The notes beneath the pieces are model-generated. The model searched no databases, was not told the DNA's origin, and saw only the letters and a program-made list of their open reading frames with translations. A stretch of DNA of 48,343 nucleotides from positions 1-48,343 of IMG/VR virus record IMGVR_UViG_3300013885_000007. One strand, written 5' to 3'. Below are positions 1 through 48,343 of this stretch, one piece after another. The translations under genes and the position numbers were made by a program. This DNA comes from a virus. Its lineage: Duplodnaviria; Caudoviricetes. Numbering within the stretch: the stretch's first letter is position 1; the number at the start of each line of letters is the position of its first letter.

Positions 1-41
1 TCAAGGTGGAGACACGGGTTCGAGTCCCGTTAGGGCTACCA
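1..41 (+). tRNA. 3' half of a tRNA, most likely tRNA-Glu (anticodon NTC truncated by the window edge); probable prophage attachment site
   Basis: TCAA GGTGG (anticodon loop end and stem), T-arm ACGGG-TTCGAGT-CCCGT, acceptor strand ending in encoded CCA at 39-41; pattern resembles Firmicute tRNA-Glu. Confidence 0.85.
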
Positions 42-1545
42 GCAGTATGTCAACACCGCTTACGGTATAAAACACGTGGGCGGTGTCTTCGTTTATTACA
101 ACCCGATCAACGAAGGTCTGGATAACGTCCTTCATTGCTCGGAGATCACCGGAATTGAGCTTGGCTTCTTCGGCCTGCATGAATTCGATGATCCTATCTC
201 TGTCTATCTGGCGCGTGACGTCCCGCCGCATCATGATCAACTGCTGCTCAATTTCCCGGGTCTTCGCCTCGGCCGCGTGGAGCTTCTCTTTCAATGCATC
301 CGAGATAAAACCTTGAGCCACGGCGTTGACCACATTTTCAATAGTCCGCTGAGCCTCCCGGCGCTGCCTTTCCAGAGCTTTGATCTCCTGGTCAAAACTC
401 TTTTGCCTTCCCTTCAGAGCCTGCTCTAACTGATCAATTACAAAGGCTTGCCCCTTTTCACTAAAAATATTTTCTTTCAGCCCCCGGATTACAACAGCAT
501 TAATATAGTCCTGCCGGACCGTGCTGGCGTCGCACTCCTTAGAGCGCACCTTGAGCCCGCACATGTAATAATCGTGCCTTTTTTTATTTTTACTGTAGCC
601 CGTCCGAGCGACCATAGCGTGGCCGCATTTGCCGCAGTAAACCTTGCCTGACAGGAGATAGATGTGCTTTGCCTTGTTCCTGGCCCGGTCCGGCTGTTTG
701 CGCGCATTAAGTTTTTCCTGGACCCTATCAAAAAGTTCCGGTGATACGATAGCCGGGATAGCATTCGGGATCCGGATCACATCATCCCGGCCATGGCGGT
801 GCTCTTTCTTTGTTCCCTTCATATAGACGAACGTCCCCTTATATTTTTCGTTCCGGAGAATGTCATGAATACTGTTTTTGCTGAGCGGACGGCCTTTCAG
901 CAAAATCATATCGTCGTAGGTGGCCCGGTATACATCCCTGTAAGTTCCGCCGGCGTCGACGATCTCAAAGACGCGGCGGACAATGGGAGCCTCTTTCTCA
1001 TTGATCACATATCTTTTGCTCTTAGTCCCGGGAATCTCGACCAGGGAAAAACCGAAAGGGGGTTTTCCTCCAGTATGCCAGGCTTTAAGCGCATTTTCAG
1101 TGAGACCCTTGAGCGTTTCCTTTGCCAGGTTCGCCGAGAAATATTGTGCCAGAGATTCCAGTACCCCCTCCAGCATTTCTCCCTCTGGCGTGGCATCTAT
1201 GCGCTGTGAGGCGTATTCCAGACGGATGCCGCACTTCTTGCGAAGGTAATGCTTATGAATTGCGGAATCATAACGATCCCGGGCGAAGCGATCCACCTTG
1301 TCCATCACCAGCACGTCAAAAAGGCCGGCCTTGGCGTCCGCGAGCATCTGCTGGAACTGTGGGCGCTGATCGGTCTTTCCGGATATAGCCTCATCAGAGT
1401 AGATTTTTACAATTGAGTAGCCCTTTGATTCGCAGTATTGGCGGCAAAGGCGCACTTGAGCGTCGATAGATTCCTCTCTTTGGTTGTCACCTGAAAAGCG
1501 AGCATAAATGGCGGCACGGTCGGGCATGATTATCTCCTCAATCAC
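1..1545 (-). CDS. Large serine recombinase (phage integrase)
   Basis: N-terminal YARFS catalytic motif, DRFARD, recombinase domain, LLSGKVYCGKCG zinc ribbon, coiled coil. Confidence 0.95.
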   Translation of the reverse strand: MIEEIIMPDRAAIYARFSGDNQREESIDAQVRLCRQYCESKGYSIVKIYSDEAISGKTDQRPQFQQMLADAKAGLFDVLVMDKVDRFARDRYDSAIHKHYLRKKCGIRLEYASQRIDATPEGEMLEGVLESLAQYFSANLAKETLKGLTENALKAWHTGGKPPFGFSLVEIPGTKSKRYVINEKEAPIVRRVFEIVDAGGTYRDVYRATYDDMILLKGRPLSKNSIHDILRNEKYKGTFVYMKGTKKEHRHGRDDVIRIPNAIPAIVSPELFDRVQEKLNARKQPDRARNKAKHIYLLSGKVYCGKCGHAMVARTGYSKNKKRHDYYMCGLKVRSKECDASTVRQDYINAVVIRGLKENIFSEKGQAFVIDQLEQALKGRQKSFDQEIKALERQRREAQRTIENVVNAVAQGFISDALKEKLHAAEAKTREIEQQLIMMRRDVTRQIDRDRIIEFMQAEEAKLNSGDLRAMKDVIQTFVDRVVINEDTAHVFYTVSGVDILLVALTGLEPVSPP

Positions 1546-1628
1546 TTTTAGCTTTATAATTCTTCATCCATTGTTTAATACCTCTTGTCTAAATTAATCA
1601 TAGTCTAAAGCCCTTTTAAAGACTAAAA

Positions 1629-1642
1629 CCGCCTTTCGGCGG
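1629..1642 (-). terminator. Probable intrinsic terminator between the HsdR-like gene and integrase
   Basis: CCGCC-TTTC-GGCGG hairpin, followed by TTTT on the minus strand. Confidence 0.6.
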
Positions 1643-1648
1643 CTCAAG

Positions 1649-2785
1649 TTATCTTACTACCTCATCAAAGCATTCAATTATGAGTTCTGGCAACCTTGAT
1701 AAATCCTCATAGGAATTGATATAAATCCGGCTTTCACCATGTCCTTTTGGACTTTGCTCGACCGTAAATTCCTTAACCAATTCTTGTGCTTTATGAACTG
1801 GTAGCTTTGTTATAACGTGTTTATTGGTACCATCAAGTATAATTCTTAAGAACCAGTTTGTTATGCTTTTATTGTAGATTACATAATAAACTGTGGTATC
1901 TTTGTTATTTAGTTGGGATATGTCCCTGCCAGCGTCAGATAATATCTTCTTTACAATATCGAAACAAAGTATTTCTTCTTCCGTAGTTATGACTTGTTTT
2001 TTAGGTTTTTCTGGTTCATTTTCTGCCACGATCTCATTCATATTTTCATCCGATTGTTCTGTTATTTCTTGATTGCTCTCATTTTGCTGGAAAAGGCCCT
2101 GGCTAACTAATTCAACGATAGCCATTGATATTGATTTTTTAACAATAGGGCGGAATCGCTCGACAACATTGGTTGTTATTCTCGTATCGCTGAAATCCTT
2201 GATTAAATACCTGATAAATTCATCCGGAGGGTTTTTGAATAATTCACGTAGTTTTGTATTTAGATTCGAGGTATAAATGAGCTCTTCAGCATATTTAACT
2301 ATGGTATCCGTTTCAAAACGCTCTTTTGTAAATTGAGCAAGTATTTCAATATCAGAATCTGAGATATTTGTTATATCGACTTTAAAGAACGGGTTCTCAT
2401 CCATGATATTGTTTTTATCGAGGTCTGTGAAGAATTTATACTCAATCCCATTGGTTATGATTGCCACCCTAACTTCGGGTGTCGCATTAAAATATCTTTC
2501 AAGCTGGGCGCTATGGTTTCCAAGTTCTTCTCCTACGGCTTTTGCCTCAATAAACATAATGGGAACATCGTTCTTAAAAATTGCATAGTCAACTTTCTCT
2601 GCTTTTTTCTTGCCAAAATCAGCGACATACTCAGGCTTTACTTCTAACGGATTAAATACATCGTATCCGAGAACCTGAAGAAAAGGAATAATCAACGCTT
2701 GCTTTGTCATTTCCTCATTCGAGACGTGTTTTTGCCTTTCAGACACCTGGAGTGATAATCGCTTAAGCTCCTCTTTGAAATTCAT
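1649..2785 (-). CDS. Type I restriction HsdR N-terminal-domain (PD-(D/E)xK) protein, AT-rich moron
   Basis: EEMTKQALIIPFLQVLGYDVFNP, KVDYAI...FIEAK, AIITNG motifs; ATG at 2785 preceded by a GGGGGGA RBS. Confidence 0.85.
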   Translation of the reverse strand: MNFKEELKRLSLQVSERQKHVSNEEMTKQALIIPFLQVLGYDVFNPLEVKPEYVADFGKKKAEKVDYAIFKNDVPIMFIEAKAVGEELGNHSAQLERYFNATPEVRVAIITNGIEYKFFTDLDKNNIMDENPFFKVDITNISDSDIEILAQFTKERFETDTIVKYAEELIYTSNLNTKLRELFKNPPDEFIRYLIKDFSDTRITTNVVERFRPIVKKSISMAIVELVSQGLFQQNESNQEITEQSDENMNEIVAENEPEKPKKQVITTEEEILCFDIVKKILSDAGRDISQLNNKDTTVYYVIYNKSITNWFLRIILDGTNKHVITKLPVHKAQELVKEFTVEQSPKGHGESRIYINSYEDLSRLPELIIECFDEVVR

Positions 2786-2801
2786 GCCTGTCCCCCCCAG
2801 A

Positions 2802-3137
2802 TTAATAAATATATTTAGATGCTGCTGCTTCGGCAATATGATCAGCAGCTAATTCTTCTCTTGTCCAGTCCATTCTCACCAGATACGGTCTCTCCGGCGC
2901 TTCGGCTTTGATATGATAGAACTCATGCAGGAAAATAAACTGCTGGGCATCATAATCCAGTATCCAGTTTCCAATAATGTAATAAATTCCGTGGCCTGAG
3001 CGATAAACCAGGCCGGCTATATCTTTTCCCAGGGGCGCCACCTGGGTTCTAATGTTATGAGCTTCAAGTATTTCCTGAACCATGTCAGGGTTGTCCAGTA
3101 ACTTCTGAAAGAGTTTGCTTTGAGCAATCTCGGACAT
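2802..3137 (-). CDS. immA: ImmA/IrrE-family metallopeptidase (anti-repressor)
   Basis: FLHEFYH (HExxH) and E..AD motif; directly downstream of the repressor. Confidence 0.8.
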   Translation of the reverse strand: MSEIAQSKLFQKLLDNPDMVQEILEAHNIRTQVAPLGKDIAGLVYRSGHGIYYIIGNWILDYDAQQFIFLHEFYHIKAEAPERPYLVRMDWTREELAADHIAEAAASKYIY

Positions 3138-3153
3138 GCTATCACTGCCTTAA

Positions 3154-3189
3154 TAAAAAACCGCAGTTGGTTTATTTGGTACTGCGGCT
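3154..3189 (-). terminator. Terminator-like hairpin after the repressor gene
   Basis: CCGCAGT...ACTGCGG stem, followed by a T-tract on the minus strand. Confidence 0.55.
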
Positions 3190-3647
3190 TAATCTCCGAA
3201 CTCTTTAGCTTCTTCGTCTTCGATGGCTTTAATTACGCGGATAACACGGCGGATGGAATCGTCGGACAGCGGCCTTACCTGTTTGAATAGTAGAAAGAGA
3301 TCATCCCGTTCCTTCATCTCTTTCCAGAATTCCAGGAGCTCTTCTGCGTTTGGATCGTCGGCCAGGGCCTCTTCGATGCGGCGGTGGGCAGCCTGGATTT
3401 CGGGAGAGTGTTTTGCCTCTTCCGCTATTTCTTCGACGGGGCGGGGGTCGTCGGTGCGGCCAAGGAGGTAGTCAGTTGACACGGAAAAGAAGTTAGCGAA
3501 CTTCTTCAGAGTTTCATAATCAGGCTGTCGATTGCCTTTTTCATAACGGGATATGGTAGCACGATCAACTCCAAAATGCCTACCAAGTTCTTCCTGGCTT
3601 AATTGACGATCTTCTCTTAATTGACGTAGCCTTTCACCAAAAGTCAT
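3189..3647 (-). CDS. immR: XRE-family phage repressor (ImmR/CI-like)
   Basis: MTFGERLRQLRE...SQEELG...TISRYEKGNRQP HTH; ATG at 3647 with a GAGGTG RBS; divergent from cro. Confidence 0.9.
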   Translation of the reverse strand: MTFGERLRQLREDRQLSQEELGRHFGVDRATISRYEKGNRQPDYETLKKFANFFSVSTDYLLGRTDDPRPVEEIAEEAKHSPEIQAAHRRIEEALADDPNAEELLEFWKEMKERDDLFLLFKQVRPLSDDSIRRVIRVIKAIEDEEAKEFGD

Positions 3648-3682
3648 GTCTATATGCACCTCAATAATCTTAATAATATAAT

Positions 3683-3802
3683 GTACCGAAACGGCACTAT
3701 TAGCAATATCGTGTGCCATAACGTCAAAAATTATTTTTTGTACCCCTTGACGTACCAATACGGCAACAGTATAATTAGCTTAGAACGTTACCAGATAGGC
3801 AA
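3683..3802. promoter_or_regulatory. Genetic switch: four 15-bp operators and a rightward sigmaA promoter
   Basis: Imperfect palindromes at 3683 (GTACCGAAACGGCAC), 3713, 3752 and 3788; TTGACG (3747) -17 bp- TATAAT (3770). Confidence 0.8.
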
Positions 3803-3811
3803 CATAGGCAG

Positions 3812-4072
3812 GTGAGAATAGTGCACCAACGTTCGCAGTTAATTAAATTTCGAGAAGAGACCTTAAAAAAGACTCAAGAAGAAGTAGCCCAGATGCTTGG
3901 TATTACACGATTTACATACTGCCGCTATGAGAATGGCACCCGTAATCCAAAGCCAACATTTATTGAATTGTTTGCTAAAGTCTTTAATCTCAGTCTGGAG
4001 CAAAGCTACAAACTTTTTTATGCCTTGGATGTTACCGAAACGTCACTATCAACCGGAACAGAGGGCCAATAA
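3812..4072 (+). CDS. Cro-like HTH regulator
   Basis: TQEEVAQMLGITRFTYCRYENGTRNP HTH; first gene of the rightward early operon. Confidence 0.85.
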   Translation: MRIVHQRSQLIKFREETLKKTQEEVAQMLGITRFTYCRYENGTRNPKPTFIELFAKVFNLSLEQSYKLFYALDVTETSLSTGTEGQ

Positions 4073-4116
4073 CTCCGGGCTGATGTTTGCAATTCAAGAG
4101 AGGGGAGGTGGATCTC

Positions 4117-4392
4117 GTGAGCCAACGGCTTAAAAACCGATTAATGGAAATCGTCTATCGTGGTTCTCATAGTAGACCATACGGACCCCAGTGGGAAGTA
4201 CAAGTAACCAGATTTCGTGATACTGAGTCTGGTGATGAATATGAATGGTGGTCTGATAGGGTATACACAGATTTCAGTCCTTCGCTCAAAAAAGGCGATC
4301 AAGTAATTCTTTCAGCTACCCCTACTCCTGGATATGGACAATATCCTCATTTGCGGCAAGTAAAAATTCATTCGTTAAAAAGGAGTGCATAA
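4117..4392 (+). CDS. Hypothetical protein
   Basis: GGAGGTG RBS before GTG 4117; ORF in operon orientation. Confidence 0.6.
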   Translation: MSQRLKNRLMEIVYRGSHSRPYGPQWEVQVTRFRDTESGDEYEWWSDRVYTDFSPSLKKGDQVILSATPTPGYGQYPHLRQVKIHSLKRSA

Positions 4393-4483
4393 GCGACCCC
4401 CCGGGTCAATGACGGTTGCTCCCACCGGAGACCCGATCTTTTACAAGAGGTGATCCAAATCACCTACGAGGAGCGAAAAAACA

Positions 4484-4687
4484 ATGCCTGAAGTCCAACT
4501 TATAGAGATGGTCTACAGCCTCAAAACGGGCGAACTGCTCGAAGTGAAGCATCATGGCACCATCCAGGTGGCCAAGGATCCCTATGAAGCATATGCTCAA
4601 AGACTGCTCCCGGAACTGGAAGAATTCCTGAGAAAGCGAGGTGACGATCCATGCCAACCCGCTGCGCCTGCTGCGGCAAACTCCTGA
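4484..4687 (+). CDS. Hypothetical protein
   Basis: GAGGAG RBS; operon orientation. Confidence 0.6.
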   Translation: MPEVQLIEMVYSLKTGELLEVKHHGTIQVAKDPYEAYAQRLLPELEEFLRKRGDDPCQPAAPAAANS

Positions 4688-4800
4688 ACGGTACCCACTA
4701 TCCGCACCCGGAAACGGGAGAGGCCGTATGCAGTCAGTGCTACGAAGCAGCCAGCCACGCCTACGCCGCAGCCCGGGATGAGGGGCTGCTGAGCGCTTAA
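4651..4800 (+). CDS. 49-aa zinc-finger miniprotein (not in the ORF track)
   Basis: GAGGTG RBS; MPTRCACCGK...VCSQCYE. Confidence 0.6.
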   Translation: MPTRCACCGKLLNGTHYPHPETGEAVCSQCYEAASHAYAAARDEGLLSA

Positions 4801-4900
4801 GGGCGGCAGGACGACACGGGCGCAAGATTCATTGCCCGGAGTGAAATGGAGAATGTCCTGCCGCCAGGTAAAAATCTACCAGAAAGGAGATGATCAAGAA

Positions 4901-5389
4901 ATGCCAAAAGCCGCACATGCCGCACGCAAGCCGAACACGAATCTGCTCGCCGAATCCCGCCAGAAGGCCGGCTTGAGCAAGACCAGCGCAGCTGCAATGC
5001 TGTACATCGACCGTCGCAAACTTGTTTATTACGAGAACACGGTCCCGCCGGCCGACGTGATCCTGCTCATGTCCGAAGCTTACCAGGACCCTGCTCTGCC
5101 CGAACGCTACTGCTCCGAACTCTGCCCCATCGGAATACATTGCCGCATGCCTGTTGAGCCACGAGATCTGGCTACCGCGGTCCTGGGTGTGCTCAAAGAA
5201 TGTAACGACGTGCAGATCATCCGTGACCGACTGGTTGAGATCGCTGAAGACGGACTGATCGATGAAAAAGAGAGGCCGGACTTTGAGCGGGTCATGGCAG
5301 AGCTGTTTGACCTGCAGCAGCGGATCGAATCATTGCGGTTATGGGCTGAAACGCATTTGAATCAAAAAGAAAGGGGGAAGGCGGCGTGA
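4901..5389 (+). CDS. XRE-like HTH phage regulatory protein
   Basis: AAAGGAG RBS; RQKAGLSKTSAAAMLYIDRRKLVYYE HTH, YCSELCPIG. Confidence 0.75.
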   Translation: MPKAAHAARKPNTNLLAESRQKAGLSKTSAAAMLYIDRRKLVYYENTVPPADVILLMSEAYQDPALPERYCSELCPIGIHCRMPVEPRDLATAVLGVLKECNDVQIIRDRLVEIAEDGLIDEKERPDFERVMAELFDLQQRIESLRLWAETHLNQKERGKAA

Positions 5390-5571
5390 CGCAGGTTCTG
5401 GGATTCATCGGTACCAACCGGGGCTTCAGACATGCGCTCCGTGAGTTACGGAAACTGGCAATGCGGGGAGCGACGTTCCAGACCGACCAGGACAAGATCG
5501 ACCGGGTAATGCGGAAGGCCAAGATATTGGATCTCAAATACCAGATTCGCGGGCCGCAAAACGCGGCATAA
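5386..5571 (+). CDS. Hypothetical protein
   Basis: Overlapping GTGA start/stop coupling. Confidence 0.55.
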   Translation: MTQVLGFIGTNRGFRHALRELRKLAMRGATFQTDQDKIDRVMRKAKILDLKYQIRGPQNAA

Positions 5572-5612
5572 CAAAAAAGCTGCTTCAAAAGCAGCTAGAA
5601 AGGAAAACCACT

Positions 5613-6032
5613 ATGTCTAGTATGTTACCACAGGCAAGACCACAAGTCAATGATTCCATTCCCTTCGAGCAGTTGCGCCTCGCCCTGGAGACCGTGGACG
5701 CTGCAGCCAAAGCGTATTACAAAGCACCGAGCAAATACATCAAAAACGAACTCCTAACCGTCATCGAGGCGGCACTGCCCGAGGGCTACGTCGAGTACAC
5801 CACCAGCCACGGTATCACCGTGATCAGGCTCGACGATCAGATCCCGCCGCCCCGCATCCATCTCTGTATCGAGCGCATAGCCGAGAGCGACCTCTGCCCC
5901 GGATGCGGCGGCGACCTGCTGACCGGCGGGGAGGTGGTGGACAGGTATTCCAGGCACGGGGAAACGGTGCTAACGGTGATGTGCCGAAGCTGCCAGCAGT
6001 TCGTCAGGGTGAGGGAAAGGGGGAGACTGTAA
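5613..6032 (+). CDS. Hypothetical protein with C-terminal zinc ribbon
   Basis: CPGCG...CRSC; AAAGGA RBS. Confidence 0.65.
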   Translation: MSSMLPQARPQVNDSIPFEQLRLALETVDAAAKAYYKAPSKYIKNELLTVIEAALPEGYVEYTTSHGITVIRLDDQIPPPRIHLCIERIAESDLCPGCGGDLLTGGEVVDRYSRHGETVLTVMCRSCQQFVRVRERGRL

Positions 6033-6310
6033 TAGCCGTCTACCTGCTGCACTTTGATTCAAAGATCGCAAATCACGCCCAGCACTACATCGGCTACGCC
6101 GAAGACGTGGACACTCGGGTTGCGGAGCACAGGAGCAACCCGGGAGCCCGGCTGATGCAGGTGGCCAAGGAGCGTGGCATCGGCTTCGAAGTGGTCAGGG
6201 TGTGGCCGGACGGGGACCGGAACTTTGAGCGGCGGCTCAAAAACCAGAAGCATGCTTGGAGACACTGCCCGATCTGCCGGGCGACAAGGATGACAGGAAA
6301 GCAAAGTTGA
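6029..6310 (+). CDS. GIY-YIG nuclease family protein (start uncertain; ORF is open from 5903)
   Basis: VYLLHF...HYIGY...RVAEH...ERRLK. Confidence 0.8.
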   Translation, partial: VIAVYLLHFDSKIANHAQHYIGYAEDVDTRVAEHRSNPGARLMQVAKERGIGFEVVRVWPDGDRNFERRLKNQKHAWRHCPICRATRMTGKQS

Positions 6311-6328
6311 TTATTTCACGTGAAATAA
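6311..6328. promoter_or_regulatory. parS/NBS-hybrid palindrome, copy 1
   Basis: Perfect 18-bp palindrome TTATTTCACGTGAAATAA immediately before the RBS of 6344. Confidence 0.85.
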
Positions 6329-6343
6329 AGGAGGTTCAAACGG

Positions 6344-6844
6344 ATGCTTTTACAACAGGAGATCACCAAGGCAATCCAGTCGGCGGCCAGGGACCTTATT
6401 GCCGAAATGGGCCTCCAGCAGATCGAAACCAGGCTGCTGGAGATCCCGGCCAGGATCAAGGAGAAGCAGGATCAGATCCTGGCCAAGCAGCGAGAGATCG
6501 AAGACCTCAAAAAGCAGCTGGATGAGCATAGGTCCATCGCCGAGACGATCAAGGCGGTCACCGAGGCCGAGGTGGTCACGGAGACCAACAGCGACGGAAA
6601 ACCCCGGTTCTCCAACGACAAGCTCCGCAATGCCGAGACTGCCAGGCGCCTGGCTGCCAACGAGGAATACCAGGCCGCCAGGCGGGCGATGCAGGGCTTC
6701 GAGGAACAGATTGCCGCGGTCAATCTTGATATCGGCATGCTCAGGAATGAGGTAGGACAACTAGAAGCCACGATGGCCAACTACCGGGTGATCCTCTCCG
6801 CCCGGGCTGCACAACTCGCCGCCATATTCGGCGGCCAAGTGTAA
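6344..6844 (+). CDS. Coiled-coil phage protein
   Basis: AAGGAGG RBS; heptad-rich sequence. Confidence 0.75.
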   Translation: MLLQQEITKAIQSAARDLIAEMGLQQIETRLLEIPARIKEKQDQILAKQREIEDLKKQLDEHRSIAETIKAVTEAEVVTETNSDGKPRFSNDKLRNAETARRLAANEEYQAARRAMQGFEEQIAAVNLDIGMLRNEVGQLEATMANYRVILSARAAQLAAIFGGQV

Positions 6845-6861
6845 ACCAAATTCGAAAGGAG

Positions 6862-7761
6862 ATGCTTCGAATGGCGATACCGCAAGAAAAGGTTACAAAT
6901 CTGCCAGTTCAACTCACACCTGCGCAGGTCCAGATGATGCTGGCAGGAGTGGACTGCACCGGCTTATCCGAGCAGGATAAGTTAGAACTGGCCGCCGTCC
7001 TCTGGGAGGACTATCAGAAGAGCGCTGAAATCACCAATTACAAACCGCAACGAATCAAAATTGTTAAGGAGACGCAGATGTTTGCCGACTCCCTGGGCAA
7101 TTCTTTCGACGAATTGAGGGGCGTCATAATCGCCCGGCAGACTACCCGGGGATACTGGCCGAAGAAAGGCAATGACAAAAGGCCCTTATGCAGCTCCCTG
7201 GACGGCAAAACCGGCCGTATGCGCCATGAGGCGGCTGACGGATCCGTGTTTTTTGAGGAGCGACACTGCAAAGATTGCGAGTTTAACAAGTGGGGCAGCG
7301 CCGTCGACGAACATGGGCAGCCGCTGGCCGGTAAGGCCTGTAAGGAGATGCGCCGTATCTATATCCAGCAGCCGGGGGCGATGTTCCCCAGCTATATCAG
7401 CCTGTCGCCGACCAGTATCAACGCCTGGGACGACTTCATTTCCGGACGCCTCAACGCCGGCATTTCCGATCTTAAGGCTCAAGTAGTGCTGACCTTGATT
7501 GAAAGCGGCAACAACAAATTTTCATACAGCATTGTCAAGGCCAAGAACGGTCCGGCGCTCAAACCTCTGGAAATCCTCGAATTCATGAAGATTAAAAAGC
7601 AATTCGAGGAGAAACTGCTCGGCATGGACGTTGAAGATGAGGATTATTACAGCGAGGAGCCTGGCGAGGGAACTGTCGGCGACGCCTGGGAGCCACCAGA
7701 ACCAGAAACCGTGTACAATAACGTGGCGTCATCGGACCTGCCTGAAGACCCTCCGTTCTAA
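6862..7761 (+). CDS. Putative ssDNA-binding/annealing protein
   Basis: Cys motifs (CSSLDG, CKDC..N.WGS, GKACK), acidic tail ending in DPPF as in SSBs; position in the recombination module. Confidence 0.55.
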   Translation: MLRMAIPQEKVTNLPVQLTPAQVQMMLAGVDCTGLSEQDKLELAAVLWEDYQKSAEITNYKPQRIKIVKETQMFADSLGNSFDELRGVIIARQTTRGYWPKKGNDKRPLCSSLDGKTGRMRHEAADGSVFFEERHCKDCEFNKWGSAVDEHGQPLAGKACKEMRRIYIQQPGAMFPSYISLSPTSINAWDDFISGRLNAGISDLKAQVVLTLIESGNNKFSYSIVKAKNGPALKPLEILEFMKIKKQFEEKLLGMDVEDEDYYSEEPGEGTVGDAWEPPEPETVYNNVASSDLPEDPPF

Positions 7762-7862
7762 TAAATGATTATCTTTCCGGTTGCCCCGCTCCTGGTGCGG
7801 TATACACCTCCTTTCCAGGGGCGGGGAAAGCCGGATTAATACTCCGATGAGGAGGAGAAGAG

Positions 7863-8114
7863 ATGCTGTTATGCTGCACCAAAAACTGCAGATATGAATG
7901 CTATAACGGAATGATCCAAAACAACATCAGCACGGCAATGAGCATACTGGCTGAAGTGACTCAGCGGTTGTATAGAAAGAATCCCGAACACCCGGAACTA
8001 ATTCACCTGATGCAGGCCCATAGTATCCTGCAGGATGCTTTCGAGGTGGGTGCTAAAGGATGGGCTATGCACCACGGGGGTACGGTTGAGGTAGAACTGG
8101 AGGTGGACCCATGA
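7863..8114 (+). CDS. Hypothetical Cys-rich protein
   Basis: GGAGGAG RBS; stop overlaps the dinG start. Confidence 0.65.
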   Translation: MLLCCTKNCRYECYNGMIQNNISTAMSILAEVTQRLYRKNPEHPELIHLMQAHSILQDAFEVGAKGWAMHHGGTVEVELEVDP

Positions 8115-10093
8115 GCCTTTCACTCAGCTCGCTTGATTCTCTCTATGAGCGCCTTGCGGCCCGGGCAGCTATGCCGGTACAACTCAGCCCGGTAGAGGAG
8201 ATATTCCGGCATACACTGCCGGAGCGAATTCCCGGATACGAGGTCCGGGAGCCTCAGATCGAGATGGCACGGCTGATAGAGAATGCTCTGCAGAACAACG
8301 AGCATGTCCTTGCAGAGGCTGGAACCGGCACCGGGAAGAGCCTCGGCTACCTGATTCCCATTCACCTGTACGTCGAGGCCAACGGCGGCAGGGCAATTGT
8401 CTCCACCGGCACCATCGCGCTACAGGAGCAGCTGATCAATAAAGATATCCCGCTCCTGGAAAGCGTGCTGCATACCAATTTCCGGGCACGGCTCGCCAAG
8501 GGCAAGGGGAATTACCTCTGCCGGGTACGCCTGGCGGCCGAGATCGATCAGGTAGCCGGCATGTTTGGCGACCCGGAACAGGCGCAGCTGCTGGCTCTGG
8601 AAGAGTGGGCCGCGGAGTCCGAGACCGGGGACCGTGCCGAACTTTCATGGGAGCCGGGGGAGCTCTGGTCACGGATCTGTGCCGACGACAACTGCCCTGG
8701 GAAGAAGTGCATAGTGTATTCTGATTGCTTTGTCACCAGGGCTAAAGAACGTCTTCGTGATGCCCAGATCATCGTCTGTAACCACGCCCTGTTCATGCTC
8801 GATCTGGCTCTCAAAGAAGCCACGGACCATGATGCCAAGATACTGCCGGAATATCAAATAGCATGCCTTGACGAAGCACACAAGGTGGAGGAGATCGCCC
8901 GGGCTGCCCTTTCCACACAGTGCAGCATCAACCGACTGCCAATGTTGCTGAAACAGGCCCAAAGGATCACGGGGATCGACTTCAACCTGATCGAGGACGC
9001 CAAGCTGCAGAATGATCAGTTCTTCATGATGTGCGCGGCGCTGGACAAATCCGATAAGTTCCGGCTCCGGATTAACAATGCGATTGCCAATCAGGGAGTA
9101 AAACTGCTACACCTGGTGGAGCAAATCATAGACTCACCCGACAATAATCTCATCTCAGACCATGAAACCAAAATCCTGGAGAACCTGGACCGGTTTGTAT
9201 CTGACCTGAATTTCATCCTGAGTGTCCAGAACCAGGATCAGAACGTCTACTGGGTGGAAAAGCAGCAGGGACACCAGCGGCTAAAGGTGATACTCCACGC
9301 CACTCCCATTGACGTGGCGCCGATGCTGGCAGATATGCTGTTCGGCAACATGGATTCCGTGATTATGACCTCGGCTACATTGAGCGCTGGGGGTAGGTTC
9401 GACTATTTGAAACAAAGCGTCGGTTGCAACGAGGCCCGCGAGATCCATGTCGAATCGCCGTTTGACTACCCAAACCAGTGCCTTTTATACCTGCCAGAGA
9501 ATCTTCCGGATCCCATATCGACAACCTTTCACGCCGAACTGATTCATGTTATCTACGACATCTTGAGAGTGACCAACGGGCGTGCCCTGGTCCTGTTCAC
9601 ATCCTACAAGGGCATGAACGAAGTTTATTCTGCCCTGGCCGATAAGCTGCCCTGGCGGGTATTAAGGCAAAACGACCTCCCCAAGCGGGTGCTCATAGAA
9701 ACGTTCAGGCAAGATACTCATTCGGTGCTCTTTGGTACCCAGGGGCTATTTGAAGGGATATCCATTGACGGAGAATCGCTTTCCTGCGTGATCATCGACC
9801 GGCTGCCGTTTGCGGTGCCCGATGAGCCAATAAGCCAAGCTAAGGCCGATTTCCTGAAACGGCAGGGGATTAACGTATTCCGGCACATGTCGCTCCCGGA
9901 GGCGATTTTGAAACTGAAGCAGGCCTTTGGACGGCTGATCCGTACCAGGACAGACAGGGGAGTGGTAGCAATCTTAGATAATCGAATAACCACAAAGCCC
10001 TATGGAAAGTTGTTCTTGCGGTCGCTGCCGGCAGCGCGGCCGGTAAGATCACTGGCAGAGGTAGAGCGGTTCTTTGAGGAGGCGGTAAAGTGA
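8111..10093 (+). CDS. dinG: DinG/YoaA-family Fe-S helicase
   Basis: REPQ Q-motif, AEAGTGTGKS Walker A, KGKGNYLC plus further Cys ligands, DEAH, TSATL, QAFGRLIR. Confidence 0.93.
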   Translation: MSLSLSSLDSLYERLAARAAMPVQLSPVEEIFRHTLPERIPGYEVREPQIEMARLIENALQNNEHVLAEAGTGTGKSLGYLIPIHLYVEANGGRAIVSTGTIALQEQLINKDIPLLESVLHTNFRARLAKGKGNYLCRVRLAAEIDQVAGMFGDPEQAQLLALEEWAAESETGDRAELSWEPGELWSRICADDNCPGKKCIVYSDCFVTRAKERLRDAQIIVCNHALFMLDLALKEATDHDAKILPEYQIACLDEAHKVEEIARAALSTQCSINRLPMLLKQAQRITGIDFNLIEDAKLQNDQFFMMCAALDKSDKFRLRINNAIANQGVKLLHLVEQIIDSPDNNLISDHETKILENLDRFVSDLNFILSVQNQDQNVYWVEKQQGHQRLKVILHATPIDVAPMLADMLFGNMDSVIMTSATLSAGGRFDYLKQSVGCNEAREIHVESPFDYPNQCLLYLPENLPDPISTTFHAELIHVIYDILRVTNGRALVLFTSYKGMNEVYSALADKLPWRVLRQNDLPKRVLIETFRQDTHSVLFGTQGLFEGISIDGESLSCVIIDRLPFAVPDEPISQAKADFLKRQGINVFRHMSLPEAILKLKQAFGRLIRTRTDRGVVAILDNRITTKPYGKLFLRSLPAARPVRSLAEVERFFEEAVK

Positions 10094-11535
10094 GCGAGAT
10101 CACGAGAATCGAGATAAACGACTTCCAGAGTCACAAACACAGCATCCTGGAGCCGGCGCCGGCGGGCCAGCTGACTGTCATAGTGGGGCCTTCCGACTCG
10201 GGCAAGACAGCGCTGCTCAGAGCTCTGCGCTGGCTGTATTACAACACGCCCCAGGGCTGTGACTTTATCAGGATAGGGGCAAATATCGCCAGAGTGCGCA
10301 TCGACTACGCCGACGGCAATTCAGTGACCCGGGAGCGCAGCCACAAGGGGTTCAATAGGTACAAAATCGACAGCCAGGAGAAAACCGAGCCTGATCGCTT
10401 CGAGGGTTTCGGTAACGCCGTCCCCCTGGAAATCCAGCAGATCACTGGCGTTCACCCGGTCCAAATTGGCGACATGACACTAAACATCAACCTGGCTGAC
10501 CAATTATCGGGCCCGTTCCTCGGGTCCGATATCTCCGCCCCTATGCGAGCCAAGGTGCTGGGCAAGCTGGCCGGCACCGAGGAAGTAGATTATGCGGCCA
10601 AGGGGGTTGGGACCGACATCTATCGGGCAAGACAGGAGGAGAAGCGTCTAGGTGATGAGGTGACCAGGCTCCAGGATGAGTTGACAAAGTATGATTATCT
10701 GCCGCTGCTGGCAGAACGCATCCACCTGGTGGACGTGCTGTTGACTGAAGTGCGGAGGAAATTGGAGCGGAAGCAGAAGCTTGAAAAGCTGCTGGAACAG
10801 CGGAGTGAAAACATCAAAGCCCAAAATCTGGTTGAAGATCAACATCTTAAACTGTCATACATGATCCTGCAAGTGGAACCGCTTTTAAACCGGGCAGGGC
10901 AACGGCTGAATCGTTATCGGAATCTCCAGAGCGCTAACTCCCAACTAATAACAACCATGGTAGGGCTACGCCAAGCAATTTCCGTCCTGGAAGCTACGGC
11001 CGGTGTCAATGAGGCGGGAACTATTTTTGAGCGTATATCCCAAAATTTCCGAGAACAAAGCAAGCTCCAATACGGCCGAGGGATGCTGTTCATGATAGGC
11101 CAGAAACTGGACTATGCGGAACACGTTTTGGAAGTCACGGAAAACATTGATGATGCTGCAGTTTTGTCACAAAAAATACAGGAATCAAAGCTAAAAAAAG
11201 ACCGGCTTGAGGACTATTGGTGGAAAGCCACCATACTCGTTTCTGAATTAGATCTTAATCAAGATAAGCTTGCGCATTTAGAAAAGATTGATGACGCCGC
11301 AGTTTTGTGCCATGACAGTTCCCACCGCCTTTTGAAAAGAAACGGGTTGTCTGCACTACGAGACCAACTGCTAAATACCCACCGGTTGCTTACAGAAAAC
11401 CTGGTCAAAATTGAGCGAGGTGCTGCCGAAGAAAAACGCTGCTGTGAAACATATAAGGCTGCGCTGTTGGCTGCCGGGATTTGCCCGACATGCGGTAGCC
11501 AGATAACAGAAGAAAACCTAAAGGAGGTTGTGTAG
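10090..11535 (+). CDS. SbcC/Rad50-like ATPase, N-terminal half (Walker A, coiled coil, zinc hook)
   Basis: INDFQSH, GPSDSGKT, C-terminal CPTCG. Confidence 0.85.
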   Translation: MSEITRIEINDFQSHKHSILEPAPAGQLTVIVGPSDSGKTALLRALRWLYYNTPQGCDFIRIGANIARVRIDYADGNSVTRERSHKGFNRYKIDSQEKTEPDRFEGFGNAVPLEIQQITGVHPVQIGDMTLNINLADQLSGPFLGSDISAPMRAKVLGKLAGTEEVDYAAKGVGTDIYRARQEEKRLGDEVTRLQDELTKYDYLPLLAERIHLVDVLLTEVRRKLERKQKLEKLLEQRSENIKAQNLVEDQHLKLSYMILQVEPLLNRAGQRLNRYRNLQSANSQLITTMVGLRQAISVLEATAGVNEAGTIFERISQNFREQSKLQYGRGMLFMIGQKLDYAEHVLEVTENIDDAAVLSQKIQESKLKKDRLEDYWWKATILVSELDLNQDKLAHLEKIDDAAVLCHDSSHRLLKRNGLSALRDQLLNTHRLLTENLVKIERGAAEEKRCCETYKAALLAAGICPTCGSQITEENLKEVV

Positions 11536-11802
11536 ATGCAAGCAAGTGCTGAAACCATGAGGAATTTTGAAAACCGGCTAAATGAAATAAAGAGCGCTAT
11601 CGAAAAGGCTCGTACAGACCGAGCCAAGGCCGAAGCCACAAAAGAGCAATTAGAGAAGCAACGAGAACAGATTGAGGCCGAAATTAGGGCGCTGGGCGTG
11701 GAGCCGGAGAACCTGGATGCTGCTATCGAGGAACTGGATACTCAAATTGCTGCTGACCTGGCCAGGCTGGAAGAATTAATCCCGGAAGAATACAGGGGGT
11801 AA
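11536..11802 (+). CDS. Short coiled-coil protein, probably part of the split SbcC
   Basis: All-heptad sequence; abuts the SbcC-N gene. Confidence 0.7.
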   Translation: MQASAETMRNFENRLNEIKSAIEKARTDRAKAEATKEQLEKQREQIEAEIRALGVEPENLDAAIEELDTQIAADLARLEELIPEEYRG

Positions 11803-11808
11803 GGATGA

Positions 11809-12012
11809 ATGATAAATGCCTTGATGGAGTTGCCCAAATGCTCTGTTAAAGGCCATGGACAGATGGAGTTGCGTCGTCCCAAAGGGAAACAGACCTATGA
11901 ACAGCAATTTTGCGGCGTTTGGTATGACTGCCAGTATCCTGGATGCCACAGTTCCGTCCTGTTCCCATCAAAAGAACTGCTTGACCAGCTAGAAAGCATG
12001 AAAGGAAAGTGA
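11809..12012 (+). CDS. Small Cys/His protein
   Basis: C...H...C...C....C pattern; operon orientation. Confidence 0.6.
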   Translation: MINALMELPKCSVKGHGQMELRRPKGKQTYEQQFCGVWYDCQYPGCHSSVLFPSKELLDQLESMKGK

Positions 12013-12437
12013 TTCTGATGACAAGACAAGAGATCGAGGCCATGCAGCCAGGCGTCGAAATGAATGTTTTAGTTGGCCAGAAAGTCAAGAAATGCAAAGT
12101 ATTTGCAGTAAGCGACTCGGAAGAAGGGGAGATAACGGGATACCGGATGATTGAAAATGGACACTATCAAAATCTGCCTGACTATTCCCGGGACATGAAT
12201 GCTGCATTGACGCTGATGTATGATGACCATGCTTTCGATACGGGGCTTTTTATCGCTCAGTTAAATAACGGCAAATGGATCTGCGGCAGGGCCAGTCACA
12301 TCTATGACATCAAGATCAGTGATGACCTTTACAAGGACAGGGAACTTGTGATCGCCGATACAGCACCCGAGGTTATTTGCAAGATGCGGCTGATCCTGGC
12401 GCTCTGTCCGGAGGAGGCAAAAAATAGTGTCGCATGA
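12009..12437 (+). CDS. Phage ABA-sandwich-like domain protein
   Basis: LPDYSRDMNAA and ADTAPEVIC motifs. Confidence 0.6.
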   Translation: MILMTRQEIEAMQPGVEMNVLVGQKVKKCKVFAVSDSEEGEITGYRMIENGHYQNLPDYSRDMNAALTLMYDDHAFDTGLFIAQLNNGKWICGRASHIYDIKISDDLYKDRELVIADTAPEVICKMRLILALCPEEAKNSVA

Positions 12438-13083
12438 AACGATGACGATAGATCATTTTGATTCCGCCCTTCGTGTGATGCAGTCAAAATACAACGCTGC
12501 CCTGGGTCAGAAGGAATTGCTGGAAAGGCAACTCCTGGACAAACAAAACGAATTAAACCAGGTACGCCAGAACCTGGCTACTTGGGAACAGGTGCAGGTT
12601 CTTTTTACAAAGGTATCCGAGTTTGCCCGTGAACAGCTGAAGACCCGCATCGAGGAGACCGTGACCGCCGCTCTCCTGGCTGTGTTCGGTGAAGGATACA
12701 CATTCCGGATCAATATGCGCCAGCTGGGGAACCAGCCGGCTGCCGAGTGGCAGGTAGTCAGCCAATATGGAGAGGTTGAAGTAGCAGCGTCGCCCGAGGA
12801 CGCCAGGGGAGGGGGCGTTGTGGACGTTATTTCCCTGGCGCTCCGCCTTGCCATGCTGGAACTGCTGCGGCCGCGAGTAGAGGGGCCGGTCCTCTTCGAC
12901 GAACCGGGGAAACATCTCTCGGCGGAATACGCCCCGAATCTGGCCTACTTTCTCAAGCAGTATGCGGCCAAAACCGGCAGGCAGGTGATCATGGTTTCTC
13001 ATTCGGCGCAGCTGGTCGACGCGGCTGACCGCTCTTTCCTGGTCACTCAGAAAGACGGGATCTCGGAGGTGAAGCAGATATGA
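12427..13083 (+). CDS. SbcC/Rad50-like ATPase, C-terminal half
   Basis: Signature-like RGGG, ISLALRLA, Walker B VLFDEP, H-loop MVSH. Confidence 0.85.
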   Translation: MSHETMTIDHFDSALRVMQSKYNAALGQKELLERQLLDKQNELNQVRQNLATWEQVQVLFTKVSEFAREQLKTRIEETVTAALLAVFGEGYTFRINMRQLGNQPAAEWQVVSQYGEVEVAASPEDARGGGVVDVISLALRLAMLELLRPRVEGPVLFDEPGKHLSAEYAPNLAYFLKQYAAKTGRQVIMVSHSAQLVDAADRSFLVTQKDGISEVKQI

Positions 13084-14066
13084 TCCGACTTCTATACCTG
13101 ACAGACCCGCACGTCAGAGGCAACAACCCCCGGGCCCGGGTCGATAATTACCCAGATACCATCAAGATGAAGCTCCGGGAGTGCTGGAGTATCGCAGCGC
13201 AGCACCGGTGCCAGGCCGTGGTATGCGGCGGCGATCTCTTCGACCGGCCGGACCCGGATTACATTGTGACCGGGGAACTGGCAACCGTGCTGGCGGAGTG
13301 CCCGGTGCCGGTCTACACGGTGCCTGGCAACCACGAGATTTTCGGCTATAACCTAAGCACCGTACCACGGACCGCCTTGGGGCTGCTGGCGAGAATCGGC
13401 GTGGTAAGGTTGCTGAGCAGGGAGCCAGTGGTAATCGAAGACAAGACCAAAGGTTTCAGTATCTATCTAACCGGCCAGGGCTTTCATGGAGACATCGACC
13501 GCAGCCAGGCCGACTACCAGACAGGACTCGATAACAACCTGGCCGGTTGGAAGGTCCATGTCATCCACTCCATGCTGCTAGAATCTCCGCTGCCCAACGG
13601 GGTGGCCCACATCCTAATCAGAGACCTGGAGACCGACGCCGATATGATCCTGGCATCTCATTTCCACGCCGGGTTTGTCACCCAGCGATGCAGGAGCGGG
13701 GCGCTGTGCGTCAACCCCGGCGCTCTGGGGCGGGTCCGGGCGGACATTGCAGAACTGTACCGCCCGGTGCAGGTGGCCCTGTTGCAGTTCGATCAGGAAG
13801 GCATCCGCGCAGACAGGATCCAGCTTGATTCCGCCCGCCCGGGCAGCGAGGTGCTCTCCCGCGATTACCTGACGCAGCAGGCCGAGCGGGAGGACCGCAC
13901 CGGCCGATTCCTTGAGCTACTGGCCAGCGAGGGCGAATCGAGGTTTCTGGAAATCCGGGAGATTGTTGAGGATATTGCCCGGCGGGAGAGTTTACCGGCA
14001 GCAGTGATCCAGGATGCACTGAGACGAATTGGAGCGGCCAGGGAAGAGCTGGGGAGAGCGGGGTGA
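13080..14066 (+). CDS. sbcD: SbcD/Mre11-like metallophosphoesterase nuclease
   Basis: TDPH, GGDLFD, PGNHE, SHFH, NPGAL motifs. Confidence 0.9.
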   Translation: MIRLLYLTDPHVRGNNPRARVDNYPDTIKMKLRECWSIAAQHRCQAVVCGGDLFDRPDPDYIVTGELATVLAECPVPVYTVPGNHEIFGYNLSTVPRTALGLLARIGVVRLLSREPVVIEDKTKGFSIYLTGQGFHGDIDRSQADYQTGLDNNLAGWKVHVIHSMLLESPLPNGVAHILIRDLETDADMILASHFHAGFVTQRCRSGALCVNPGALGRVRADIAELYRPVQVALLQFDQEGIRADRIQLDSARPGSEVLSRDYLTQQAEREDRTGRFLELLASEGESRFLEIREIVEDIARRESLPAAVIQDALRRIGAAREELGRAG

Positions 14067-14070
14067 GCTC

Positions 14071-14229
14071 ATGAACTACCAATATGTGATCGACAAAGAA
14101 GCCTGCCGGGAATCATTTGAGAAGTTCCCGCCAAAGAAGCAAAAGCTGATCAAGAAAATGGCAGCCGAACTTGAAAAACTTCTGGCTGAAAGCGAGGAGA
14201 AGCATAGATGCCCAGAGCAGCCTACCTGA
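14071..14229 (+). CDS. Hypothetical protein
   Basis: Short ORF in operon orientation. Confidence 0.5.
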   Translation: MNYQYVIDKEACRESFEKFPPKKQKLIKKMAAELEKLLAESEEKHRCPEQPT

Positions 14230-14462
14230 CAGAGAAGAATGGCGAGATCATCATCGAGGCGCCTTACGATGAGACTTTTATCCGGCACCTTAAAGAGAAA
14301 TCGATCACCCGGCGATGGGACGGGGAACGCAGGGCCTGGATTGTCGCCCTGGCTGAGAAGCAGATGGTCTGCAACCTGGTGCTCAGTTGTTTCCCCGACA
14401 GCAACGTGTTCTACGTCAAGGGAGCGACGGTCAGGAATCTGCACACGGGAGAGATGTCCTAG
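14208..14462 (+). CDS. HARP-like small domain protein
   Basis: PYDE.FI..LK....RRWD...RAW pattern. Confidence 0.55.
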   Translation: MPRAAYLTEKNGEIIIEAPYDETFIRHLKEKSITRRWDGERRAWIVALAEKQMVCNLVLSCFPDSNVFYVKGATVRNLHTGEMS

Positions 14463-14648
14463 ATGCTTGGAACGCCTTTAACTGGAGCAACCCTGATAAA
14501 GCAACGCTACCGCATCGAACAGATGAGAAGGCAACTGGAAAAGCTGGTAACCAAGCACGGCAGCCTGACGGCACCGGTGGTGCTGGCCTACAGCCGGATG
14601 ATAGATGGAGCGCTGAACGAATTTGAGCGTATGAGGAGGGCGGGGTGA
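14463..14648 (+). CDS. Spo0E-like aspartyl-phosphate phosphatase family protein
   Basis: RIEQMRRQL...GSLTAPVVLAYSRMIDGALNEF resembles the Spo0E helix pair, with a degenerate SQELD motif. Confidence 0.6.
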   Translation: MLGTPLTGATLIKQRYRIEQMRRQLEKLVTKHGSLTAPVVLAYSRMIDGALNEFERMRRAG

Positions 14649-16159
14649 TAAGAATGCAACTCAAAATAATATGCACAAACCGTATATTTATACATTATCC
14701 ACCCCAAGGCGGTGCCACGCCTGAATTTCAGGCTTTCATCGCCCAGATTAAGCAGGAAAACTGCATCCCCAACCCAGAGTATGCCGAAGCAGTGAAGCGC
14801 GGCAGATATGCCGGGAATATTCCTCAAAATATTGTCCTGGCACAGATAGAGAAAGATGGGTTCTCGCTGCCCCGGGGCTATGCCGGGCGGCTGCTACAGC
14901 TAGCAAAACATTTTGGCATCGAGTATCAACTGCAGGACAACCGCCGGGAGTTACCCATGGTGCTGTTTCGCTCCGGGATCAAGTTGCGACCATACCAGCA
15001 GCCGGCCGTGGAGGAAATGCTGCGGGGAACCCAAGGGGTGCTGGTCAGCCCTGCCGGGTCCGGCAAGACCGAGACCATGCTCGAGGTGATTGCGCGCGTT
15101 GGGCAACCCGCTCTCTGGCTGACGCATACCAAAGACTTGGCCGAGCAGGTAATGACCAGGGCAGAGGCGCGGCTGGGCCTCGGCAGGAATGAGATCGGCC
15201 TGATCGGCGACGGGACATTTCAGATAGGGGGAAAATTGACGGTTGGGATTATCCAAACATTATGCCGAATGGACCTCAAGGATCTGGCCGGACGTTTCGG
15301 TCTGGTGATGGTCGACGAGGTTCACCACGTAGGTGGGTCGGGCACCTGGATAGAAGTCGTCGACCAGTTGTCCGCCCGGTGGAGATACGGCTGCACGGCG
15401 TCCTGGAACCGGGCAGACGGTCTGGAAGTGATAACAGAACGGTATATCGGGCCGGTTCTGCACCGTGTAGAGCGGTCCGCGGTGGAACTGACCGGCAACG
15501 TCATCACCCCGGAGCTGCGTGTGATCAAAACTGAAACTATATCCGAGACCTACCAGAAACATGAGGAACGCCTGGCCAGGTGGAGACAGCTCTGCGAAGA
15601 GTACAAGGCCGGAAATATCCGGGAACCGCGACAGCCTGTACTGAATTACAGCGGGGTGCTGAATGACATCCTGTTCGATCCCGAACGGAACCGGCTGATC
15701 CTTGAAACCCTGAAAGCCGAATGCCCCGGCCACTATTCACTGGTGCTGTCGGAGCGGGTAGACCATTGCCTGAAACTCAAAAGGATGCTCGATGAGACAA
15801 GGTGCCCCTACACAACGGAAGTGATCCACGGCAAGCTACCCAAGTCAAAGCGAGACGAGATCATTCAGGCCATGCGCAACGGAAAGATCGATATTCTCTT
15901 CGCCGTAGACATTGCCAAGGAGGGCCTCGACATCCCGCGTCTCGATCGGCTGTTCCTGGTGGCCGGCGGACGGAACGAGGCCGAACTTGAGCAGAAAATC
16001 GGGCGTATTCAGCGAACATTTCCTGGGAAGCGGGATGCGGTGGTGTTCGACTTCGTGGACGAAAAAATCGGAGTGCTGCGGGCACAGTATTGGGCACGCA
16101 GAAAGGTGTACAAGCGGCTGGGAATGCTGGGGAGCACTGAAACGAGGAAGGCGATATGA
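14645..16159 (+). CDS. SF2 DEAD/DEAH (ResIII-like) helicase
   Basis: LRPYQ, PAGSGKT, DEVHH, GCTAS, EGLDIP, QKIGRIQR. Confidence 0.92.
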   Translation: MIRMQLKIICTNRIFIHYPPQGGATPEFQAFIAQIKQENCIPNPEYAEAVKRGRYAGNIPQNIVLAQIEKDGFSLPRGYAGRLLQLAKHFGIEYQLQDNRRELPMVLFRSGIKLRPYQQPAVEEMLRGTQGVLVSPAGSGKTETMLEVIARVGQPALWLTHTKDLAEQVMTRAEARLGLGRNEIGLIGDGTFQIGGKLTVGIIQTLCRMDLKDLAGRFGLVMVDEVHHVGGSGTWIEVVDQLSARWRYGCTASWNRADGLEVITERYIGPVLHRVERSAVELTGNVITPELRVIKTETISETYQKHEERLARWRQLCEEYKAGNIREPRQPVLNYSGVLNDILFDPERNRLILETLKAECPGHYSLVLSERVDHCLKLKRMLDETRCPYTTEVIHGKLPKSKRDEIIQAMRNGKIDILFAVDIAKEGLDIPRLDRLFLVAGGRNEAELEQKIGRIQRTFPGKRDAVVFDFVDEKIGVLRAQYWARRKVYKRLGMLGSTETRKAI

Positions 16160-16362
16160 AATACTACTGCAAGCACTACAAAACTTATCTCTCGTGGGCT
16201 GATATGCAGGCTCACGGTTGTATCAATACCAAGAAACAGAAGCGTTTCGGACGAAAAATATGCAAATATCTGGTACAGGAAACAGATCCGGTTTATGTGA
16301 TGGAAAATAATTTTATATCTTGGGGAGGTGAAAAACATGGAAGACAAGATAAAAACCTTTGA
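16156..16362 (+). CDS. Small Cys/His protein
   Basis: Coupled start; CKH...C...CKY. Confidence 0.55.
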   Translation: MKYYCKHYKTYLSWADMQAHGCINTKKQKRFGRKICKYLVQETDPVYVMENNFISWGGEKHGRQDKNL

Positions 16363-16888
16363 CTGGAACGGCCAGTACGTGATCAGGGAGCAGTTCCGCC
16401 CGATCGCCGAGGCCCTGGTAGCAAAGTACCCGGAACTGAAGCATATCCGGGTCGAGAAAATCCTGTTCGTGGCAAATACGACGGGTAGCGGCAAGAACAA
16501 GGACAAAAAGAAACTGGCCCAGGTTGCCACGATCCCGGCCAAATGGACGGAGATCCTCTATCAGTTGACCGGCCGCCAGTTCTCCTACCTGATGGAGTTC
16601 TTCACCCTCAACTGCAACGGCCTGCGGCGCGAGCAGTACATCGCTTTGGTATATCACGAACTGCTCCACATCGGGGTGGACGGGAAGCTGCGTTGCCACG
16701 ACATTGAAGACTGGAGCAACATGATCAACGGCCTGGGGCCTTTCTGGAATGAACAGTTAAGCGAGGATAAGGACTTTCCCGACTTACTGGCCGAGGATGT
16801 GGACTGGGACAAACTGATCGGGCAGCGAACGGTGCAGATGAGTATCGAGATCGGCACCGAGGAACGCAGATTGAGCATTGTGAAATAG
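16328..16888 (+). CDS. Putative phage metallopeptidase
   Basis: YHELLHI followed by HDIED. Confidence 0.75.
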   Translation: MKNMEDKIKTFDWNGQYVIREQFRPIAEALVAKYPELKHIRVEKILFVANTTGSGKNKDKKKLAQVATIPAKWTEILYQLTGRQFSYLMEFFTLNCNGLRREQYIALVYHELLHIGVDGKLRCHDIEDWSNMINGLGPFWNEQLSEDKDFPDLLAEDVDWDKLIGQRTVQMSIEIGTEERRLSIVK

Positions 16889-16896
16889 GGGGAGGG

Positions 16897-17112
16897 ATGA
16901 TTGTGTCAGTCAACGCTGCTTACGCATGCATGCCGAGGACAAATAATGTTCCGGATGGCCGCCCGGGTTGGATACGGACCAACTGCCCGGTTTGCGCCCA
17001 CGAATGCTGGATGACTCCGCAAGCTAAACAGGTTGTCGAACAAAGCGAGGTTAAACTGGCCTGCACTGAATGCGCCATCAGGATAGTAGCCAGGCCAATG
17101 GTGCGGAGATAG
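16897..17112 (+). CDS. Zinc-finger miniprotein
   Basis: CPVC...CTEC; strong RBS. Confidence 0.65.
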   Translation: MIVSVNAAYACMPRTNNVPDGRPGWIRTNCPVCAHECWMTPQAKQVVEQSEVKLACTECAIRIVARPMVRR

Positions 17113-17114
17113 TC

Positions 17115-17516
17115 ATGCGCATTGTAATCATACTATTTTTGGCCGCTACTCTGTTGCTTCTGGGGCCAGTAAAAGTATCCCCAGATCAACACCATCACAC
17201 ACAACCGTTCAGAATAGCACCCAGCCGCCAGGCTGCACCGGAACGGGTTCTAATCATGGAAGCAACGGCCTACTGCTATACTGGGCACCGGACCAAGACT
17301 GGTACCTGGCCGCAACGGGGGACGGTAGCCGTGGATCCCCGGGTAATTTCTCTGGGATCCCGGCTCTGGATCGAGGGATACGGGTTTGCCCGAGCTGAAG
17401 ATACCGGGGGGCTGATTCGAGGGAACAGAGTGGATGTGTATCTTGAAAACGAAGAGGCCGCCAGAGAGTGGGGGAGGCGGCAGGTGAGGGTGAGGGTATA
17501 CGATGACAACAACTGA
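17115..17516 (+). CDS. Secreted 3D-domain (MltA-like) protein
   Basis: Signal peptide; ATAY, VAVDPRVI.LGS, AEDTGG.I.GNRVDVY, WGR. Confidence 0.88.
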   Translation: MRIVIILFLAATLLLLGPVKVSPDQHHHTQPFRIAPSRQAAPERVLIMEATAYCYTGHRTKTGTWPQRGTVAVDPRVISLGSRLWIEGYGFARAEDTGGLIRGNRVDVYLENEEAAREWGRRQVRVRVYDDNN

Positions 17517-17679
17517 TGCCGAACAAAAAACCAGAATGAACAACATTATTGGCGGCAAAATAATCATCTGCGCAATTTGTGGAGAAACAGATGTAGTGCC
17601 TCTTAATGATGACACCGGGCTGTGCCAGGCCTGTCAGAATAGCATTGACATGGCACTGGGAGGCGATATTAGTGGCTAA
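17503..17679 (+). CDS. 58-aa zinc-finger miniprotein (not in the ORF track)
   Basis: CAIC...CQAC; overlaps neighbouring genes at both ends. Confidence 0.55.
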   Translation: MTTTDAEQKTRMNNIIGGKIIICAICGETDVVPLNDDTGLCQACQNSIDMALGGDISG

Positions 17680-18178
17680 AAAAGTCTATGGTTCAGCCGA
17701 TACATACGAGCGGAAACTCCGGCGGGTAATGGAGCGCCTGGGGGTTACGGACTATCAATTCGACTGGGGTCGTTGGGAAACCTGGATACAATTCAAATAC
17801 AAAGGTAATCTGTACCGTTTCGAATACAACATACAAAATGCCCAGGAGCACGGTCAAAAGATTCAGTACGGATCGGACTGTTTTGCTCAACTGGTGCTCG
17901 CTCTCGAGGATCTAGCCAGGCTGGTAGAGCGGGGAATCTATGAACTGAGCACCTGGGTCGCCGGGATGAAATGTTTACCGGAACCGGTGAAAGTCCCGTC
18001 ATTTTTCAGGTATCTGCGGTTCGAAGAAATCCCGGCCAGTGTCGAGGACGTTCGAGCCCGGTACCGGGAGTTGGCAAAAGAAATGCATCCTGATGCCGGC
18101 GGAGATCCGGAGGATTTCAAGAAGCTGACCGAGGCAGCGGAAAAGTGCATGCAATGGTTCGGTGGTGGGAAAGCGTGA
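17672..18178 (+). CDS. Protein with C-terminal DnaJ (J) domain
   Basis: YRELAKEMHPDAGG (HPD motif); GGAGG RBS before GTG 17672. Confidence 0.8.
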   Translation: MAKKVYGSADTYERKLRRVMERLGVTDYQFDWGRWETWIQFKYKGNLYRFEYNIQNAQEHGQKIQYGSDCFAQLVLALEDLARLVERGIYELSTWVAGMKCLPEPVKVPSFFRYLRFEEIPASVEDVRARYRELAKEMHPDAGGDPEDFKKLTEAAEKCMQWFGGGKA

Positions 18179-19080
18179 GGCAATGCACTTGGTCCCCTGA
18201 GCAGGATGATTTCCTGCGAGCAAACTACCACTCATTACAGTTGAAAGAGATTGCCCGAATTCTAGGCAAGACTACATCCACCGTAAACAACAGGGTAAAT
18301 AGATTGGGGATTGCCAGAACCAAGAAGGAGCCTCCCTGGAGCGATGAAGATATCCGCTTCCTCCGGGAAAATTGGGGCAAGCTTAGCATCCGTACCCTGG
18401 CTAAAAGATTAAACCGTAGTGAGAACGCGATTTTGGTCAAATCCAAAATGCTTAAGTTGGGCCCCATCCAGGATAAGAGTTTGTTTACAAAGAGAGAAAT
18501 ATGCCATTTGTTGAGGGTTGATCATCGTAAGGTTGGCAGATGGGTGAGTCAGGGCCTGCTAAAGGCAAAAATAGCGCCAACATCCCGGAAACGGGGCAAA
18601 AGCCGGAACATCCTCCAGGTAATGCCCCAGGATCTGCTTGACTTCTTGCGGGAACATCCGGACCAGTGGGACGCTCGCAAGGCCGGTGATATCCGTCAGG
18701 CAGTTAATGCCAAGGAGTTGCTGGCATCAAAGGTGGAGATCCAGCGTACCGAGGGAGTGAAGCACCGACGGATACCCGAGCATTTGATACCAGCTTTCGC
18801 CAAGTTTGTAGCTGATGTAGCCATGTCAGCAAGCGACCGGATAAGACAGGGCCGGCGCAGTTTTGATTGGATCCAGGAAAAGAAACAGCAGGACATGGAA
18901 ACGCGGCTGCCCCGGGAGGGGTTCCGGTGGACACCGGATGAGGACGAAAGGCTGAGGCGGTTGTTCCGGAAAGGTGATCTGACCGACCGGCAGATCGGCT
19001 TAGTGCTTGGAAGATCGGAAGCTGCGATCAGACATCGGTTAATGCGGATCCGGGAGACGATTTGGGAAAGGGTAGGGTAG
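18175..19080 (+). CDS. Multi-HTH (Myb-like repeat) DNA-binding protein
   Basis: Three W(S/T)xE(Q/D)D..L repeats plus a central HTH. Confidence 0.7.
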   Translation: MRQCTWSPEQDDFLRANYHSLQLKEIARILGKTTSTVNNRVNRLGIARTKKEPPWSDEDIRFLRENWGKLSIRTLAKRLNRSENAILVKSKMLKLGPIQDKSLFTKREICHLLRVDHRKVGRWVSQGLLKAKIAPTSRKRGKSRNILQVMPQDLLDFLREHPDQWDARKAGDIRQAVNAKELLASKVEIQRTEGVKHRRIPEHLIPAFAKFVADVAMSASDRIRQGRRSFDWIQEKKQQDMETRLPREGFRWTPDEDERLRRLFRKGDLTDRQIGLVLGRSEAAIRHRLMRIRETIWERVG

Positions 19081-19110
19081 ATTACGCATTAATGCAGGAG
19101 GTGGTAAGCA

Positions 19111-19350
19111 TTGAATCCTGATACAGGTCACCTCGTAAGAGTGGACAGCGAGGAGGAAATGCTCCGGCTGGCCGAGGCTGGTTATGAGCCGGTGCCGGAG
19201 GAGTTAAATAGAGCGGCTCGGCGGAAACTCGCTGGTCGGAAGGAAGCCCAGGTGAGCTTAATTTCGAGCGGCAAACTATCCCGGTGGGCCGCAAAAAGGC
19301 GGAAGACCAGACGGAAAATGGCCAAAGCCTCCAGGAGGCGGAACAGGTGA
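19111..19350 (+). CDS. Basic hypothetical protein
   Basis: GGAGGTG RBS; Arg/Lys-rich tail. Confidence 0.65.
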   Translation: MNPDTGHLVRVDSEEEMLRLAEAGYEPVPEELNRAARRKLAGRKEAQVSLISSGKLSRWAAKRRKTRRKMAKASRRRNR

Positions 19351-19378
19351 TGACAGAAAACCGCAGAGGTGGGAAAGC

Positions 19379-19648
19379 ATGAGCGTCGCTCTGACTCCTC
19401 ATGACCTGGCGCTCAATTGGTGCGCCCTGGCAGTAAGCATCCTGGCAAACCAGTACACACCGCCAGAGATGGCGTTTGCGATGATTGACCGTAACCTACC
19501 CGTATTCGATGCCCAGGAATTGATCGAAATGAAGAAAACCATGACCTATAAGCAGATCGGGGAGTTGCTGGGCCTCAAGCCGGAGCAAGTGAGAAAGAGG
19601 ATTCGAATGAAGAAAGCGAGGGATAGGCATGCTTTACTATCGCTGTAA
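19379..19648 (+). CDS. Small HTH protein
   Basis: MTYKQIGELLGLKPEQVRKRIR. Confidence 0.65.
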   Translation: MSVALTPHDLALNWCALAVSILANQYTPPEMAFAMIDRNLPVFDAQELIEMKKTMTYKQIGELLGLKPEQVRKRIRMKKARDRHALLSL

Positions 19649-20072
19649 ATGTGGCAAGTGTGAAGCTTGGGGGTCAATGCCGCCAGCAAAGTGTGACGGT
19701 TGTCCTGATTGTAATACGACTTTAGAAATACATCCAGATTATCACAAAACACCGGAACCCCATGATTGGGTTACGAAGTACGATGAAAACACTGGCAAAC
19801 CATATCGGATCTGCCAGAGATGCTACCGGAGAGCAGAGGTTAAAGAGCACGGCACGCGGGTTGGAGAGGCTCTTGGACCACTGACCCAGGATCGGTTTAC
19901 GGGCTGGCTTTATGACGGGTACATGGTTGTCATTCATGAAAACGGAGATGAGGTCTGCCCGGGGCCCCACATCTGTGCAGTGTTCAAAGGTAATCAGATC
20001 ATCTGGCTGGACGAAATAGCAACGGCGGGGCGGGCAATACTGGCGGCAGCTGGAGTGAGGTGTAATGCATGA
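19629..20072 (+). CDS. Cys-rich hypothetical protein
   Basis: Several CxxC motifs. Confidence 0.6.
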   Translation: MLYYRCKCGKCEAWGSMPPAKCDGCPDCNTTLEIHPDYHKTPEPHDWVTKYDENTGKPYRICQRCYRRAEVKEHGTRVGEALGPLTQDRFTGWLYDGYMVVIHENGDEVCPGPHICAVFKGNQIIWLDEIATAGRAILAAAGVRCNA

Positions 20073-21733
20073 TCTGCGTGGGATGCAAATCGCACTTTCC
20101 TGAAGAGGAAATTGGAATTAGCGGGCTATGCGGTCCTTGTTTTCAAAAATACGCCGAGGAGGTGAGAAAAAAGATGTCAGAAAACATCGGCGCCATTGCT
20201 GATCGGATGCAGGTTGCGGCTTATGAAGATCCGTATTACGGGTCCGCCGACCCGGAAGAGGAGCCGGCCCCGGTCCAGGAAACACCGGCAAGCCCTAGCT
20301 ATAAATTGGTGCCTATCCAATTGCTTCATCCTAATCCCAATAATCCCCGCAAAAAGTTCGATCAGGATTCGTTAAACAAACTCACCGAGAGTATCAAGCA
20401 GGTAGGCATCTTGGAGCCGATTTTATGCGTAAAAAATATGCTTGACGAATGGGGATCTTTCGAGTTGCGTATCGTCGCCGGCGAGCGACGCTACCGGGCG
20501 GCCCTGGCAGCCGGCCTGAAAGAGGTGCCGGTGATCATCCGTGACCTGACCCCTGATCAGGAATTCGAGGTCATGCTCACGGAAAACATCCAGCGCCAGG
20601 ACCTGGACCCGATTGAGGAGGCCCAGGCGTTTGCGGCCGCCCTGACCCGGGGCTGGAAGCAGACCGAGCTGGCCGAGCGTCTGGGTATCTCTCAGGCGCA
20701 GGTGGCGAATAGGCTGCGGTTACTGAAGCTCCCGGACCAGGTACAAGATCTTATTTCACGTGAAATAATTTCTCCTGGCCACGGCTTGGCCTTGGTAAAG
20801 GTGGCTGCGGCGCCGGAACTGGTAAAAGCCATTGCAAAAGAATTCCAAGATTACGGAGTTCCTGTTGCCCGGGCAGCTGATATTGTCGACCGTGAAATAA
20901 GAAGTCAGAGTCGTCCTCTTTACTCAGGACAATGGAACGCCCCCAAGTTCAACCATCAGACTACCTGTATCAATTCGAAATGTAAATACAGGGTACATGC
21001 TGTAGCTTGGGAGGACGGGAAAGAGCATGCCTACTGCATAAAACCTGAGTGTTGGGAAAAATATCAGGCTGAAGCTATTCAAGTTGAACGGGAAGCGAAG
21101 ATGGCGGAGTTACGGGCCAAAGCCCAAGCTGCCGGCCAGGAAACGGAACAGGTAGAGCTGCCGAAACTGAAAGACTTGGATAACAACTCCTATAATCGGT
21201 TTACCTATTACTCTGACATCAAAATTGATGAGTGCATCGGCTGTGAAAAGATAGTTGACGCCCTTAATTATAACGACGAAGTTGTCCAAATCTGCACAGA
21301 TACTGCTTGCTGGAAAAAGAAAGCTCAGGCAAAGATTAGAGAAAAAGCTAAGGCAACTAGGGAAAAAAAGAGTACGTTTGAGGATATCAAAGACCGGATC
21401 TTGGAGATGGCCAAGCTCCAAAAGGAACCTGACCGCAGGCTCCTCACCTATATGGCTGTAATGGCTCTGTGCGAGCCAATCAGGTCTTCTTCTTGGACGC
21501 ATGAGAAGGTTTGGAAAGCCGCATACAAATTTTTTGGTTGGCCAGGCGAAGAATATCCCGGTTGGCATCATGAGGCAGGCATCAAAGATCTGCTCAATAA
21601 CCTGGAGAAAATGGATCAGGGTGAGCTTTGGCAGGTCGTCCTGTTCGGTTTGCTTCGGGGCATTGACCCGGATGAGAAAGTGTTTCATCTTACCTTGAAC
21701 TCTATGATCGAGGAAACAAATATCGATCAATAG
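20069..21733 (+). CDS. parB: ParB/Spo0J/Noc-family CTP-binding DNA clamp with Cys-rich C-terminal extension
   Basis: PNPNNPRK, GILEPI, IVAGERRYRA, ENIQRQDL, HTH ...SQAQVANRLRLLKLP...PGH. Confidence 0.92.
   Translation: MICVGCKSHFPEEEIGISGLCGPCFQKYAEEVRKKMSENIGAIADRMQVAAYEDPYYGSADPEEEPAPVQETPASPSYKLVPIQLLHPNPNNPRKKFDQDSLNKLTESIKQVGILEPILCVKNMLDEWGSFELRIVAGERRYRAALAAGLKEVPVIIRDLTPDQEFEVMLTENIQRQDLDPIEEAQAFAAALTRGWKQTELAERLGISQAQVANRLRLLKLPDQVQDLISREIISPGHGLALVKVAAAPELVKAIAKEFQDYGVPVARAADIVDREIRSQSRPLYSGQWNAPKFNHQTTCINSKCKYRVHAVAWEDGKEHAYCIKPECWEKYQAEAIQVEREAKMAELRAKAQAAGQETEQVELPKLKDLDNNSYNRFTYYSDIKIDECIGCEKIVDALNYNDEVVQICTDTACWKKKAQAKIREKAKATREKKSTFEDIKDRILEMAKLQKEPDRRLLTYMAVMALCEPIRSSSWTHEKVWKAAYKFFGWPGEEYPGWHHEAGIKDLLNNLEKMDQGELWQVVLFGLLRGIDPDEKVFHLTLNSMIEETNIDQ
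20751..20768. promoter_or_regulatory. parS/NBS-hybrid palindrome, copy 2 (inside parB)
   Basis: Perfect TTATTTCACGTGAAATAA, lying in the codons for LISREII. Confidence 0.85.
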
Positions 21734-21745
21734 TTCACCTTTACA

Positions 21746-22396
21746 ATGCATATTTATGCAGAATTAACGTATAAACCTTGCGGCACAAGGGAGAAGGGGA
21801 AATTGAACCTGTTTGAATCTGCAAAAACGGTGCCTATTGACCGCGTAATAGACGTGATGCACGGCCTTTCCGGAGCGCGCCGGCAGTCTGGCCGGTTGGT
21901 GATGTCATGCCCGTTCCACCAGGACCCGACGCCGAGCTTCACCATCTATGAAAAGACCAATTCGTTCTACTGCTTCGGATGCGGCGCCGGCGGTGACGGG
22001 ATCAAGTTTGTGCAGAAGTTTTATAACCTGCCGCCGCGGGATGCGGCCATGGCCATCTGCCGGGCATTCGGGTTGATGGTGGACGTAGACTCGAATAAGC
22101 CAGAAACGCAGGCAGTACGACAGCAGATCGAAAGCCAGCAGGAAAGACGCAAACTTGAACGGGCCCTCCTGGCCTGGGCGGATGCCGCCTACCTGAAGCT
22201 GTGTGCTCTCAGGAGGGCATACTTTACGGCGCTGAACGGCTTTGAAGAGCTCCAGTCAGAATGGTGCATGAGGCTGGATTATATCGACTACGTCCTTGAC
22301 TTGCTGCAGTTTGGGAGCCTCGCAGACAAGCTGGCCGTTTACAGGGCCGTCCGGCAGGAAGAATTAGGGTTAGTAGGGGGGTGGCTACGTGACTGA
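21746..22396 (+). CDS. CHC2 zinc-finger (DnaG N-terminal-like) protein without TOPRIM
   Basis: CPFHQDPTPSF...FYCFGCGAGGD. Confidence 0.85.
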   Translation: MHIYAELTYKPCGTREKGKLNLFESAKTVPIDRVIDVMHGLSGARRQSGRLVMSCPFHQDPTPSFTIYEKTNSFYCFGCGAGGDGIKFVQKFYNLPPRDAAMAICRAFGLMVDVDSNKPETQAVRQQIESQQERRKLERALLAWADAAYLKLCALRRAYFTALNGFEELQSEWCMRLDYIDYVLDLLQFGSLADKLAVYRAVRQEELGLVGGWLRD

Positions 22397-24542
22397 CGAG
22401 GAGAAACTGGATTTCACAGAAGCCGACAAGGAAGGGCTAGCCGCCTATATAGACAGCGAATCAGAAAAAAATGCCAATAACAACACGCTCGACGTGGACA
22501 CTATCATCCTGTTCTGCCGGGAAGATCCCCAGGGAGTGTTCGATGAGAAGATCATCGGCGCACTGGCGATGATGACCGAGGCGGACCGGGCTAAGGTCAA
22601 GACTGCCTTAAAAAATAAAATTAATAGCAGAGATTTCGACAATGCAATCAAGGACTACAGGAAGAGAAACAACCTGCTCCGGATAGCGGACAAGAGCGCG
22701 GACAGGCCGCGCCTCACCGCTACATTGCCCGACTGCCCGCTGGACGCACCGGTGCCGGGATCCTGGCAGATAAACCAGGATGGAGTTTTCGAGGTGGTGA
22801 CCCGGATAGGAGAGAGTGGCTTCGTTACGACCAATATCGAGCGCCGTTTCCCCGTCCCCGTGGTCCTGGCCGCCGCCCTGACGCCGCTTGATACCCAGGA
22901 TGAAACGTTCAGCTACGAGGTGGCCTGGTTGAATGGCGGCGGTGATTGGCACCGGGTGGCAATGGACGCCGCGGCCATATTTGACCGGTCACGGCTCACC
23001 GGGGCGGCAAATTTCGGGCTGCCTGTCGATTCGGAAAACTCGAAGGGGCTGCTCAGGTGGCTTGCGGCGCTGCGGGACACGAGAGAGGTGCCGAGCAAAC
23101 GAGTGGTGACGCGATGCGGGTGGCATGGAGGACAGAAAAAAATACTCGTGGTAGGCGCTCAAATTGTTAATAGCAAAGAAGGAGATGATCAAGTGAATAA
23201 TATCGAGTGGTCTCCGAATGTTAGGGGCACAGAACGAGAAATGGTGAACGCCTTAACAGCAAAAGGTGATCCGAACAAGCAGAAAGAGCTACTACTCAGG
23301 GTATGTAAACGCTGGCCGCTGGCCGGGTTTCTTGTGGGCGCATCCTGCGCGGCACCGTTGCTCAGGCTCCTCAGGGAACACAACCGCTTGGATATCGATG
23401 GATTTACGGTAGAGGTGGTGAGCGATCAGGCCGGGGTGGGCAAATCAACTGGAATCGAACTGGCGGCGTCCATCTGGGGACAACCATCCAGACTGGTCCG
23501 GACCTGCGACCGAACGGGAGTGGCCTGGGAGGTGATGCGTTACGTGTTTTCGGATCTGCCAATCTTCCTGGAAGAAGTGCAATTGGCTAAACCGGAGGAC
23601 CGGGAAAAGATTGTTTACAGCCAGAGTCAAGGGATGGGTCGGGAGCGCGGTTCCCGGAGTGGCGGGCTCAGAACGACCAGGCGGTTTTACAACGTGCAAC
23701 TGATAGCATCGGAACAGAGCCTCAAGGATTCAGGCTCCCGGGAAGGCATGGAGGCCCGGGTGATCACGTTGTCGCCTGTGTTTGGGAAAAGGAGCCCGGA
23801 ACATGCCATCGAGGTCAGAGAAATCCGGAAACAGTGCGGAACCCATTACGGTCACGCAGGTCAGTCGTATATCAAGTATCTTGTGGACAAAGTCAACAGT
23901 GGCCGGTGGGAAGATATCCTGCAACTGTTCGACGAGCTTGAAGTAATTCTGCAGCAGAAAATTCCTGCAGATGCGCCTGGGGAATTTCAGTCGATAGCTA
24001 TCAGGATGGCCAGCCGGGTAGCCGCCTGCGGGTTGGGACTCTGGTTGCTGATGGAGGCCCTGGGAGTCAGTATCGAGGATGGCGCCCAACAAATCCCGTT
24101 CAACGCGATGATGGCTGCATGGAATCGGGAAGTGCTGAAGAACATCGATGCGGTGCCGTTGTGGAAGAAAGCATTGGCTGTAATCCAAAGTTGGGCGGCG
24201 GAAAACAGGAACCGAATAGAGGGGCTGGAACCCTTTGGAATGCATGGTCCCAAGTCGCCGACCAGTTATATCGGCAAGGTGATTCAACTACGCAACCAAC
24301 CGGATCGCTGCATTTGTTTTTACCAGAATGCCTTTAACGAGGTAATTATGAAACATCTTAACCAAGACAGTAGGACTATCTTGAAGGCATTCAAGCGGGA
24401 GGGTGTGATCATTTTAGGCGATAAGGATAAGCCAACCAGAAATGTGGGCAATGGATGTAGGGCAATATGCTTTTCTTATGACACCATCTTCCCGTCAGAT
24501 GATGAAGATGACGAACAAAGTTACCATAGTTACCCTGTCTAA
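22389..24542 (+). CDS. DUF927-family replication protein/helicase
   Basis: CGWH, Walker A AGVGKST, LPIFLEE, G.GRER, HYGHAG motifs; followed by iterons. Confidence 0.8.
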   Translation: MTDEEKLDFTEADKEGLAAYIDSESEKNANNNTLDVDTIILFCREDPQGVFDEKIIGALAMMTEADRAKVKTALKNKINSRDFDNAIKDYRKRNNLLRIADKSADRPRLTATLPDCPLDAPVPGSWQINQDGVFEVVTRIGESGFVTTNIERRFPVPVVLAAALTPLDTQDETFSYEVAWLNGGGDWHRVAMDAAAIFDRSRLTGAANFGLPVDSENSKGLLRWLAALRDTREVPSKRVVTRCGWHGGQKKILVVGAQIVNSKEGDDQVNNIEWSPNVRGTEREMVNALTAKGDPNKQKELLLRVCKRWPLAGFLVGASCAAPLLRLLREHNRLDIDGFTVEVVSDQAGVGKSTGIELAASIWGQPSRLVRTCDRTGVAWEVMRYVFSDLPIFLEEVQLAKPEDREKIVYSQSQGMGRERGSRSGGLRTTRRFYNVQLIASEQSLKDSGSREGMEARVITLSPVFGKRSPEHAIEVREIRKQCGTHYGHAGQSYIKYLVDKVNSGRWEDILQLFDELEVILQQKIPADAPGEFQSIAIRMASRVAACGLGLWLLMEALGVSIEDGAQQIPFNAMMAAWNREVLKNIDAVPLWKKALAVIQSWAAENRNRIEGLEPFGMHGPKSPTSYIGKVIQLRNQPDRCICFYQNAFNEVIMKHLNQDSRTILKAFKREGVIILGDKDKPTRNVGNGCRAICFSYDTIFPSDDEDDEQSYHSYPV

Positions 24543-24812
24543 AGGCAATGGGTAACTTTTGGGTAACTCCTGAAAATCAAGTGCGAGAAGGGATAGAGGA
24601 CAATAAATATATATAAGTTACCAAATTACCCTTATTTATAACTATATATATACACGCACACACGCGCACGCGCGTGATCAAATAATAAATAAAAAAATTT
24701 TTCTACCTTTGTAAAAAAAACGGGTAACTGGGTAACTAAACCCCTCAAACCCTTGTGGCAGTAGGCGTTGACGAGTTACCCTACGGGGTAACTAACCGGG
24801 TAACAGTTACCC
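24519..24812. repeat. Putative replication origin with AGTTACC/GGTAACT iterons
   Basis: About 12 copies in both orientations around an AT-rich core and a TATATATACACGCACACGCGCACGCGCG tract. Confidence 0.75.
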
Positions 24813-24841
24813 AGTCCTGAGAAAAGGAGCTGATCAATCCC

Positions 24842-25312
24842 ATGGAAACCGCACCGCAGTACATGATCAAACCTGAAACACGGCCAACCACGGTTTACAC
24901 GGTATACTTAGCCGGCAGCATCGACGCCCATGCAACCCCGGACGCCGCCATCGCCTGGTGCGAAGAAGCCACCGAAGTGCTCACCGCTGCCGGGTACCGG
25001 GTGTTGAATCCACTGCGCTGGCCGGCCGACAGCTATGATGACAGCGCCGAGATCATGCGCCGTAACCTTGTCGATCTCTTGCTCAGCGACATCATTCTGA
25101 CCGAGATGGACAACCCGGGGCTGGCCTACATCGGCACGGCTATCGAGATTTACCAGGCCTGGCAGCTGGACAAGGAGATCATCCTGTGGGGCAGGGCCAA
25201 CCGGCGCAGCCACGCCCTGAGATATTATGCGCCGTTGAGATACGACACTTTAGGAGATGCCTTAAATTACCTTGTGTTGAAAATGAGAGGAGTTGTTTCA
25301 ATTGTCCGTTAA
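24842..25312 (+). CDS. Nucleoside 2-deoxyribosyltransferase-like (nucleotide N-glycosidase) protein
   Basis: VYLAGSI, VLNP, D....DIIL, GTAIEI motifs. Confidence 0.75.
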   Translation: METAPQYMIKPETRPTTVYTVYLAGSIDAHATPDAAIAWCEEATEVLTAAGYRVLNPLRWPADSYDDSAEIMRRNLVDLLLSDIILTEMDNPGLAYIGTAIEIYQAWQLDKEIILWGRANRRSHALRYYAPLRYDTLGDALNYLVLKMRGVVSIVR

Positions 25313-26336
25313 CCTGGAGAAACCAACCCCGATTGAATGTCTGGAGCAGCGTATAGCCATGACTGAGGCGCGCCAGATGCGGCCGGAGGACCTGAACCGG
25401 GAGGATTGCCAGCGGCTGCTTGAGGCCGGATTCGAGAATTACGTCATTGCCCGGTTATATGGCTTCAGCGAAACAGACTTCTTTTCCAAGCTGAAGGAGT
25501 GGGGATTAAACAAACCGCTGAAGAACTGGGATTTCCAAAGCGATCGGCGAAGCGATCGGAATAAGTCCGATGGACCATCGAGATTGACGCCGGCTGATCT
25601 GACCCGTGAGCAGGCGGCCAGAATGTTGCTCGCCGGCGTGTCCAAGCCGGATATACGGCGGAAGTATAATTTCCCGAATGCCTCGGCGCTATATGCCCGG
25701 CTGGAAGAATGGGGCCTACACAAAAAGGGATTGCCGCTTGACTTTGAATCAAAACAGAAGGAGGTTCGCAAGATGGCAGCAGCAGTGCTTAAGGAAATTG
25801 AACAGGAGAAGCAAATTTTGCAGACCAAAACTGAGCTCACCGAAGAGGAAAAGCTGGATTTATTTGGAGAGCAGGAACCCTCGATCGAGGCCGTCCAAAA
25901 GGCTGCCGAGGACAAAGATGTCAAGGACGAAACCCCGGAGAATTCCATGACAGAACTGTTTAGTGTTGACTTGTCAACCTGGGAACCGGTGGACTACACA
26001 AAGGCACGATATACCACTGCACCGTATTTATGGGTCAGTGCGAAGGGATACGGCGTAATCGGCAACACTGATTTGCGTCCTAGCAGCTATGTCCAGTTCC
26101 GAATTGATCCCGCTGGTTGTCGGATTGCGGTAATACCGGCCAGCCAGGGCCAGTTGCTCTATAACGAGGAAGCCAAGCAGCGACGGCGGTTCAGCGGTAA
26201 CCACCTGGCTCGTAGACTGCAAGCCAAAGGAATTAAGCTACCGGCAAGGTTCCACTTGGAGTGGAACGAGGCGGCGGGGGCATACATCGGCGTGCTGGTC
26301 GAGAAAATCGAGAAACTTGAAAGCGAGGCGGTCTAG
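25293..26336 (+). CDS. Hypothetical protein with two HTH-like repeats
   Basis: P.DL.RE....L.AG...L.EWGL occurs twice. Confidence 0.65.
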   Translation: MFQLSVNLEKPTPIECLEQRIAMTEARQMRPEDLNREDCQRLLEAGFENYVIARLYGFSETDFFSKLKEWGLNKPLKNWDFQSDRRSDRNKSDGPSRLTPADLTREQAARMLLAGVSKPDIRRKYNFPNASALYARLEEWGLHKKGLPLDFESKQKEVRKMAAAVLKEIEQEKQILQTKTELTEEEKLDLFGEQEPSIEAVQKAAEDKDVKDETPENSMTELFSVDLSTWEPVDYTKARYTTAPYLWVSAKGYGVIGNTDLRPSSYVQFRIDPAGCRIAVIPASQGQLLYNEEAKQRRRFSGNHLARRLQAKGIKLPARFHLEWNEAAGAYIGVLVEKIEKLESEAV

Positions 26337-26897
26337 ATGGCGAGGATTGTTGGCATCGATGCCAGCCTGACCAACACCGGAATTGTGATTTACGACACAG
26401 AAGCCGAAACTTACTGGTCAGCCGTCATCACCAGTCAAAAAACTGGTGTTCGGCGTTTGATCGACATACACAACCAGGTTGTTTCTTATCTGACCGGTGC
26501 GGACATGATCGTCATCGAAGGTTATGCTTACGCTGCAGCCAACCAGGCACACCAGCTCGGGGAACTCGGAGGTGTTCTGCGGGTCATGTTTCATGAATCC
26601 GGTATAAAGTGGATTGAAGTGGCGCCGCAGCAGGTAAAGAAATTTGCAACCGGAAGCGGTAATGCGGGCAAAGACGTAATGCTACAGCAGGTTTATAAGC
26701 GCTGGGGGGCTGAATTCAAAACATCGCATGAGGCCGATGCTTACGCCCTGGCCCGTATCGGCGCCGCTTATCTCGGCCAGGTGGCCGGGCTGACGGCGTT
26801 GCAGCTGGACGTGGTGGAGGAGATCAGGAATGGGAAGGCACGAAAGATGAAAAAGGCTGCCGCGGGGAAGAAGGAGAAGGGGGTTGCGTCATTATGA
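26337..26897 (+). CDS. ruvC: RuvC-like Holliday junction resolvase
   Basis: IVGIDASLTNTG, VIEG, VKKFATGSGNAGK, EADAYALA. Confidence 0.85.
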   Translation: MARIVGIDASLTNTGIVIYDTEAETYWSAVITSQKTGVRRLIDIHNQVVSYLTGADMIVIEGYAYAAANQAHQLGELGGVLRVMFHESGIKWIEVAPQQVKKFATGSGNAGKDVMLQQVYKRWGAEFKTSHEADAYALARIGAAYLGQVAGLTALQLDVVEEIRNGKARKMKKAAAGKKEKGVASL

Positions 26898-27232
26898 CGC
26901 GGGCGAAGATTGAGCATAACTGGAAAAGCGATGCAAGAGGGCGCAGCGTTTTAGTCCTCACGAAGACAAGAGGCAGACTAACCCTCGATGAGATTACGGA
27001 TTACCTGCTATATAACGCCAAACTATATGGGCAGTACGTGATATTGCTGAACGCATCCGAATCTGTTTGTGGTGGCTGTGGGTGGGGCGATGATGAGAAG
27101 CAGGGTGACAGCGTCGCTTTATACGAGATAATCGAACAGGAAAAATGCCCGATCTGCAAGGGCGTAACACCCTTGCAGTATTGCCCCAAATGCGGTGAAG
27201 AATTGGTGGAAGGTGGTGGCGGTGAATCATGA
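26894..27232 (+). CDS. Zinc-ribbon protein
   Basis: CPIC...YCPKCG. Confidence 0.65.
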   Translation: MTRAKIEHNWKSDARGRSVLVLTKTRGRLTLDEITDYLLYNAKLYGQYVILLNASESVCGGCGWGDDEKQGDSVALYEIIEQEKCPICKGVTPLQYCPKCGEELVEGGGGES

Positions 27233-27666
27233 TGTTCATTGCCCTGCTTATTCTCCCGGACCGCGCTGCCCTGGTCCCGATTCCTGATAACCTGGCTGCA
27301 AAGTATCATCTTGCCCCGCAGCGCATGCCCTTCTCTACCGGTCTGGTGCTGGATGCCTGGGAAGGCAGCTACTGGGCGCATTGTTCGCTGACTGACTGGC
27401 GATGGGTCAGCGATACAATCTATGATTCATTCACCGGGCGGACGCGCGTCTCCGGGGCGGCGGTGTTTCCGGGGTTTCCAAAAAAGAAACTGCGCTGCCC
27501 TTATAATCCCAGGGTGCCCGGCTGCGATTACAACAGTTGTTCGGATAATACACACTGCATTGAGAAGCCCTGGGTGAAGCAGAACATCGATCAGGATTTT
27601 GCGGGTCTGAAAGCGACGGGCAGCCCGCCAGTTAAGAGGCGTCGCGGCAGGAGAAAAACCGCATAG
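27229..27666 (+). CDS. Hypothetical protein
   Basis: ATGA coupling; Cys-containing C-terminus. Confidence 0.6.
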   Translation: MMFIALLILPDRAALVPIPDNLAAKYHLAPQRMPFSTGLVLDAWEGSYWAHCSLTDWRWVSDTIYDSFTGRTRVSGAAVFPGFPKKKLRCPYNPRVPGCDYNSCSDNTHCIEKPWVKQNIDQDFAGLKATGSPPVKRRRGRRKTA

Positions 27667-27681
27667 GAGCGTGATACCCAG

Positions 27682-28140
27682 TTGCCTCACCTCGAAACGG
27701 AACAGGGCGACACCAAAACTGAAAAAGAACTCATCACACCGAAGCTGGTGGACTGGCTGTTATACAATCTCCCTTACCTGAAAGAGCGATGCGAAGAGAT
27801 ACAGCCAGGGACATCCGGTGATATTATTCTCTTTTTCCCTCGGTCTAAGGGAGGGGTGAGCAGCAAGGTTGAGCGGATAGCGATCAAGCGGGCAACATTG
27901 ACACAGGTGATAGATGCTGTGGAGCGGGCAATCAGACGATTTGATAGGCGGCAACGGACCATCTACAGGTTAAAATACCGGGTTGGCTTGAGACCCTATT
28001 CCCGCATCGCTAAGAAGATGCATTACAGTGAGCGAAGCATCGAGGAGCATGTAAAAAAAATAAGGGATTTTGTGATGCAAGAAATTGATCAAGTTCCAAA
28101 GTCAGATCTTCGAGAATTCATGCGGGTTTGCGGGATCTAA
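27682..28140 (+). CDS. Late transcriptional activator (ArpU/RinA/sigma region 4-like)
   Basis: SSKVERIAI, C-terminal HTH IAKKMHYSERSI; last gene before terS. Confidence 0.75.
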   Translation: MPHLETEQGDTKTEKELITPKLVDWLLYNLPYLKERCEEIQPGTSGDIILFFPRSKGGVSSKVERIAIKRATLTQVIDAVERAIRRFDRRQRTIYRLKYRVGLRPYSRIAKKMHYSERSIEEHVKKIRDFVMQEIDQVPKSDLREFMRVCGI

Positions 28141-28210
28141 ATATGTGGCAAAATATGTGGTTTTTTTGCGGTTTTTTTGCGGGATTTGTATGTGGGATTT
28201 GCTATAATAT
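28141..28210 (+). promoter_or_regulatory. Putative activator-dependent late promoter
   Basis: Tandem TTTTTTTGCGG and TATGTGG repeats upstream of TATAAT (28205-28210), no consensus -35. Confidence 0.55.
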
Positions 28211-28268
28211 GCAGCAGGACAAACTATCTCTAAAACCAGGCCGCTCGACCCACGAAGAGGGGAGTAAG

Positions 28269-28394
28269 ATGGACAAAAAAGCTGCGATGAAAATATGTGA
28301 GTTGTGCCTGTTGGCTCTGTCGGGAGGAATTTTGGTGCTTCCTTTTTTAGGAGAGGGTGCACTTGATAAAACGCTGTTCTTCCCTGAGCAATAA
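28269..28394 (+). CDS. 41-aa hydrophobic peptide
   Basis: GAGGGGAG RBS; basic N-terminus then a hydrophobic stretch; followed by a hairpin at 28411-28430. Confidence 0.5.
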   Translation: MDKKAAMKICELCLLALSGGILVLPFLGEGALDKTLFFPEQ

Positions 28395-28434
28395 AGGGAA
28401 AGCATGATGGAGCCGTCCGGGAGGGCGGCTAAAT

Positions 28435-28450
28435 TATTTCACGTGAAATA
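28435..28450. promoter_or_regulatory. parS/NBS-hybrid palindrome, copy 3
   Basis: Perfect 16-bp TATTTCACGTGAAATA just upstream of terS. Confidence 0.85.
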
Positions 28451-28467
28451 TTCAGGATATTAGGCAG

Positions 28468-29502
28468 GTGGAGGTGATGGGCCGCACCGCAAAGCATAAC
28501 TGGGCAAAACTGTTCTTGGAATACAACCAGGGTAGATATAAATCCGCCCGCCAGTTTGCCGAGGCAAAAGGTTTGAACTATGACCGCCTGAAGAAGGAGT
28601 TCAAGAAGCTCCGGGACGGGGGACAAAACAGGAGCGAAAAACAGTCTCCGAATAAGGGCAAAAAGGGGCGAAAAACAGGGGCAAAAATTACGCCCCCAAA
28701 ACATACCGCTTGGGACGCCCTGAGAAAGCAGTTTACCGATTGGCCGAAGGAGAAACTGCAAGCCTACCTAGTGCAGATAGAGCAGCGTCTGGCTGAGCTG
28801 AATGCGGTTGACTACGAGGAACTGACCAAGGAGGAGCAGAAGGAACTCGGCCAGCTCCGGAGAGAGCGCCGGGCGATCCTCAGCGACCCCGATCCGGGAA
28901 AGCAGTGCACCGCCCACCGGCACGACGGCCAGCCGTGCAAGAACCCTGCCGAGCGCGGCAAGAATGTTTGCTGGGTGCACGGGGGGGCTCCGGGGATTGG
29001 AGCGCCAAGAGGCACTAGAAACGGGATGTTCAAACACGGCTTCTTTTGCAAGATATTCCCTGATGATCCTGAAACGAAAGAGATCATCGAGGAGATCGAC
29101 GCCAAGAGTCCGATCGACATTCTTTGGGATCAAATTGTGATCCAGTATGCTCAGATCGCTCGAGCGCAGAAGTTGATGTATGTGCGGGACCAGGATGATA
29201 TTAAAAAGCACCTGAAAAGAGTCAAGCACGGCGATACTTTTTCGGAGAAAGAATGGGAATTCCAGTATCCCTGGGACCGGCATGCCGCATTTCTTACTGC
29301 TCAGTCCAAGGCTATGGCCACTCTGGAGAGGTTGATTGCCCGTTACGAGGCGATGGCCACTGAGGAGCAGAAGCTGAAGGTTGCCAAGCTCAAGGCCGAC
29401 ATTGCGAGGATTACCGGCGGTGATGATGGTGGCACCGAAGACGACGGCTTTATCGATGCCCTGAGAGCTGAAGCGGCAGAGGTGTGGAGCGATGAAACTT
29501 AA
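28468..29502 (+). CDS. terS: Terminase small subunit
   Basis: N-terminal HTH, C..HGG and GAPRG..N..KHG motifs, YPWDRHA.FL.AQS.AM; precedes terL. Confidence 0.85.
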   Translation: MEVMGRTAKHNWAKLFLEYNQGRYKSARQFAEAKGLNYDRLKKEFKKLRDGGQNRSEKQSPNKGKKGRKTGAKITPPKHTAWDALRKQFTDWPKEKLQAYLVQIEQRLAELNAVDYEELTKEEQKELGQLRRERRAILSDPDPGKQCTAHRHDGQPCKNPAERGKNVCWVHGGAPGIGAPRGTRNGMFKHGFFCKIFPDDPETKEIIEEIDAKSPIDILWDQIVIQYAQIARAQKLMYVRDQDDIKKHLKRVKHGDTFSEKEWEFQYPWDRHAAFLTAQSKAMATLERLIARYEAMATEEQKLKVAKLKADIARITGGDDGGTEDDGFIDALRAEAAEVWSDET

Positions 29503-30757
29503 CATCGCTCCATTTAAATTTAAACCGTTTTCCAAGAAGCAGAAACAGGTCCTGACCTGGTGGATGGACGGTAGCCCGCACAAAGACAAGGATGCCATCA
29601 TCTGCGACGGCTCAGTGCGCGCTGGCAAATCTCTGGCCATGTCCCTGTCGTTCGTTATTTGGGCGATGGAGACATTTAACGGTGAGCAGCTGGGACTTGC
29701 GGGTAAGACTATCGGGGCCTTGCGGCGTAACGTTATCAACCTTCTGAAGAGGATGCTAAAGGGCCGCGGTTACAAGTGCCATGACCACCGGGCTGATAAT
29801 TACTTGATTATCTCTCGGGATGGACGCAGCAATAACTTTTATCTGTTTGGCGGTAAGGATGAGCGCTCACAGGACCTGATCCAGGGGATTACCCTGGCCG
29901 GCATGTTCTTTGACGAAGTAGCATTGATGCCGGAAAGCTTTGTCAACCAGGCTACCGCCCGCTGCTCTGTCGAAGGTGCCAAGCTCTGGTTCAACTGCAA
30001 CCCGGAAGGGCCTTATCACTGGTTCAATTTAAATTGGATTGACCAACTGGACATAAAGAACGCCCTGCATTTGCACTTCACCATGGACGACAACCCGAGC
30101 TTGTCGGAGCGGGTGAAAGAGCGGTACCGGCGTATGTATACCGGGGTGTTCTACAAGCGCTTTATTCTCGGTCTCTGGGCCCTGGCCGAGGGCGTCATCT
30201 ACGATATGTGGGATGAGGCCCGCCACATTAAACCCGCTCCCCAAAACTTGCGCCGGTTTATCGTGGCGGTTGACTACGGTACCAGCAACCCCTGCACATT
30301 TGGTTTGTATGGCTGGAATGACGGCCCAAAGCCCATGGTTCACTTGGTCCGGGAATATTGGTACGATTCTAAAGAGACCGGGCGGCAAAAAACCGATGCG
30401 GAATATGCAGATGACTTTGCGACCTGGCTTGGCGATGTCAAGCCGGAAGCAATTTACGTTGATCCTTCGGCGGCCAGCTTTATCGCCGAACTTCGGAAAC
30501 GTGGCTATGCAGTAAGCGACGCGAATAACGACGTTATAGACGGGATCCGGTTTGTCGCGTCTATGTTGAATCAAGATCGCTTTTTGGTTGATCCGAGTTG
30601 CGTCAATACAAGAAAAGAATTTGATTCTTATGTTTGGGACCCCAGGGCACAGTTGAAGGGTGAAGATAAACCGCTGAAGCAAAATGACCACGCTATGGAC
30701 CGCAACAGGTATGCTTTATACAGTCACTTTAATTACGAATCTATTCAACTTTGGTAG
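29492..30757 (+). CDS. terL: Terminase large subunit, PBSX family
   Basis: DGSVRAGKS, FFDEVALMP, NCNPEGP, VDYGTSNP, DHAMD. Confidence 0.95.
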   Translation: MKLNIAPFKFKPFSKKQKQVLTWWMDGSPHKDKDAIICDGSVRAGKSLAMSLSFVIWAMETFNGEQLGLAGKTIGALRRNVINLLKRMLKGRGYKCHDHRADNYLIISRDGRSNNFYLFGGKDERSQDLIQGITLAGMFFDEVALMPESFVNQATARCSVEGAKLWFNCNPEGPYHWFNLNWIDQLDIKNALHLHFTMDDNPSLSERVKERYRRMYTGVFYKRFILGLWALAEGVIYDMWDEARHIKPAPQNLRRFIVAVDYGTSNPCTFGLYGWNDGPKPMVHLVREYWYDSKETGRQKTDAEYADDFATWLGDVKPEAIYVDPSAASFIAELRKRGYAVSDANNDVIDGIRFVASMLNQDRFLVDPSCVNTRKEFDSYVWDPRAQLKGEDKPLKQNDHAMDRNRYALYSHFNYESIQLW

Positions 30758-30760
30758 GAT

Positions 30761-32938
30761 GTGATTCTATTGCCGTTATCACTGAGAGACAGACTAAAAC
30801 TCCTGGTCCGTGCGGCCATCGGAGTATTCTCCGACACTTCCGCCCAGCAGGCTTACGGGATGCTGGCCGGCATCCTCCCCGGAAGCGTAGGGCAGCCACC
30901 AAAACGGGGGACCAAAGAACTGCTAAACGCCTATAACGAAATGCCTTGGCTGCGGGCGGTTGTCAACAAAGTTGGTCGAAGCGTGGCTTCAACTTCCTGG
31001 CAGCTTTACGTAGTGCGCCGGGGCGGCAAGGCAGTCAAAGCGGCCAAACTGCAACGGGCAGATTACGTTACCCGGCAGAAGCTACTGACCGGGTATAAGA
31101 AGCAGGCGGAGCTGGTCGAGATAGAAGAGCATCCCCTGCTGGACTTATTGGACAACGCAAATTCCTTTCTTACCGGCCTGATTGCCCGGCAGTTAACCCA
31201 AACGCACCTCGATTTGATCGGCGAGGCGTTCTGGCTAAAAGAGCGCAATGGCGCGGGCAAGCCGGTAGCTTTCTGGCCTTTGCCGCCGGATTGGGTTATA
31301 AGCACGCCGACGCCTACGCACCGTTTTTTCCGGGTATCATTCCGGGCCTGGCAGGGCGAGATACCGGACACGGAAATCCTCTGGATAGCCGATCCTGATC
31401 CTACTAACCCATATGCCAGGGGGAGCGGTATAGCCCGGGCATTAGCCGATGAACTGGAGACGGATGAATATGCGGCCCGACACACAAAATCTTGGTTCTA
31501 TAACCGGGCCAGGCCGGATTTAGTGATCAGTGGAGATGGTTTGCGCCCGGAAGATACTGCCAGGCTGGAAGAGGACTGGCTGAGGAAAAACCAGGGTTTT
31601 TGGAAAGCGTTCAAGCCGTACTTCTTAAGCAAAAAGGTGGACATTCAAACTCTCAGCCAAACGTTCGAGAACATGCAACTGGTAGACCTGAGAAAGTACG
31701 AGCGGGACACGATTATTCAGGTATATGGGGTGCCGCCGGAAATCCTGGGCATCATCGAAAACTCAAATCGGGCTACCATCGAGGCAGCAGACTTTCTCTT
31801 CGCCCGGTGGGTGGTGCAACCGCGGCTGGAATTCCTGCGTGCGGTGCTACAGGAGCGTCTGGTGCTGGAGTTTGACGACCGGCTTATTCTGGACTACGAA
31901 AGCCCGGTTGCTGAGGACAAGGAATATAACTTGAAAGTAGCGCAGGCCGCCCCCTGGTCTATAACGGTGGATGAATGGCGGGAACTGCAGGGCCGGGAGC
32001 CGTTGCCGGATGAGCAGGGCAAAGTATATATGTTGCCGTTTAATGTATACCCCTCAAAGACGCTGGCCAGCCAGCCGCAGGAACAACCGCCGGTTAACAG
32101 CAGGCAAGAGATTTTAACGCAGGAAGAAGAACAGCAAGGCGGCAAACAAAATAAACCGGCTACCAAAGCGATTAACCATGATGATATAAAAAAGCTTCTG
32201 GCTGCAGTTGCGTTGGAACGGCTTATTGAGTATATGTCGCCTGTTTACCGCGATATAGTAACAGCTTTTGGGCAGGGGATGCTGGACAGTATTGGCATAG
32301 AAATTGGTTTTGACCTGCTGAATCCTCACGTGATATATTTTTTAAATACCGAGGCGGCGCAGTACATTAAGGGTATCAATGAGACGACCAGGAAGGCTCT
32401 GCAAGCGCAGCTGATTGAAGGGGTTGAAGCTGGGGAGAGTATTCCGAAGCTAACAGACAGGATTTCGGCAGTATTTGCTGATGCCAAAGGCCGACGGGCT
32501 ATTACCATTGCCAGGACGGAAGTGGTCAGAGCCTCTAACTTTGGCGGATGGGAAGGCATGAAGCAGGGCGGAGTTGAGGAAAAGGAATGGCTTGCTACCA
32601 GGGACAGCAGGGTGCGGGATAGTCACCTTGCAACTGATGGCCAAATCCAGCCAGTAGATAAACCGTTCACTTTAGGGAGCGGGGCGCAGGCCATGTACCC
32701 AGGTAATACTGGCATACCGGAGGAAGATATCAACTGCCGCTGCACGGTAGCCCCAGTGCTGGGCGGAAAGACAATGTATGATACTGAGGAGAAACGAGTG
32801 ATGGCTTGGAAGAAATATGATGCAGACCTAGGACCCTGGGAAAAACGTATGGAGATAGCAGCTAAGAAGGCGTTTCAGGAGCAGCAAAACGCTGTAATGG
32901 TAGAACTTAAACGATTAGCGCAAGAGGGGAATGATTGA
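30761..32938 (+). CDS. Portal protein fused to a SPP1 gp7/Mu gpF-like minor head domain
   Basis: HK97-like portal (HPLLDLL, YGVPPEILG, DEWRE); C-terminal IARTE, KEW..T.D.RVR.SH, INCRC. Confidence 0.88.
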   Translation: MILLPLSLRDRLKLLVRAAIGVFSDTSAQQAYGMLAGILPGSVGQPPKRGTKELLNAYNEMPWLRAVVNKVGRSVASTSWQLYVVRRGGKAVKAAKLQRADYVTRQKLLTGYKKQAELVEIEEHPLLDLLDNANSFLTGLIARQLTQTHLDLIGEAFWLKERNGAGKPVAFWPLPPDWVISTPTPTHRFFRVSFRAWQGEIPDTEILWIADPDPTNPYARGSGIARALADELETDEYAARHTKSWFYNRARPDLVISGDGLRPEDTARLEEDWLRKNQGFWKAFKPYFLSKKVDIQTLSQTFENMQLVDLRKYERDTIIQVYGVPPEILGIIENSNRATIEAADFLFARWVVQPRLEFLRAVLQERLVLEFDDRLILDYESPVAEDKEYNLKVAQAAPWSITVDEWRELQGREPLPDEQGKVYMLPFNVYPSKTLASQPQEQPPVNSRQEILTQEEEQQGGKQNKPATKAINHDDIKKLLAAVALERLIEYMSPVYRDIVTAFGQGMLDSIGIEIGFDLLNPHVIYFLNTEAAQYIKGINETTRKALQAQLIEGVEAGESIPKLTDRISAVFADAKGRRAITIARTEVVRASNFGGWEGMKQGGVEEKEWLATRDSRVRDSHLATDGQIQPVDKPFTLGSGAQAMYPGNTGIPEEDINCRCTVAPVLGGKTMYDTEEKRVMAWKKYDADLGPWEKRMEIAAKKAFQEQQNAVMVELKRLAQEGND

Positions 32939-32965
32939 TAATGATTAACCCAGAGATAAGAGGAG

Positions 32966-34408
32966 GTGTCTGGCTTGGGCAACAAGTTGAACGTTATAAG
33001 CATAAAAGAATTCAAGGAAAAGGCCCTGGCGAAGGAGGATGTCCAGGGCCTCGCTATTCGTAAGCAGTTTATTCTGGACGAAGTGAAGCAGGTGGAGGGC
33101 GAGGACCTGACCCTACAGTTTACCATTTCCACCGGAGCAATAGACCGGGATAACGACACTATTGACCCGGATGGCTGGAACCTGGAGAACTACATGAAAA
33201 ACCCGGTGGTGCTTTTTGCTCACGACTACCGCAGTTTGCCGGTGGCCAACTCGCTGGCGACATGGGTAGAGAACGGCAAGCTGAAAAGCCGGGCCAAGTT
33301 TACACCGCAGGAGCTTTATCCCTTCGGCTACATGGTCTATCAGTTCTACCGTGAAGGTTTTATGAAGGCTACGTCGGTGGGCTTTAACCCGGCCAAGTGG
33401 CAATTCAGCGAGGACCGGAAGTGGGGCGTAGACTTTCTTGAGCAGGAACTATTGGAGTACAGTTGTGTGCCTGTGCCAGCAAACCCGGAGGCTTTAATCG
33501 AAGCGACGGCCAAAATCGATACCTCTCCGCTCAAGGAATGGGCCGAAAAGGTGCTGGATGAATGGCACGAAGAGAAAGGGCTGTGGCTGCCAAAAAGCAA
33601 GGTTGAGGCAGTATTCGCCATGTTTGATAGCAAGAAGTCCTTCTTGGTGCCAGGCGCAAAAACCGAGGAGAAGGGCGCCATCTCCTACAACAGCGCACAT
33701 CCTGACGGCACACCTAAAGCCCCGGAGGATGAGGAATGGGACGGCCCGGCGGAAGTGGCTGATGCTGAAGTGGATGATCTCAAGATTATGTGCGCCTGGG
33801 TTGACAGCGAAAACGCTGATAAGAAGGGCGCATATAAACTGCCGCATCACAAGGCTGGCGGCCAGCACGCCGTTGTCTGGGGAGGGGTAAGCGCGGCCGG
33901 CAATGCAGTTATGGGCGCCAGGGGAGGCGTAGATATACCGGAAGACGATGTTGCCGGCGTCAAGGCTCATCTGTCCAGGCATTACCGGGAATTTGACAAA
34001 GTACCACCCTGGGAAACAGAAGAAGGTAGGGCCTATGAGGCAATAGCCAAACTGGATATTCCACAAGCAATAAAAGAGGACATTGGCCGGGTGTTACTAC
34101 CCGGTATTTTTGATGGTGCGAAGTCTGGTCGGGTGCTTTCCCGGGCTAACGAGGATCGCATCCGCCAGGCCGCTGCACTTCTAGAAGAAGTATTGTCCCA
34201 GTTAGCGGAGGAACCGGAGCAGGACAGCCATGACTCCGTTACTCATAAAGGTCAACAGCTGGAGGAACCCCTGTACTTCGAGCTTGCCGACAGCGAACCA
34301 GAGGACGAACCACAAACGAACCTTGACGTCGATCCAGAAATGCTGAAAAAAATGGTGCAGTCGGCTGTAGCAGAGAGTATCAGGGCTATCACCGGCAGGA
34401 TTGATTAA
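32966..34408 (+). CDS. Prohead protease with C-terminal extension/scaffold
   Basis: IDRDND, NPVVLFAHD, SVGF, EYS.VPVPANPEA. Confidence 0.88.
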   Translation: MSGLGNKLNVISIKEFKEKALAKEDVQGLAIRKQFILDEVKQVEGEDLTLQFTISTGAIDRDNDTIDPDGWNLENYMKNPVVLFAHDYRSLPVANSLATWVENGKLKSRAKFTPQELYPFGYMVYQFYREGFMKATSVGFNPAKWQFSEDRKWGVDFLEQELLEYSCVPVPANPEALIEATAKIDTSPLKEWAEKVLDEWHEEKGLWLPKSKVEAVFAMFDSKKSFLVPGAKTEEKGAISYNSAHPDGTPKAPEDEEWDGPAEVADAEVDDLKIMCAWVDSENADKKGAYKLPHHKAGGQHAVVWGGVSAAGNAVMGARGGVDIPEDDVAGVKAHLSRHYREFDKVPPWETEEGRAYEAIAKLDIPQAIKEDIGRVLLPGIFDGAKSGRVLSRANEDRIRQAAALLEEVLSQLAEEPEQDSHDSVTHKGQQLEEPLYFELADSEPEDEPQTNLDVDPEMLKKMVQSAVAESIRAITGRID

Positions 34409-34428
34409 CTAAATGGGAGGAATAAAAA

Positions 34429-35619
34429 ATGGGAAAGCAGATGACGGTTGAAGAACTGCGGGAAATGATTAAGTCGATAGTAGCCGAAGCCGTGGAGCCT
34501 TTAAAGCAGCAGCAGACTGATTGGGCTAGCAAGATTTTTGCTCAACCGCAGATTCCGGCACAGAAGGACCCCAAGGATATGGGGTTGGGAGCTGCCCGCT
34601 TCATCCGGGCACTGGCCGCGGGCAAGGGCGACCCTGAGCGGGCTGCCAAATACGTCACGCAGAACTGGAAAATGAATGAGGAAACCGAGGCACTTGTTAA
34701 AGCGTTGAATGAATCTACCCTGGCCGAGGGCGGCGCTCTGGTGCCCACCGAGTATGTGGCCGAGATAATTGAACTCTTGCGGGCCCGCGCCGTGGTAAGG
34801 TCCCTGGGTGCCGTATCCCTGCCCATGAACAGCGGTTCTCTGACCATACCCAAGTTGACTGGCGGGGCTACTGCTAGTTACATCGGCGAGGGGCAGAACA
34901 TACAGAAAACTCAACCGGCTACCGGGCAACTCCAGCTTTCTGCTAAGAAACTGGCGGCGCTGGTGCCTATTTCCAACGACTTGCTGCGGGATTCTTCGCC
35001 CAATGCAGACACCATTGTCCGGGACGACCTGGTTTCTGCTATGGCCCTGCGCGAGGACCTGGCCTTTATTCGGGACGACGGAACGCAAAATAAACCCAAG
35101 GGCATGAGGTATTGGGCTGCTACTGGGCATGTATTTCCCAGGACCCAGGACAGCGGGGCCAACACCCTGGTCACTGTAACCGCAGACCTGGCGGCCATGG
35201 TGAACAAATTGGAAAGTGCCGAAGTGCGGTTTATCCGGCCTGGTTGGATCATGACCCCGCGGACCAAATGGTTCCTGTGGCAGTTAAGGGATGCCAACGG
35301 CAACCAGGTATTTAAAGACGAGATTAACCAAGGGCGGTTGCTGACTTTCCCGTTCCGTGCAACCACCCAGATCCCTAACAACCTGGGTGTGGCAGGGGAC
35401 GAGAGCGAACTGTATCTGGCCGACTTTGCAGATATGATTATTGGCGAGAACACCGAGTTGATCATTGACGTGTCCACTGAAGCAGCCTACCACGATGGTT
35501 CTAATGTCGTGGCAGCCTTCTCTAGGGATGAGACAGTCATTCGAGCGATTGCGCGGCACGACTTCGGGGCTCGTCATGATGAATCTATCGCCGTGCTGAC
35601 GGAAGTTAACTGGTATTAA
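34429..35619 (+). CDS. Major capsid protein (HK97 fold)
   Basis: GGALVP.E....IIE.LR, YIGEG, KKLAALVPISNDLL. Confidence 0.92.
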   Translation: MGKQMTVEELREMIKSIVAEAVEPLKQQQTDWASKIFAQPQIPAQKDPKDMGLGAARFIRALAAGKGDPERAAKYVTQNWKMNEETEALVKALNESTLAEGGALVPTEYVAEIIELLRARAVVRSLGAVSLPMNSGSLTIPKLTGGATASYIGEGQNIQKTQPATGQLQLSAKKLAALVPISNDLLRDSSPNADTIVRDDLVSAMALREDLAFIRDDGTQNKPKGMRYWAATGHVFPRTQDSGANTLVTVTADLAAMVNKLESAEVRFIRPGWIMTPRTKWFLWQLRDANGNQVFKDEINQGRLLTFPFRATTQIPNNLGVAGDESELYLADFADMIIGENTELIIDVSTEAAYHDGSNVVAAFSRDETVIRAIARHDFGARHDESIAVLTEVNWY

Positions 35620-35626
35620 AATTAGC

Positions 35627-35650
35627 GGGGGCCGGGCAACCGGCCCTTTA
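35627..35650 (+). terminator. Hairpin/terminator after the capsid gene
   Basis: GGGCCGG-GCAA-CCGGCCC followed by TTT. Confidence 0.6.
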
Positions 35651-35662
35651 ATCTAAGGGAGG

Positions 35663-36076
35663 ATGAAAGGTATGCGAGTTACCGACATTGGAAGCTACAT
35701 TAAAGCGCTTGCCGGGTTTTCGCCACAGGCGGCGGCAGCTGGCACCATTAATGGAGCAGCTATTGACCGGGCAGGATTTCAATCGGCAGTTCTGCACGGG
35801 CGAACCGGAGCCGTAACGGGGACACCGACCGCTCAGACATACGATCTAAAGCTCCAGGAATCCGCCGACGGCTCCACGGGATGGACGGATATCGCGGGTG
35901 CGGCCATTGCGCAGATCGCTGCTGCGAATACCGAAGCTGAAGTGAATGTCAATTTGGCCGGGGCCAAAAGGTACATCCGGGTAGTTGGCACGGTGACTTT
36001 TACCGGCGGCACTACTCCCACGCTACAGGTAGCCTCCACCTTGGTGCTCGGCGGTGCTTCTAAACTGCCGGTTTAG
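35663..36076 (+). CDS. Putative capsid decoration/cement protein
   Basis: Follows the major capsid gene; Gly/Ala/Thr-rich beta protein with LQES.DG..WTD and KRYIRV. Confidence 0.65.
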   Translation: MKGMRVTDIGSYIKALAGFSPQAAAAGTINGAAIDRAGFQSAVLHGRTGAVTGTPTAQTYDLKLQESADGSTGWTDIAGAAIAQIAAANTEAEVNVNLAGAKRYIRVVGTVTFTGGTTPTLQVASTLVLGGASKLPV

Positions 36077-36089
36077 GCGGTGAAGGGCG

Positions 36090-36299
36090 ATGATCGTAGT
36101 AAGATTTAAAGTCGGCATGGCCCCATACCAAGCGAACGAACTGGCGGGCTTCCCGGAGGCGGAGGCCCGCCGCCTCATTCAAGCTGGGGCAGCTGAAGAA
36201 TACGCGGTCAAAAAATCGCAGGAAAAACCGCAAGTAAATAAGATGGTAAACGCTGCGCCGAATAAGGCTGAGCCACGCCCGAGAACCCGGAGGAAGTGA
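36090..36299 (+). CDS. Small head-associated protein
   Basis: A.RLI.AG.AE motif typical of small post-capsid genes. Confidence 0.6.
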   Translation: MIVVRFKVGMAPYQANELAGFPEAEARRLIQAGAAEEYAVKKSQEKPQVNKMVNAAPNKAEPRPRTRRK

Positions 36300-36304
36300 T
36301 CTGA

Positions 36305-36934
36305 ATGCTGGAAATCCTTACCCCGGCTGCCAACAGACAGCTAACCACCCTGGCGGCAGTCAAGGGTGAGTTGGGCATCCCGATGTCGGATGTTTCACAG
36401 GATACCCTGCTCACGTCCTTTATCGACCAGGCCAGCGATGCCATTGTCACCTTCTGCGGCCGGCCGTTCGCCAAGGAGGACTACCGGGAAACTCTGCCCG
36501 GCTACGGCACTAACCGCCTGATGCTCAGCCGGACACCCATTGTGACAGTCTCTTCCGTGGTGGCCGACAGCGAGATAATCACCGACTACCTGCTGGAGAA
36601 CCCGGAGGCCGGTATTCTCTTCCGCAAGCGCGGCTGGCGGTGGGCGCCAACCTTGGGCTGGAACATCACCTGGCACCCGGTAGGCAGTAGCGAAGATCTC
36701 AATTTTGTGGTGGAGTATACCGCTGGCTATGTGTTGCCGGGTGACCAGGGCACCAGGACACTGCCCCACGACATCGAGCGGGCATGTATTGAAACGGTGA
36801 AGGCTTGGTACAGTGCCAAGGAGCGCGACCCGGCCATAACCGGGGAGCGCATTGGTGATTACCAGGTGTCTTACGCACAGGGACTTCCGACCTCTGTGGT
36901 CCAGTTGCTCACCCCCTGGAGGCGGATAGTATGA
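36305..36934 (+). CDS. Head-tail connector (gp6-like)
   Basis: LTTLAAVK..LGI, YTAGY, P.DI..A, E.IGDY.VSY, L.PWR. Confidence 0.82.
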   Translation: MLEILTPAANRQLTTLAAVKGELGIPMSDVSQDTLLTSFIDQASDAIVTFCGRPFAKEDYRETLPGYGTNRLMLSRTPIVTVSSVVADSEIITDYLLENPEAGILFRKRGWRWAPTLGWNITWHPVGSSEDLNFVVEYTAGYVLPGDQGTRTLPHDIERACIETVKAWYSAKERDPAITGERIGDYQVSYAQGLPTSVVQLLTPWRRIV

Positions 36935-37251
36935 GACATTTGTTCAACAAAATCTTGACCCTCCAGCGCAAAACACGCATCGACGATGGCCAGGGCGGCT
37001 GGATCGAGGACTGGCAGGAAGTCGGCACTATCCAGGGCAGACTGCGCCCCGCGTCGGCGAGCGAACGCACCGCGGCGGCCCAGGAACAGGCTACCATCAG
37101 CCATGTATTTTACTGCGCTGCCGGCGAGGGCGTGCGCCGGGGGGACCGGGTAGTAACCGGCAGCCTGGTTGTAGAGATAACCGCTATCAGGGAGCCCAGC
37201 TACGCCGGGCATCATTTGGAATGCGAGGGAGTGGCGGTGCAAAGTGGCTAA
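36931..37251 (+). CDS. Head closure protein
   Basis: DGQGG....W, GDRV; gene order. Confidence 0.8.
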   Translation: MRHLFNKILTLQRKTRIDDGQGGWIEDWQEVGTIQGRLRPASASERTAAAQEQATISHVFYCAAGEGVRRGDRVVTGSLVVEITAIREPSYAGHHLECEGVAVQSG

Positions 37252-37666
37252 AAATGTGGAAATAAAGCTGAATCTCGGCAAGGCTAGGAAATACGTCAAG
37301 GATAAGATGCTAGCCGGAATGGAACGGGCGAGCGCCTGGCTGGAGGGAACGGTTAAACGCAGTTTCAAACTGGGAACGGGCAGGAAATACAGGCGAGGAC
37401 GGAAATATCACATTGCTTCCGCACCTGGCCAACCTCCAGCAGTCGATACCGGGCGATTGAGAGCCAGTATAACCCACGAAGTATGCAAAGAAAGCAACCA
37501 GATCATTGGACTGGTGGGCACTAATGTGGAATATGCGCCTCACCTTGAATTCGGAACGAACAAAATGGCTGCCAGGCCTTTTTTGCGGCCAGCTTTGTTT
37601 AATAACATTCCGGAAATAAAACGGCAGCTGTGGCTGGGGGCGAAGAAAGCGGGCGATGGTAAATGA
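37244..37666 (+). CDS. HK97 gp10-family tail completion protein
   Basis: PAVDTGRLRASI, YAPHLEFGT.KMAARPFLRPA. Confidence 0.85.
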   Translation: MAKNVEIKLNLGKARKYVKDKMLAGMERASAWLEGTVKRSFKLGTGRKYRRGRKYHIASAPGQPPAVDTGRLRASITHEVCKESNQIIGLVGTNVEYAPHLEFGTNKMAARPFLRPALFNNIPEIKRQLWLGAKKAGDGK

Positions 37667-38082
37667 GCGTTTTTACTGCTGCCGTTTACAACCGGCTTAG
37701 AAACGACGCCAACCTGACTACTATGCTCAGTACGTACAACGGGCGGCCGGCGATTTTCACCGTTAATCCGGTACCGGGAGATGCAGAGCTGCCCTACATT
37801 GTGGCTGCAGGCCATGTGGCGGATGCACCGTGGGATACCAAAACCAGCCGGGGGCGTGATATTCTGCGGGATATACGCTGTTATACAGAGGCCACGGGCA
37901 GTATGACCCTGGTGGAGAGCATGGCTGAGCGGGTGCGGATTCTTTTTCACCGCCAGAAAATCCCGGTGGAAGGGTACAGCAATATAATGACTATATGTAC
38001 TGGACCAATGACCGGCCCTGTGGACGGTTTGGTTTATGGGTTAATAGTCACCGTTCAATTTGTTTTTGAGGAGGTAGTCTAA
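37663..38082 (+). CDS. Tail terminator (DUF3168-like)
   Basis: AVYNRL..DA.L, PYIV; gene order. Confidence 0.75.
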   Translation: MSVFTAAVYNRLRNDANLTTMLSTYNGRPAIFTVNPVPGDAELPYIVAAGHVADAPWDTKTSRGRDILRDIRCYTEATGSMTLVESMAERVRILFHRQKIPVEGYSNIMTICTGPMTGPVDGLVYGLIVTVQFVFEEVV

Positions 38083-38619
38083 ATGCCGAACATTACTCAG
38101 TTTAGCCCGCATTCTGGGCGATATATCAAAGATGATGGTTCGGTCGTTAACCTGGCAGAGAAGATTGAGGCGATTTATAATGCTTTAATTGTTGGTAAAA
38201 ACGCCGGTGTTCAACTAACGGGCAGTAGTCTACTAGAAGCGCAAGCTCTATATATACAGAAAAAAGGGTGGGAAATAGTAGAATTATCTAATTCTGCTGG
38301 GGATACTATTGCTGCAAGTACAAGTAAAATTTACTGGCTAGCTAATCCTCGAAATATTGATGAAATTATAGTGCAATTCTTAGAAACTAATATGCTTGCT
38401 CATAGTAACCAAATGCAAATAGGCTATTATGCCCAAAATTCAGGAGTATCTTTAGAGTTTATTGATTTAATTCCTTCTGGTAATCGTCTTGCAGGAGTTA
38501 GTGGTTTTACTAGAGTGAAATATGTGAATAGTGGGGGATATTCTGTAGGTATTATTATTAAAAATAATGATACTGTAGATCATACATACCGGGTATATCT
38601 TTCTAAAAAATACCTGTAA
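38083..38619 (+). CDS. Putative virion accessory protein with an AT-rich C-terminal domain
   Basis: GGAGG RBS; composition shifts to AT-rich directly after the VQLTGS codons. Confidence 0.75.
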   Translation: MPNITQFSPHSGRYIKDDGSVVNLAEKIEAIYNALIVGKNAGVQLTGSSLLEAQALYIQKKGWEIVELSNSAGDTIAASTSKIYWLANPRNIDEIIVQFLETNMLAHSNQMQIGYYAQNSGVSLEFIDLIPSGNRLAGVSGFTRVKYVNSGGYSVGIIIKNNDTVDHTYRVYLSKKYL

Positions 38620-38839
38620 TGAGTAGGAGGGAATTTTTATGTTACCAGATGGGTTTAAAATTGACATAAATGGCTTTGTTATTTTAGAAGAAACAAAAAA
38701 CGGTCAAATCATAGCAAACCAAGAAGAAGTTGCTTCTCGTATAGCAGATAAAGAAAACCAAACCGGCAAATGGGCGGAATATATCAAACAATGGGAAGCA
38801 GAAGGTCTCATTTAAAAAGTCTATACAGCTAACGGGTGG
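38208..38839 (+). repeat. Imperfect direct repeats bounding the AT-rich cassette
   Basis: TGTTCAACTAACGGGCAG (38208-38225) and TATACAGCTAACGGGTGG (38822-38839): 13/18 identical with a shared CTAACGGG core. Confidence 0.5.
38639..38815 (+). CDS. 58-aa hypothetical protein (not in the ORF track)
   Basis: AGGAGGG RBS; MLPDGFKIDINGFVILEE...WEAEGLI. Confidence 0.75.
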   Translation: MLPDGFKIDINGFVILEETKNGQIIANQEEVASRIADKENQTGKWAEYIKQWEAEGLI

Positions 38840-38852
38840 CGATAGTTGAATA

Positions 38853-38878
38853 ATGAGGGGGAATCCATCCCCCCTCAT
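38853..38878. terminator. Hairpin at convergent gene ends
   Basis: ATGAGGGGGA...CCCCCTCAT. Confidence 0.55.
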
Positions 38879-39168
38879 TCCTTACCATCTTGGGGCTTGA
38901 ATCCGATTTCTTTTGGCTCGGGTTCCTTAATTTCGCCTTTTTCTATTGTGATACCCTGCAATCGAGCTAACAGTAAAATTATTGAAACCGTACATATTTG
39001 GCCCATTTGGGTTGAACCACCATCATAGCAACCTTTTCGGGCGTTCCCCAAAAACTCGCAAATCGGAACTGCTACACAATCGCCCTCTCTTTCAAAAAGT
39101 TTTATTGGTGTAAGGCGTGGCAATTCTAATTTTAAACTCGCAGGCCATTGATTTACTGTTTTGCTCAT
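38875..39168 (-). CDS. Hypothetical moron protein
   Basis: AAAGGAGGTG RBS on the minus strand; own sigmaH-like promoter. Confidence 0.7.
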   Translation of the reverse strand: MSKTVNQWPASLKLELPRLTPIKLFEREGDCVAVPICEFLGNARKGCYDGGSTQMGQICTVSIILLLARLQGITIEKGEIKEPEPKEIGFKPQDGKE

Positions 39169-39195
39169 AAAGAAACACCTCCTTTCACTGGGGAA

Positions 39196-39367
39196 ATTTC
39201 GACAAAAATATAGGAAATCCTGGTATTTATGGTTGTATTTTTCTTAGGCTTTTTTATTGGGATGATGACAAAAACCGGAATCGCCGAATGGTACTTTCGC
39301 CGTTTGCGGCTTCGTGATGGCTGCAAGCTAAAAGGAGGTATTTCGACACAACTATACAAAATCCTGG
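39196..39367 (-). promoter_or_regulatory. Two 28-bp repeats resembling sigmaH promoters
   Basis: 39196-39223 and 39340-39367 are 24/28 identical; minus strand reads AGGATTT...GTCGAAAT. Confidence 0.5.
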
Positions 39368-39371
39368 CAAA

Positions 39372-39419
39372 AGAACAAATGTTTTGGGTTTGACTTGTAT
39401 TTCCAGCGCATGGTATGGT
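39372..39419 (+). promoter_or_regulatory. LexA (SOS)-like box plus sigmaA promoter for the tyrosine recombinase
   Basis: GAAC-AAAT-GTTT (39373-39384) just upstream of TTGACT -18 bp- TG.TATGGT. Confidence 0.55.
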
Positions 39420-39426
39420 AATGTAG

Positions 39427-39528
39427 AAGCAGGCTAATCCGGCCTGATCAACCGGGTGAAAGGCGCTCCCGCAGGCGCTGCCTGCTTTTATCATCTGCGG
39501 GACCAAAAAATACCTTGCGGGAGGTATT
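39427..39528 (+). ncRNA. Structured RNA leader (three-way junction plus an SD-sequestering hairpin with complementary loops)
   Basis: Stems AAGCAGGC/GCCTGCTT, TCCGG/CCGGG, GCGC/GCGC and AATACCT/AGGTATT; loops CCCGCA and TGCGGG. Confidence 0.65.
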
Positions 39529-39534
39529 CATACC

Positions 39535-40374
39535 ATGCATCTCTCTGAAGCATGGTCTGCTTATGAAGCAGACAAGCGCTTGGCGGGGTATTCCCCGTAT
39601 ACCCTGAAGGCGTACAAACTCCAATCCGAACTTCTCACGAGACACATTGGTGACAAAGAACTTGCAGAAGTTACATTTGAGAATCTGAAGGCTTACCTGG
39701 CTGCTCAGGAGCATCTTAAACCGGCCAGCCTGGGTCACCGGGTAAGGTTTATCAAGTCGTTTTTCCGGTGGGCGCATGAGGAAGGCCTAATAATCGGCAA
39801 TCCAGCGGCGAAACTCCGGGAACCAAAAATGGGGAAAAGAATACCAAAACCCCTGCCGGAGGAAGATTTAGAATCTATCATTGCCTTCTGCCAATCTCCG
39901 TTAGAGCATGCCCTGGTAGAGTTTATCTTTACCACAGGCTGCCGAATCGGGGAAGTTTATGGGCTCAATCGACGGGACATTGACTGGGAAACGCGTTCGG
40001 TTATTGTCCGGGGCAAAGGAGATAAAGAGCGGGAAGTGTATTTTTCAATCCGGGCAGCTATTTGGCTGAAGAAATACTTAAAATCCAGAAAAGATGATTG
40101 TTCAGCCTTATTCGCAACGGAACGCCGCCCCTATCGCCGGATGAGTATAGCGCAGATGAGATATATCCTTAAGCGGGTGGCTCGTCGGGCTGACCTGACA
40201 ACGGGGATTTATCCACATAGGTTGCGCCATAGTTATGCGTGCCACATGCTGGAAAATGGTGCGCCGCTGGAACTCATCCAAACTTTGCTCGGCCACGAAA
40301 AATTAGAGACAACCCGCCTGTATGCGGCTCTATCAGGTCCACGCAGGCGTGAGTTATACCGGCGATATTTTTAA
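39535..40374 (+). CDS. XerC/D-like tyrosine recombinase
   Basis: SAM-like N-terminal domain; TGCRIGE, GKGDKER, HRLRH, LLGH, TT.LY: intact R-K-H-R-H-Y set. Confidence 0.95.
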   Translation: MHLSEAWSAYEADKRLAGYSPYTLKAYKLQSELLTRHIGDKELAEVTFENLKAYLAAQEHLKPASLGHRVRFIKSFFRWAHEEGLIIGNPAAKLREPKMGKRIPKPLPEEDLESIIAFCQSPLEHALVEFIFTTGCRIGEVYGLNRRDIDWETRSVIVRGKGDKEREVYFSIRAAIWLKKYLKSRKDDCSALFATERRPYRRMSIAQMRYILKRVARRADLTTGIYPHRLRHSYACHMLENGAPLELIQTLLGHEKLETTRLYAALSGPRRRELYRRYF

Positions 40375-40402
40375 CTTTGCTTACTTCCAATAAAGCATCA
40401 CT

Positions 40403-40432
40403 AACTGCTCCACAACGGGGCAGTTTGTATTT
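40403..40432 (+). terminator. Hairpin/terminator after the recombinase
   Basis: AACTGCTCC-ACAAC-GGGGCAGTT followed by TGTATTTT. Confidence 0.55.
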
Positions 40433-40454
40433 TAAATTAAAGGAGTTGATCTAT

Positions 40455-40859
40455 ATGCCTGCAGTAAGCGGCGTGGATTTCTTGGTCAAAGTGAATACCG
40501 GGACAGAACAGACTCCGGTCTGGACCACCGTGGGTGGTCAGCGCAACGCCACATTGAATCTCGAAAGTGATGCCATCGACACCACCAGCAAGGACAGCAA
40601 CGGCTGGCATGAGGAACTTGTTGGTATCAACAATTGGAGTATCGAGTTTGATGGGCTAATCCTGGAAGATGATACTGGATACATGGAACTCGAAGAGGCT
40701 TATATGAATAAATCACTAGTTATGGTGCAGTTATCCACTCCTGCCGGAAAAACCTACACCGGCAAGGCCAGGGTAACCCTGAGCATGGAAGGCCCTTATG
40801 AAGGAGAGGCGACAATTAGTGGCACCTTGACCGGTTCCGGCCAGTTGACTAAGGTTTAA
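40455..40859 (+). CDS. Major tail tube protein (TP901-1-like)
   Basis: GGQRNATL, IDTTSKDSNGW.E...G...WSIE.DG; AAGGAG RBS before ATG 40455. Confidence 0.88.
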   Translation: MPAVSGVDFLVKVNTGTEQTPVWTTVGGQRNATLNLESDAIDTTSKDSNGWHEELVGINNWSIEFDGLILEDDTGYMELEEAYMNKSLVMVQLSTPAGKTYTGKARVTLSMEGPYEGEATISGTLTGSGQLTKV

Positions 40860-40876
40860 GGGAGTGTGGATAGATA

Positions 40877-41206
40877 ATGGCAACATTAAATGTTTATAGA
40901 GTTGACCTGGACGGTGGTAAACCGTCCTTCGTACCGGCCAGCGCCGGGGGAGATGATTTTATCAATTCCGGTAAGGCGTTCCTTATCGTGAAAAACGGTG
41001 GGACTGGAGCCGTCACAGTGACGATAAATTCTCAAACTCCATGTAGTTATGGCTTTGACCATGACGTACAGGTGTCCGTGGTTGCTGGTGACGAATCCTG
41101 GATCGGACCATTCCCAAAGGCCAGGTTCAATAACCAGGATAACAAGGTGCAGGTCACTTACAGCGATGTCACTTCCGTTACCGTGGCCGCGGTGGAGGTA
41201 GGATAA
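40877..41206 (+). CDS. Tail-associated beta-rich protein
   Basis: GD.F.N.G...L.VKNG, IGPFP..RFN; next to the tail tube gene. Confidence 0.65.
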   Translation: MATLNVYRVDLDGGKPSFVPASAGGDDFINSGKAFLIVKNGGTGAVTVTINSQTPCSYGFDHDVQVSVVAGDESWIGPFPKARFNNQDNKVQVTYSDVTSVTVAAVEVG

Positions 41207-41207
41207 T

Positions 41208-41537
41208 ATGCCGAGAAATAAAACCGTAACCATCAACGGTAAGCAGGTCACAGTCAGGGAGCACAAAATTAAAGAGCTTCGGGAAGACATTATCCCGAAG
41301 CTCTCTTCTTTCATGGATATGCAGAAGTTGGCCGGGAAAGAAATTAAGGACATCATTCCGTTCTTTGAGGCCCGCCTGGCCGAGTTTTTCCCGGAAATCA
41401 CAGAAGCCGATATTGACGAAGCCTATCCCAGTGAAATTGAGGCTTTGCTGGAAACCTGGATTGACGTAAATTTTTTTGGCTTAAAGAAAATCTACAAGCC
41501 GGTGCTGTCTTTAGCCCAGATGGGTACGCCGCAATAG
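41208..41537 (+). CDS. Tail assembly chaperone (gpG-like)
   Basis: Position before the tape measure gene; contains a slippery site. Confidence 0.8.
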   Translation: MPRNKTVTINGKQVTVREHKIKELREDIIPKLSSFMDMQKLAGKEIKDIIPFFEARLAEFFPEITEADIDEAYPSEIEALLETWIDVNFFGLKKIYKPVLSLAQMGTPQ

Positions 41538-41848
41538 CCGTCTTGATAGGCCGGGAAACTGGCTGGCCGCCGGAAGTGTGGGGAAAATGGACGGTCAGGG
41601 AGCTTGAGAATTTTCTCAAGGCCCTGACTGATGTCCTCACGGTGGAAGACTACCGGAATTGGCACAGGTTTGCTTTCCTGGCGTCGGTGATAGCGAACGT
41701 TAACCAGGGCCGGCGTGGACGTAAATTTAAGCCGGAGGATTTCATTGGCAGGCCCCCCTGGGAGAAAAAGAAAAAGCCTTTTCGAAAGAGCAGAGAAGAA
41801 CAGCTGAGGGAGCTACAGGAAATAAAGAAAAGGTTTGGGGAAGCATAG
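41468..41848 (+). CDS. -1 frameshift extension of the tail chaperone (gpGT-like)
   Basis: A AAT TTT TTT at 41468-41477; the -1 frame is open from there through ORF 41543..41848. Confidence 0.75.
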   Translation, partial: KFFWLKENLQAGAVFSPDGYAAIAVLIGRETGWPPEVWGKWTVRELENFLKALTDVLTVEDYRNWHRFAFLASVIANVNQGRRGRKFKPEDFIGRPPWEKKKKPFRKSREEQLRELQEIKKRFGEA

Positions 41849-41870
41849 TCGGAGTTATTTTTCTATGGCT

Positions 41871-42461
41871 TCATGTTATTTCCTTGAACCTATTTAATTC
41901 GGGATGTTGTTGATATATTTCCGGGTAGACTGTTAAGAAAAGTCCGTTATTTGCTGCATATGTAGTAAATTCTGATTTATCAAAAGCGGTCCAGTTAATT
42001 TCATGAAACTTTTGCCTTGATAGTTCTACAAAAAAGCTTGGTTCCCAATAAATTTTCTCTTGACTTGTATCAAGTTGCCATGTCCATGCGCGCGCTCCGT
42101 CTTTGGTGAAGGGTAAACAGATAAGGAAGGTGATATTTTGGATGTTTGGATTGTCTTCAAAGAGTTTTTTAAATAAAGGGGCGATTTTGATGCTTATTGC
42201 TTCATCCAGCGACTGTTCTCCTGTTTTAAATTTTGGCGGGAAGAAAGCGTAAACAATATCTAACTGACCTGTATCGTAATATTTACCTTTGACAAAACCG
42301 CTACCTCTTTCGTGGGTTAAGGTACCTATTGCCAAACGAGCTGATTCCACTGGATTTTCTTGTGTGAATTTTTGGTTGGAAGGAACGATAATAAATCGAT
42401 GGATTAGAAAAGTTGCGAGAATTATGCTAACAACAAACCAAAATAGTTTTTGTTTTGGCAT
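41871..42461 (-). CDS. Membrane-anchored moron protein
   Basis: N-terminal TM helix, AT-rich, opposite strand, AAAGGAGGTG RBS. Confidence 0.75.
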   Translation of the reverse strand: MPKQKLFWFVVSIILATFLIHRFIIVPSNQKFTQENPVESARLAIGTLTHERGSGFVKGKYYDTGQLDIVYAFFPPKFKTGEQSLDEAISIKIAPLFKKLFEDNPNIQNITFLICLPFTKDGARAWTWQLDTSQEKIYWEPSFFVELSRQKFHEINWTAFDKSEFTTYAANNGLFLTVYPEIYQQHPELNRFKEIT

Positions 42462-42544
42462 TAATTCACCTCCTTTCAGTTTGGTAACATTTAACTATAT
42501 ACAGAAAAATCCTTTAAAATCCTTCCTAATTGGAGGGTTATGCC

Positions 42545-45358
42545 ATGAAAGTCGGCGAACTTTTTGTCGTTTTAGGGCTAGATAATAAGGAATTTGAGCG
42601 TGGGCTGGACTCATCCAAGAAATCTGTTGACAGTTTTAGCACATATGTCAATAAGAAGTTCACACAGATCGGCGAAGGTATGAAGAACCTAGGGACAAAG
42701 ATGTCCCTCTTTTTAACTGCGCCTTTAACTTTGGTAGGCCGCAAGGCAATTCAGATGGCTTCTGACGTTGTAGAGTCTGAAAATCTTTTCGAGGTTAGTA
42801 TGGGCAGTATGGGTAAAGCAGCCAGGCAGTGGAGTATCGATTTGAGCAAAGCTCTGGGACTCAATCAGTATGAAGTGAGAAAAACGCTAGCTACTTTCAA
42901 TGTTATGTTGGGGTCTATGGGGTTCAGCGAAGAGGCCGCTTACAGCATGGCTAAAGGGTTAACACAGCTTTCTTATGATATGAGTTCTTTTTATAATCTT
43001 AAACCAGAACAAGCCTTCGAAAAGCTGCAGTCGGGTATCAGTGGTGAAATAGAGCCTTTGAAACAATTAGGAATTTTGGTAAGCGACACTATAATACAGC
43101 AGTGGGCATTACAACACGGTTGGATTAGGGAAGGCCAGCAGCTTTCTGAAAATCAGAAGATATTGGCTCGCTATAACGTGATCATGGAAGCTACCAGAAA
43201 AGCTCAGGGGGATCTTGCCCGCACGATGGATAGCCCGGCAAACACGGCCAGGAGGCGTGAGGCCCAGCTTGCTGAAGCTCAGGTCGAGGCAGGGAAGCGT
43301 TTACTTGATGCTACAAAGGCAATCAACCTGGCGCTGGGCAGACTGGCTGAAATGTTTCTAAAATTACCGCCGGGGATGCAGTCAGCGATAGTTTATTTGG
43401 CGATCTTTGCTGCCGCCCTTGGGCCACTTCTGTATGGACTGGGAACATTAATATTATTAGGGCCGGTGCTAATTGCCCGCTTTAAATCATTTTCAATTGC
43501 CGCTTTCGCTGCGCGCATGGTAAGCCTGTTGAAAGTTGCAATCCAGGGTCTTTACATTGCGATGACCAGAAATCCTGTAACGGGAGTAATAATACTCATA
43601 GCTGGAGCATTATTGTCGTTAGCCCTGTCATCAAAAACCGTCCGGGACTGGCTAGACCAGGTGATTGCCAGACTTCGGGCGCTCGCAGGTTTGGACTATA
43701 AGCCGCCCGATATGGCGGGGGCAGATCCTTCCAAAGTTGCCGATGCATATGACGAATATATTAAGCAACTTCAAGGCGTCGGGGATGCCACAAAAGATGC
43801 GAATAAGGAAACAAAAAAATTCCTGGCCTCTTTTGATGAGGTCTACCAAGTACCTGAGGAAAATGGTGGAGGTTTGGGCGGAGGAATTGGTAATATCCCT
43901 AAACCGCCTTCTGTAGAACCCCCGATAGGAGGGGGAGGAGGCGGGGGCGGGGGAGATGTTAAAATCCCTGGTATCGATACGATTATTAGTGGGTTTCAAA
44001 GACTGGCCGAGGCATGTTCAGCAGCAATGGAACAAATTAAGGCTAAATATGCCGAAGTCAAGGCGGAACTTGCAAAACCTCTGTATTTGTTTGTGGTCTA
44101 TGATCCCGTTATCGTAGGGTTGACAACAGTTGAAGCTGTGGCTGTTAATGTAGCGTCAGCTATTCAGACCGCATGGGTAAATCTCCAAGCAGCAACACAA
44201 GTTATTTGGACGAATATAACAACATCTCTGAACACAATATGGGCGGCCATGCAGCTTTCAGCCCAGACCATATGGTCCACTGTGGTACAGACAATAAATA
44301 CCTCATGGCTCAATGTTCAGATATTCACTCAAGCCGTGTGGATAGCTATAACCTCTTTCTTGGGTTCTATATGGTCAACAATCGTGACAACTGTCCAGAC
44401 ATCGTTAACCACAGTTCAGACTGTGATAACTACCGTTTGGACGGCAATCTTGACTTTTTTCCAAAATATATGGTCCAGCATTATAACTATTTTTAACACT
44501 GCAGTTACTACAATTCAAACGGCAATTCAAACTGCCTGGGTAGTAGTACAGTCAGTAACAACAGCAGTCTGGACGGCAGTTATGACATTTTGGCAATCTG
44601 TTTGGAGTACGCTTCAGACAGTAGCTCAATCGGCAGTCAGTGCCATTCAGAATCTTGCCCTTACGGCCTGGAACAACATATCAACTCTATTCCGTAATGT
44701 TTGGACAAATATTACTTCATTTTTTGCCAATGCATGGCGTAATTTAACTTCAATTACGCAGACCGAAGCAAGCAATATAATTCGGGCTGCCCAAAGGATG
44801 GCTGCGGGCATCATATCTGCATTAAGTAACCTCCCCTCGCAACTAGGTGCTATAGCATCGCGGGCATGGAGCACCTTCAAGGCACGGCTGATTGATCCAA
44901 TCATGAACTGGTTCAAAAATCAGGGTGGAGGGGGTGGCACATCATCTGGCGGTGGTAAGTCTAATGTTGTTAATTTTCTAGATTATTCCCTGTCGAAAGG
45001 ACGTGTAGGTCAACAACCGAAGGGAATACCTAAGGCTGCTATTACGCCCGTCGGGGCGCCACCTCCCATGCTCCCATCATTAATGCCTTCTTTGGCACCT
45101 ATCCCGGCGCTGGCAGGTGGTGGGATAGTTAACAAGGCAACATTGGCGATGGTCGGGGAAGCTGGCAGGGAGGCAGTTGTTCCTCTGGACGAGGGATGTC
45201 TTATTGATTATAACAGGCTTGCATCGGCAATAGTGGAAGCATTGTCTACAACAGACCTCAAAGCGGTTCTCAAACTTGGCAATCGTGAGCTTACTCAGCT
45301 GGAGCGGGCTCTACAGCCAGCTCGCTGGAATGAGGCAGCCAGAAGAGGGATGTTATGA
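42545..45358 (+). CDS. Tape measure protein
   Basis: VGELFVVLGLD start, TM segment, 11/22-residue Trp periodicity, GGIV...GEAG.EAVVPL C-terminus. Confidence 0.92.
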   Translation: MKVGELFVVLGLDNKEFERGLDSSKKSVDSFSTYVNKKFTQIGEGMKNLGTKMSLFLTAPLTLVGRKAIQMASDVVESENLFEVSMGSMGKAARQWSIDLSKALGLNQYEVRKTLATFNVMLGSMGFSEEAAYSMAKGLTQLSYDMSSFYNLKPEQAFEKLQSGISGEIEPLKQLGILVSDTIIQQWALQHGWIREGQQLSENQKILARYNVIMEATRKAQGDLARTMDSPANTARRREAQLAEAQVEAGKRLLDATKAINLALGRLAEMFLKLPPGMQSAIVYLAIFAAALGPLLYGLGTLILLGPVLIARFKSFSIAAFAARMVSLLKVAIQGLYIAMTRNPVTGVIILIAGALLSLALSSKTVRDWLDQVIARLRALAGLDYKPPDMAGADPSKVADAYDEYIKQLQGVGDATKDANKETKKFLASFDEVYQVPEENGGGLGGGIGNIPKPPSVEPPIGGGGGGGGGDVKIPGIDTIISGFQRLAEACSAAMEQIKAKYAEVKAELAKPLYLFVVYDPVIVGLTTVEAVAVNVASAIQTAWVNLQAATQVIWTNITTSLNTIWAAMQLSAQTIWSTVVQTINTSWLNVQIFTQAVWIAITSFLGSIWSTIVTTVQTSLTTVQTVITTVWTAILTFFQNIWSSIITIFNTAVTTIQTAIQTAWVVVQSVTTAVWTAVMTFWQSVWSTLQTVAQSAVSAIQNLALTAWNNISTLFRNVWTNITSFFANAWRNLTSITQTEASNIIRAAQRMAAGIISALSNLPSQLGAIASRAWSTFKARLIDPIMNWFKNQGGGGGTSSGGGKSNVVNFLDYSLSKGRVGQQPKGIPKAAITPVGAPPPMLPSLMPSLAPIPALAGGGIVNKATLAMVGEAGREAVVPLDEGCLIDYNRLASAIVEALSTTDLKAVLKLGNRELTQLERALQPARWNEAARRGML

Positions 45359-45435
45359 AACTCAACAATATAACAATAAAAACTCCTAATCGAGCGCTAC
45401 AACCTGAGGATGCCAGAACGGGGGCGGTGTTATGA
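45355..45435 (+). pseudogene. 26-codon remnant of a paralog of the next gene
   Basis: DNA similar to the 5' end of 45432..45785 with an ~11-bp deletion; ATGA overlaps at both ends. Confidence 0.55.
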
Positions 45436-45785
45436 GCCTGATTATCGCCGGCGTGACAGTAAAAACACCTACCGAAATGCCCATCGAGAAATACAACCTG
45501 ACCAAGTCCGGCCGAGTGGCGTCGGGAAAGATGACCATGGAGCTGGTAGCTCAGAAGCGAAAACTGGTGTGCAAGTACAATGCCATCCGGGAGGATGACC
45601 TGCAGGTGATTCTGAACAAGATATACAACCCGGCGAGCATGTTTTTTACGGTCACTTATGACGATGCCGGCGGTCCGGTTACCATGACATGCTACGCCGG
45701 AGCCATAAAAGGGGAGCCTGTCCGGCGGGATGTAGACGGGGTGTGGATCTGGAAAGACGTTGAGTTTGCTGTAATAGAGCAATGA
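45432..45785 (+). CDS. Distal tail/tail-tip protein
   Basis: SGR.ASGKM..E.VAQKRKL, YAG, WKDV.F..IEQ; follows the tape measure gene. Confidence 0.75.
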   Translation: MSLIIAGVTVKTPTEMPIEKYNLTKSGRVASGKMTMELVAQKRKLVCKYNAIREDDLQVILNKIYNPASMFFTVTYDDAGGPVTMTCYAGAIKGEPVRRDVDGVWIWKDVEFAVIEQ

Positions 45786-45794
45786 GGTGCGGAA

Positions 45795-47273
45795 ATGATT
45801 CCCGTAAGCGATGCTTATAAATTAGCGATAAATGCGGATGTGCGAAATATCAAGCCCAGGGTGCTGGTCTACTTCGACGGAGATAATCAGCCTCCGGTAG
45901 AATTTGACGAAGACACCGTTGTGGATATCCAACTATTGGAAGAGGCCCGGGCGGAATCAGAAAGTCCCTTGGGCCTGGTGTCGGCGAATGAATTGACAAT
46001 TAGCTTCAAAAACGACGACCGGGCTTTTACGCCGACAAACCCGGCCAGCCCGTACTACGGAAAGCTGCGTCCAAATGTGCTGGTCAAGCCTTACCTGGGC
46101 CTGGAAACTTCGCCCGGCGTGTTCGAGTGGGTGCCCCTGGGTGTGTTCCGCACCGGGGACTGGTCGACGCCGTCTGACAGCGTGGAGGCGACTGTCACCT
46201 GTTACGATAAGCTGTACAAGTTGGACAACAAAGATGTGCCCATGCTGCCGGTGATTGTTGAAACTACTGTATACGAGCTGCTTGAAATGTTATTTCAGGC
46301 TTTAGGATTATCTTCCGGCGATTATGCCATCGATCCTGGTCTGAACCAGCCGGTCCAAATCGGCTGGTTACCCAAGGGCAAGGTAAAAAATGCGTTTCAG
46401 ACTCTGGCCGTGGCCGGGAACTGCAGCATAATGGCGGACCGTTACGGAATTATTCAGGTACGGAACAACTTTGTTAGTGGCAGTCCAGTTGCGGTGCTGA
46501 CCGATAACGATCAGATAATCATAGCTGAAAACCCGCAAAGATATTTGGATACGTATAACGTCGTCAAAGTCGACTACAAATTGCCCTATCTCAAGCCGTT
46601 AGATTCCTTGCTAAAAATTGACTCCTTGATCATACCCAATGGTGGCATAATTCTACAGGGCATCGAATTCACCGACGGCCCTGTAGCGACTATTCACCAG
46701 GTAAAACTCATTGGTGCAAAAAACGCTACTATAACTTCGGTACAGTACGGCGCTTGGGCGATAACAATTGAAATTGCGAATCCCGGTCCGGATGAAACTG
46801 TCAGCCTGGAAGTCACCGGCAGGGCCGTGGACGTGATTAATTCGACTTATACCGCACGGGACAATGAGGCGGTGGCCCTGTGGGAAGAAAAGGAACTGAA
46901 GATAAATAACCCTCTGATACAGGACTTGAACACGGCAAAATCCTACGCCGATGCTCTCCTACAGTGGGTAAAAGACCCGTATGTGAACTTCAGCCTGGAC
47001 CTCCGGGGAAATCCTTCCCTAGAGGTTGGAGACATAATCGAAGTCCAGGACGCGGTAGACAAAATCGGCGATGTTGCTCTGGTACCCATCCGCATTACTC
47101 TGGATTACGACGGGGCATTGGAAGCGAAAATGGAAGCCAGGAAACCAATTTTGCCTTACCAGTGGACTTTTGTCTCGCCCGGATTATGTATTTTCACGTC
47201 CTATAGAACAACTGAAAGCATTGAGGAATATATTTTTGTTTCTCCTGGATTACCAGCAAAAATAAGGAGGTAA
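45795..47273 (+). CDS. Baseplate hub/tail-tip protein
   Basis: E.VPLGVF, I.NPLIQ, RGNPSLEVGD. Confidence 0.75.
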   Translation: MIPVSDAYKLAINADVRNIKPRVLVYFDGDNQPPVEFDEDTVVDIQLLEEARAESESPLGLVSANELTISFKNDDRAFTPTNPASPYYGKLRPNVLVKPYLGLETSPGVFEWVPLGVFRTGDWSTPSDSVEATVTCYDKLYKLDNKDVPMLPVIVETTVYELLEMLFQALGLSSGDYAIDPGLNQPVQIGWLPKGKVKNAFQTLAVAGNCSIMADRYGIIQVRNNFVSGSPVAVLTDNDQIIIAENPQRYLDTYNVVKVDYKLPYLKPLDSLLKIDSLIIPNGGIILQGIEFTDGPVATIHQVKLIGAKNATITSVQYGAWAITIEIANPGPDETVSLEVTGRAVDVINSTYTARDNEAVALWEEKELKINNPLIQDLNTAKSYADALLQWVKDPYVNFSLDLRGNPSLEVGDIIEVQDAVDKIGDVALVPIRITLDYDGALEAKMEARKPILPYQWTFVSPGLCIFTSYRTTESIEEYIFVSPGLPAKIRR

Positions 47274-47277
47274 TAGT

Positions 47278-48015
47278 ATGGCAAACTTACTGCTTGACGA
47301 TGCCGGTAGGCCGAAACCGCAAGTAGAAAATGCCGCTGGTACTGGATTTGAGGCCTGGAAAGGTGAGAACAATGCAGGGAGAATCACCGGCGATATTGAC
47401 CATGATGCCGTTGATGCCGGCAAGCCGGTTAAGATAGGTGGTAAGGCCGCTGACCCTGCTACTTTACCCGCTGACGTAGCTACTGGTGATCGAGTTAATG
47501 CACTATTCGATTTGAAGGGCCGGTTGTTCACAAGAATGGACATCGCTCCGCCTTTGTCGACCGGTGCGGCTACGGAAGCAAAGCAGGATTCCATTATCGG
47601 GTACATTGATACCCTTGAAACGTTGCTCACAGCCATAAAAGACATCGACGGTGTAAAGAAGATTACCGACCCCGTCAGGTTAGCTTACGAAAACCTAACT
47701 ATCCTGACAAGTCAGGCTCGGACGGTTTCCGGGACGTCTGCCGAATTCACCGTCGGCAATTACAAGGAAGCGAGTTTCTTTTTGAACGTCACCGCCGTAA
47801 GCGGTACTGCACCTACATTGGACGTTGTAATCCAGACAAAAGATCCGGTGAGCGGCGAGTGGTTTGACATTGTGACATTCACCCAGGCAACGGGGGTTAC
47901 TAAAGAACGTAAGGCGGATAAGACTATTGACATTGGCAGCGTGATCAGGGCTAGCTACACGATCGGAGGCACTACCCCGTCGTTTACATTCAGCCTGGGC
48001 GCAGTGGTGAAGTGA
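47278..48015 (+). CDS. Putative tail appendage protein with a C-terminal beta-sandwich domain
   Basis: AAGGAGG RBS; C-terminal domain resembles 35663..36076. Confidence 0.7.
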   Translation: MANLLLDDAGRPKPQVENAAGTGFEAWKGENNAGRITGDIDHDAVDAGKPVKIGGKAADPATLPADVATGDRVNALFDLKGRLFTRMDIAPPLSTGAATEAKQDSIIGYIDTLETLLTAIKDIDGVKKITDPVRLAYENLTILTSQARTVSGTSAEFTVGNYKEASFFLNVTAVSGTAPTLDVVIQTKDPVSGEWFDIVTFTQATGVTKERKADKTIDIGSVIRASYTIGGTTPSFTFSLGAVVK

Positions 48016-48016
48016 G

Positions 48017-48343
48017 ATGCCCGAACTCTACAGCGCCAATAAACTCACAAACCCCTCAGCCGAATCGGGCCTGGCCGGCTGGACCACCTCCGGCGTTACC
48101 GTTGTTGACGGCGGCACAGACGGAAGCAAATGTTTCCGCCTTGACCCAGCGGCCAGTATGTATCAGGAGAAGACCGGCCTGGGCCAGCCGCCGGATTTTC
48201 TGGTTGCTATTGACTTTTTGCCAGAGTATGAACCGCCGGAAAATGAAATTGAAGTGCGGGCATATTTGAAGCTCGAGTTTGAGTACGGCGACGGCAGCAA
48301 GGATACTTTTATTTTGCCGTGCCGGGCTGAGGTGGTGGAATAG
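48017..48343 (+). CDS. Tail-tip protein with a carbohydrate-binding-module-like start
   Basis: N.LTNPSAESG..GWT motif. Confidence 0.6.
   Translation: MPELYSANKLTNPSAESGLAGWTTSGVTVVDGGTDGSKCFRLDPAASMYQEKTGLGQPPDFLVAIDFLPEYEPPENEIEVRAYLKLEFEYGDGSKDTFILPCRAEVVE

Follow-up and report, generated by a model that had tools for sequence, protein, structure and literature searches.

What would a temperate phage do with a ParB-like protein of its own and three perfect copies of a parS-like palindrome? The window analysed here, i.e., the whole stretch of 48,343 nt of phage DNA, encodes a large serine integrase (Table 1), which points to an integrating phage that does not need to be partitioned as a plasmid in the lysogen. 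The tRNA-3'-half-like sequence at its left end is a likely att core, its resemblance to a tRNA being read from the sequence; a complete tRNA was not detected by ARAGORN, and no Rfam family was matched in the window either. The best reading of the overall layout is that it is KorB/Noc-like, with a phage-encoded predicted CTP clamp and private sites throughout the genome.

The palindromes and the phage ParB-like protein

The 16-base perfect palindrome TATTTCACGTGAAATA, which by its letters is a blend of the bacterial parS and Noc sites, has exactly three exact copies in the window, where the shuffle mean is 0.12 and three copies were reached in 0 of 100 shuffles; the three hybrid palindromes described in the sequence-only reading are therefore confirmed. 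No fourth match was found in the window when up to three mismatches were allowed, the nearest additional site (position 34057) having four, and a search for canonical parS and NBS at up to three mismatches returned only the same three places.

Site 1 has a stop codon on one side (6310) and the RBS AAGGAGG on the other (6328-6334), with 16 nt between it and the ATG at 6344. This place had been described as the RBS of the recombination genes, which is loose, because the helicase and SbcCD-like genes stand further downstream, and neither the gene at 6344 nor the next one received a confident family assignment. Site 2 is read as ATT TCA CGT GAA ATA, i.e., I-S-R-E-I (I229-I233), in the HTH domain, while the position of site 3 just ahead of terS, as had been proposed, agrees with the assignment of that gene to phrog_509.

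Table 1. Coordinates of the features of the window
Feature	Position	Strand	Remarks
Large serine integrase	1..1545	-	stop within tRNA-3'-half-like sequence at window left end
Site 1, TATTTCACGTGAAATA	6312..6327	.	early rightward operon; exact match
Orphan ParB-like gene, 554 aa	20069..21733	+	Pfam ParB_N, HTH_ParB
N-terminal extension: Cys-containing segment, helix, acidic linker	20069..20299	+	variable among homologues; LGxGL motif absent
ParB CTPase domain, aa 80-175	20306..20593	+	
HTH DNA-binding domain, aa 177-269	20597..20875	+	
Specificity codons Q209, R215, K220, G237	20693-5, 20711-3, 20726-8, 20777-9	+	
Site 2, TATTTCACGTGAAATA	20752..20767	.	within parB; exact match
C-terminal region, aa 276-554	20894..21730	+	two predicted Cys4 ribbon-plus-helix units and helical domain
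Terminator-like GC-rich hairpin	28411..28430	+	ends 4 nt before site 3; consensus match only
Site 3, TATTTCACGTGAAATA	28435..28450	.	between putative late activator region and terS; exact match
terS (terminase small subunit gene)	28468/28477-29502		phrog_509

Immediately downstream of the ParB-like gene come the genes for a CHC2 primase and a DUF927 primase/helicase. Its product has the architecture of the ParB/Spo0J superfamily, in which a CTPase domain (PF02195) is followed by an HTH domain (PF17762), passes the TIGR00180 model (147 bits, cut-off 58) and finds its best Foldseek matches in ParB and Noc. The PRTRC system ParB was rejected as an identity (TIGR03734, 108 against a cut-off of 278.6). 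The CTP-binding motifs are intact (R94, GERR at 138-141, N173 and R176), and R94, G138, R140, R141, N173 and R176, which belong to the Box I R, GxRRxRA and ENxxR, are invariant across 54 homologues. The phage protein differs from chromosomal ParB in that N92 occupies the position of the catalytic Q52 of M. xanthus ParB, and in its 280-aa Cys-rich C-terminal region, for which no Pfam or NCBIfam match was found, all Atlas scores were below 0.9, and the comparison with solved folds gave no clear match (best Z 5.7).

Noc carries an N-terminal amphipathic membrane anchor. By comparison with Noc, the phage protein falls below the cut-off of the Noc model (TIGR04285, 165.5 against 315), is phage-borne and has no conserved N-terminal extension; the N-terminus varies among the homologues, some of which begin directly at the CTPase domain.

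The recognition code and its variation among related phages

The four-residue ParB/Noc specificity code on which the earlier reading relied agrees with the published one (PMC7383237). When the phage protein was aligned with solved ParB structures and with genomic ParB and Noc proteins, Q209, R215, K220 and G237 fell on the specificity positions, just as had been read from the sequence. The phage pair shares with chromosomal ParB-parS a CTPase/HTH identity of about 40%, the 16-bp TTTC..CG..GAAA scaffold and a small residue at position 201, but it has Q rather than R at position 173, and A rather than G in the site. With Noc-NBS, it has in common the Q at 173, the A at position 1, basic permissive residues (R215, K220), its orphan state and its dispersed sites, and it differs in having G rather than R at 201 and A rather than C at position 6. 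The outer A would be recognised by Q209, in the manner of the Q of Noc, and this would keep the site apart from host parS, while the small G237 would tolerate a parS-type centre, keeping the site apart from NBS.

The claim that the Q/G code predicts the site needs qualifying as regards G: since G201 has no side chain and makes no base contact (PMC7383237), it allows an A at position 6 but does not predict it. In the same study, the specificity of the variants QKKG, QKAG and QTKG changed to a site that combines features of parS and NBS, and the Q..G combination is common to these engineered PtoN variants and to the phage protein, although the former are laboratory constructs, whereas the phage ParBs are a natural family with matching genomic sites (PMC7383237 for the constructs). 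The four residues are nevertheless insufficient, as the Q-x-x-G proteins of G474, G496 and G514 are without such a site.

Homologues on viral contigs were found by an alignment-based search, a single-protein search having returned none, and no full-length homologue was found in the cultured-phage records (0 of 330 matches cover 80%). Contigs from four DNA runs contain related phages, which had no bearing on the sites. Complete sequences were used for 48 of the 79 relative records, mostly chosen for having matches, and the sites were searched for with a fixed scaffold in which positions 1, 6 and 7 were free, because de novo palindrome clustering, which recovered sites in many records, was swamped by GC-rich codon repeats. 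The duplicate G472 (of G010) was excluded from the counts, and the near-duplicate G458 (of G488) is in the 44-record total, but not in the counts of position 6, spacing and context. The code of G425, in which parB stops after 161 codons, was not taken, the misregistered position-201 readings of a second clade were left out, four giant-virus loci with site matches were excluded, and low-GC single matches were taken as probable chance.

Residue 209 is Q in 53 of the 54 homologues and R215 is found in all 54, whereas position 237 varies (31 G, 15 S, 5 A, 3 T and no R). The 44 Q-coded records have 125 outer-A sites (96 outside parB) against 6.0 after shuffling, a difference enriched by selection, since the records were mostly chosen for their matches; selection did not favour A over G at position 1, where the other bases give 13 (G), 4 (C) and 10 (T) sites against 6.3, 7.1 and 7.4 after shuffling. 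At least two A-sites are present in 29 of the 44 Q records and in none of the five non-Q records (p=0.008). Two R173 records have G-outer palindromes (three in G536, two in G537), another (G484) has one in parB and one that is degenerate, and the P173 record G486 has eight sites of mixed G/A type. At position 6, A is found in 38 of 42 half-sites where residue 201 is G, and alongside other bases where it is S (37 A, 20 G, 1 T), while with T at 201 it occurs in 0 of 118 half-sites, which come largely from one clade, and with R at 201 the base is C in 12 of 12, from a pair of records that counts as one event, this kinship being taken from a quick 137-row tree in which the rows of G536, G481 and G442 were badly extracted. 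The co-variation of site and HTH residues that had been suggested as a check was thus found, R173 going with G1, R201 with C6, and T201 never with A6.

The scaffold does not describe the whole family. A scaffold site is missing from eight of the 44 Q records and occurs just once in seven, although two of the eight (G489 and G510) have another palindrome: with the motif from G489, three sites are found in the related record G510. Among the 29 most distant relatives, the scaffold matched in only six.

As a statement of ancestry, the description of the protein as a ParB-Noc intermediate is not supported. A quick 42-row tree grouped the phage proteins and Noc against ParB (support 95), and this grouping vanished when the specificity columns were removed and a mixture model was used, the window's clade then being no sister of Noc; furthermore, Q173 comes last on the path predicted by Jalal et al.

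Layout of the sites and possible functions

In the 27 records with at least three sites, the spacing is more even than random (combined p 1e-5), with p below 0.5 in 21 of the 27 and a median of 7.6 kb over 87 gaps; the sites of G433 and G008 are clustered, and for the window taken alone the evenness does not reach significance (p 0.15). The sites are thus dispersed over the genomes rather than clustered, and the term centromere-like, which had been applied to them, is not borne out. For comparison, the ParB of M. xanthus occupies a region of about 33 kb around the parS cluster, and only 57% of the window lies within 5 kb of a site. Site 2, on the evidence of its codons, is conserved at the DNA level and written with rare codons: in the relatives, ATT is found in 14 of 14, TCA in 13 of 14, CGT in 13 of 14 and ATA in 14 of 14, while the codons of the invariant residues that flank the site vary freely, and, given the amino acids, the probability of the site lies between 5e-5 and 1e-2 for every one of 28 records.

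The reading that we favour, with a probability of roughly 0.55, is that the palindromes would be private loading sites of the phage's own CTP clamp, which would coat and mark the phage DNA with no recourse to the sites of the host. It is very probable that the protein binds the palindromes directly, and quite probable that it would form a closed, CTP-dependent clamp at each site, move outward by sliding and in this way coat and mark a large part of the phage genome during lytic replication. Expression would be expected in lytic growth, and not in the lysogen, because of the position of parB in an early/replication operon, and 12 records have replication/recombination genes beside parB (74 of the 129 neighbours scanned). 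The odds are about even that the protein would chiefly organise or mark phage DNA in cis and serve there as a platform for its C-terminal domain, local effects on transcription being secondary.

The same cognate clamp and sites could, as a more tentative alternative, serve mainly in genome-wide control of transcription, by silencing of the KorB type or activation of the BisD type, which would set the timing of early and late operons and provide for the autoregulation of parB. Outside parB, 55 of 107 sites are non-coding against 12.7 expected, 14 of 50 lie 13-24 nt ahead of a co-oriented start codon, and a hairpin adjoins the site in 8 of 37 cases, compared with 19 among 370 control positions (p 0.001; also 6/18 against 22/173, p 0.03). 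In the window itself, terminator-like hairpin matches number 3 against 1.8 in shuffles. The recurrence of a site at the late-activator/terS/HNH junction (in the window, L004, L007, L008, L020, L029, L035, L054 and L060) and the conserved site within parB also argue for this account, as does the large C-terminal domain without an assigned fold, given that BisD is described as having an extra activator domain (PMC12409273). On the other hand, about half of the sites outside parB (52/107) lie in called ORFs, the flanking genes change from phage to phage and belong to diverse modules (replication, head, tail, lysis and integrase), and the spacing is over-dispersed. The gap between a stop codon or terminator and the next RBS is, moreover, the one place where a dense genome has room to spare. 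Neither site 1 nor site 3 is adjoined by a sigma-70-like promoter on the coding strand, and no KorA-like partner was identified.

A role in partition or delivery, in which the clamp would link the phage genome with ParA or SMC of the host or with the machinery that moves DNA into the forespore, as a private version of the use of host Spo0J by phi29, is unlikely. The phage phi29 is reported to have five parS sites, which serve in spore entrapment together with host Spo0J (PMC2731898), and the Spo0E-like protein encoded in the window suggests a spore-forming host, while the identity of the CTPase and HTH domains with chromosomal ParB would make contact with SMC possible. The likeness to phi29 lies in the parS-type sites on a phage genome, but phi29 uses the host protein and the host sequence according to that account (PMC2731898), whereas the phage of the window encodes its own protein and has a probably orthogonal site. 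No ParA family was matched among the 66 window ORFs scanned, and the Walker A pattern KGGxGK[ST] is absent from every frame of the window, which possibly does not reach the phage's right end; the same pattern detects ParA in 74 of 80 chromosomal parB loci and occurs in 3 of 57 relative records. The absence of ParA from the window, as first noted, is therefore confirmed, and the proposed recruitment of host ParA finds no support, since the ParA-binding motif LGxGL is missing from every homologue in sets of 54 and 78 (0/132) but present in 75 of 80 chromosomal ParBs. The dispersed sites and the integrating habit of the phage also speak against partition, and forespore delivery as a general role finds no support, given same-layout homologues whose source labels are those of non-sporulating lineages (Thermoguttaceae and Phycisphaerae), these being weak labels of metagenome bins.

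The features of ParABS, i.e., a cognate ParA, the ParA-binding motif and an R173/G201 code with clustered canonical parS, are thus all missing from the phage system, and further likenesses are found on other mobile elements. KorB has about 12 OB sites on RK2 and is part of a partition operon with IncC. Multiple sites spread over the element, as in the KorB type, are found in the phage, and KorB is likewise a ParB-type CTP clamp of a mobile element, with operators near and far from promoters, but it is described as needing KorA for strong repression, while the phage has a different operator and no such partner (PMC11790492 for KorB). BisD of ICEclc resembles the phage protein as a CTP clamp with an extra domain, parS-like sites and an integrated mobile element, and differs in having two bisS sites, sliding over about 50 kb and activating with BisC, in the account given in PMC12409273, where the phage has 3-8 spaced sites and no known partner.

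Host genomes and elements without the phage protein

The refutation that had been foreseen was that the palindrome might simply be the host's own site. At 80 chromosomal ParB loci, canonical parS is present and the exact hybrid is found in none. The hybrid 16-mer occurs in 2 of 401 genomes of a phylum sample, one of which has a normal ParB/parS and Noc/NBS and also a prophage that encodes a QRKG protein and carries sites of the hybrid type, as well as in 5 of 30 genomes of one class and 0 of 28 of another. In G105, the ParB (RTQG) and Noc (QKRR) of the genome each have canonical sites beside their genes, and all 87 chromosomal ParB/Noc matches are coded R..G or Q..R, in a control set drawn from a scan of one of the 64 parts of the genome contigs, which returned only chromosomal ParB and Noc. 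The site is thus not simply parS or NBS in the genomes where it occurs, the window's own host being outside the sample, and, given this and the co-variation of site and residues, the palindrome and the phage ParB are likely to be an orthogonal cognate pair.

It is very improbable that a host factor, such as a variant ParB/Noc or another regulator, reads the palindrome and that the match to the phage code is a coincidence: the five genomes of one class, the single sites outside recognisable prophages (G105:C67, G550 and G062:C8) and the sites in records without phage ParB would fit such a factor, but the site is missing from 25/30, 399/401 and 28/28 genomes, the chromosomal proteins have canonical sites and other codes, and the site varies with the residues of the phage protein and sits within the phage parB.

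Orphan ParBs are described as common on prophages, with targets largely unknown (10.1101/2025.10.10.680097), and one such family gains here a concrete candidate DNA target; TATTTCACGTGAAATA was not found in the literature searched, and among the titles and abstracts searched none described a phage ParB of the orphan kind that has dispersed sites of its own. The ParB/Noc code is also tested in nature, as the Q..G hybrid of the engineered variants exists with the predicted site, and other states of the code have their own sites. A new prediction that follows is that A at position 6 is incompatible with Thr at 201. Multi-colour DNA labelling is reported to make use of orthogonal ParB-site pairs, for which the phage family may offer several candidates. 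A broader and speculative extension of the preferred reading is that temperate phages might use clamps with retuned ParB/Noc codes to mark self-DNA, each lineage writing its own parS-like word every 5-10 kb so that the clamp would coat the phage genome and leave that of the host bare, and clamp-less satellites carrying the word to hijack the clamp; if this is true, the family would be a natural library across the ParB-Noc specificity space (Q-A1, R-G1, R201-C6 and T201-not-A6).

Finally, the site is also found in elements that lack the phage ParB. In G441, whose completeness is rated as 100%, there are three sites but ParB is missing, G062 has three with no phage-type ParB in its assembly, and further sites without phage ParB are present in G437, G452, G447 and G433. 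If satellites exploit these sites, the clamp would be a shared resource in the conflict between phage and satellite. The gene set of cf-PICIs is described as including integrase, primase, HNH, terS/terL, portal and protease/capsid genes, with no tail or holin (PMC10085698). No tail or holin was found among the ORFs of G433 that were scanned, which include part of the small ORFs, while its integrase, regulator, primase, HNH, terS, terL, portal, head-tail adaptor and connector, and protease/capsid all match PHROGs, and by gene content it may be a cf-PICI-like satellite. The presence of the site in elements without ParB, one of them cf-PICI-like, is as would be expected of a benefit that acts in cis.

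The hybrid site and the host sites

The hybrid palindrome TATTTCACGTGAAATA, which blends parS with the NBS, is present in three exact copies in the window, as the sequence-only reading had claimed, against a mean of 0.12 in shuffled sequences, none of which reaches three; no further match with up to three mismatches was found in the window. The window is a temperate phage contig, with a serine integrase, CI/Cro-like repressors, primase, terminase, and head and tail genes, and with helicases and SbcCD-like genes in its early operon.

In the genomes compared, the hybrid site is not that of the host. Among 80 chromosomal loci, which hold 80 R..G ParBs, 7 Q..R Nocs and 77 exact parS, no exact hybrid site was found, and the 16-mer occurs in none of 28 genomes of one class and in 2 of 401 genomes sampled from that class's phylum (three copies each), a slightly relaxed form being present in 5 of 30 genomes in the class of the two positive genomes. 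The 16-mer could have been simply the host's own parS or NBS repeated throughout the chromosome, and in the comparison genomes searched it is not. In the bacterial genome G105, the host ParB (RTQG at the four specificity positions) has a canonical parS 0.9 kb away and the Noc (QKRR) an adjoining canonical NBS, and three hybrid sites lie on a contig that encodes terminase, portal and capsid together with a QRKG protein 53% identical to that of the window; one additional hybrid site lies next to toxin-antitoxin genes on a different contig. Single hybrid sites in G550 and in contig C8 of the bacterial genome G062, an assembly in which no phage-type ParB was found, lie outside recognisable prophages. 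These last cases, with the additional G105 site, speak against a fully tidy picture.

The constraint on the copy inside parB is on the DNA, given that in 14 aligned genes its codons are near-fixed (ATT 14/14, TCA 13/14, CGT 13/14, ATA 14/14), while the neighbouring invariant residues use many different codons; for each of 28 records, the probability of such codons, given the amino acids, lies between 5e-5 and 1e-2. In two other records (G478 and G475), the copy inside parB sits close to the 5' end of the gene and is read in a different frame, suggesting that this self-site arose independently.

Coordinates of the features in the window and in the compared records
Feature	Position	Remarks
Hybrid site TATTTCACGTGAAATA, exact	window, starts 6312, 20752, 28435	
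HsdR_N-type nuclease gene	window 1649-2836	between repressor and integrase
SbcC-like ATPase in separate genes	window 10090-14066	N-terminal 481 aa, coiled-coil 88 aa, C-terminal 218 aa
Spo0E-like phosphatase domain gene	window 14463-14648	early operon
ParB-like gene	window 20069-21733	ParB_N and HTH_ParB domains
Low-GC stretch	window 38083-40374	within tail module
Second recombinase, tyrosine type, XerC/D-like	window 39535-40374	upstream of major tail gene, in low-GC stretch
Second ParB-like gene	L296:6749-8050 (G482); L354:7773-8897 (G491)	adjoining the first
Element resembling a capsid-forming PICI	L374 (G433) 550-13220	no ParB
Integrated element	L241 (G062:C14) 1316-14400	integrase, repressor, excisionase, primase, tape-measure and tail genes

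The ParB-like protein and its recognition code

The window protein scores above the cut-off of the general ParB model and below those of Noc and PRTRC, and its Q209/R215/K220/G237 align with the ParB/Noc specificity positions (173/179/184/201 in Caulobacter ParB), as had been proposed. The four-residue code stated in the sequence-only reading agrees with the accessible text of Jalal et al. 2020 (PMC7383237), according to which Q173 reads adenine 1, R201 reads position 6, a K or R at either 179 or 184 has a permissive role, no base contact is made by G201, and the QKKG, QKAG and QTKG variants had switched to a site combining parS and NBS features; one part must be amended, as G201 permits a parS-type centre and does not dictate it. 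Among 54 homologues, Q occupies position 209 in 53, R position 215 in all, K or R position 220 in 42, and a small residue position 237 in all (G 31, S 15, A 5, T 3).

An exact scan of IMG/VR returned 66 loci; the site is repeated in a number of them, and in several it falls within a related parB, in the same I-S-R-E-I codons. An alignment-based search gave 79 viral loci with relatives, where a scaffold pattern (a parS/NBS-type palindrome) was matched in 33 of the 50 best-scoring records and in 6 of the remaining 29; the sample analysed comprised 48 of the 79, chosen mostly for hits, plus the window and eight others. Site and HTH residues co-vary in this sample. With positions 1, 6 and 7 of the scaffold left free, the 44 Q-coded records, again chosen mostly for hits, hold 125 sites with an outer A against 6.0 when shuffled, 96 of them outside parB, and 13, 4 and 10 sites with an outer G, C or T against 6-7; at least two A-sites occur in 29 of these 44 records versus none of the five non-Q records (p 0.008). 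Position 6 follows residue 201, being A in 38/42 half-sites with G, A in 37/58 and G in 20/58 with S, A in 0/118 with T (mostly one clade), and C in 12/12 with R, from a pair of records that counts once because the two are kin. G-outer palindromes are found in records with R173 (three in G536, two in G537, one clear in G484), the record with P173 carries eight sites of mixed type, and a search with the G489 motif recovered three sites in the related record G510, as predicted. The four residues are necessary context and not a full predictor of the site, since no scaffold site was found in eight of the Q-coded records, and many of the more distant Q-coded proteins, whose recognition helix differs, come without any scaffold match.

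No ParA pattern was detected in the window, which upholds the earlier claim, the same pattern being found at 74 of the 80 chromosomal parB loci; the ParA-binding motif is present in 0/132 homologues versus 75/80 chromosomal ParBs. The system belongs neither to ParABS nor to Noc, its likeness to Noc-NBS being one of layout. The CTP-binding residues are invariant among the homologues, and N92 aligns with Q52, the catalytic residue of M. xanthus ParB; in the available part of the preprint on that protein (10.1101/2021.05.05.442810), replacing Q52 with alanine widens spreading from 33 kb to 175 kb. N occupies this position in 37/51 phage cores versus 1/9 host references, and slower release with wider spreading is a possible, putative consequence. 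The predicted structure is of high confidence (pLDDT 88.5) and in its first half matches ParB and Noc; two Cys4 units and a helical domain make up the last 280 residues, for which family-model and structure searches gave no clear match; a second clade has a different C-terminus in the one protein read.

A quick tree grouped the phage proteins and Noc against ParB. Once the recognition helix and the codons of the site were left out and a mixture model was used, this grouping was lost for the window's clade (99/98), which falls among ParBs in a polytomy-like group; the second clade alone lies near Noc, unstarred. The proposal of a natural ParB-Noc intermediate stands as regards specificity, which is hybrid, and is not borne out as regards descent.

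Site layout, elements without ParB and the proposed role

In the 27 records with at least three sites, these are spread more evenly than by chance (combined p 1e-5), with a median gap of 7.6 kb (87 gaps); the window's own evenness is not significant, and the sites of G433 and G008 are clustered. Genes from all modules flank the sites, with a recurrent junction before the packaging genes. In the window the parB gene precedes primase, and in 12 other records, for which 74 of 129 neighbouring genes were scanned, it adjoins genes of replication or recombination; this placement suggests that it is expressed early in the lytic cycle.

Sites also occur in elements without ParB. The temperate phage G441 (L329-L330; rated complete, also called near-complete) has three exact sites, all in the late region, and gave no ParB even by profile search; it shares the serine integrase and the phrog_6499 regulator type with the window. 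Three others (G437, G452, G447) are fragments. G433 encodes an integrase, an excisionase-like regulator, primase, HNH, both terminase subunits, head-tail adaptors, portal and a fused protease-capsid gene, with no tail or holin match among the ORFs scanned, a gene set that corresponds to that of the capsid-forming PICIs in the portion of PMC10085698 available. Of its five sites (2974, 5871, 6328, 6690, 13591), four are exact and three lie directly before an RBS, and it is possibly a satellite using a helper phage's clamp. The integrated element of G062 has two exact sites and no head gene match. Such elements may be mosaics, incomplete assemblies, or users of another phage's clamp.

The most likely scheme is that a protein dimer would bind each palindrome, close on CTP and then slide, so that the spaced sites would lead to coating of a large part of the phage genome early in the lytic cycle, with loading orthogonal to host ParB and Noc; direct binding of the protein to the palindrome is predicted with a probability of about 0.9. 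As to the output, the organising or marking of phage DNA in cis is favoured, given the even spacing, the sites forced into genes, the lack of a fixed target operon and the carriage by satellite-like elements. Transcription control in the manner of KorB or BisD is less favoured; it would fit the in-gene site and the start-proximal and hairpin-adjacent sites, given that 55 of the 107 sites outside parB are non-coding (12.7 expected), that 14 of 50 intergenic sites lie 13-24 nt upstream of a start codon, and that intergenic sites often adjoin a hairpin. Partition or forespore delivery ranks below both cis organisation and transcription control.

In its working, the system is likened to KorB-OB (PMC11790492) and BisD-bisS (PMC12409273), as far as the accessible text of each describes them; HerB and the T-dioxygenase activator, likewise ParBs put to new uses, act differently in the source text available. 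According to the accessible part of PMC2731898, phi29 uses the host Spo0J, whereas the window phage encodes its own ParB-like protein. In the literature searched, the 16-mer is absent and no description was found of a phage system with an orphan ParB and its own dispersed sites; the contribution of this case is the mapping onto the structurally defined ParB/Noc code, together with the satellite lead.

Other palindromes and genes

Among the relatives, G481 (C1, 761-34556) represents another code state, in which the protein has E173/K201 and the sites, six to seven in number, are TTTCGCCGGCGAAA-like. The phage G483 bears four canonical parS in a tight array (C1, 30937-31096), 1.8 kb from a QRET parB, and also has six sites of its own kind. 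In G458 (C1, 11430-34881) the ParB-type sites are accompanied by another family of dispersed palindromes, TTTCARATTTGARA-like and in six copies, and G523 (C1, 884-23006) has seven GTGGGTTTCAACCCAC palindromes that are not related to the ParB scaffold.

In the window, the SbcD-like phosphoesterase gene comes after the split SbcC-like genes, the Spo0E-like product may modulate host sporulation, and the HsdR_N-type nuclease gene is a possible defence moron. Finally, the integrase stop codon lies within a sequence (1-45) that on the + strand resembles a tRNA 3' half and is likely the att core, tRNAs being an uncommon target for serine integrases.

Follow-up and report, generated by a model that had tools for sequence, protein, structure and literature searches.

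A prophage recombinase leader with one antisense loop and two co-varying targets: a candidate self-counting translational brake related to int-alpA

In the current study, we analyzed the leader of a tyrosine recombinase gene in a 48,343-nt stretch of viral DNA (the window), which is an entire 48-kb provirus record. The leader (about 39426 to 39534) is predicted to fold as a three-way junction followed by a hairpin (P4), and its substitutions among relatives indicate that it is a real, strongly co-varying RNA element. One loop of the junction (loop 3) is complementary to two downstream sites, T1 and T2, the second of which lies on the ribosome-binding site (RBS), and loop and sites change together. 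We give about even chances to a model in which the leader is a two-target, self-counting brake on translation: a lone copy would park its loop on T1 and be on, and a second copy would cover T2 and turn translation off. The features are as follows.

39373 to 39384, plus strand: LexA/SOS-type box (GAAC-N4-GTTT), adjoining the -35 element at the left edge of the homologous cassette.
39390 to 39419, plus strand: predicted sigma-A promoter, with -35 TTGACT (39390) and extended -10 TG-N-TATGGT (39414-39419).
39409 to 39417, plus strand: 5' strand of P0, with 9/9 predicted pairs to 39529-39537 (start codon), only on transcripts starting upstream of the promoter.
39427 to 39487, plus strand: three-way junction (-26.8 kcal/mol).
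39427 to 39434 with 39480 to 39487, plus strand: P1, two-sided changes in 4/8 pairs.
39437 to 39442 with 39452 to 39457, plus strand: P2, two-sided changes in 7/7 pairs.
39443 to 39451, plus strand: loop 2, with palindrome TGATCA at 39445-39450 (2+6+1 layout), a candidate self-docking loop.
39462 to 39467 with 39474 to 39479, plus strand: P3, two-sided changes in 5/6 pairs, junction pair included.
39467 to 39474, plus strand: loop 3, the antisense loop, with CCCGCA at 39468-39473.
39495 to 39502, plus strand: T1, CTGCGGGA, the first target transcribed, an 8/8 match to loop 3 and a putative decoy.
39509 to 39528, plus strand: hairpin P4 (-7.9 kcal/mol), with T2 in its loop and the Shine-Dalgarno sequence in its 3' side.
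39515 to 39522, plus strand: T2, with TGCGGG at 39516-39521, overlapping the Shine-Dalgarno sequence GGGAGGT (39519-39525).
39535 to 40374, plus strand: tyrosine recombinase gene (279 aa), start codon at 39535, passing the Pfam Phage_integrase profile.
40403 to 40425, plus strand: terminator-like hairpin ending the cassette ahead of the major tail gene; similar hairpins lie 3' of the gene in relatives.

A first-pass annotation of this DNA had already placed the junction, loop 3, T1 and the RBS hairpin, and its coordinates are correct. The minimum free energy (MFE) and centroid structures agree on the three-way junction that it proposed, stems P1 to P3 co-vary, and the hairpin said to carry TGCGGG in its loop and to bury the Shine-Dalgarno sequence was confirmed in position and fold (in the MFE structure, a U-G pair narrows its loop to 4 nt). 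The fold of the window leader alone is unremarkable (z -1.7; 14/200 shuffles were equally good), beating its shuffles only modestly. The decisive support is comparative co-variation. The pairing score of the alignment was reached by 0/500 shuffles, a control that ignores kinship. P4 (helix 8) is 85.9% paired across the alignment, mostly with one-sided changes, and has two-sided changes in 1/6 pairs of the MAFFT alignment.

Homologues were collected by protein searches (the best 80 of 519 genome loci, plus 28 viral loci), by pattern scans, by a profile search (70 matches, 34 of them distinct, among 428 sequences) and by a covariance model run over 412 genome slots in three Bacillota groups, which retrieved further members beyond its training set. 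Bases of the promoter, of P1 or of the start region were fixed in the patterns, and loop 2, loop 3 and T1 were always left free; one pattern fixed the Shine-Dalgarno sequence beside T2. A two-target leader was present in 10/108 of the first recombinase loci, and most Bacillales recombinase homologues are without it. The final set comprises 42 distinct leaders. A full recombinase ORF is included in the retrieved DNA of 33, and most of the others are truncated by the end of the locus; where a host is named, it is Peptococcaceae or Syntrophomonas. Annotated phages gave no match to the leader of the window, and three DNA sequencing runs contained only short related pieces.

Two TGCGGGA sites within 49 nt downstream, as in the window, occurred in 0/20,000 base shuffles. 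The nearest upstream TGCGGGA is 1.6 kb away; both targets of the window's loop 3 lie downstream. A kissing-loop switch of the kind proposed for this leader should leave co-variation between the loop and both targets among homologues, and this is what we found: in 40/40 distinct two-target leaders, representing 10 loop 3 alleles, the leader's own loop 3 pairs with T1 and with T2 through at least six Watson-Crick bases, as it does in 32/32 leaders of an earlier set. When loops and targets were taken from different alleles, only 2.3% (T1) and 5.8% (T2) of 852 cases reached six bases, and permuting loops among the 32 leaders yielded 5.4 on average and at most 16 in 20,000 trials. Both counts exclude two distant leaders (L103:2722-2840 and L284:2676-2792), which have T2 only and no T1; these carry a U run after P1 and a P1-complementary segment, and possibly represent a different switch.

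Loop 3 also turns over rapidly. On an IQ-TREE tree of 33 recombinases (31 rows labelled for allele), its allele changed at least 18 times, and it differs in 5/8 well-supported sister pairs. Among these is the pair formed by the window and its closest relative, L081 (85% protein identity), which has the loop CCTGGA in place of CCCGCA and in which T1 and T2 are changed too. Block recombination could account for some of these switches. Such fast turnover fits a pressure to escape a resident trans-acting RNA.

The proposal that the loop chooses between a decoy and the RBS is well supported as anatomy by the layout of these sequences; the sign of the regulation cannot be read from them. T2 is always on the RBS, ending 9 to 14 nt before the start codon in 32/32 leaders, and T1 lies 18 to 23 nt from it. 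The match to loop 3 is longer at T1 than at T2 in 21 leaders, shorter in 2 and equal in 17, and pairing is stronger at T1 in 29 leaders versus 9 (sign test p 0.002, not corrected for kinship), so that T1 appears to behave like a decoy. The linker from P1 to T1 is 6 to 13 nt in 38/40 leaders, which by a rough estimate from helix dimensions would be long enough to cross the P1/P3 stack; the idea that T1 is unreachable in cis was dropped after linker lengths were counted. One leader (L197) has a linker of 1 nt.

A second code may reside in loop 2. This loop holds a perfect six-base palindrome in 37/42 leaders, built from five hexamers (TGATCA in 16, TAGCTA in 10, TCGCGA in 5, TCATGA in 3 and TAATTA in 3); the imperfect loops of the other five retain a four-base core in four cases and are degenerate in one. 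The palindrome changed at least 17 times on the recombinase tree, and its inner pairs show 17 and 15 two-sided changes among 32 rows. The palindrome persists although its hexamer takes five forms, and hexamers of different forms pair poorly with each other; we count both points in favor of docking between two loops 2. Being off-centre in its own stem, the palindrome is not the centre of a DNA palindrome. A cofold of two junctions (-67 versus 2 x -28.2 kcal/mol) was computed without a control and is not used as evidence. In one genome (G242), co-occurring copies differ in both loops, a difference expected by chance given this allele diversity.

Palindromic loops of this kind also occur outside the leader. 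A bare P2 hairpin with a TAGCTA loop is present in many phage contigs (L443, L460, L464, L471, L477, L478, L480, L486, L493, L509, L513 and L514, all at about position 901), with runs of A and T on its flanks, as in a two-way terminator, and without loop 3 or targets, and in L498 (about position 901, minus strand) a TAGCTA hairpin stands at the head of a larger, different branched leader. Our preferred model leaves the bare hairpins unexplained; they raise the question of a wider dimerization or protein-binding loop. A bulged hairpin with a TCGCGA loop lies just after a -10 box in L528, L529, L533, L536, L543, L547, L549, L551 and L552, where it is followed by a different second hairpin and belongs to a separate leader family.

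How might these parts work together? In the preferred model, release of LexA would let the promoter fire. The nascent junction would fold, and its loop 3 would first form a pseudoknot with T1, so that nothing but the weak P4 would cover the Shine-Dalgarno sequence; since T1 is made first, has the longer match, is stronger and is reachable, a lone transcript would park its loop there and be translatable. Junction RNAs without T1 (3'-trimmed or terminated) would accumulate and kiss loop 2 of new transcripts. There being no good U-tract after P1, such RNAs would need processing, which counts against the model. With the docked copy a second loop 3 would arrive, and whichever loop takes which site, T1 and T2 would both end covered and the Shine-Dalgarno sequence would be locked in P4. 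On late-operon read-through RNA the gene would be silenced by P0, a fold-back described below. As a result, a hazardous DNA-cutting enzyme would be made in a brief pulse specific to the allele. P4 CI, with seqA and seqC, is a precedent for an RNA that derives from a leader and has two targets (PMC4825925, accessible portion). Against the model we count the weak self-pairing of TAATTA (3/42 leaders; -0.4 kcal/mol), the five imperfect loops, the 1-nt linker of L197 and the absence of T1 from L103 and L284. We also count against it that ViennaRNA, which cannot model kisses, often pairs T1 and T2 elsewhere within the leader (mean unpaired values of 0.33 for T1 and 0.47 for T2).

The same parts can be read in other ways. 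The best of these, to which we assign a clearly smaller though still substantial chance, dispenses with a second RNA: T1 would catch loop 3 co-transcriptionally and a T2 kiss would then lock P4, so that each transcript would be translated briefly, or at a low fixed rate. By rough geometry both sites are reachable in cis, T2 is located in a hairpin loop, relatives with a short P2 have no palindrome, and L103 and L284 retain T2 only, all of which suit such a cis-only timer or dampener. It does not explain the co-varying palindrome or the fast turnover of alleles, however, and T1 is usually the stronger site as a simple duplex (stacking within a kiss lies outside that calculation).

A rather unlikely reading reverses the sign. 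Here a lone transcript would be off through a loop 3-T2 kiss in cis, and dimerization by loop 2 would free the RBS by shifting the loops to T1, so that enzyme production would require many transcripts or many phage genomes. This arrangement, which needs the same parts list as the preferred model, would be useful for homing enzymes that require many genome copies; it fits the short linker of L197, and it resembles IsrK, a short RNA that activates its own read-through mRNA in trans (PMC4825925, in the text available). Yet a lone RNA should choose T1, which precedes T2 in the transcript and is usually the stronger site, and a second copy without T1 would bring a free loop that would cover T2.

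Less probable again is control of transcription in the manner of P4 CI, in which loop-target pairing would cause premature termination instead of a translation block. CI terminates transcription through two targets (PMC4825925, accessible text), the window has TTTT after P1 (with a terminator-like call at 39462-39485), and L103 has a long U run. Nevertheless, the position of T2 just before the start codon in 32/32 leaders speaks for translation, and U-tracts are weak in most homologues (0 to 6 U in the 8 nt 3' of P1, mostly 3 to 4, in 40 leaders). Finally, the three matching sites and the palindrome could be sites in DNA or single-stranded DNA at which a repressor or the downstream enzyme binds, as in the I-TevI operator, T1 and T2 being direct repeats near a promoter and T4 intron nucleases being known to autorepress at operators (PMC2988022, available portion), but this is very improbable because recombinases that are 85% identical use different alleles, alleles are common to both recombinase clades, the same layout precedes unrelated nucleases, the pairings tolerate G-U throughout and the palindrome does not sit at the centre of its stem.

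In favor of the self-counting brake, we also count the result of P2-hairpin pattern scans that carried no loop 3 or target information. Of their 85 distinct matches, 23 had both promoter and junction; the remainder lacked a -10 box (41) or a junction (18) or were too short (3). Two sites were present in 20 of the 23, where 0.67 were expected. The genes behind these leaders encode HNH or GIY-YIG homing endonucleases, and recombinases in four cases (L516, already known as a recombinase homologue, offers too little sequence for a profile match). One leader (L432) heads a gene for a DnaD-like replication protein, another (L441) precedes a GIY-YIG gene that has a piece of a tape-measure-like gene on either side, and in the cultured phage vB_CpeS-1181 such a leader lies between two terminase pieces. 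Judged from sequence, then, the module is portable, with the same fold before homing endonucleases, recombinases and replication initiators. We more tentatively advance the broader view that it is a portable, homodimerizing RNA counter in which a palindromic kiss joins two junctions and thereby clamps tandem copies of one target. If so, two independent codes, one of 5 docking palindromes and one of at least 10 antisense alleles, would provide a private, protein-free control of copy number or superinfection for selfish phage genes such as recombinases, HNH and GIY-YIG nucleases and replication initiators. Were trans action and palindrome docking both true, this would be a bacterial antisense system that counts transcripts by dimerization, reused before many hazardous mobile genes and a natural source of orthogonal translational regulators of about 110 nt.

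The recombinase subtype has two further features, an SOS-type box and a fold-back on read-through RNA. GAAC-N4-GTTC with at most one mismatch occurs 53 to 57 nt before P1 in 29/42 leaders and in 0/41 and 0/42 controls. The window carries at its promoter a GAAC-N4-GTTC/T box of the kind expected of the Bacillota LexA regulon, and its box is a clostridial motif used in PMC4234289 (accessible portion); LexA would probably bind at 39373-39384. The promoter call alone is within chance (3 found, 3.1 expected), and the -10 columns are invariant in alignment A2 partly because the search patterns fixed them. Transcription presumably starts near 39426.

P0 (helix 1) is 95.8% paired, with G-U tolerated, and at least 8/9 pairs form in 33/40 leaders, its 5' arm being partly fixed by the search patterns. 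The predicted cost of opening the start is 9.96 kcal/mol with the real upstream sequence, 2.5 with shuffled upstream sequence and 1.15 on the leader's own transcript for the 40 leaders, and 4.0, 2.3 and 1.4, a small effect, for the window. By the same prediction, real upstream sequence beats all 8 shuffles in 33/40 recombinase leaders (weakly in the window). In the 13 nuclease leaders P0 was not seen, real upstream sequence beats the shuffles in 2/13, and an SOS box was found in 0/13. Comparable hiding of a start on read-through RNA is known as fold-back inhibition in IS10. The RBS-sequestering hairpins of T4 I-TevI/II/III, segB and Aeh1 mobE are likewise built with an internal promoter inside the 5' arm, so that the start is hidden on read-through RNA only (PMC2988022, accessible text); P0 differs from the I-TevI type in that the junction lies between its arms, which are separated by 110 nt.

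The recombinase gene is part of the late operon and shares its strand; its neighbours are the tail terminator and major tail genes. It is not the phage's integrase, which is a serine integrase at 1-1545, but a moron-like, spare recombinase gene of the prophage. Its product has R137, K164, H228, R231, H254 and Y263, which we take to be the catalytic residues, and falls below the NCBIfam cut-offs for XerC (199.6 versus 220 bits), XerD (197.5 versus 335) and XerA (182.3 versus 330). Homology with relatives by blastn spans about 39372, the left edge of the cassette, to the end of the gene. The location of the cassette in relatives varies among head-tail, tail and lysis genes (95/161 neighbouring ORFs scanned), and no alpA-like match was found among the ORFs scanned. 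A substrate of the recombinase was not found, there being no tRNA or attachment-like repeat around the cassette.

Several other observations concern these surroundings. A low-GC insert (31 to 42%) at 38083-39370, 5' of the cassette, holds three ORFs and a hairpin (38849-38880). The ORFs encode 178, 58 and, on the minus strand, 97 aa; the start of the 178-aa ORF is similar to L237 DNA, and none of the three has a profile match. Variable fibre-like genes are often upstream of these recombinases, and in L337 (50-799) a reverse transcriptase gene lies immediately 5' of a recombinase cassette. Positions 40397-40420 and 16653-16676 of the window are identical at 22/24 bases (E 0.024), probably by chance.

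Among named RNA families, the leader is closest to int-alpA (Rfam RF02996). The window scores 30.9 bits (E 6e-5; model positions 1-71 at 39427-39501) in a 201-nt scan, below the gathering cut-off of 35.8 bits; a gathering-level scan and a 1.7-kb E-value scan lost the match to filters. Two homologues pass the cut-off (L001, 35.9 bits; L431, 37.8 bits), and others fall below it (L081, 31.3; L115, 27.2; L368, 27.2); an int-alpA match fell on the recombinase leader in 2/10 genomes holding one. The two share the three-way junction, the conserved junction bases and the P1/P3 layout, and the loop of the Rfam consensus is complementary to its own 3' tail at the position of T1, so that part of the loop-T1 pairing may already be annotated for int-alpA. 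They differ in P2, which is short in int-alpA (4 pairs, a loop of about 5 nt) and here has 6 to 7 pairs and a 7- to 9-nt palindromic loop, and the int-alpA model ends at T1, with T2, P4 and P0 outside it. The name int-alpA implies a position beside integrase and alpA genes. Here, in contrast, the leader is directly 5' of the recombinase gene, between tail genes, and heads an SOS-boxed recombinase gene in Bacillota phages. The motif is reportedly due to Weinberg et al. 2017. It is not named in the main text of PMC5737381.

Four other int-alpA matches (47.3 to 32.7 bits, one above the cut-off) have two sites by inspection, and among 18 viral int-alpA-like junctions with a short P2, two sites are present in 6 and a palindrome in 0. 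(That set had 98 distinct matches, 80 of which were not parsed as junctions or were too short; 14/18 are from one phage clade.) The two-target logic therefore looks general to int-alpA, at least in these sequences, with the palindrome marking a long-P2 subtype. Docking is accordingly not essential to the core of the element, which counts against the preferred model. Other int-alpA matches (L685; L687 in G209; L689 in G153; L690 in G132) lie before ORFs that by eye are nuclease-, replication- or ParB-like, and loop 3 differs among all three family members in G209. A conserved 138-aa gene in a clade of ~44-kb phages is preceded by an int-alpA-like junction whose target, AACCA, is present once or twice (L564, L576, L578, L580, L582, L585 and related loci, at about position 701). 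The gene seems similar to those for tail assembly chaperones; if it is one, the motif would have an unusual target here.

The first-pass annotation had likened the leader to the P1 C4 and P4 CI RNAs. The logic is alike, but membership did not hold up: an Rfam search gave the sub-threshold int-alpA match and no C4 or c4-2 match in the window or in 60 scanned sources of related loci. C4 and CI are allele-specific, as in heteroimmunity. Like P1/P7 C4 and P4 CI (Rfam C4 RF01695 and c4-a1b1), the leader would be an allele-specific, branched RNA that pairs through unpaired segments with repeated targets in its own transcript. However, C4 carries a pair of non-identical antisense regions, a' and b' (PMC2864571, supplement 6, available portion), and the two targets of CI, seqA and seqC, lie up- and downstream of it (PMC4825925, accessible portion), whereas here there are one antisense loop, downstream targets only, a palindromic second loop and no antirepressor gene. 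With IsrK of Salmonella Gifsy-1 the model shares a 5' part of an mRNA that acts in trans on translation of that mRNA; IsrK activates by strand invasion, arises at a terminator and has no two-target loop-loop code (PMC4825925, accessible text). We found no published "xerDC motif"; the mention of xerDC in PMC2864571 refers to the STAXI motif, a different repeat pseudoknot. We found no description of this mechanism in the literature searched, which excludes most subscription papers, and the viral structured-RNA catalogue of PMC10690425, in its accessible part, may hold the element as an unnamed candidate.

What is new here is the recombinase subtype with its SOS box and read-through fold-back, the allele turnover on the tree and the bias of decoy over RBS. 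The palindromic loop 2, the nuclease leaders and the int-alpA match, together with the box and fold-back, also go beyond the earlier annotation. The dimerization initiation loop of HIV-1 has a six-base palindrome off-centre in a 9-nt loop (2+6+1), the layout of loop 2, although the origin is unrelated and dimerization is only predicted here. On present sequence comparison, we conclude that the leader is a long-P2, recombinase-linked variant of int-alpA and not a member of the C4/CI group. A precise, testable mechanism is thereby offered for the orphan int-alpA motif, whose Rfam model stops half-way, at the putative decoy.
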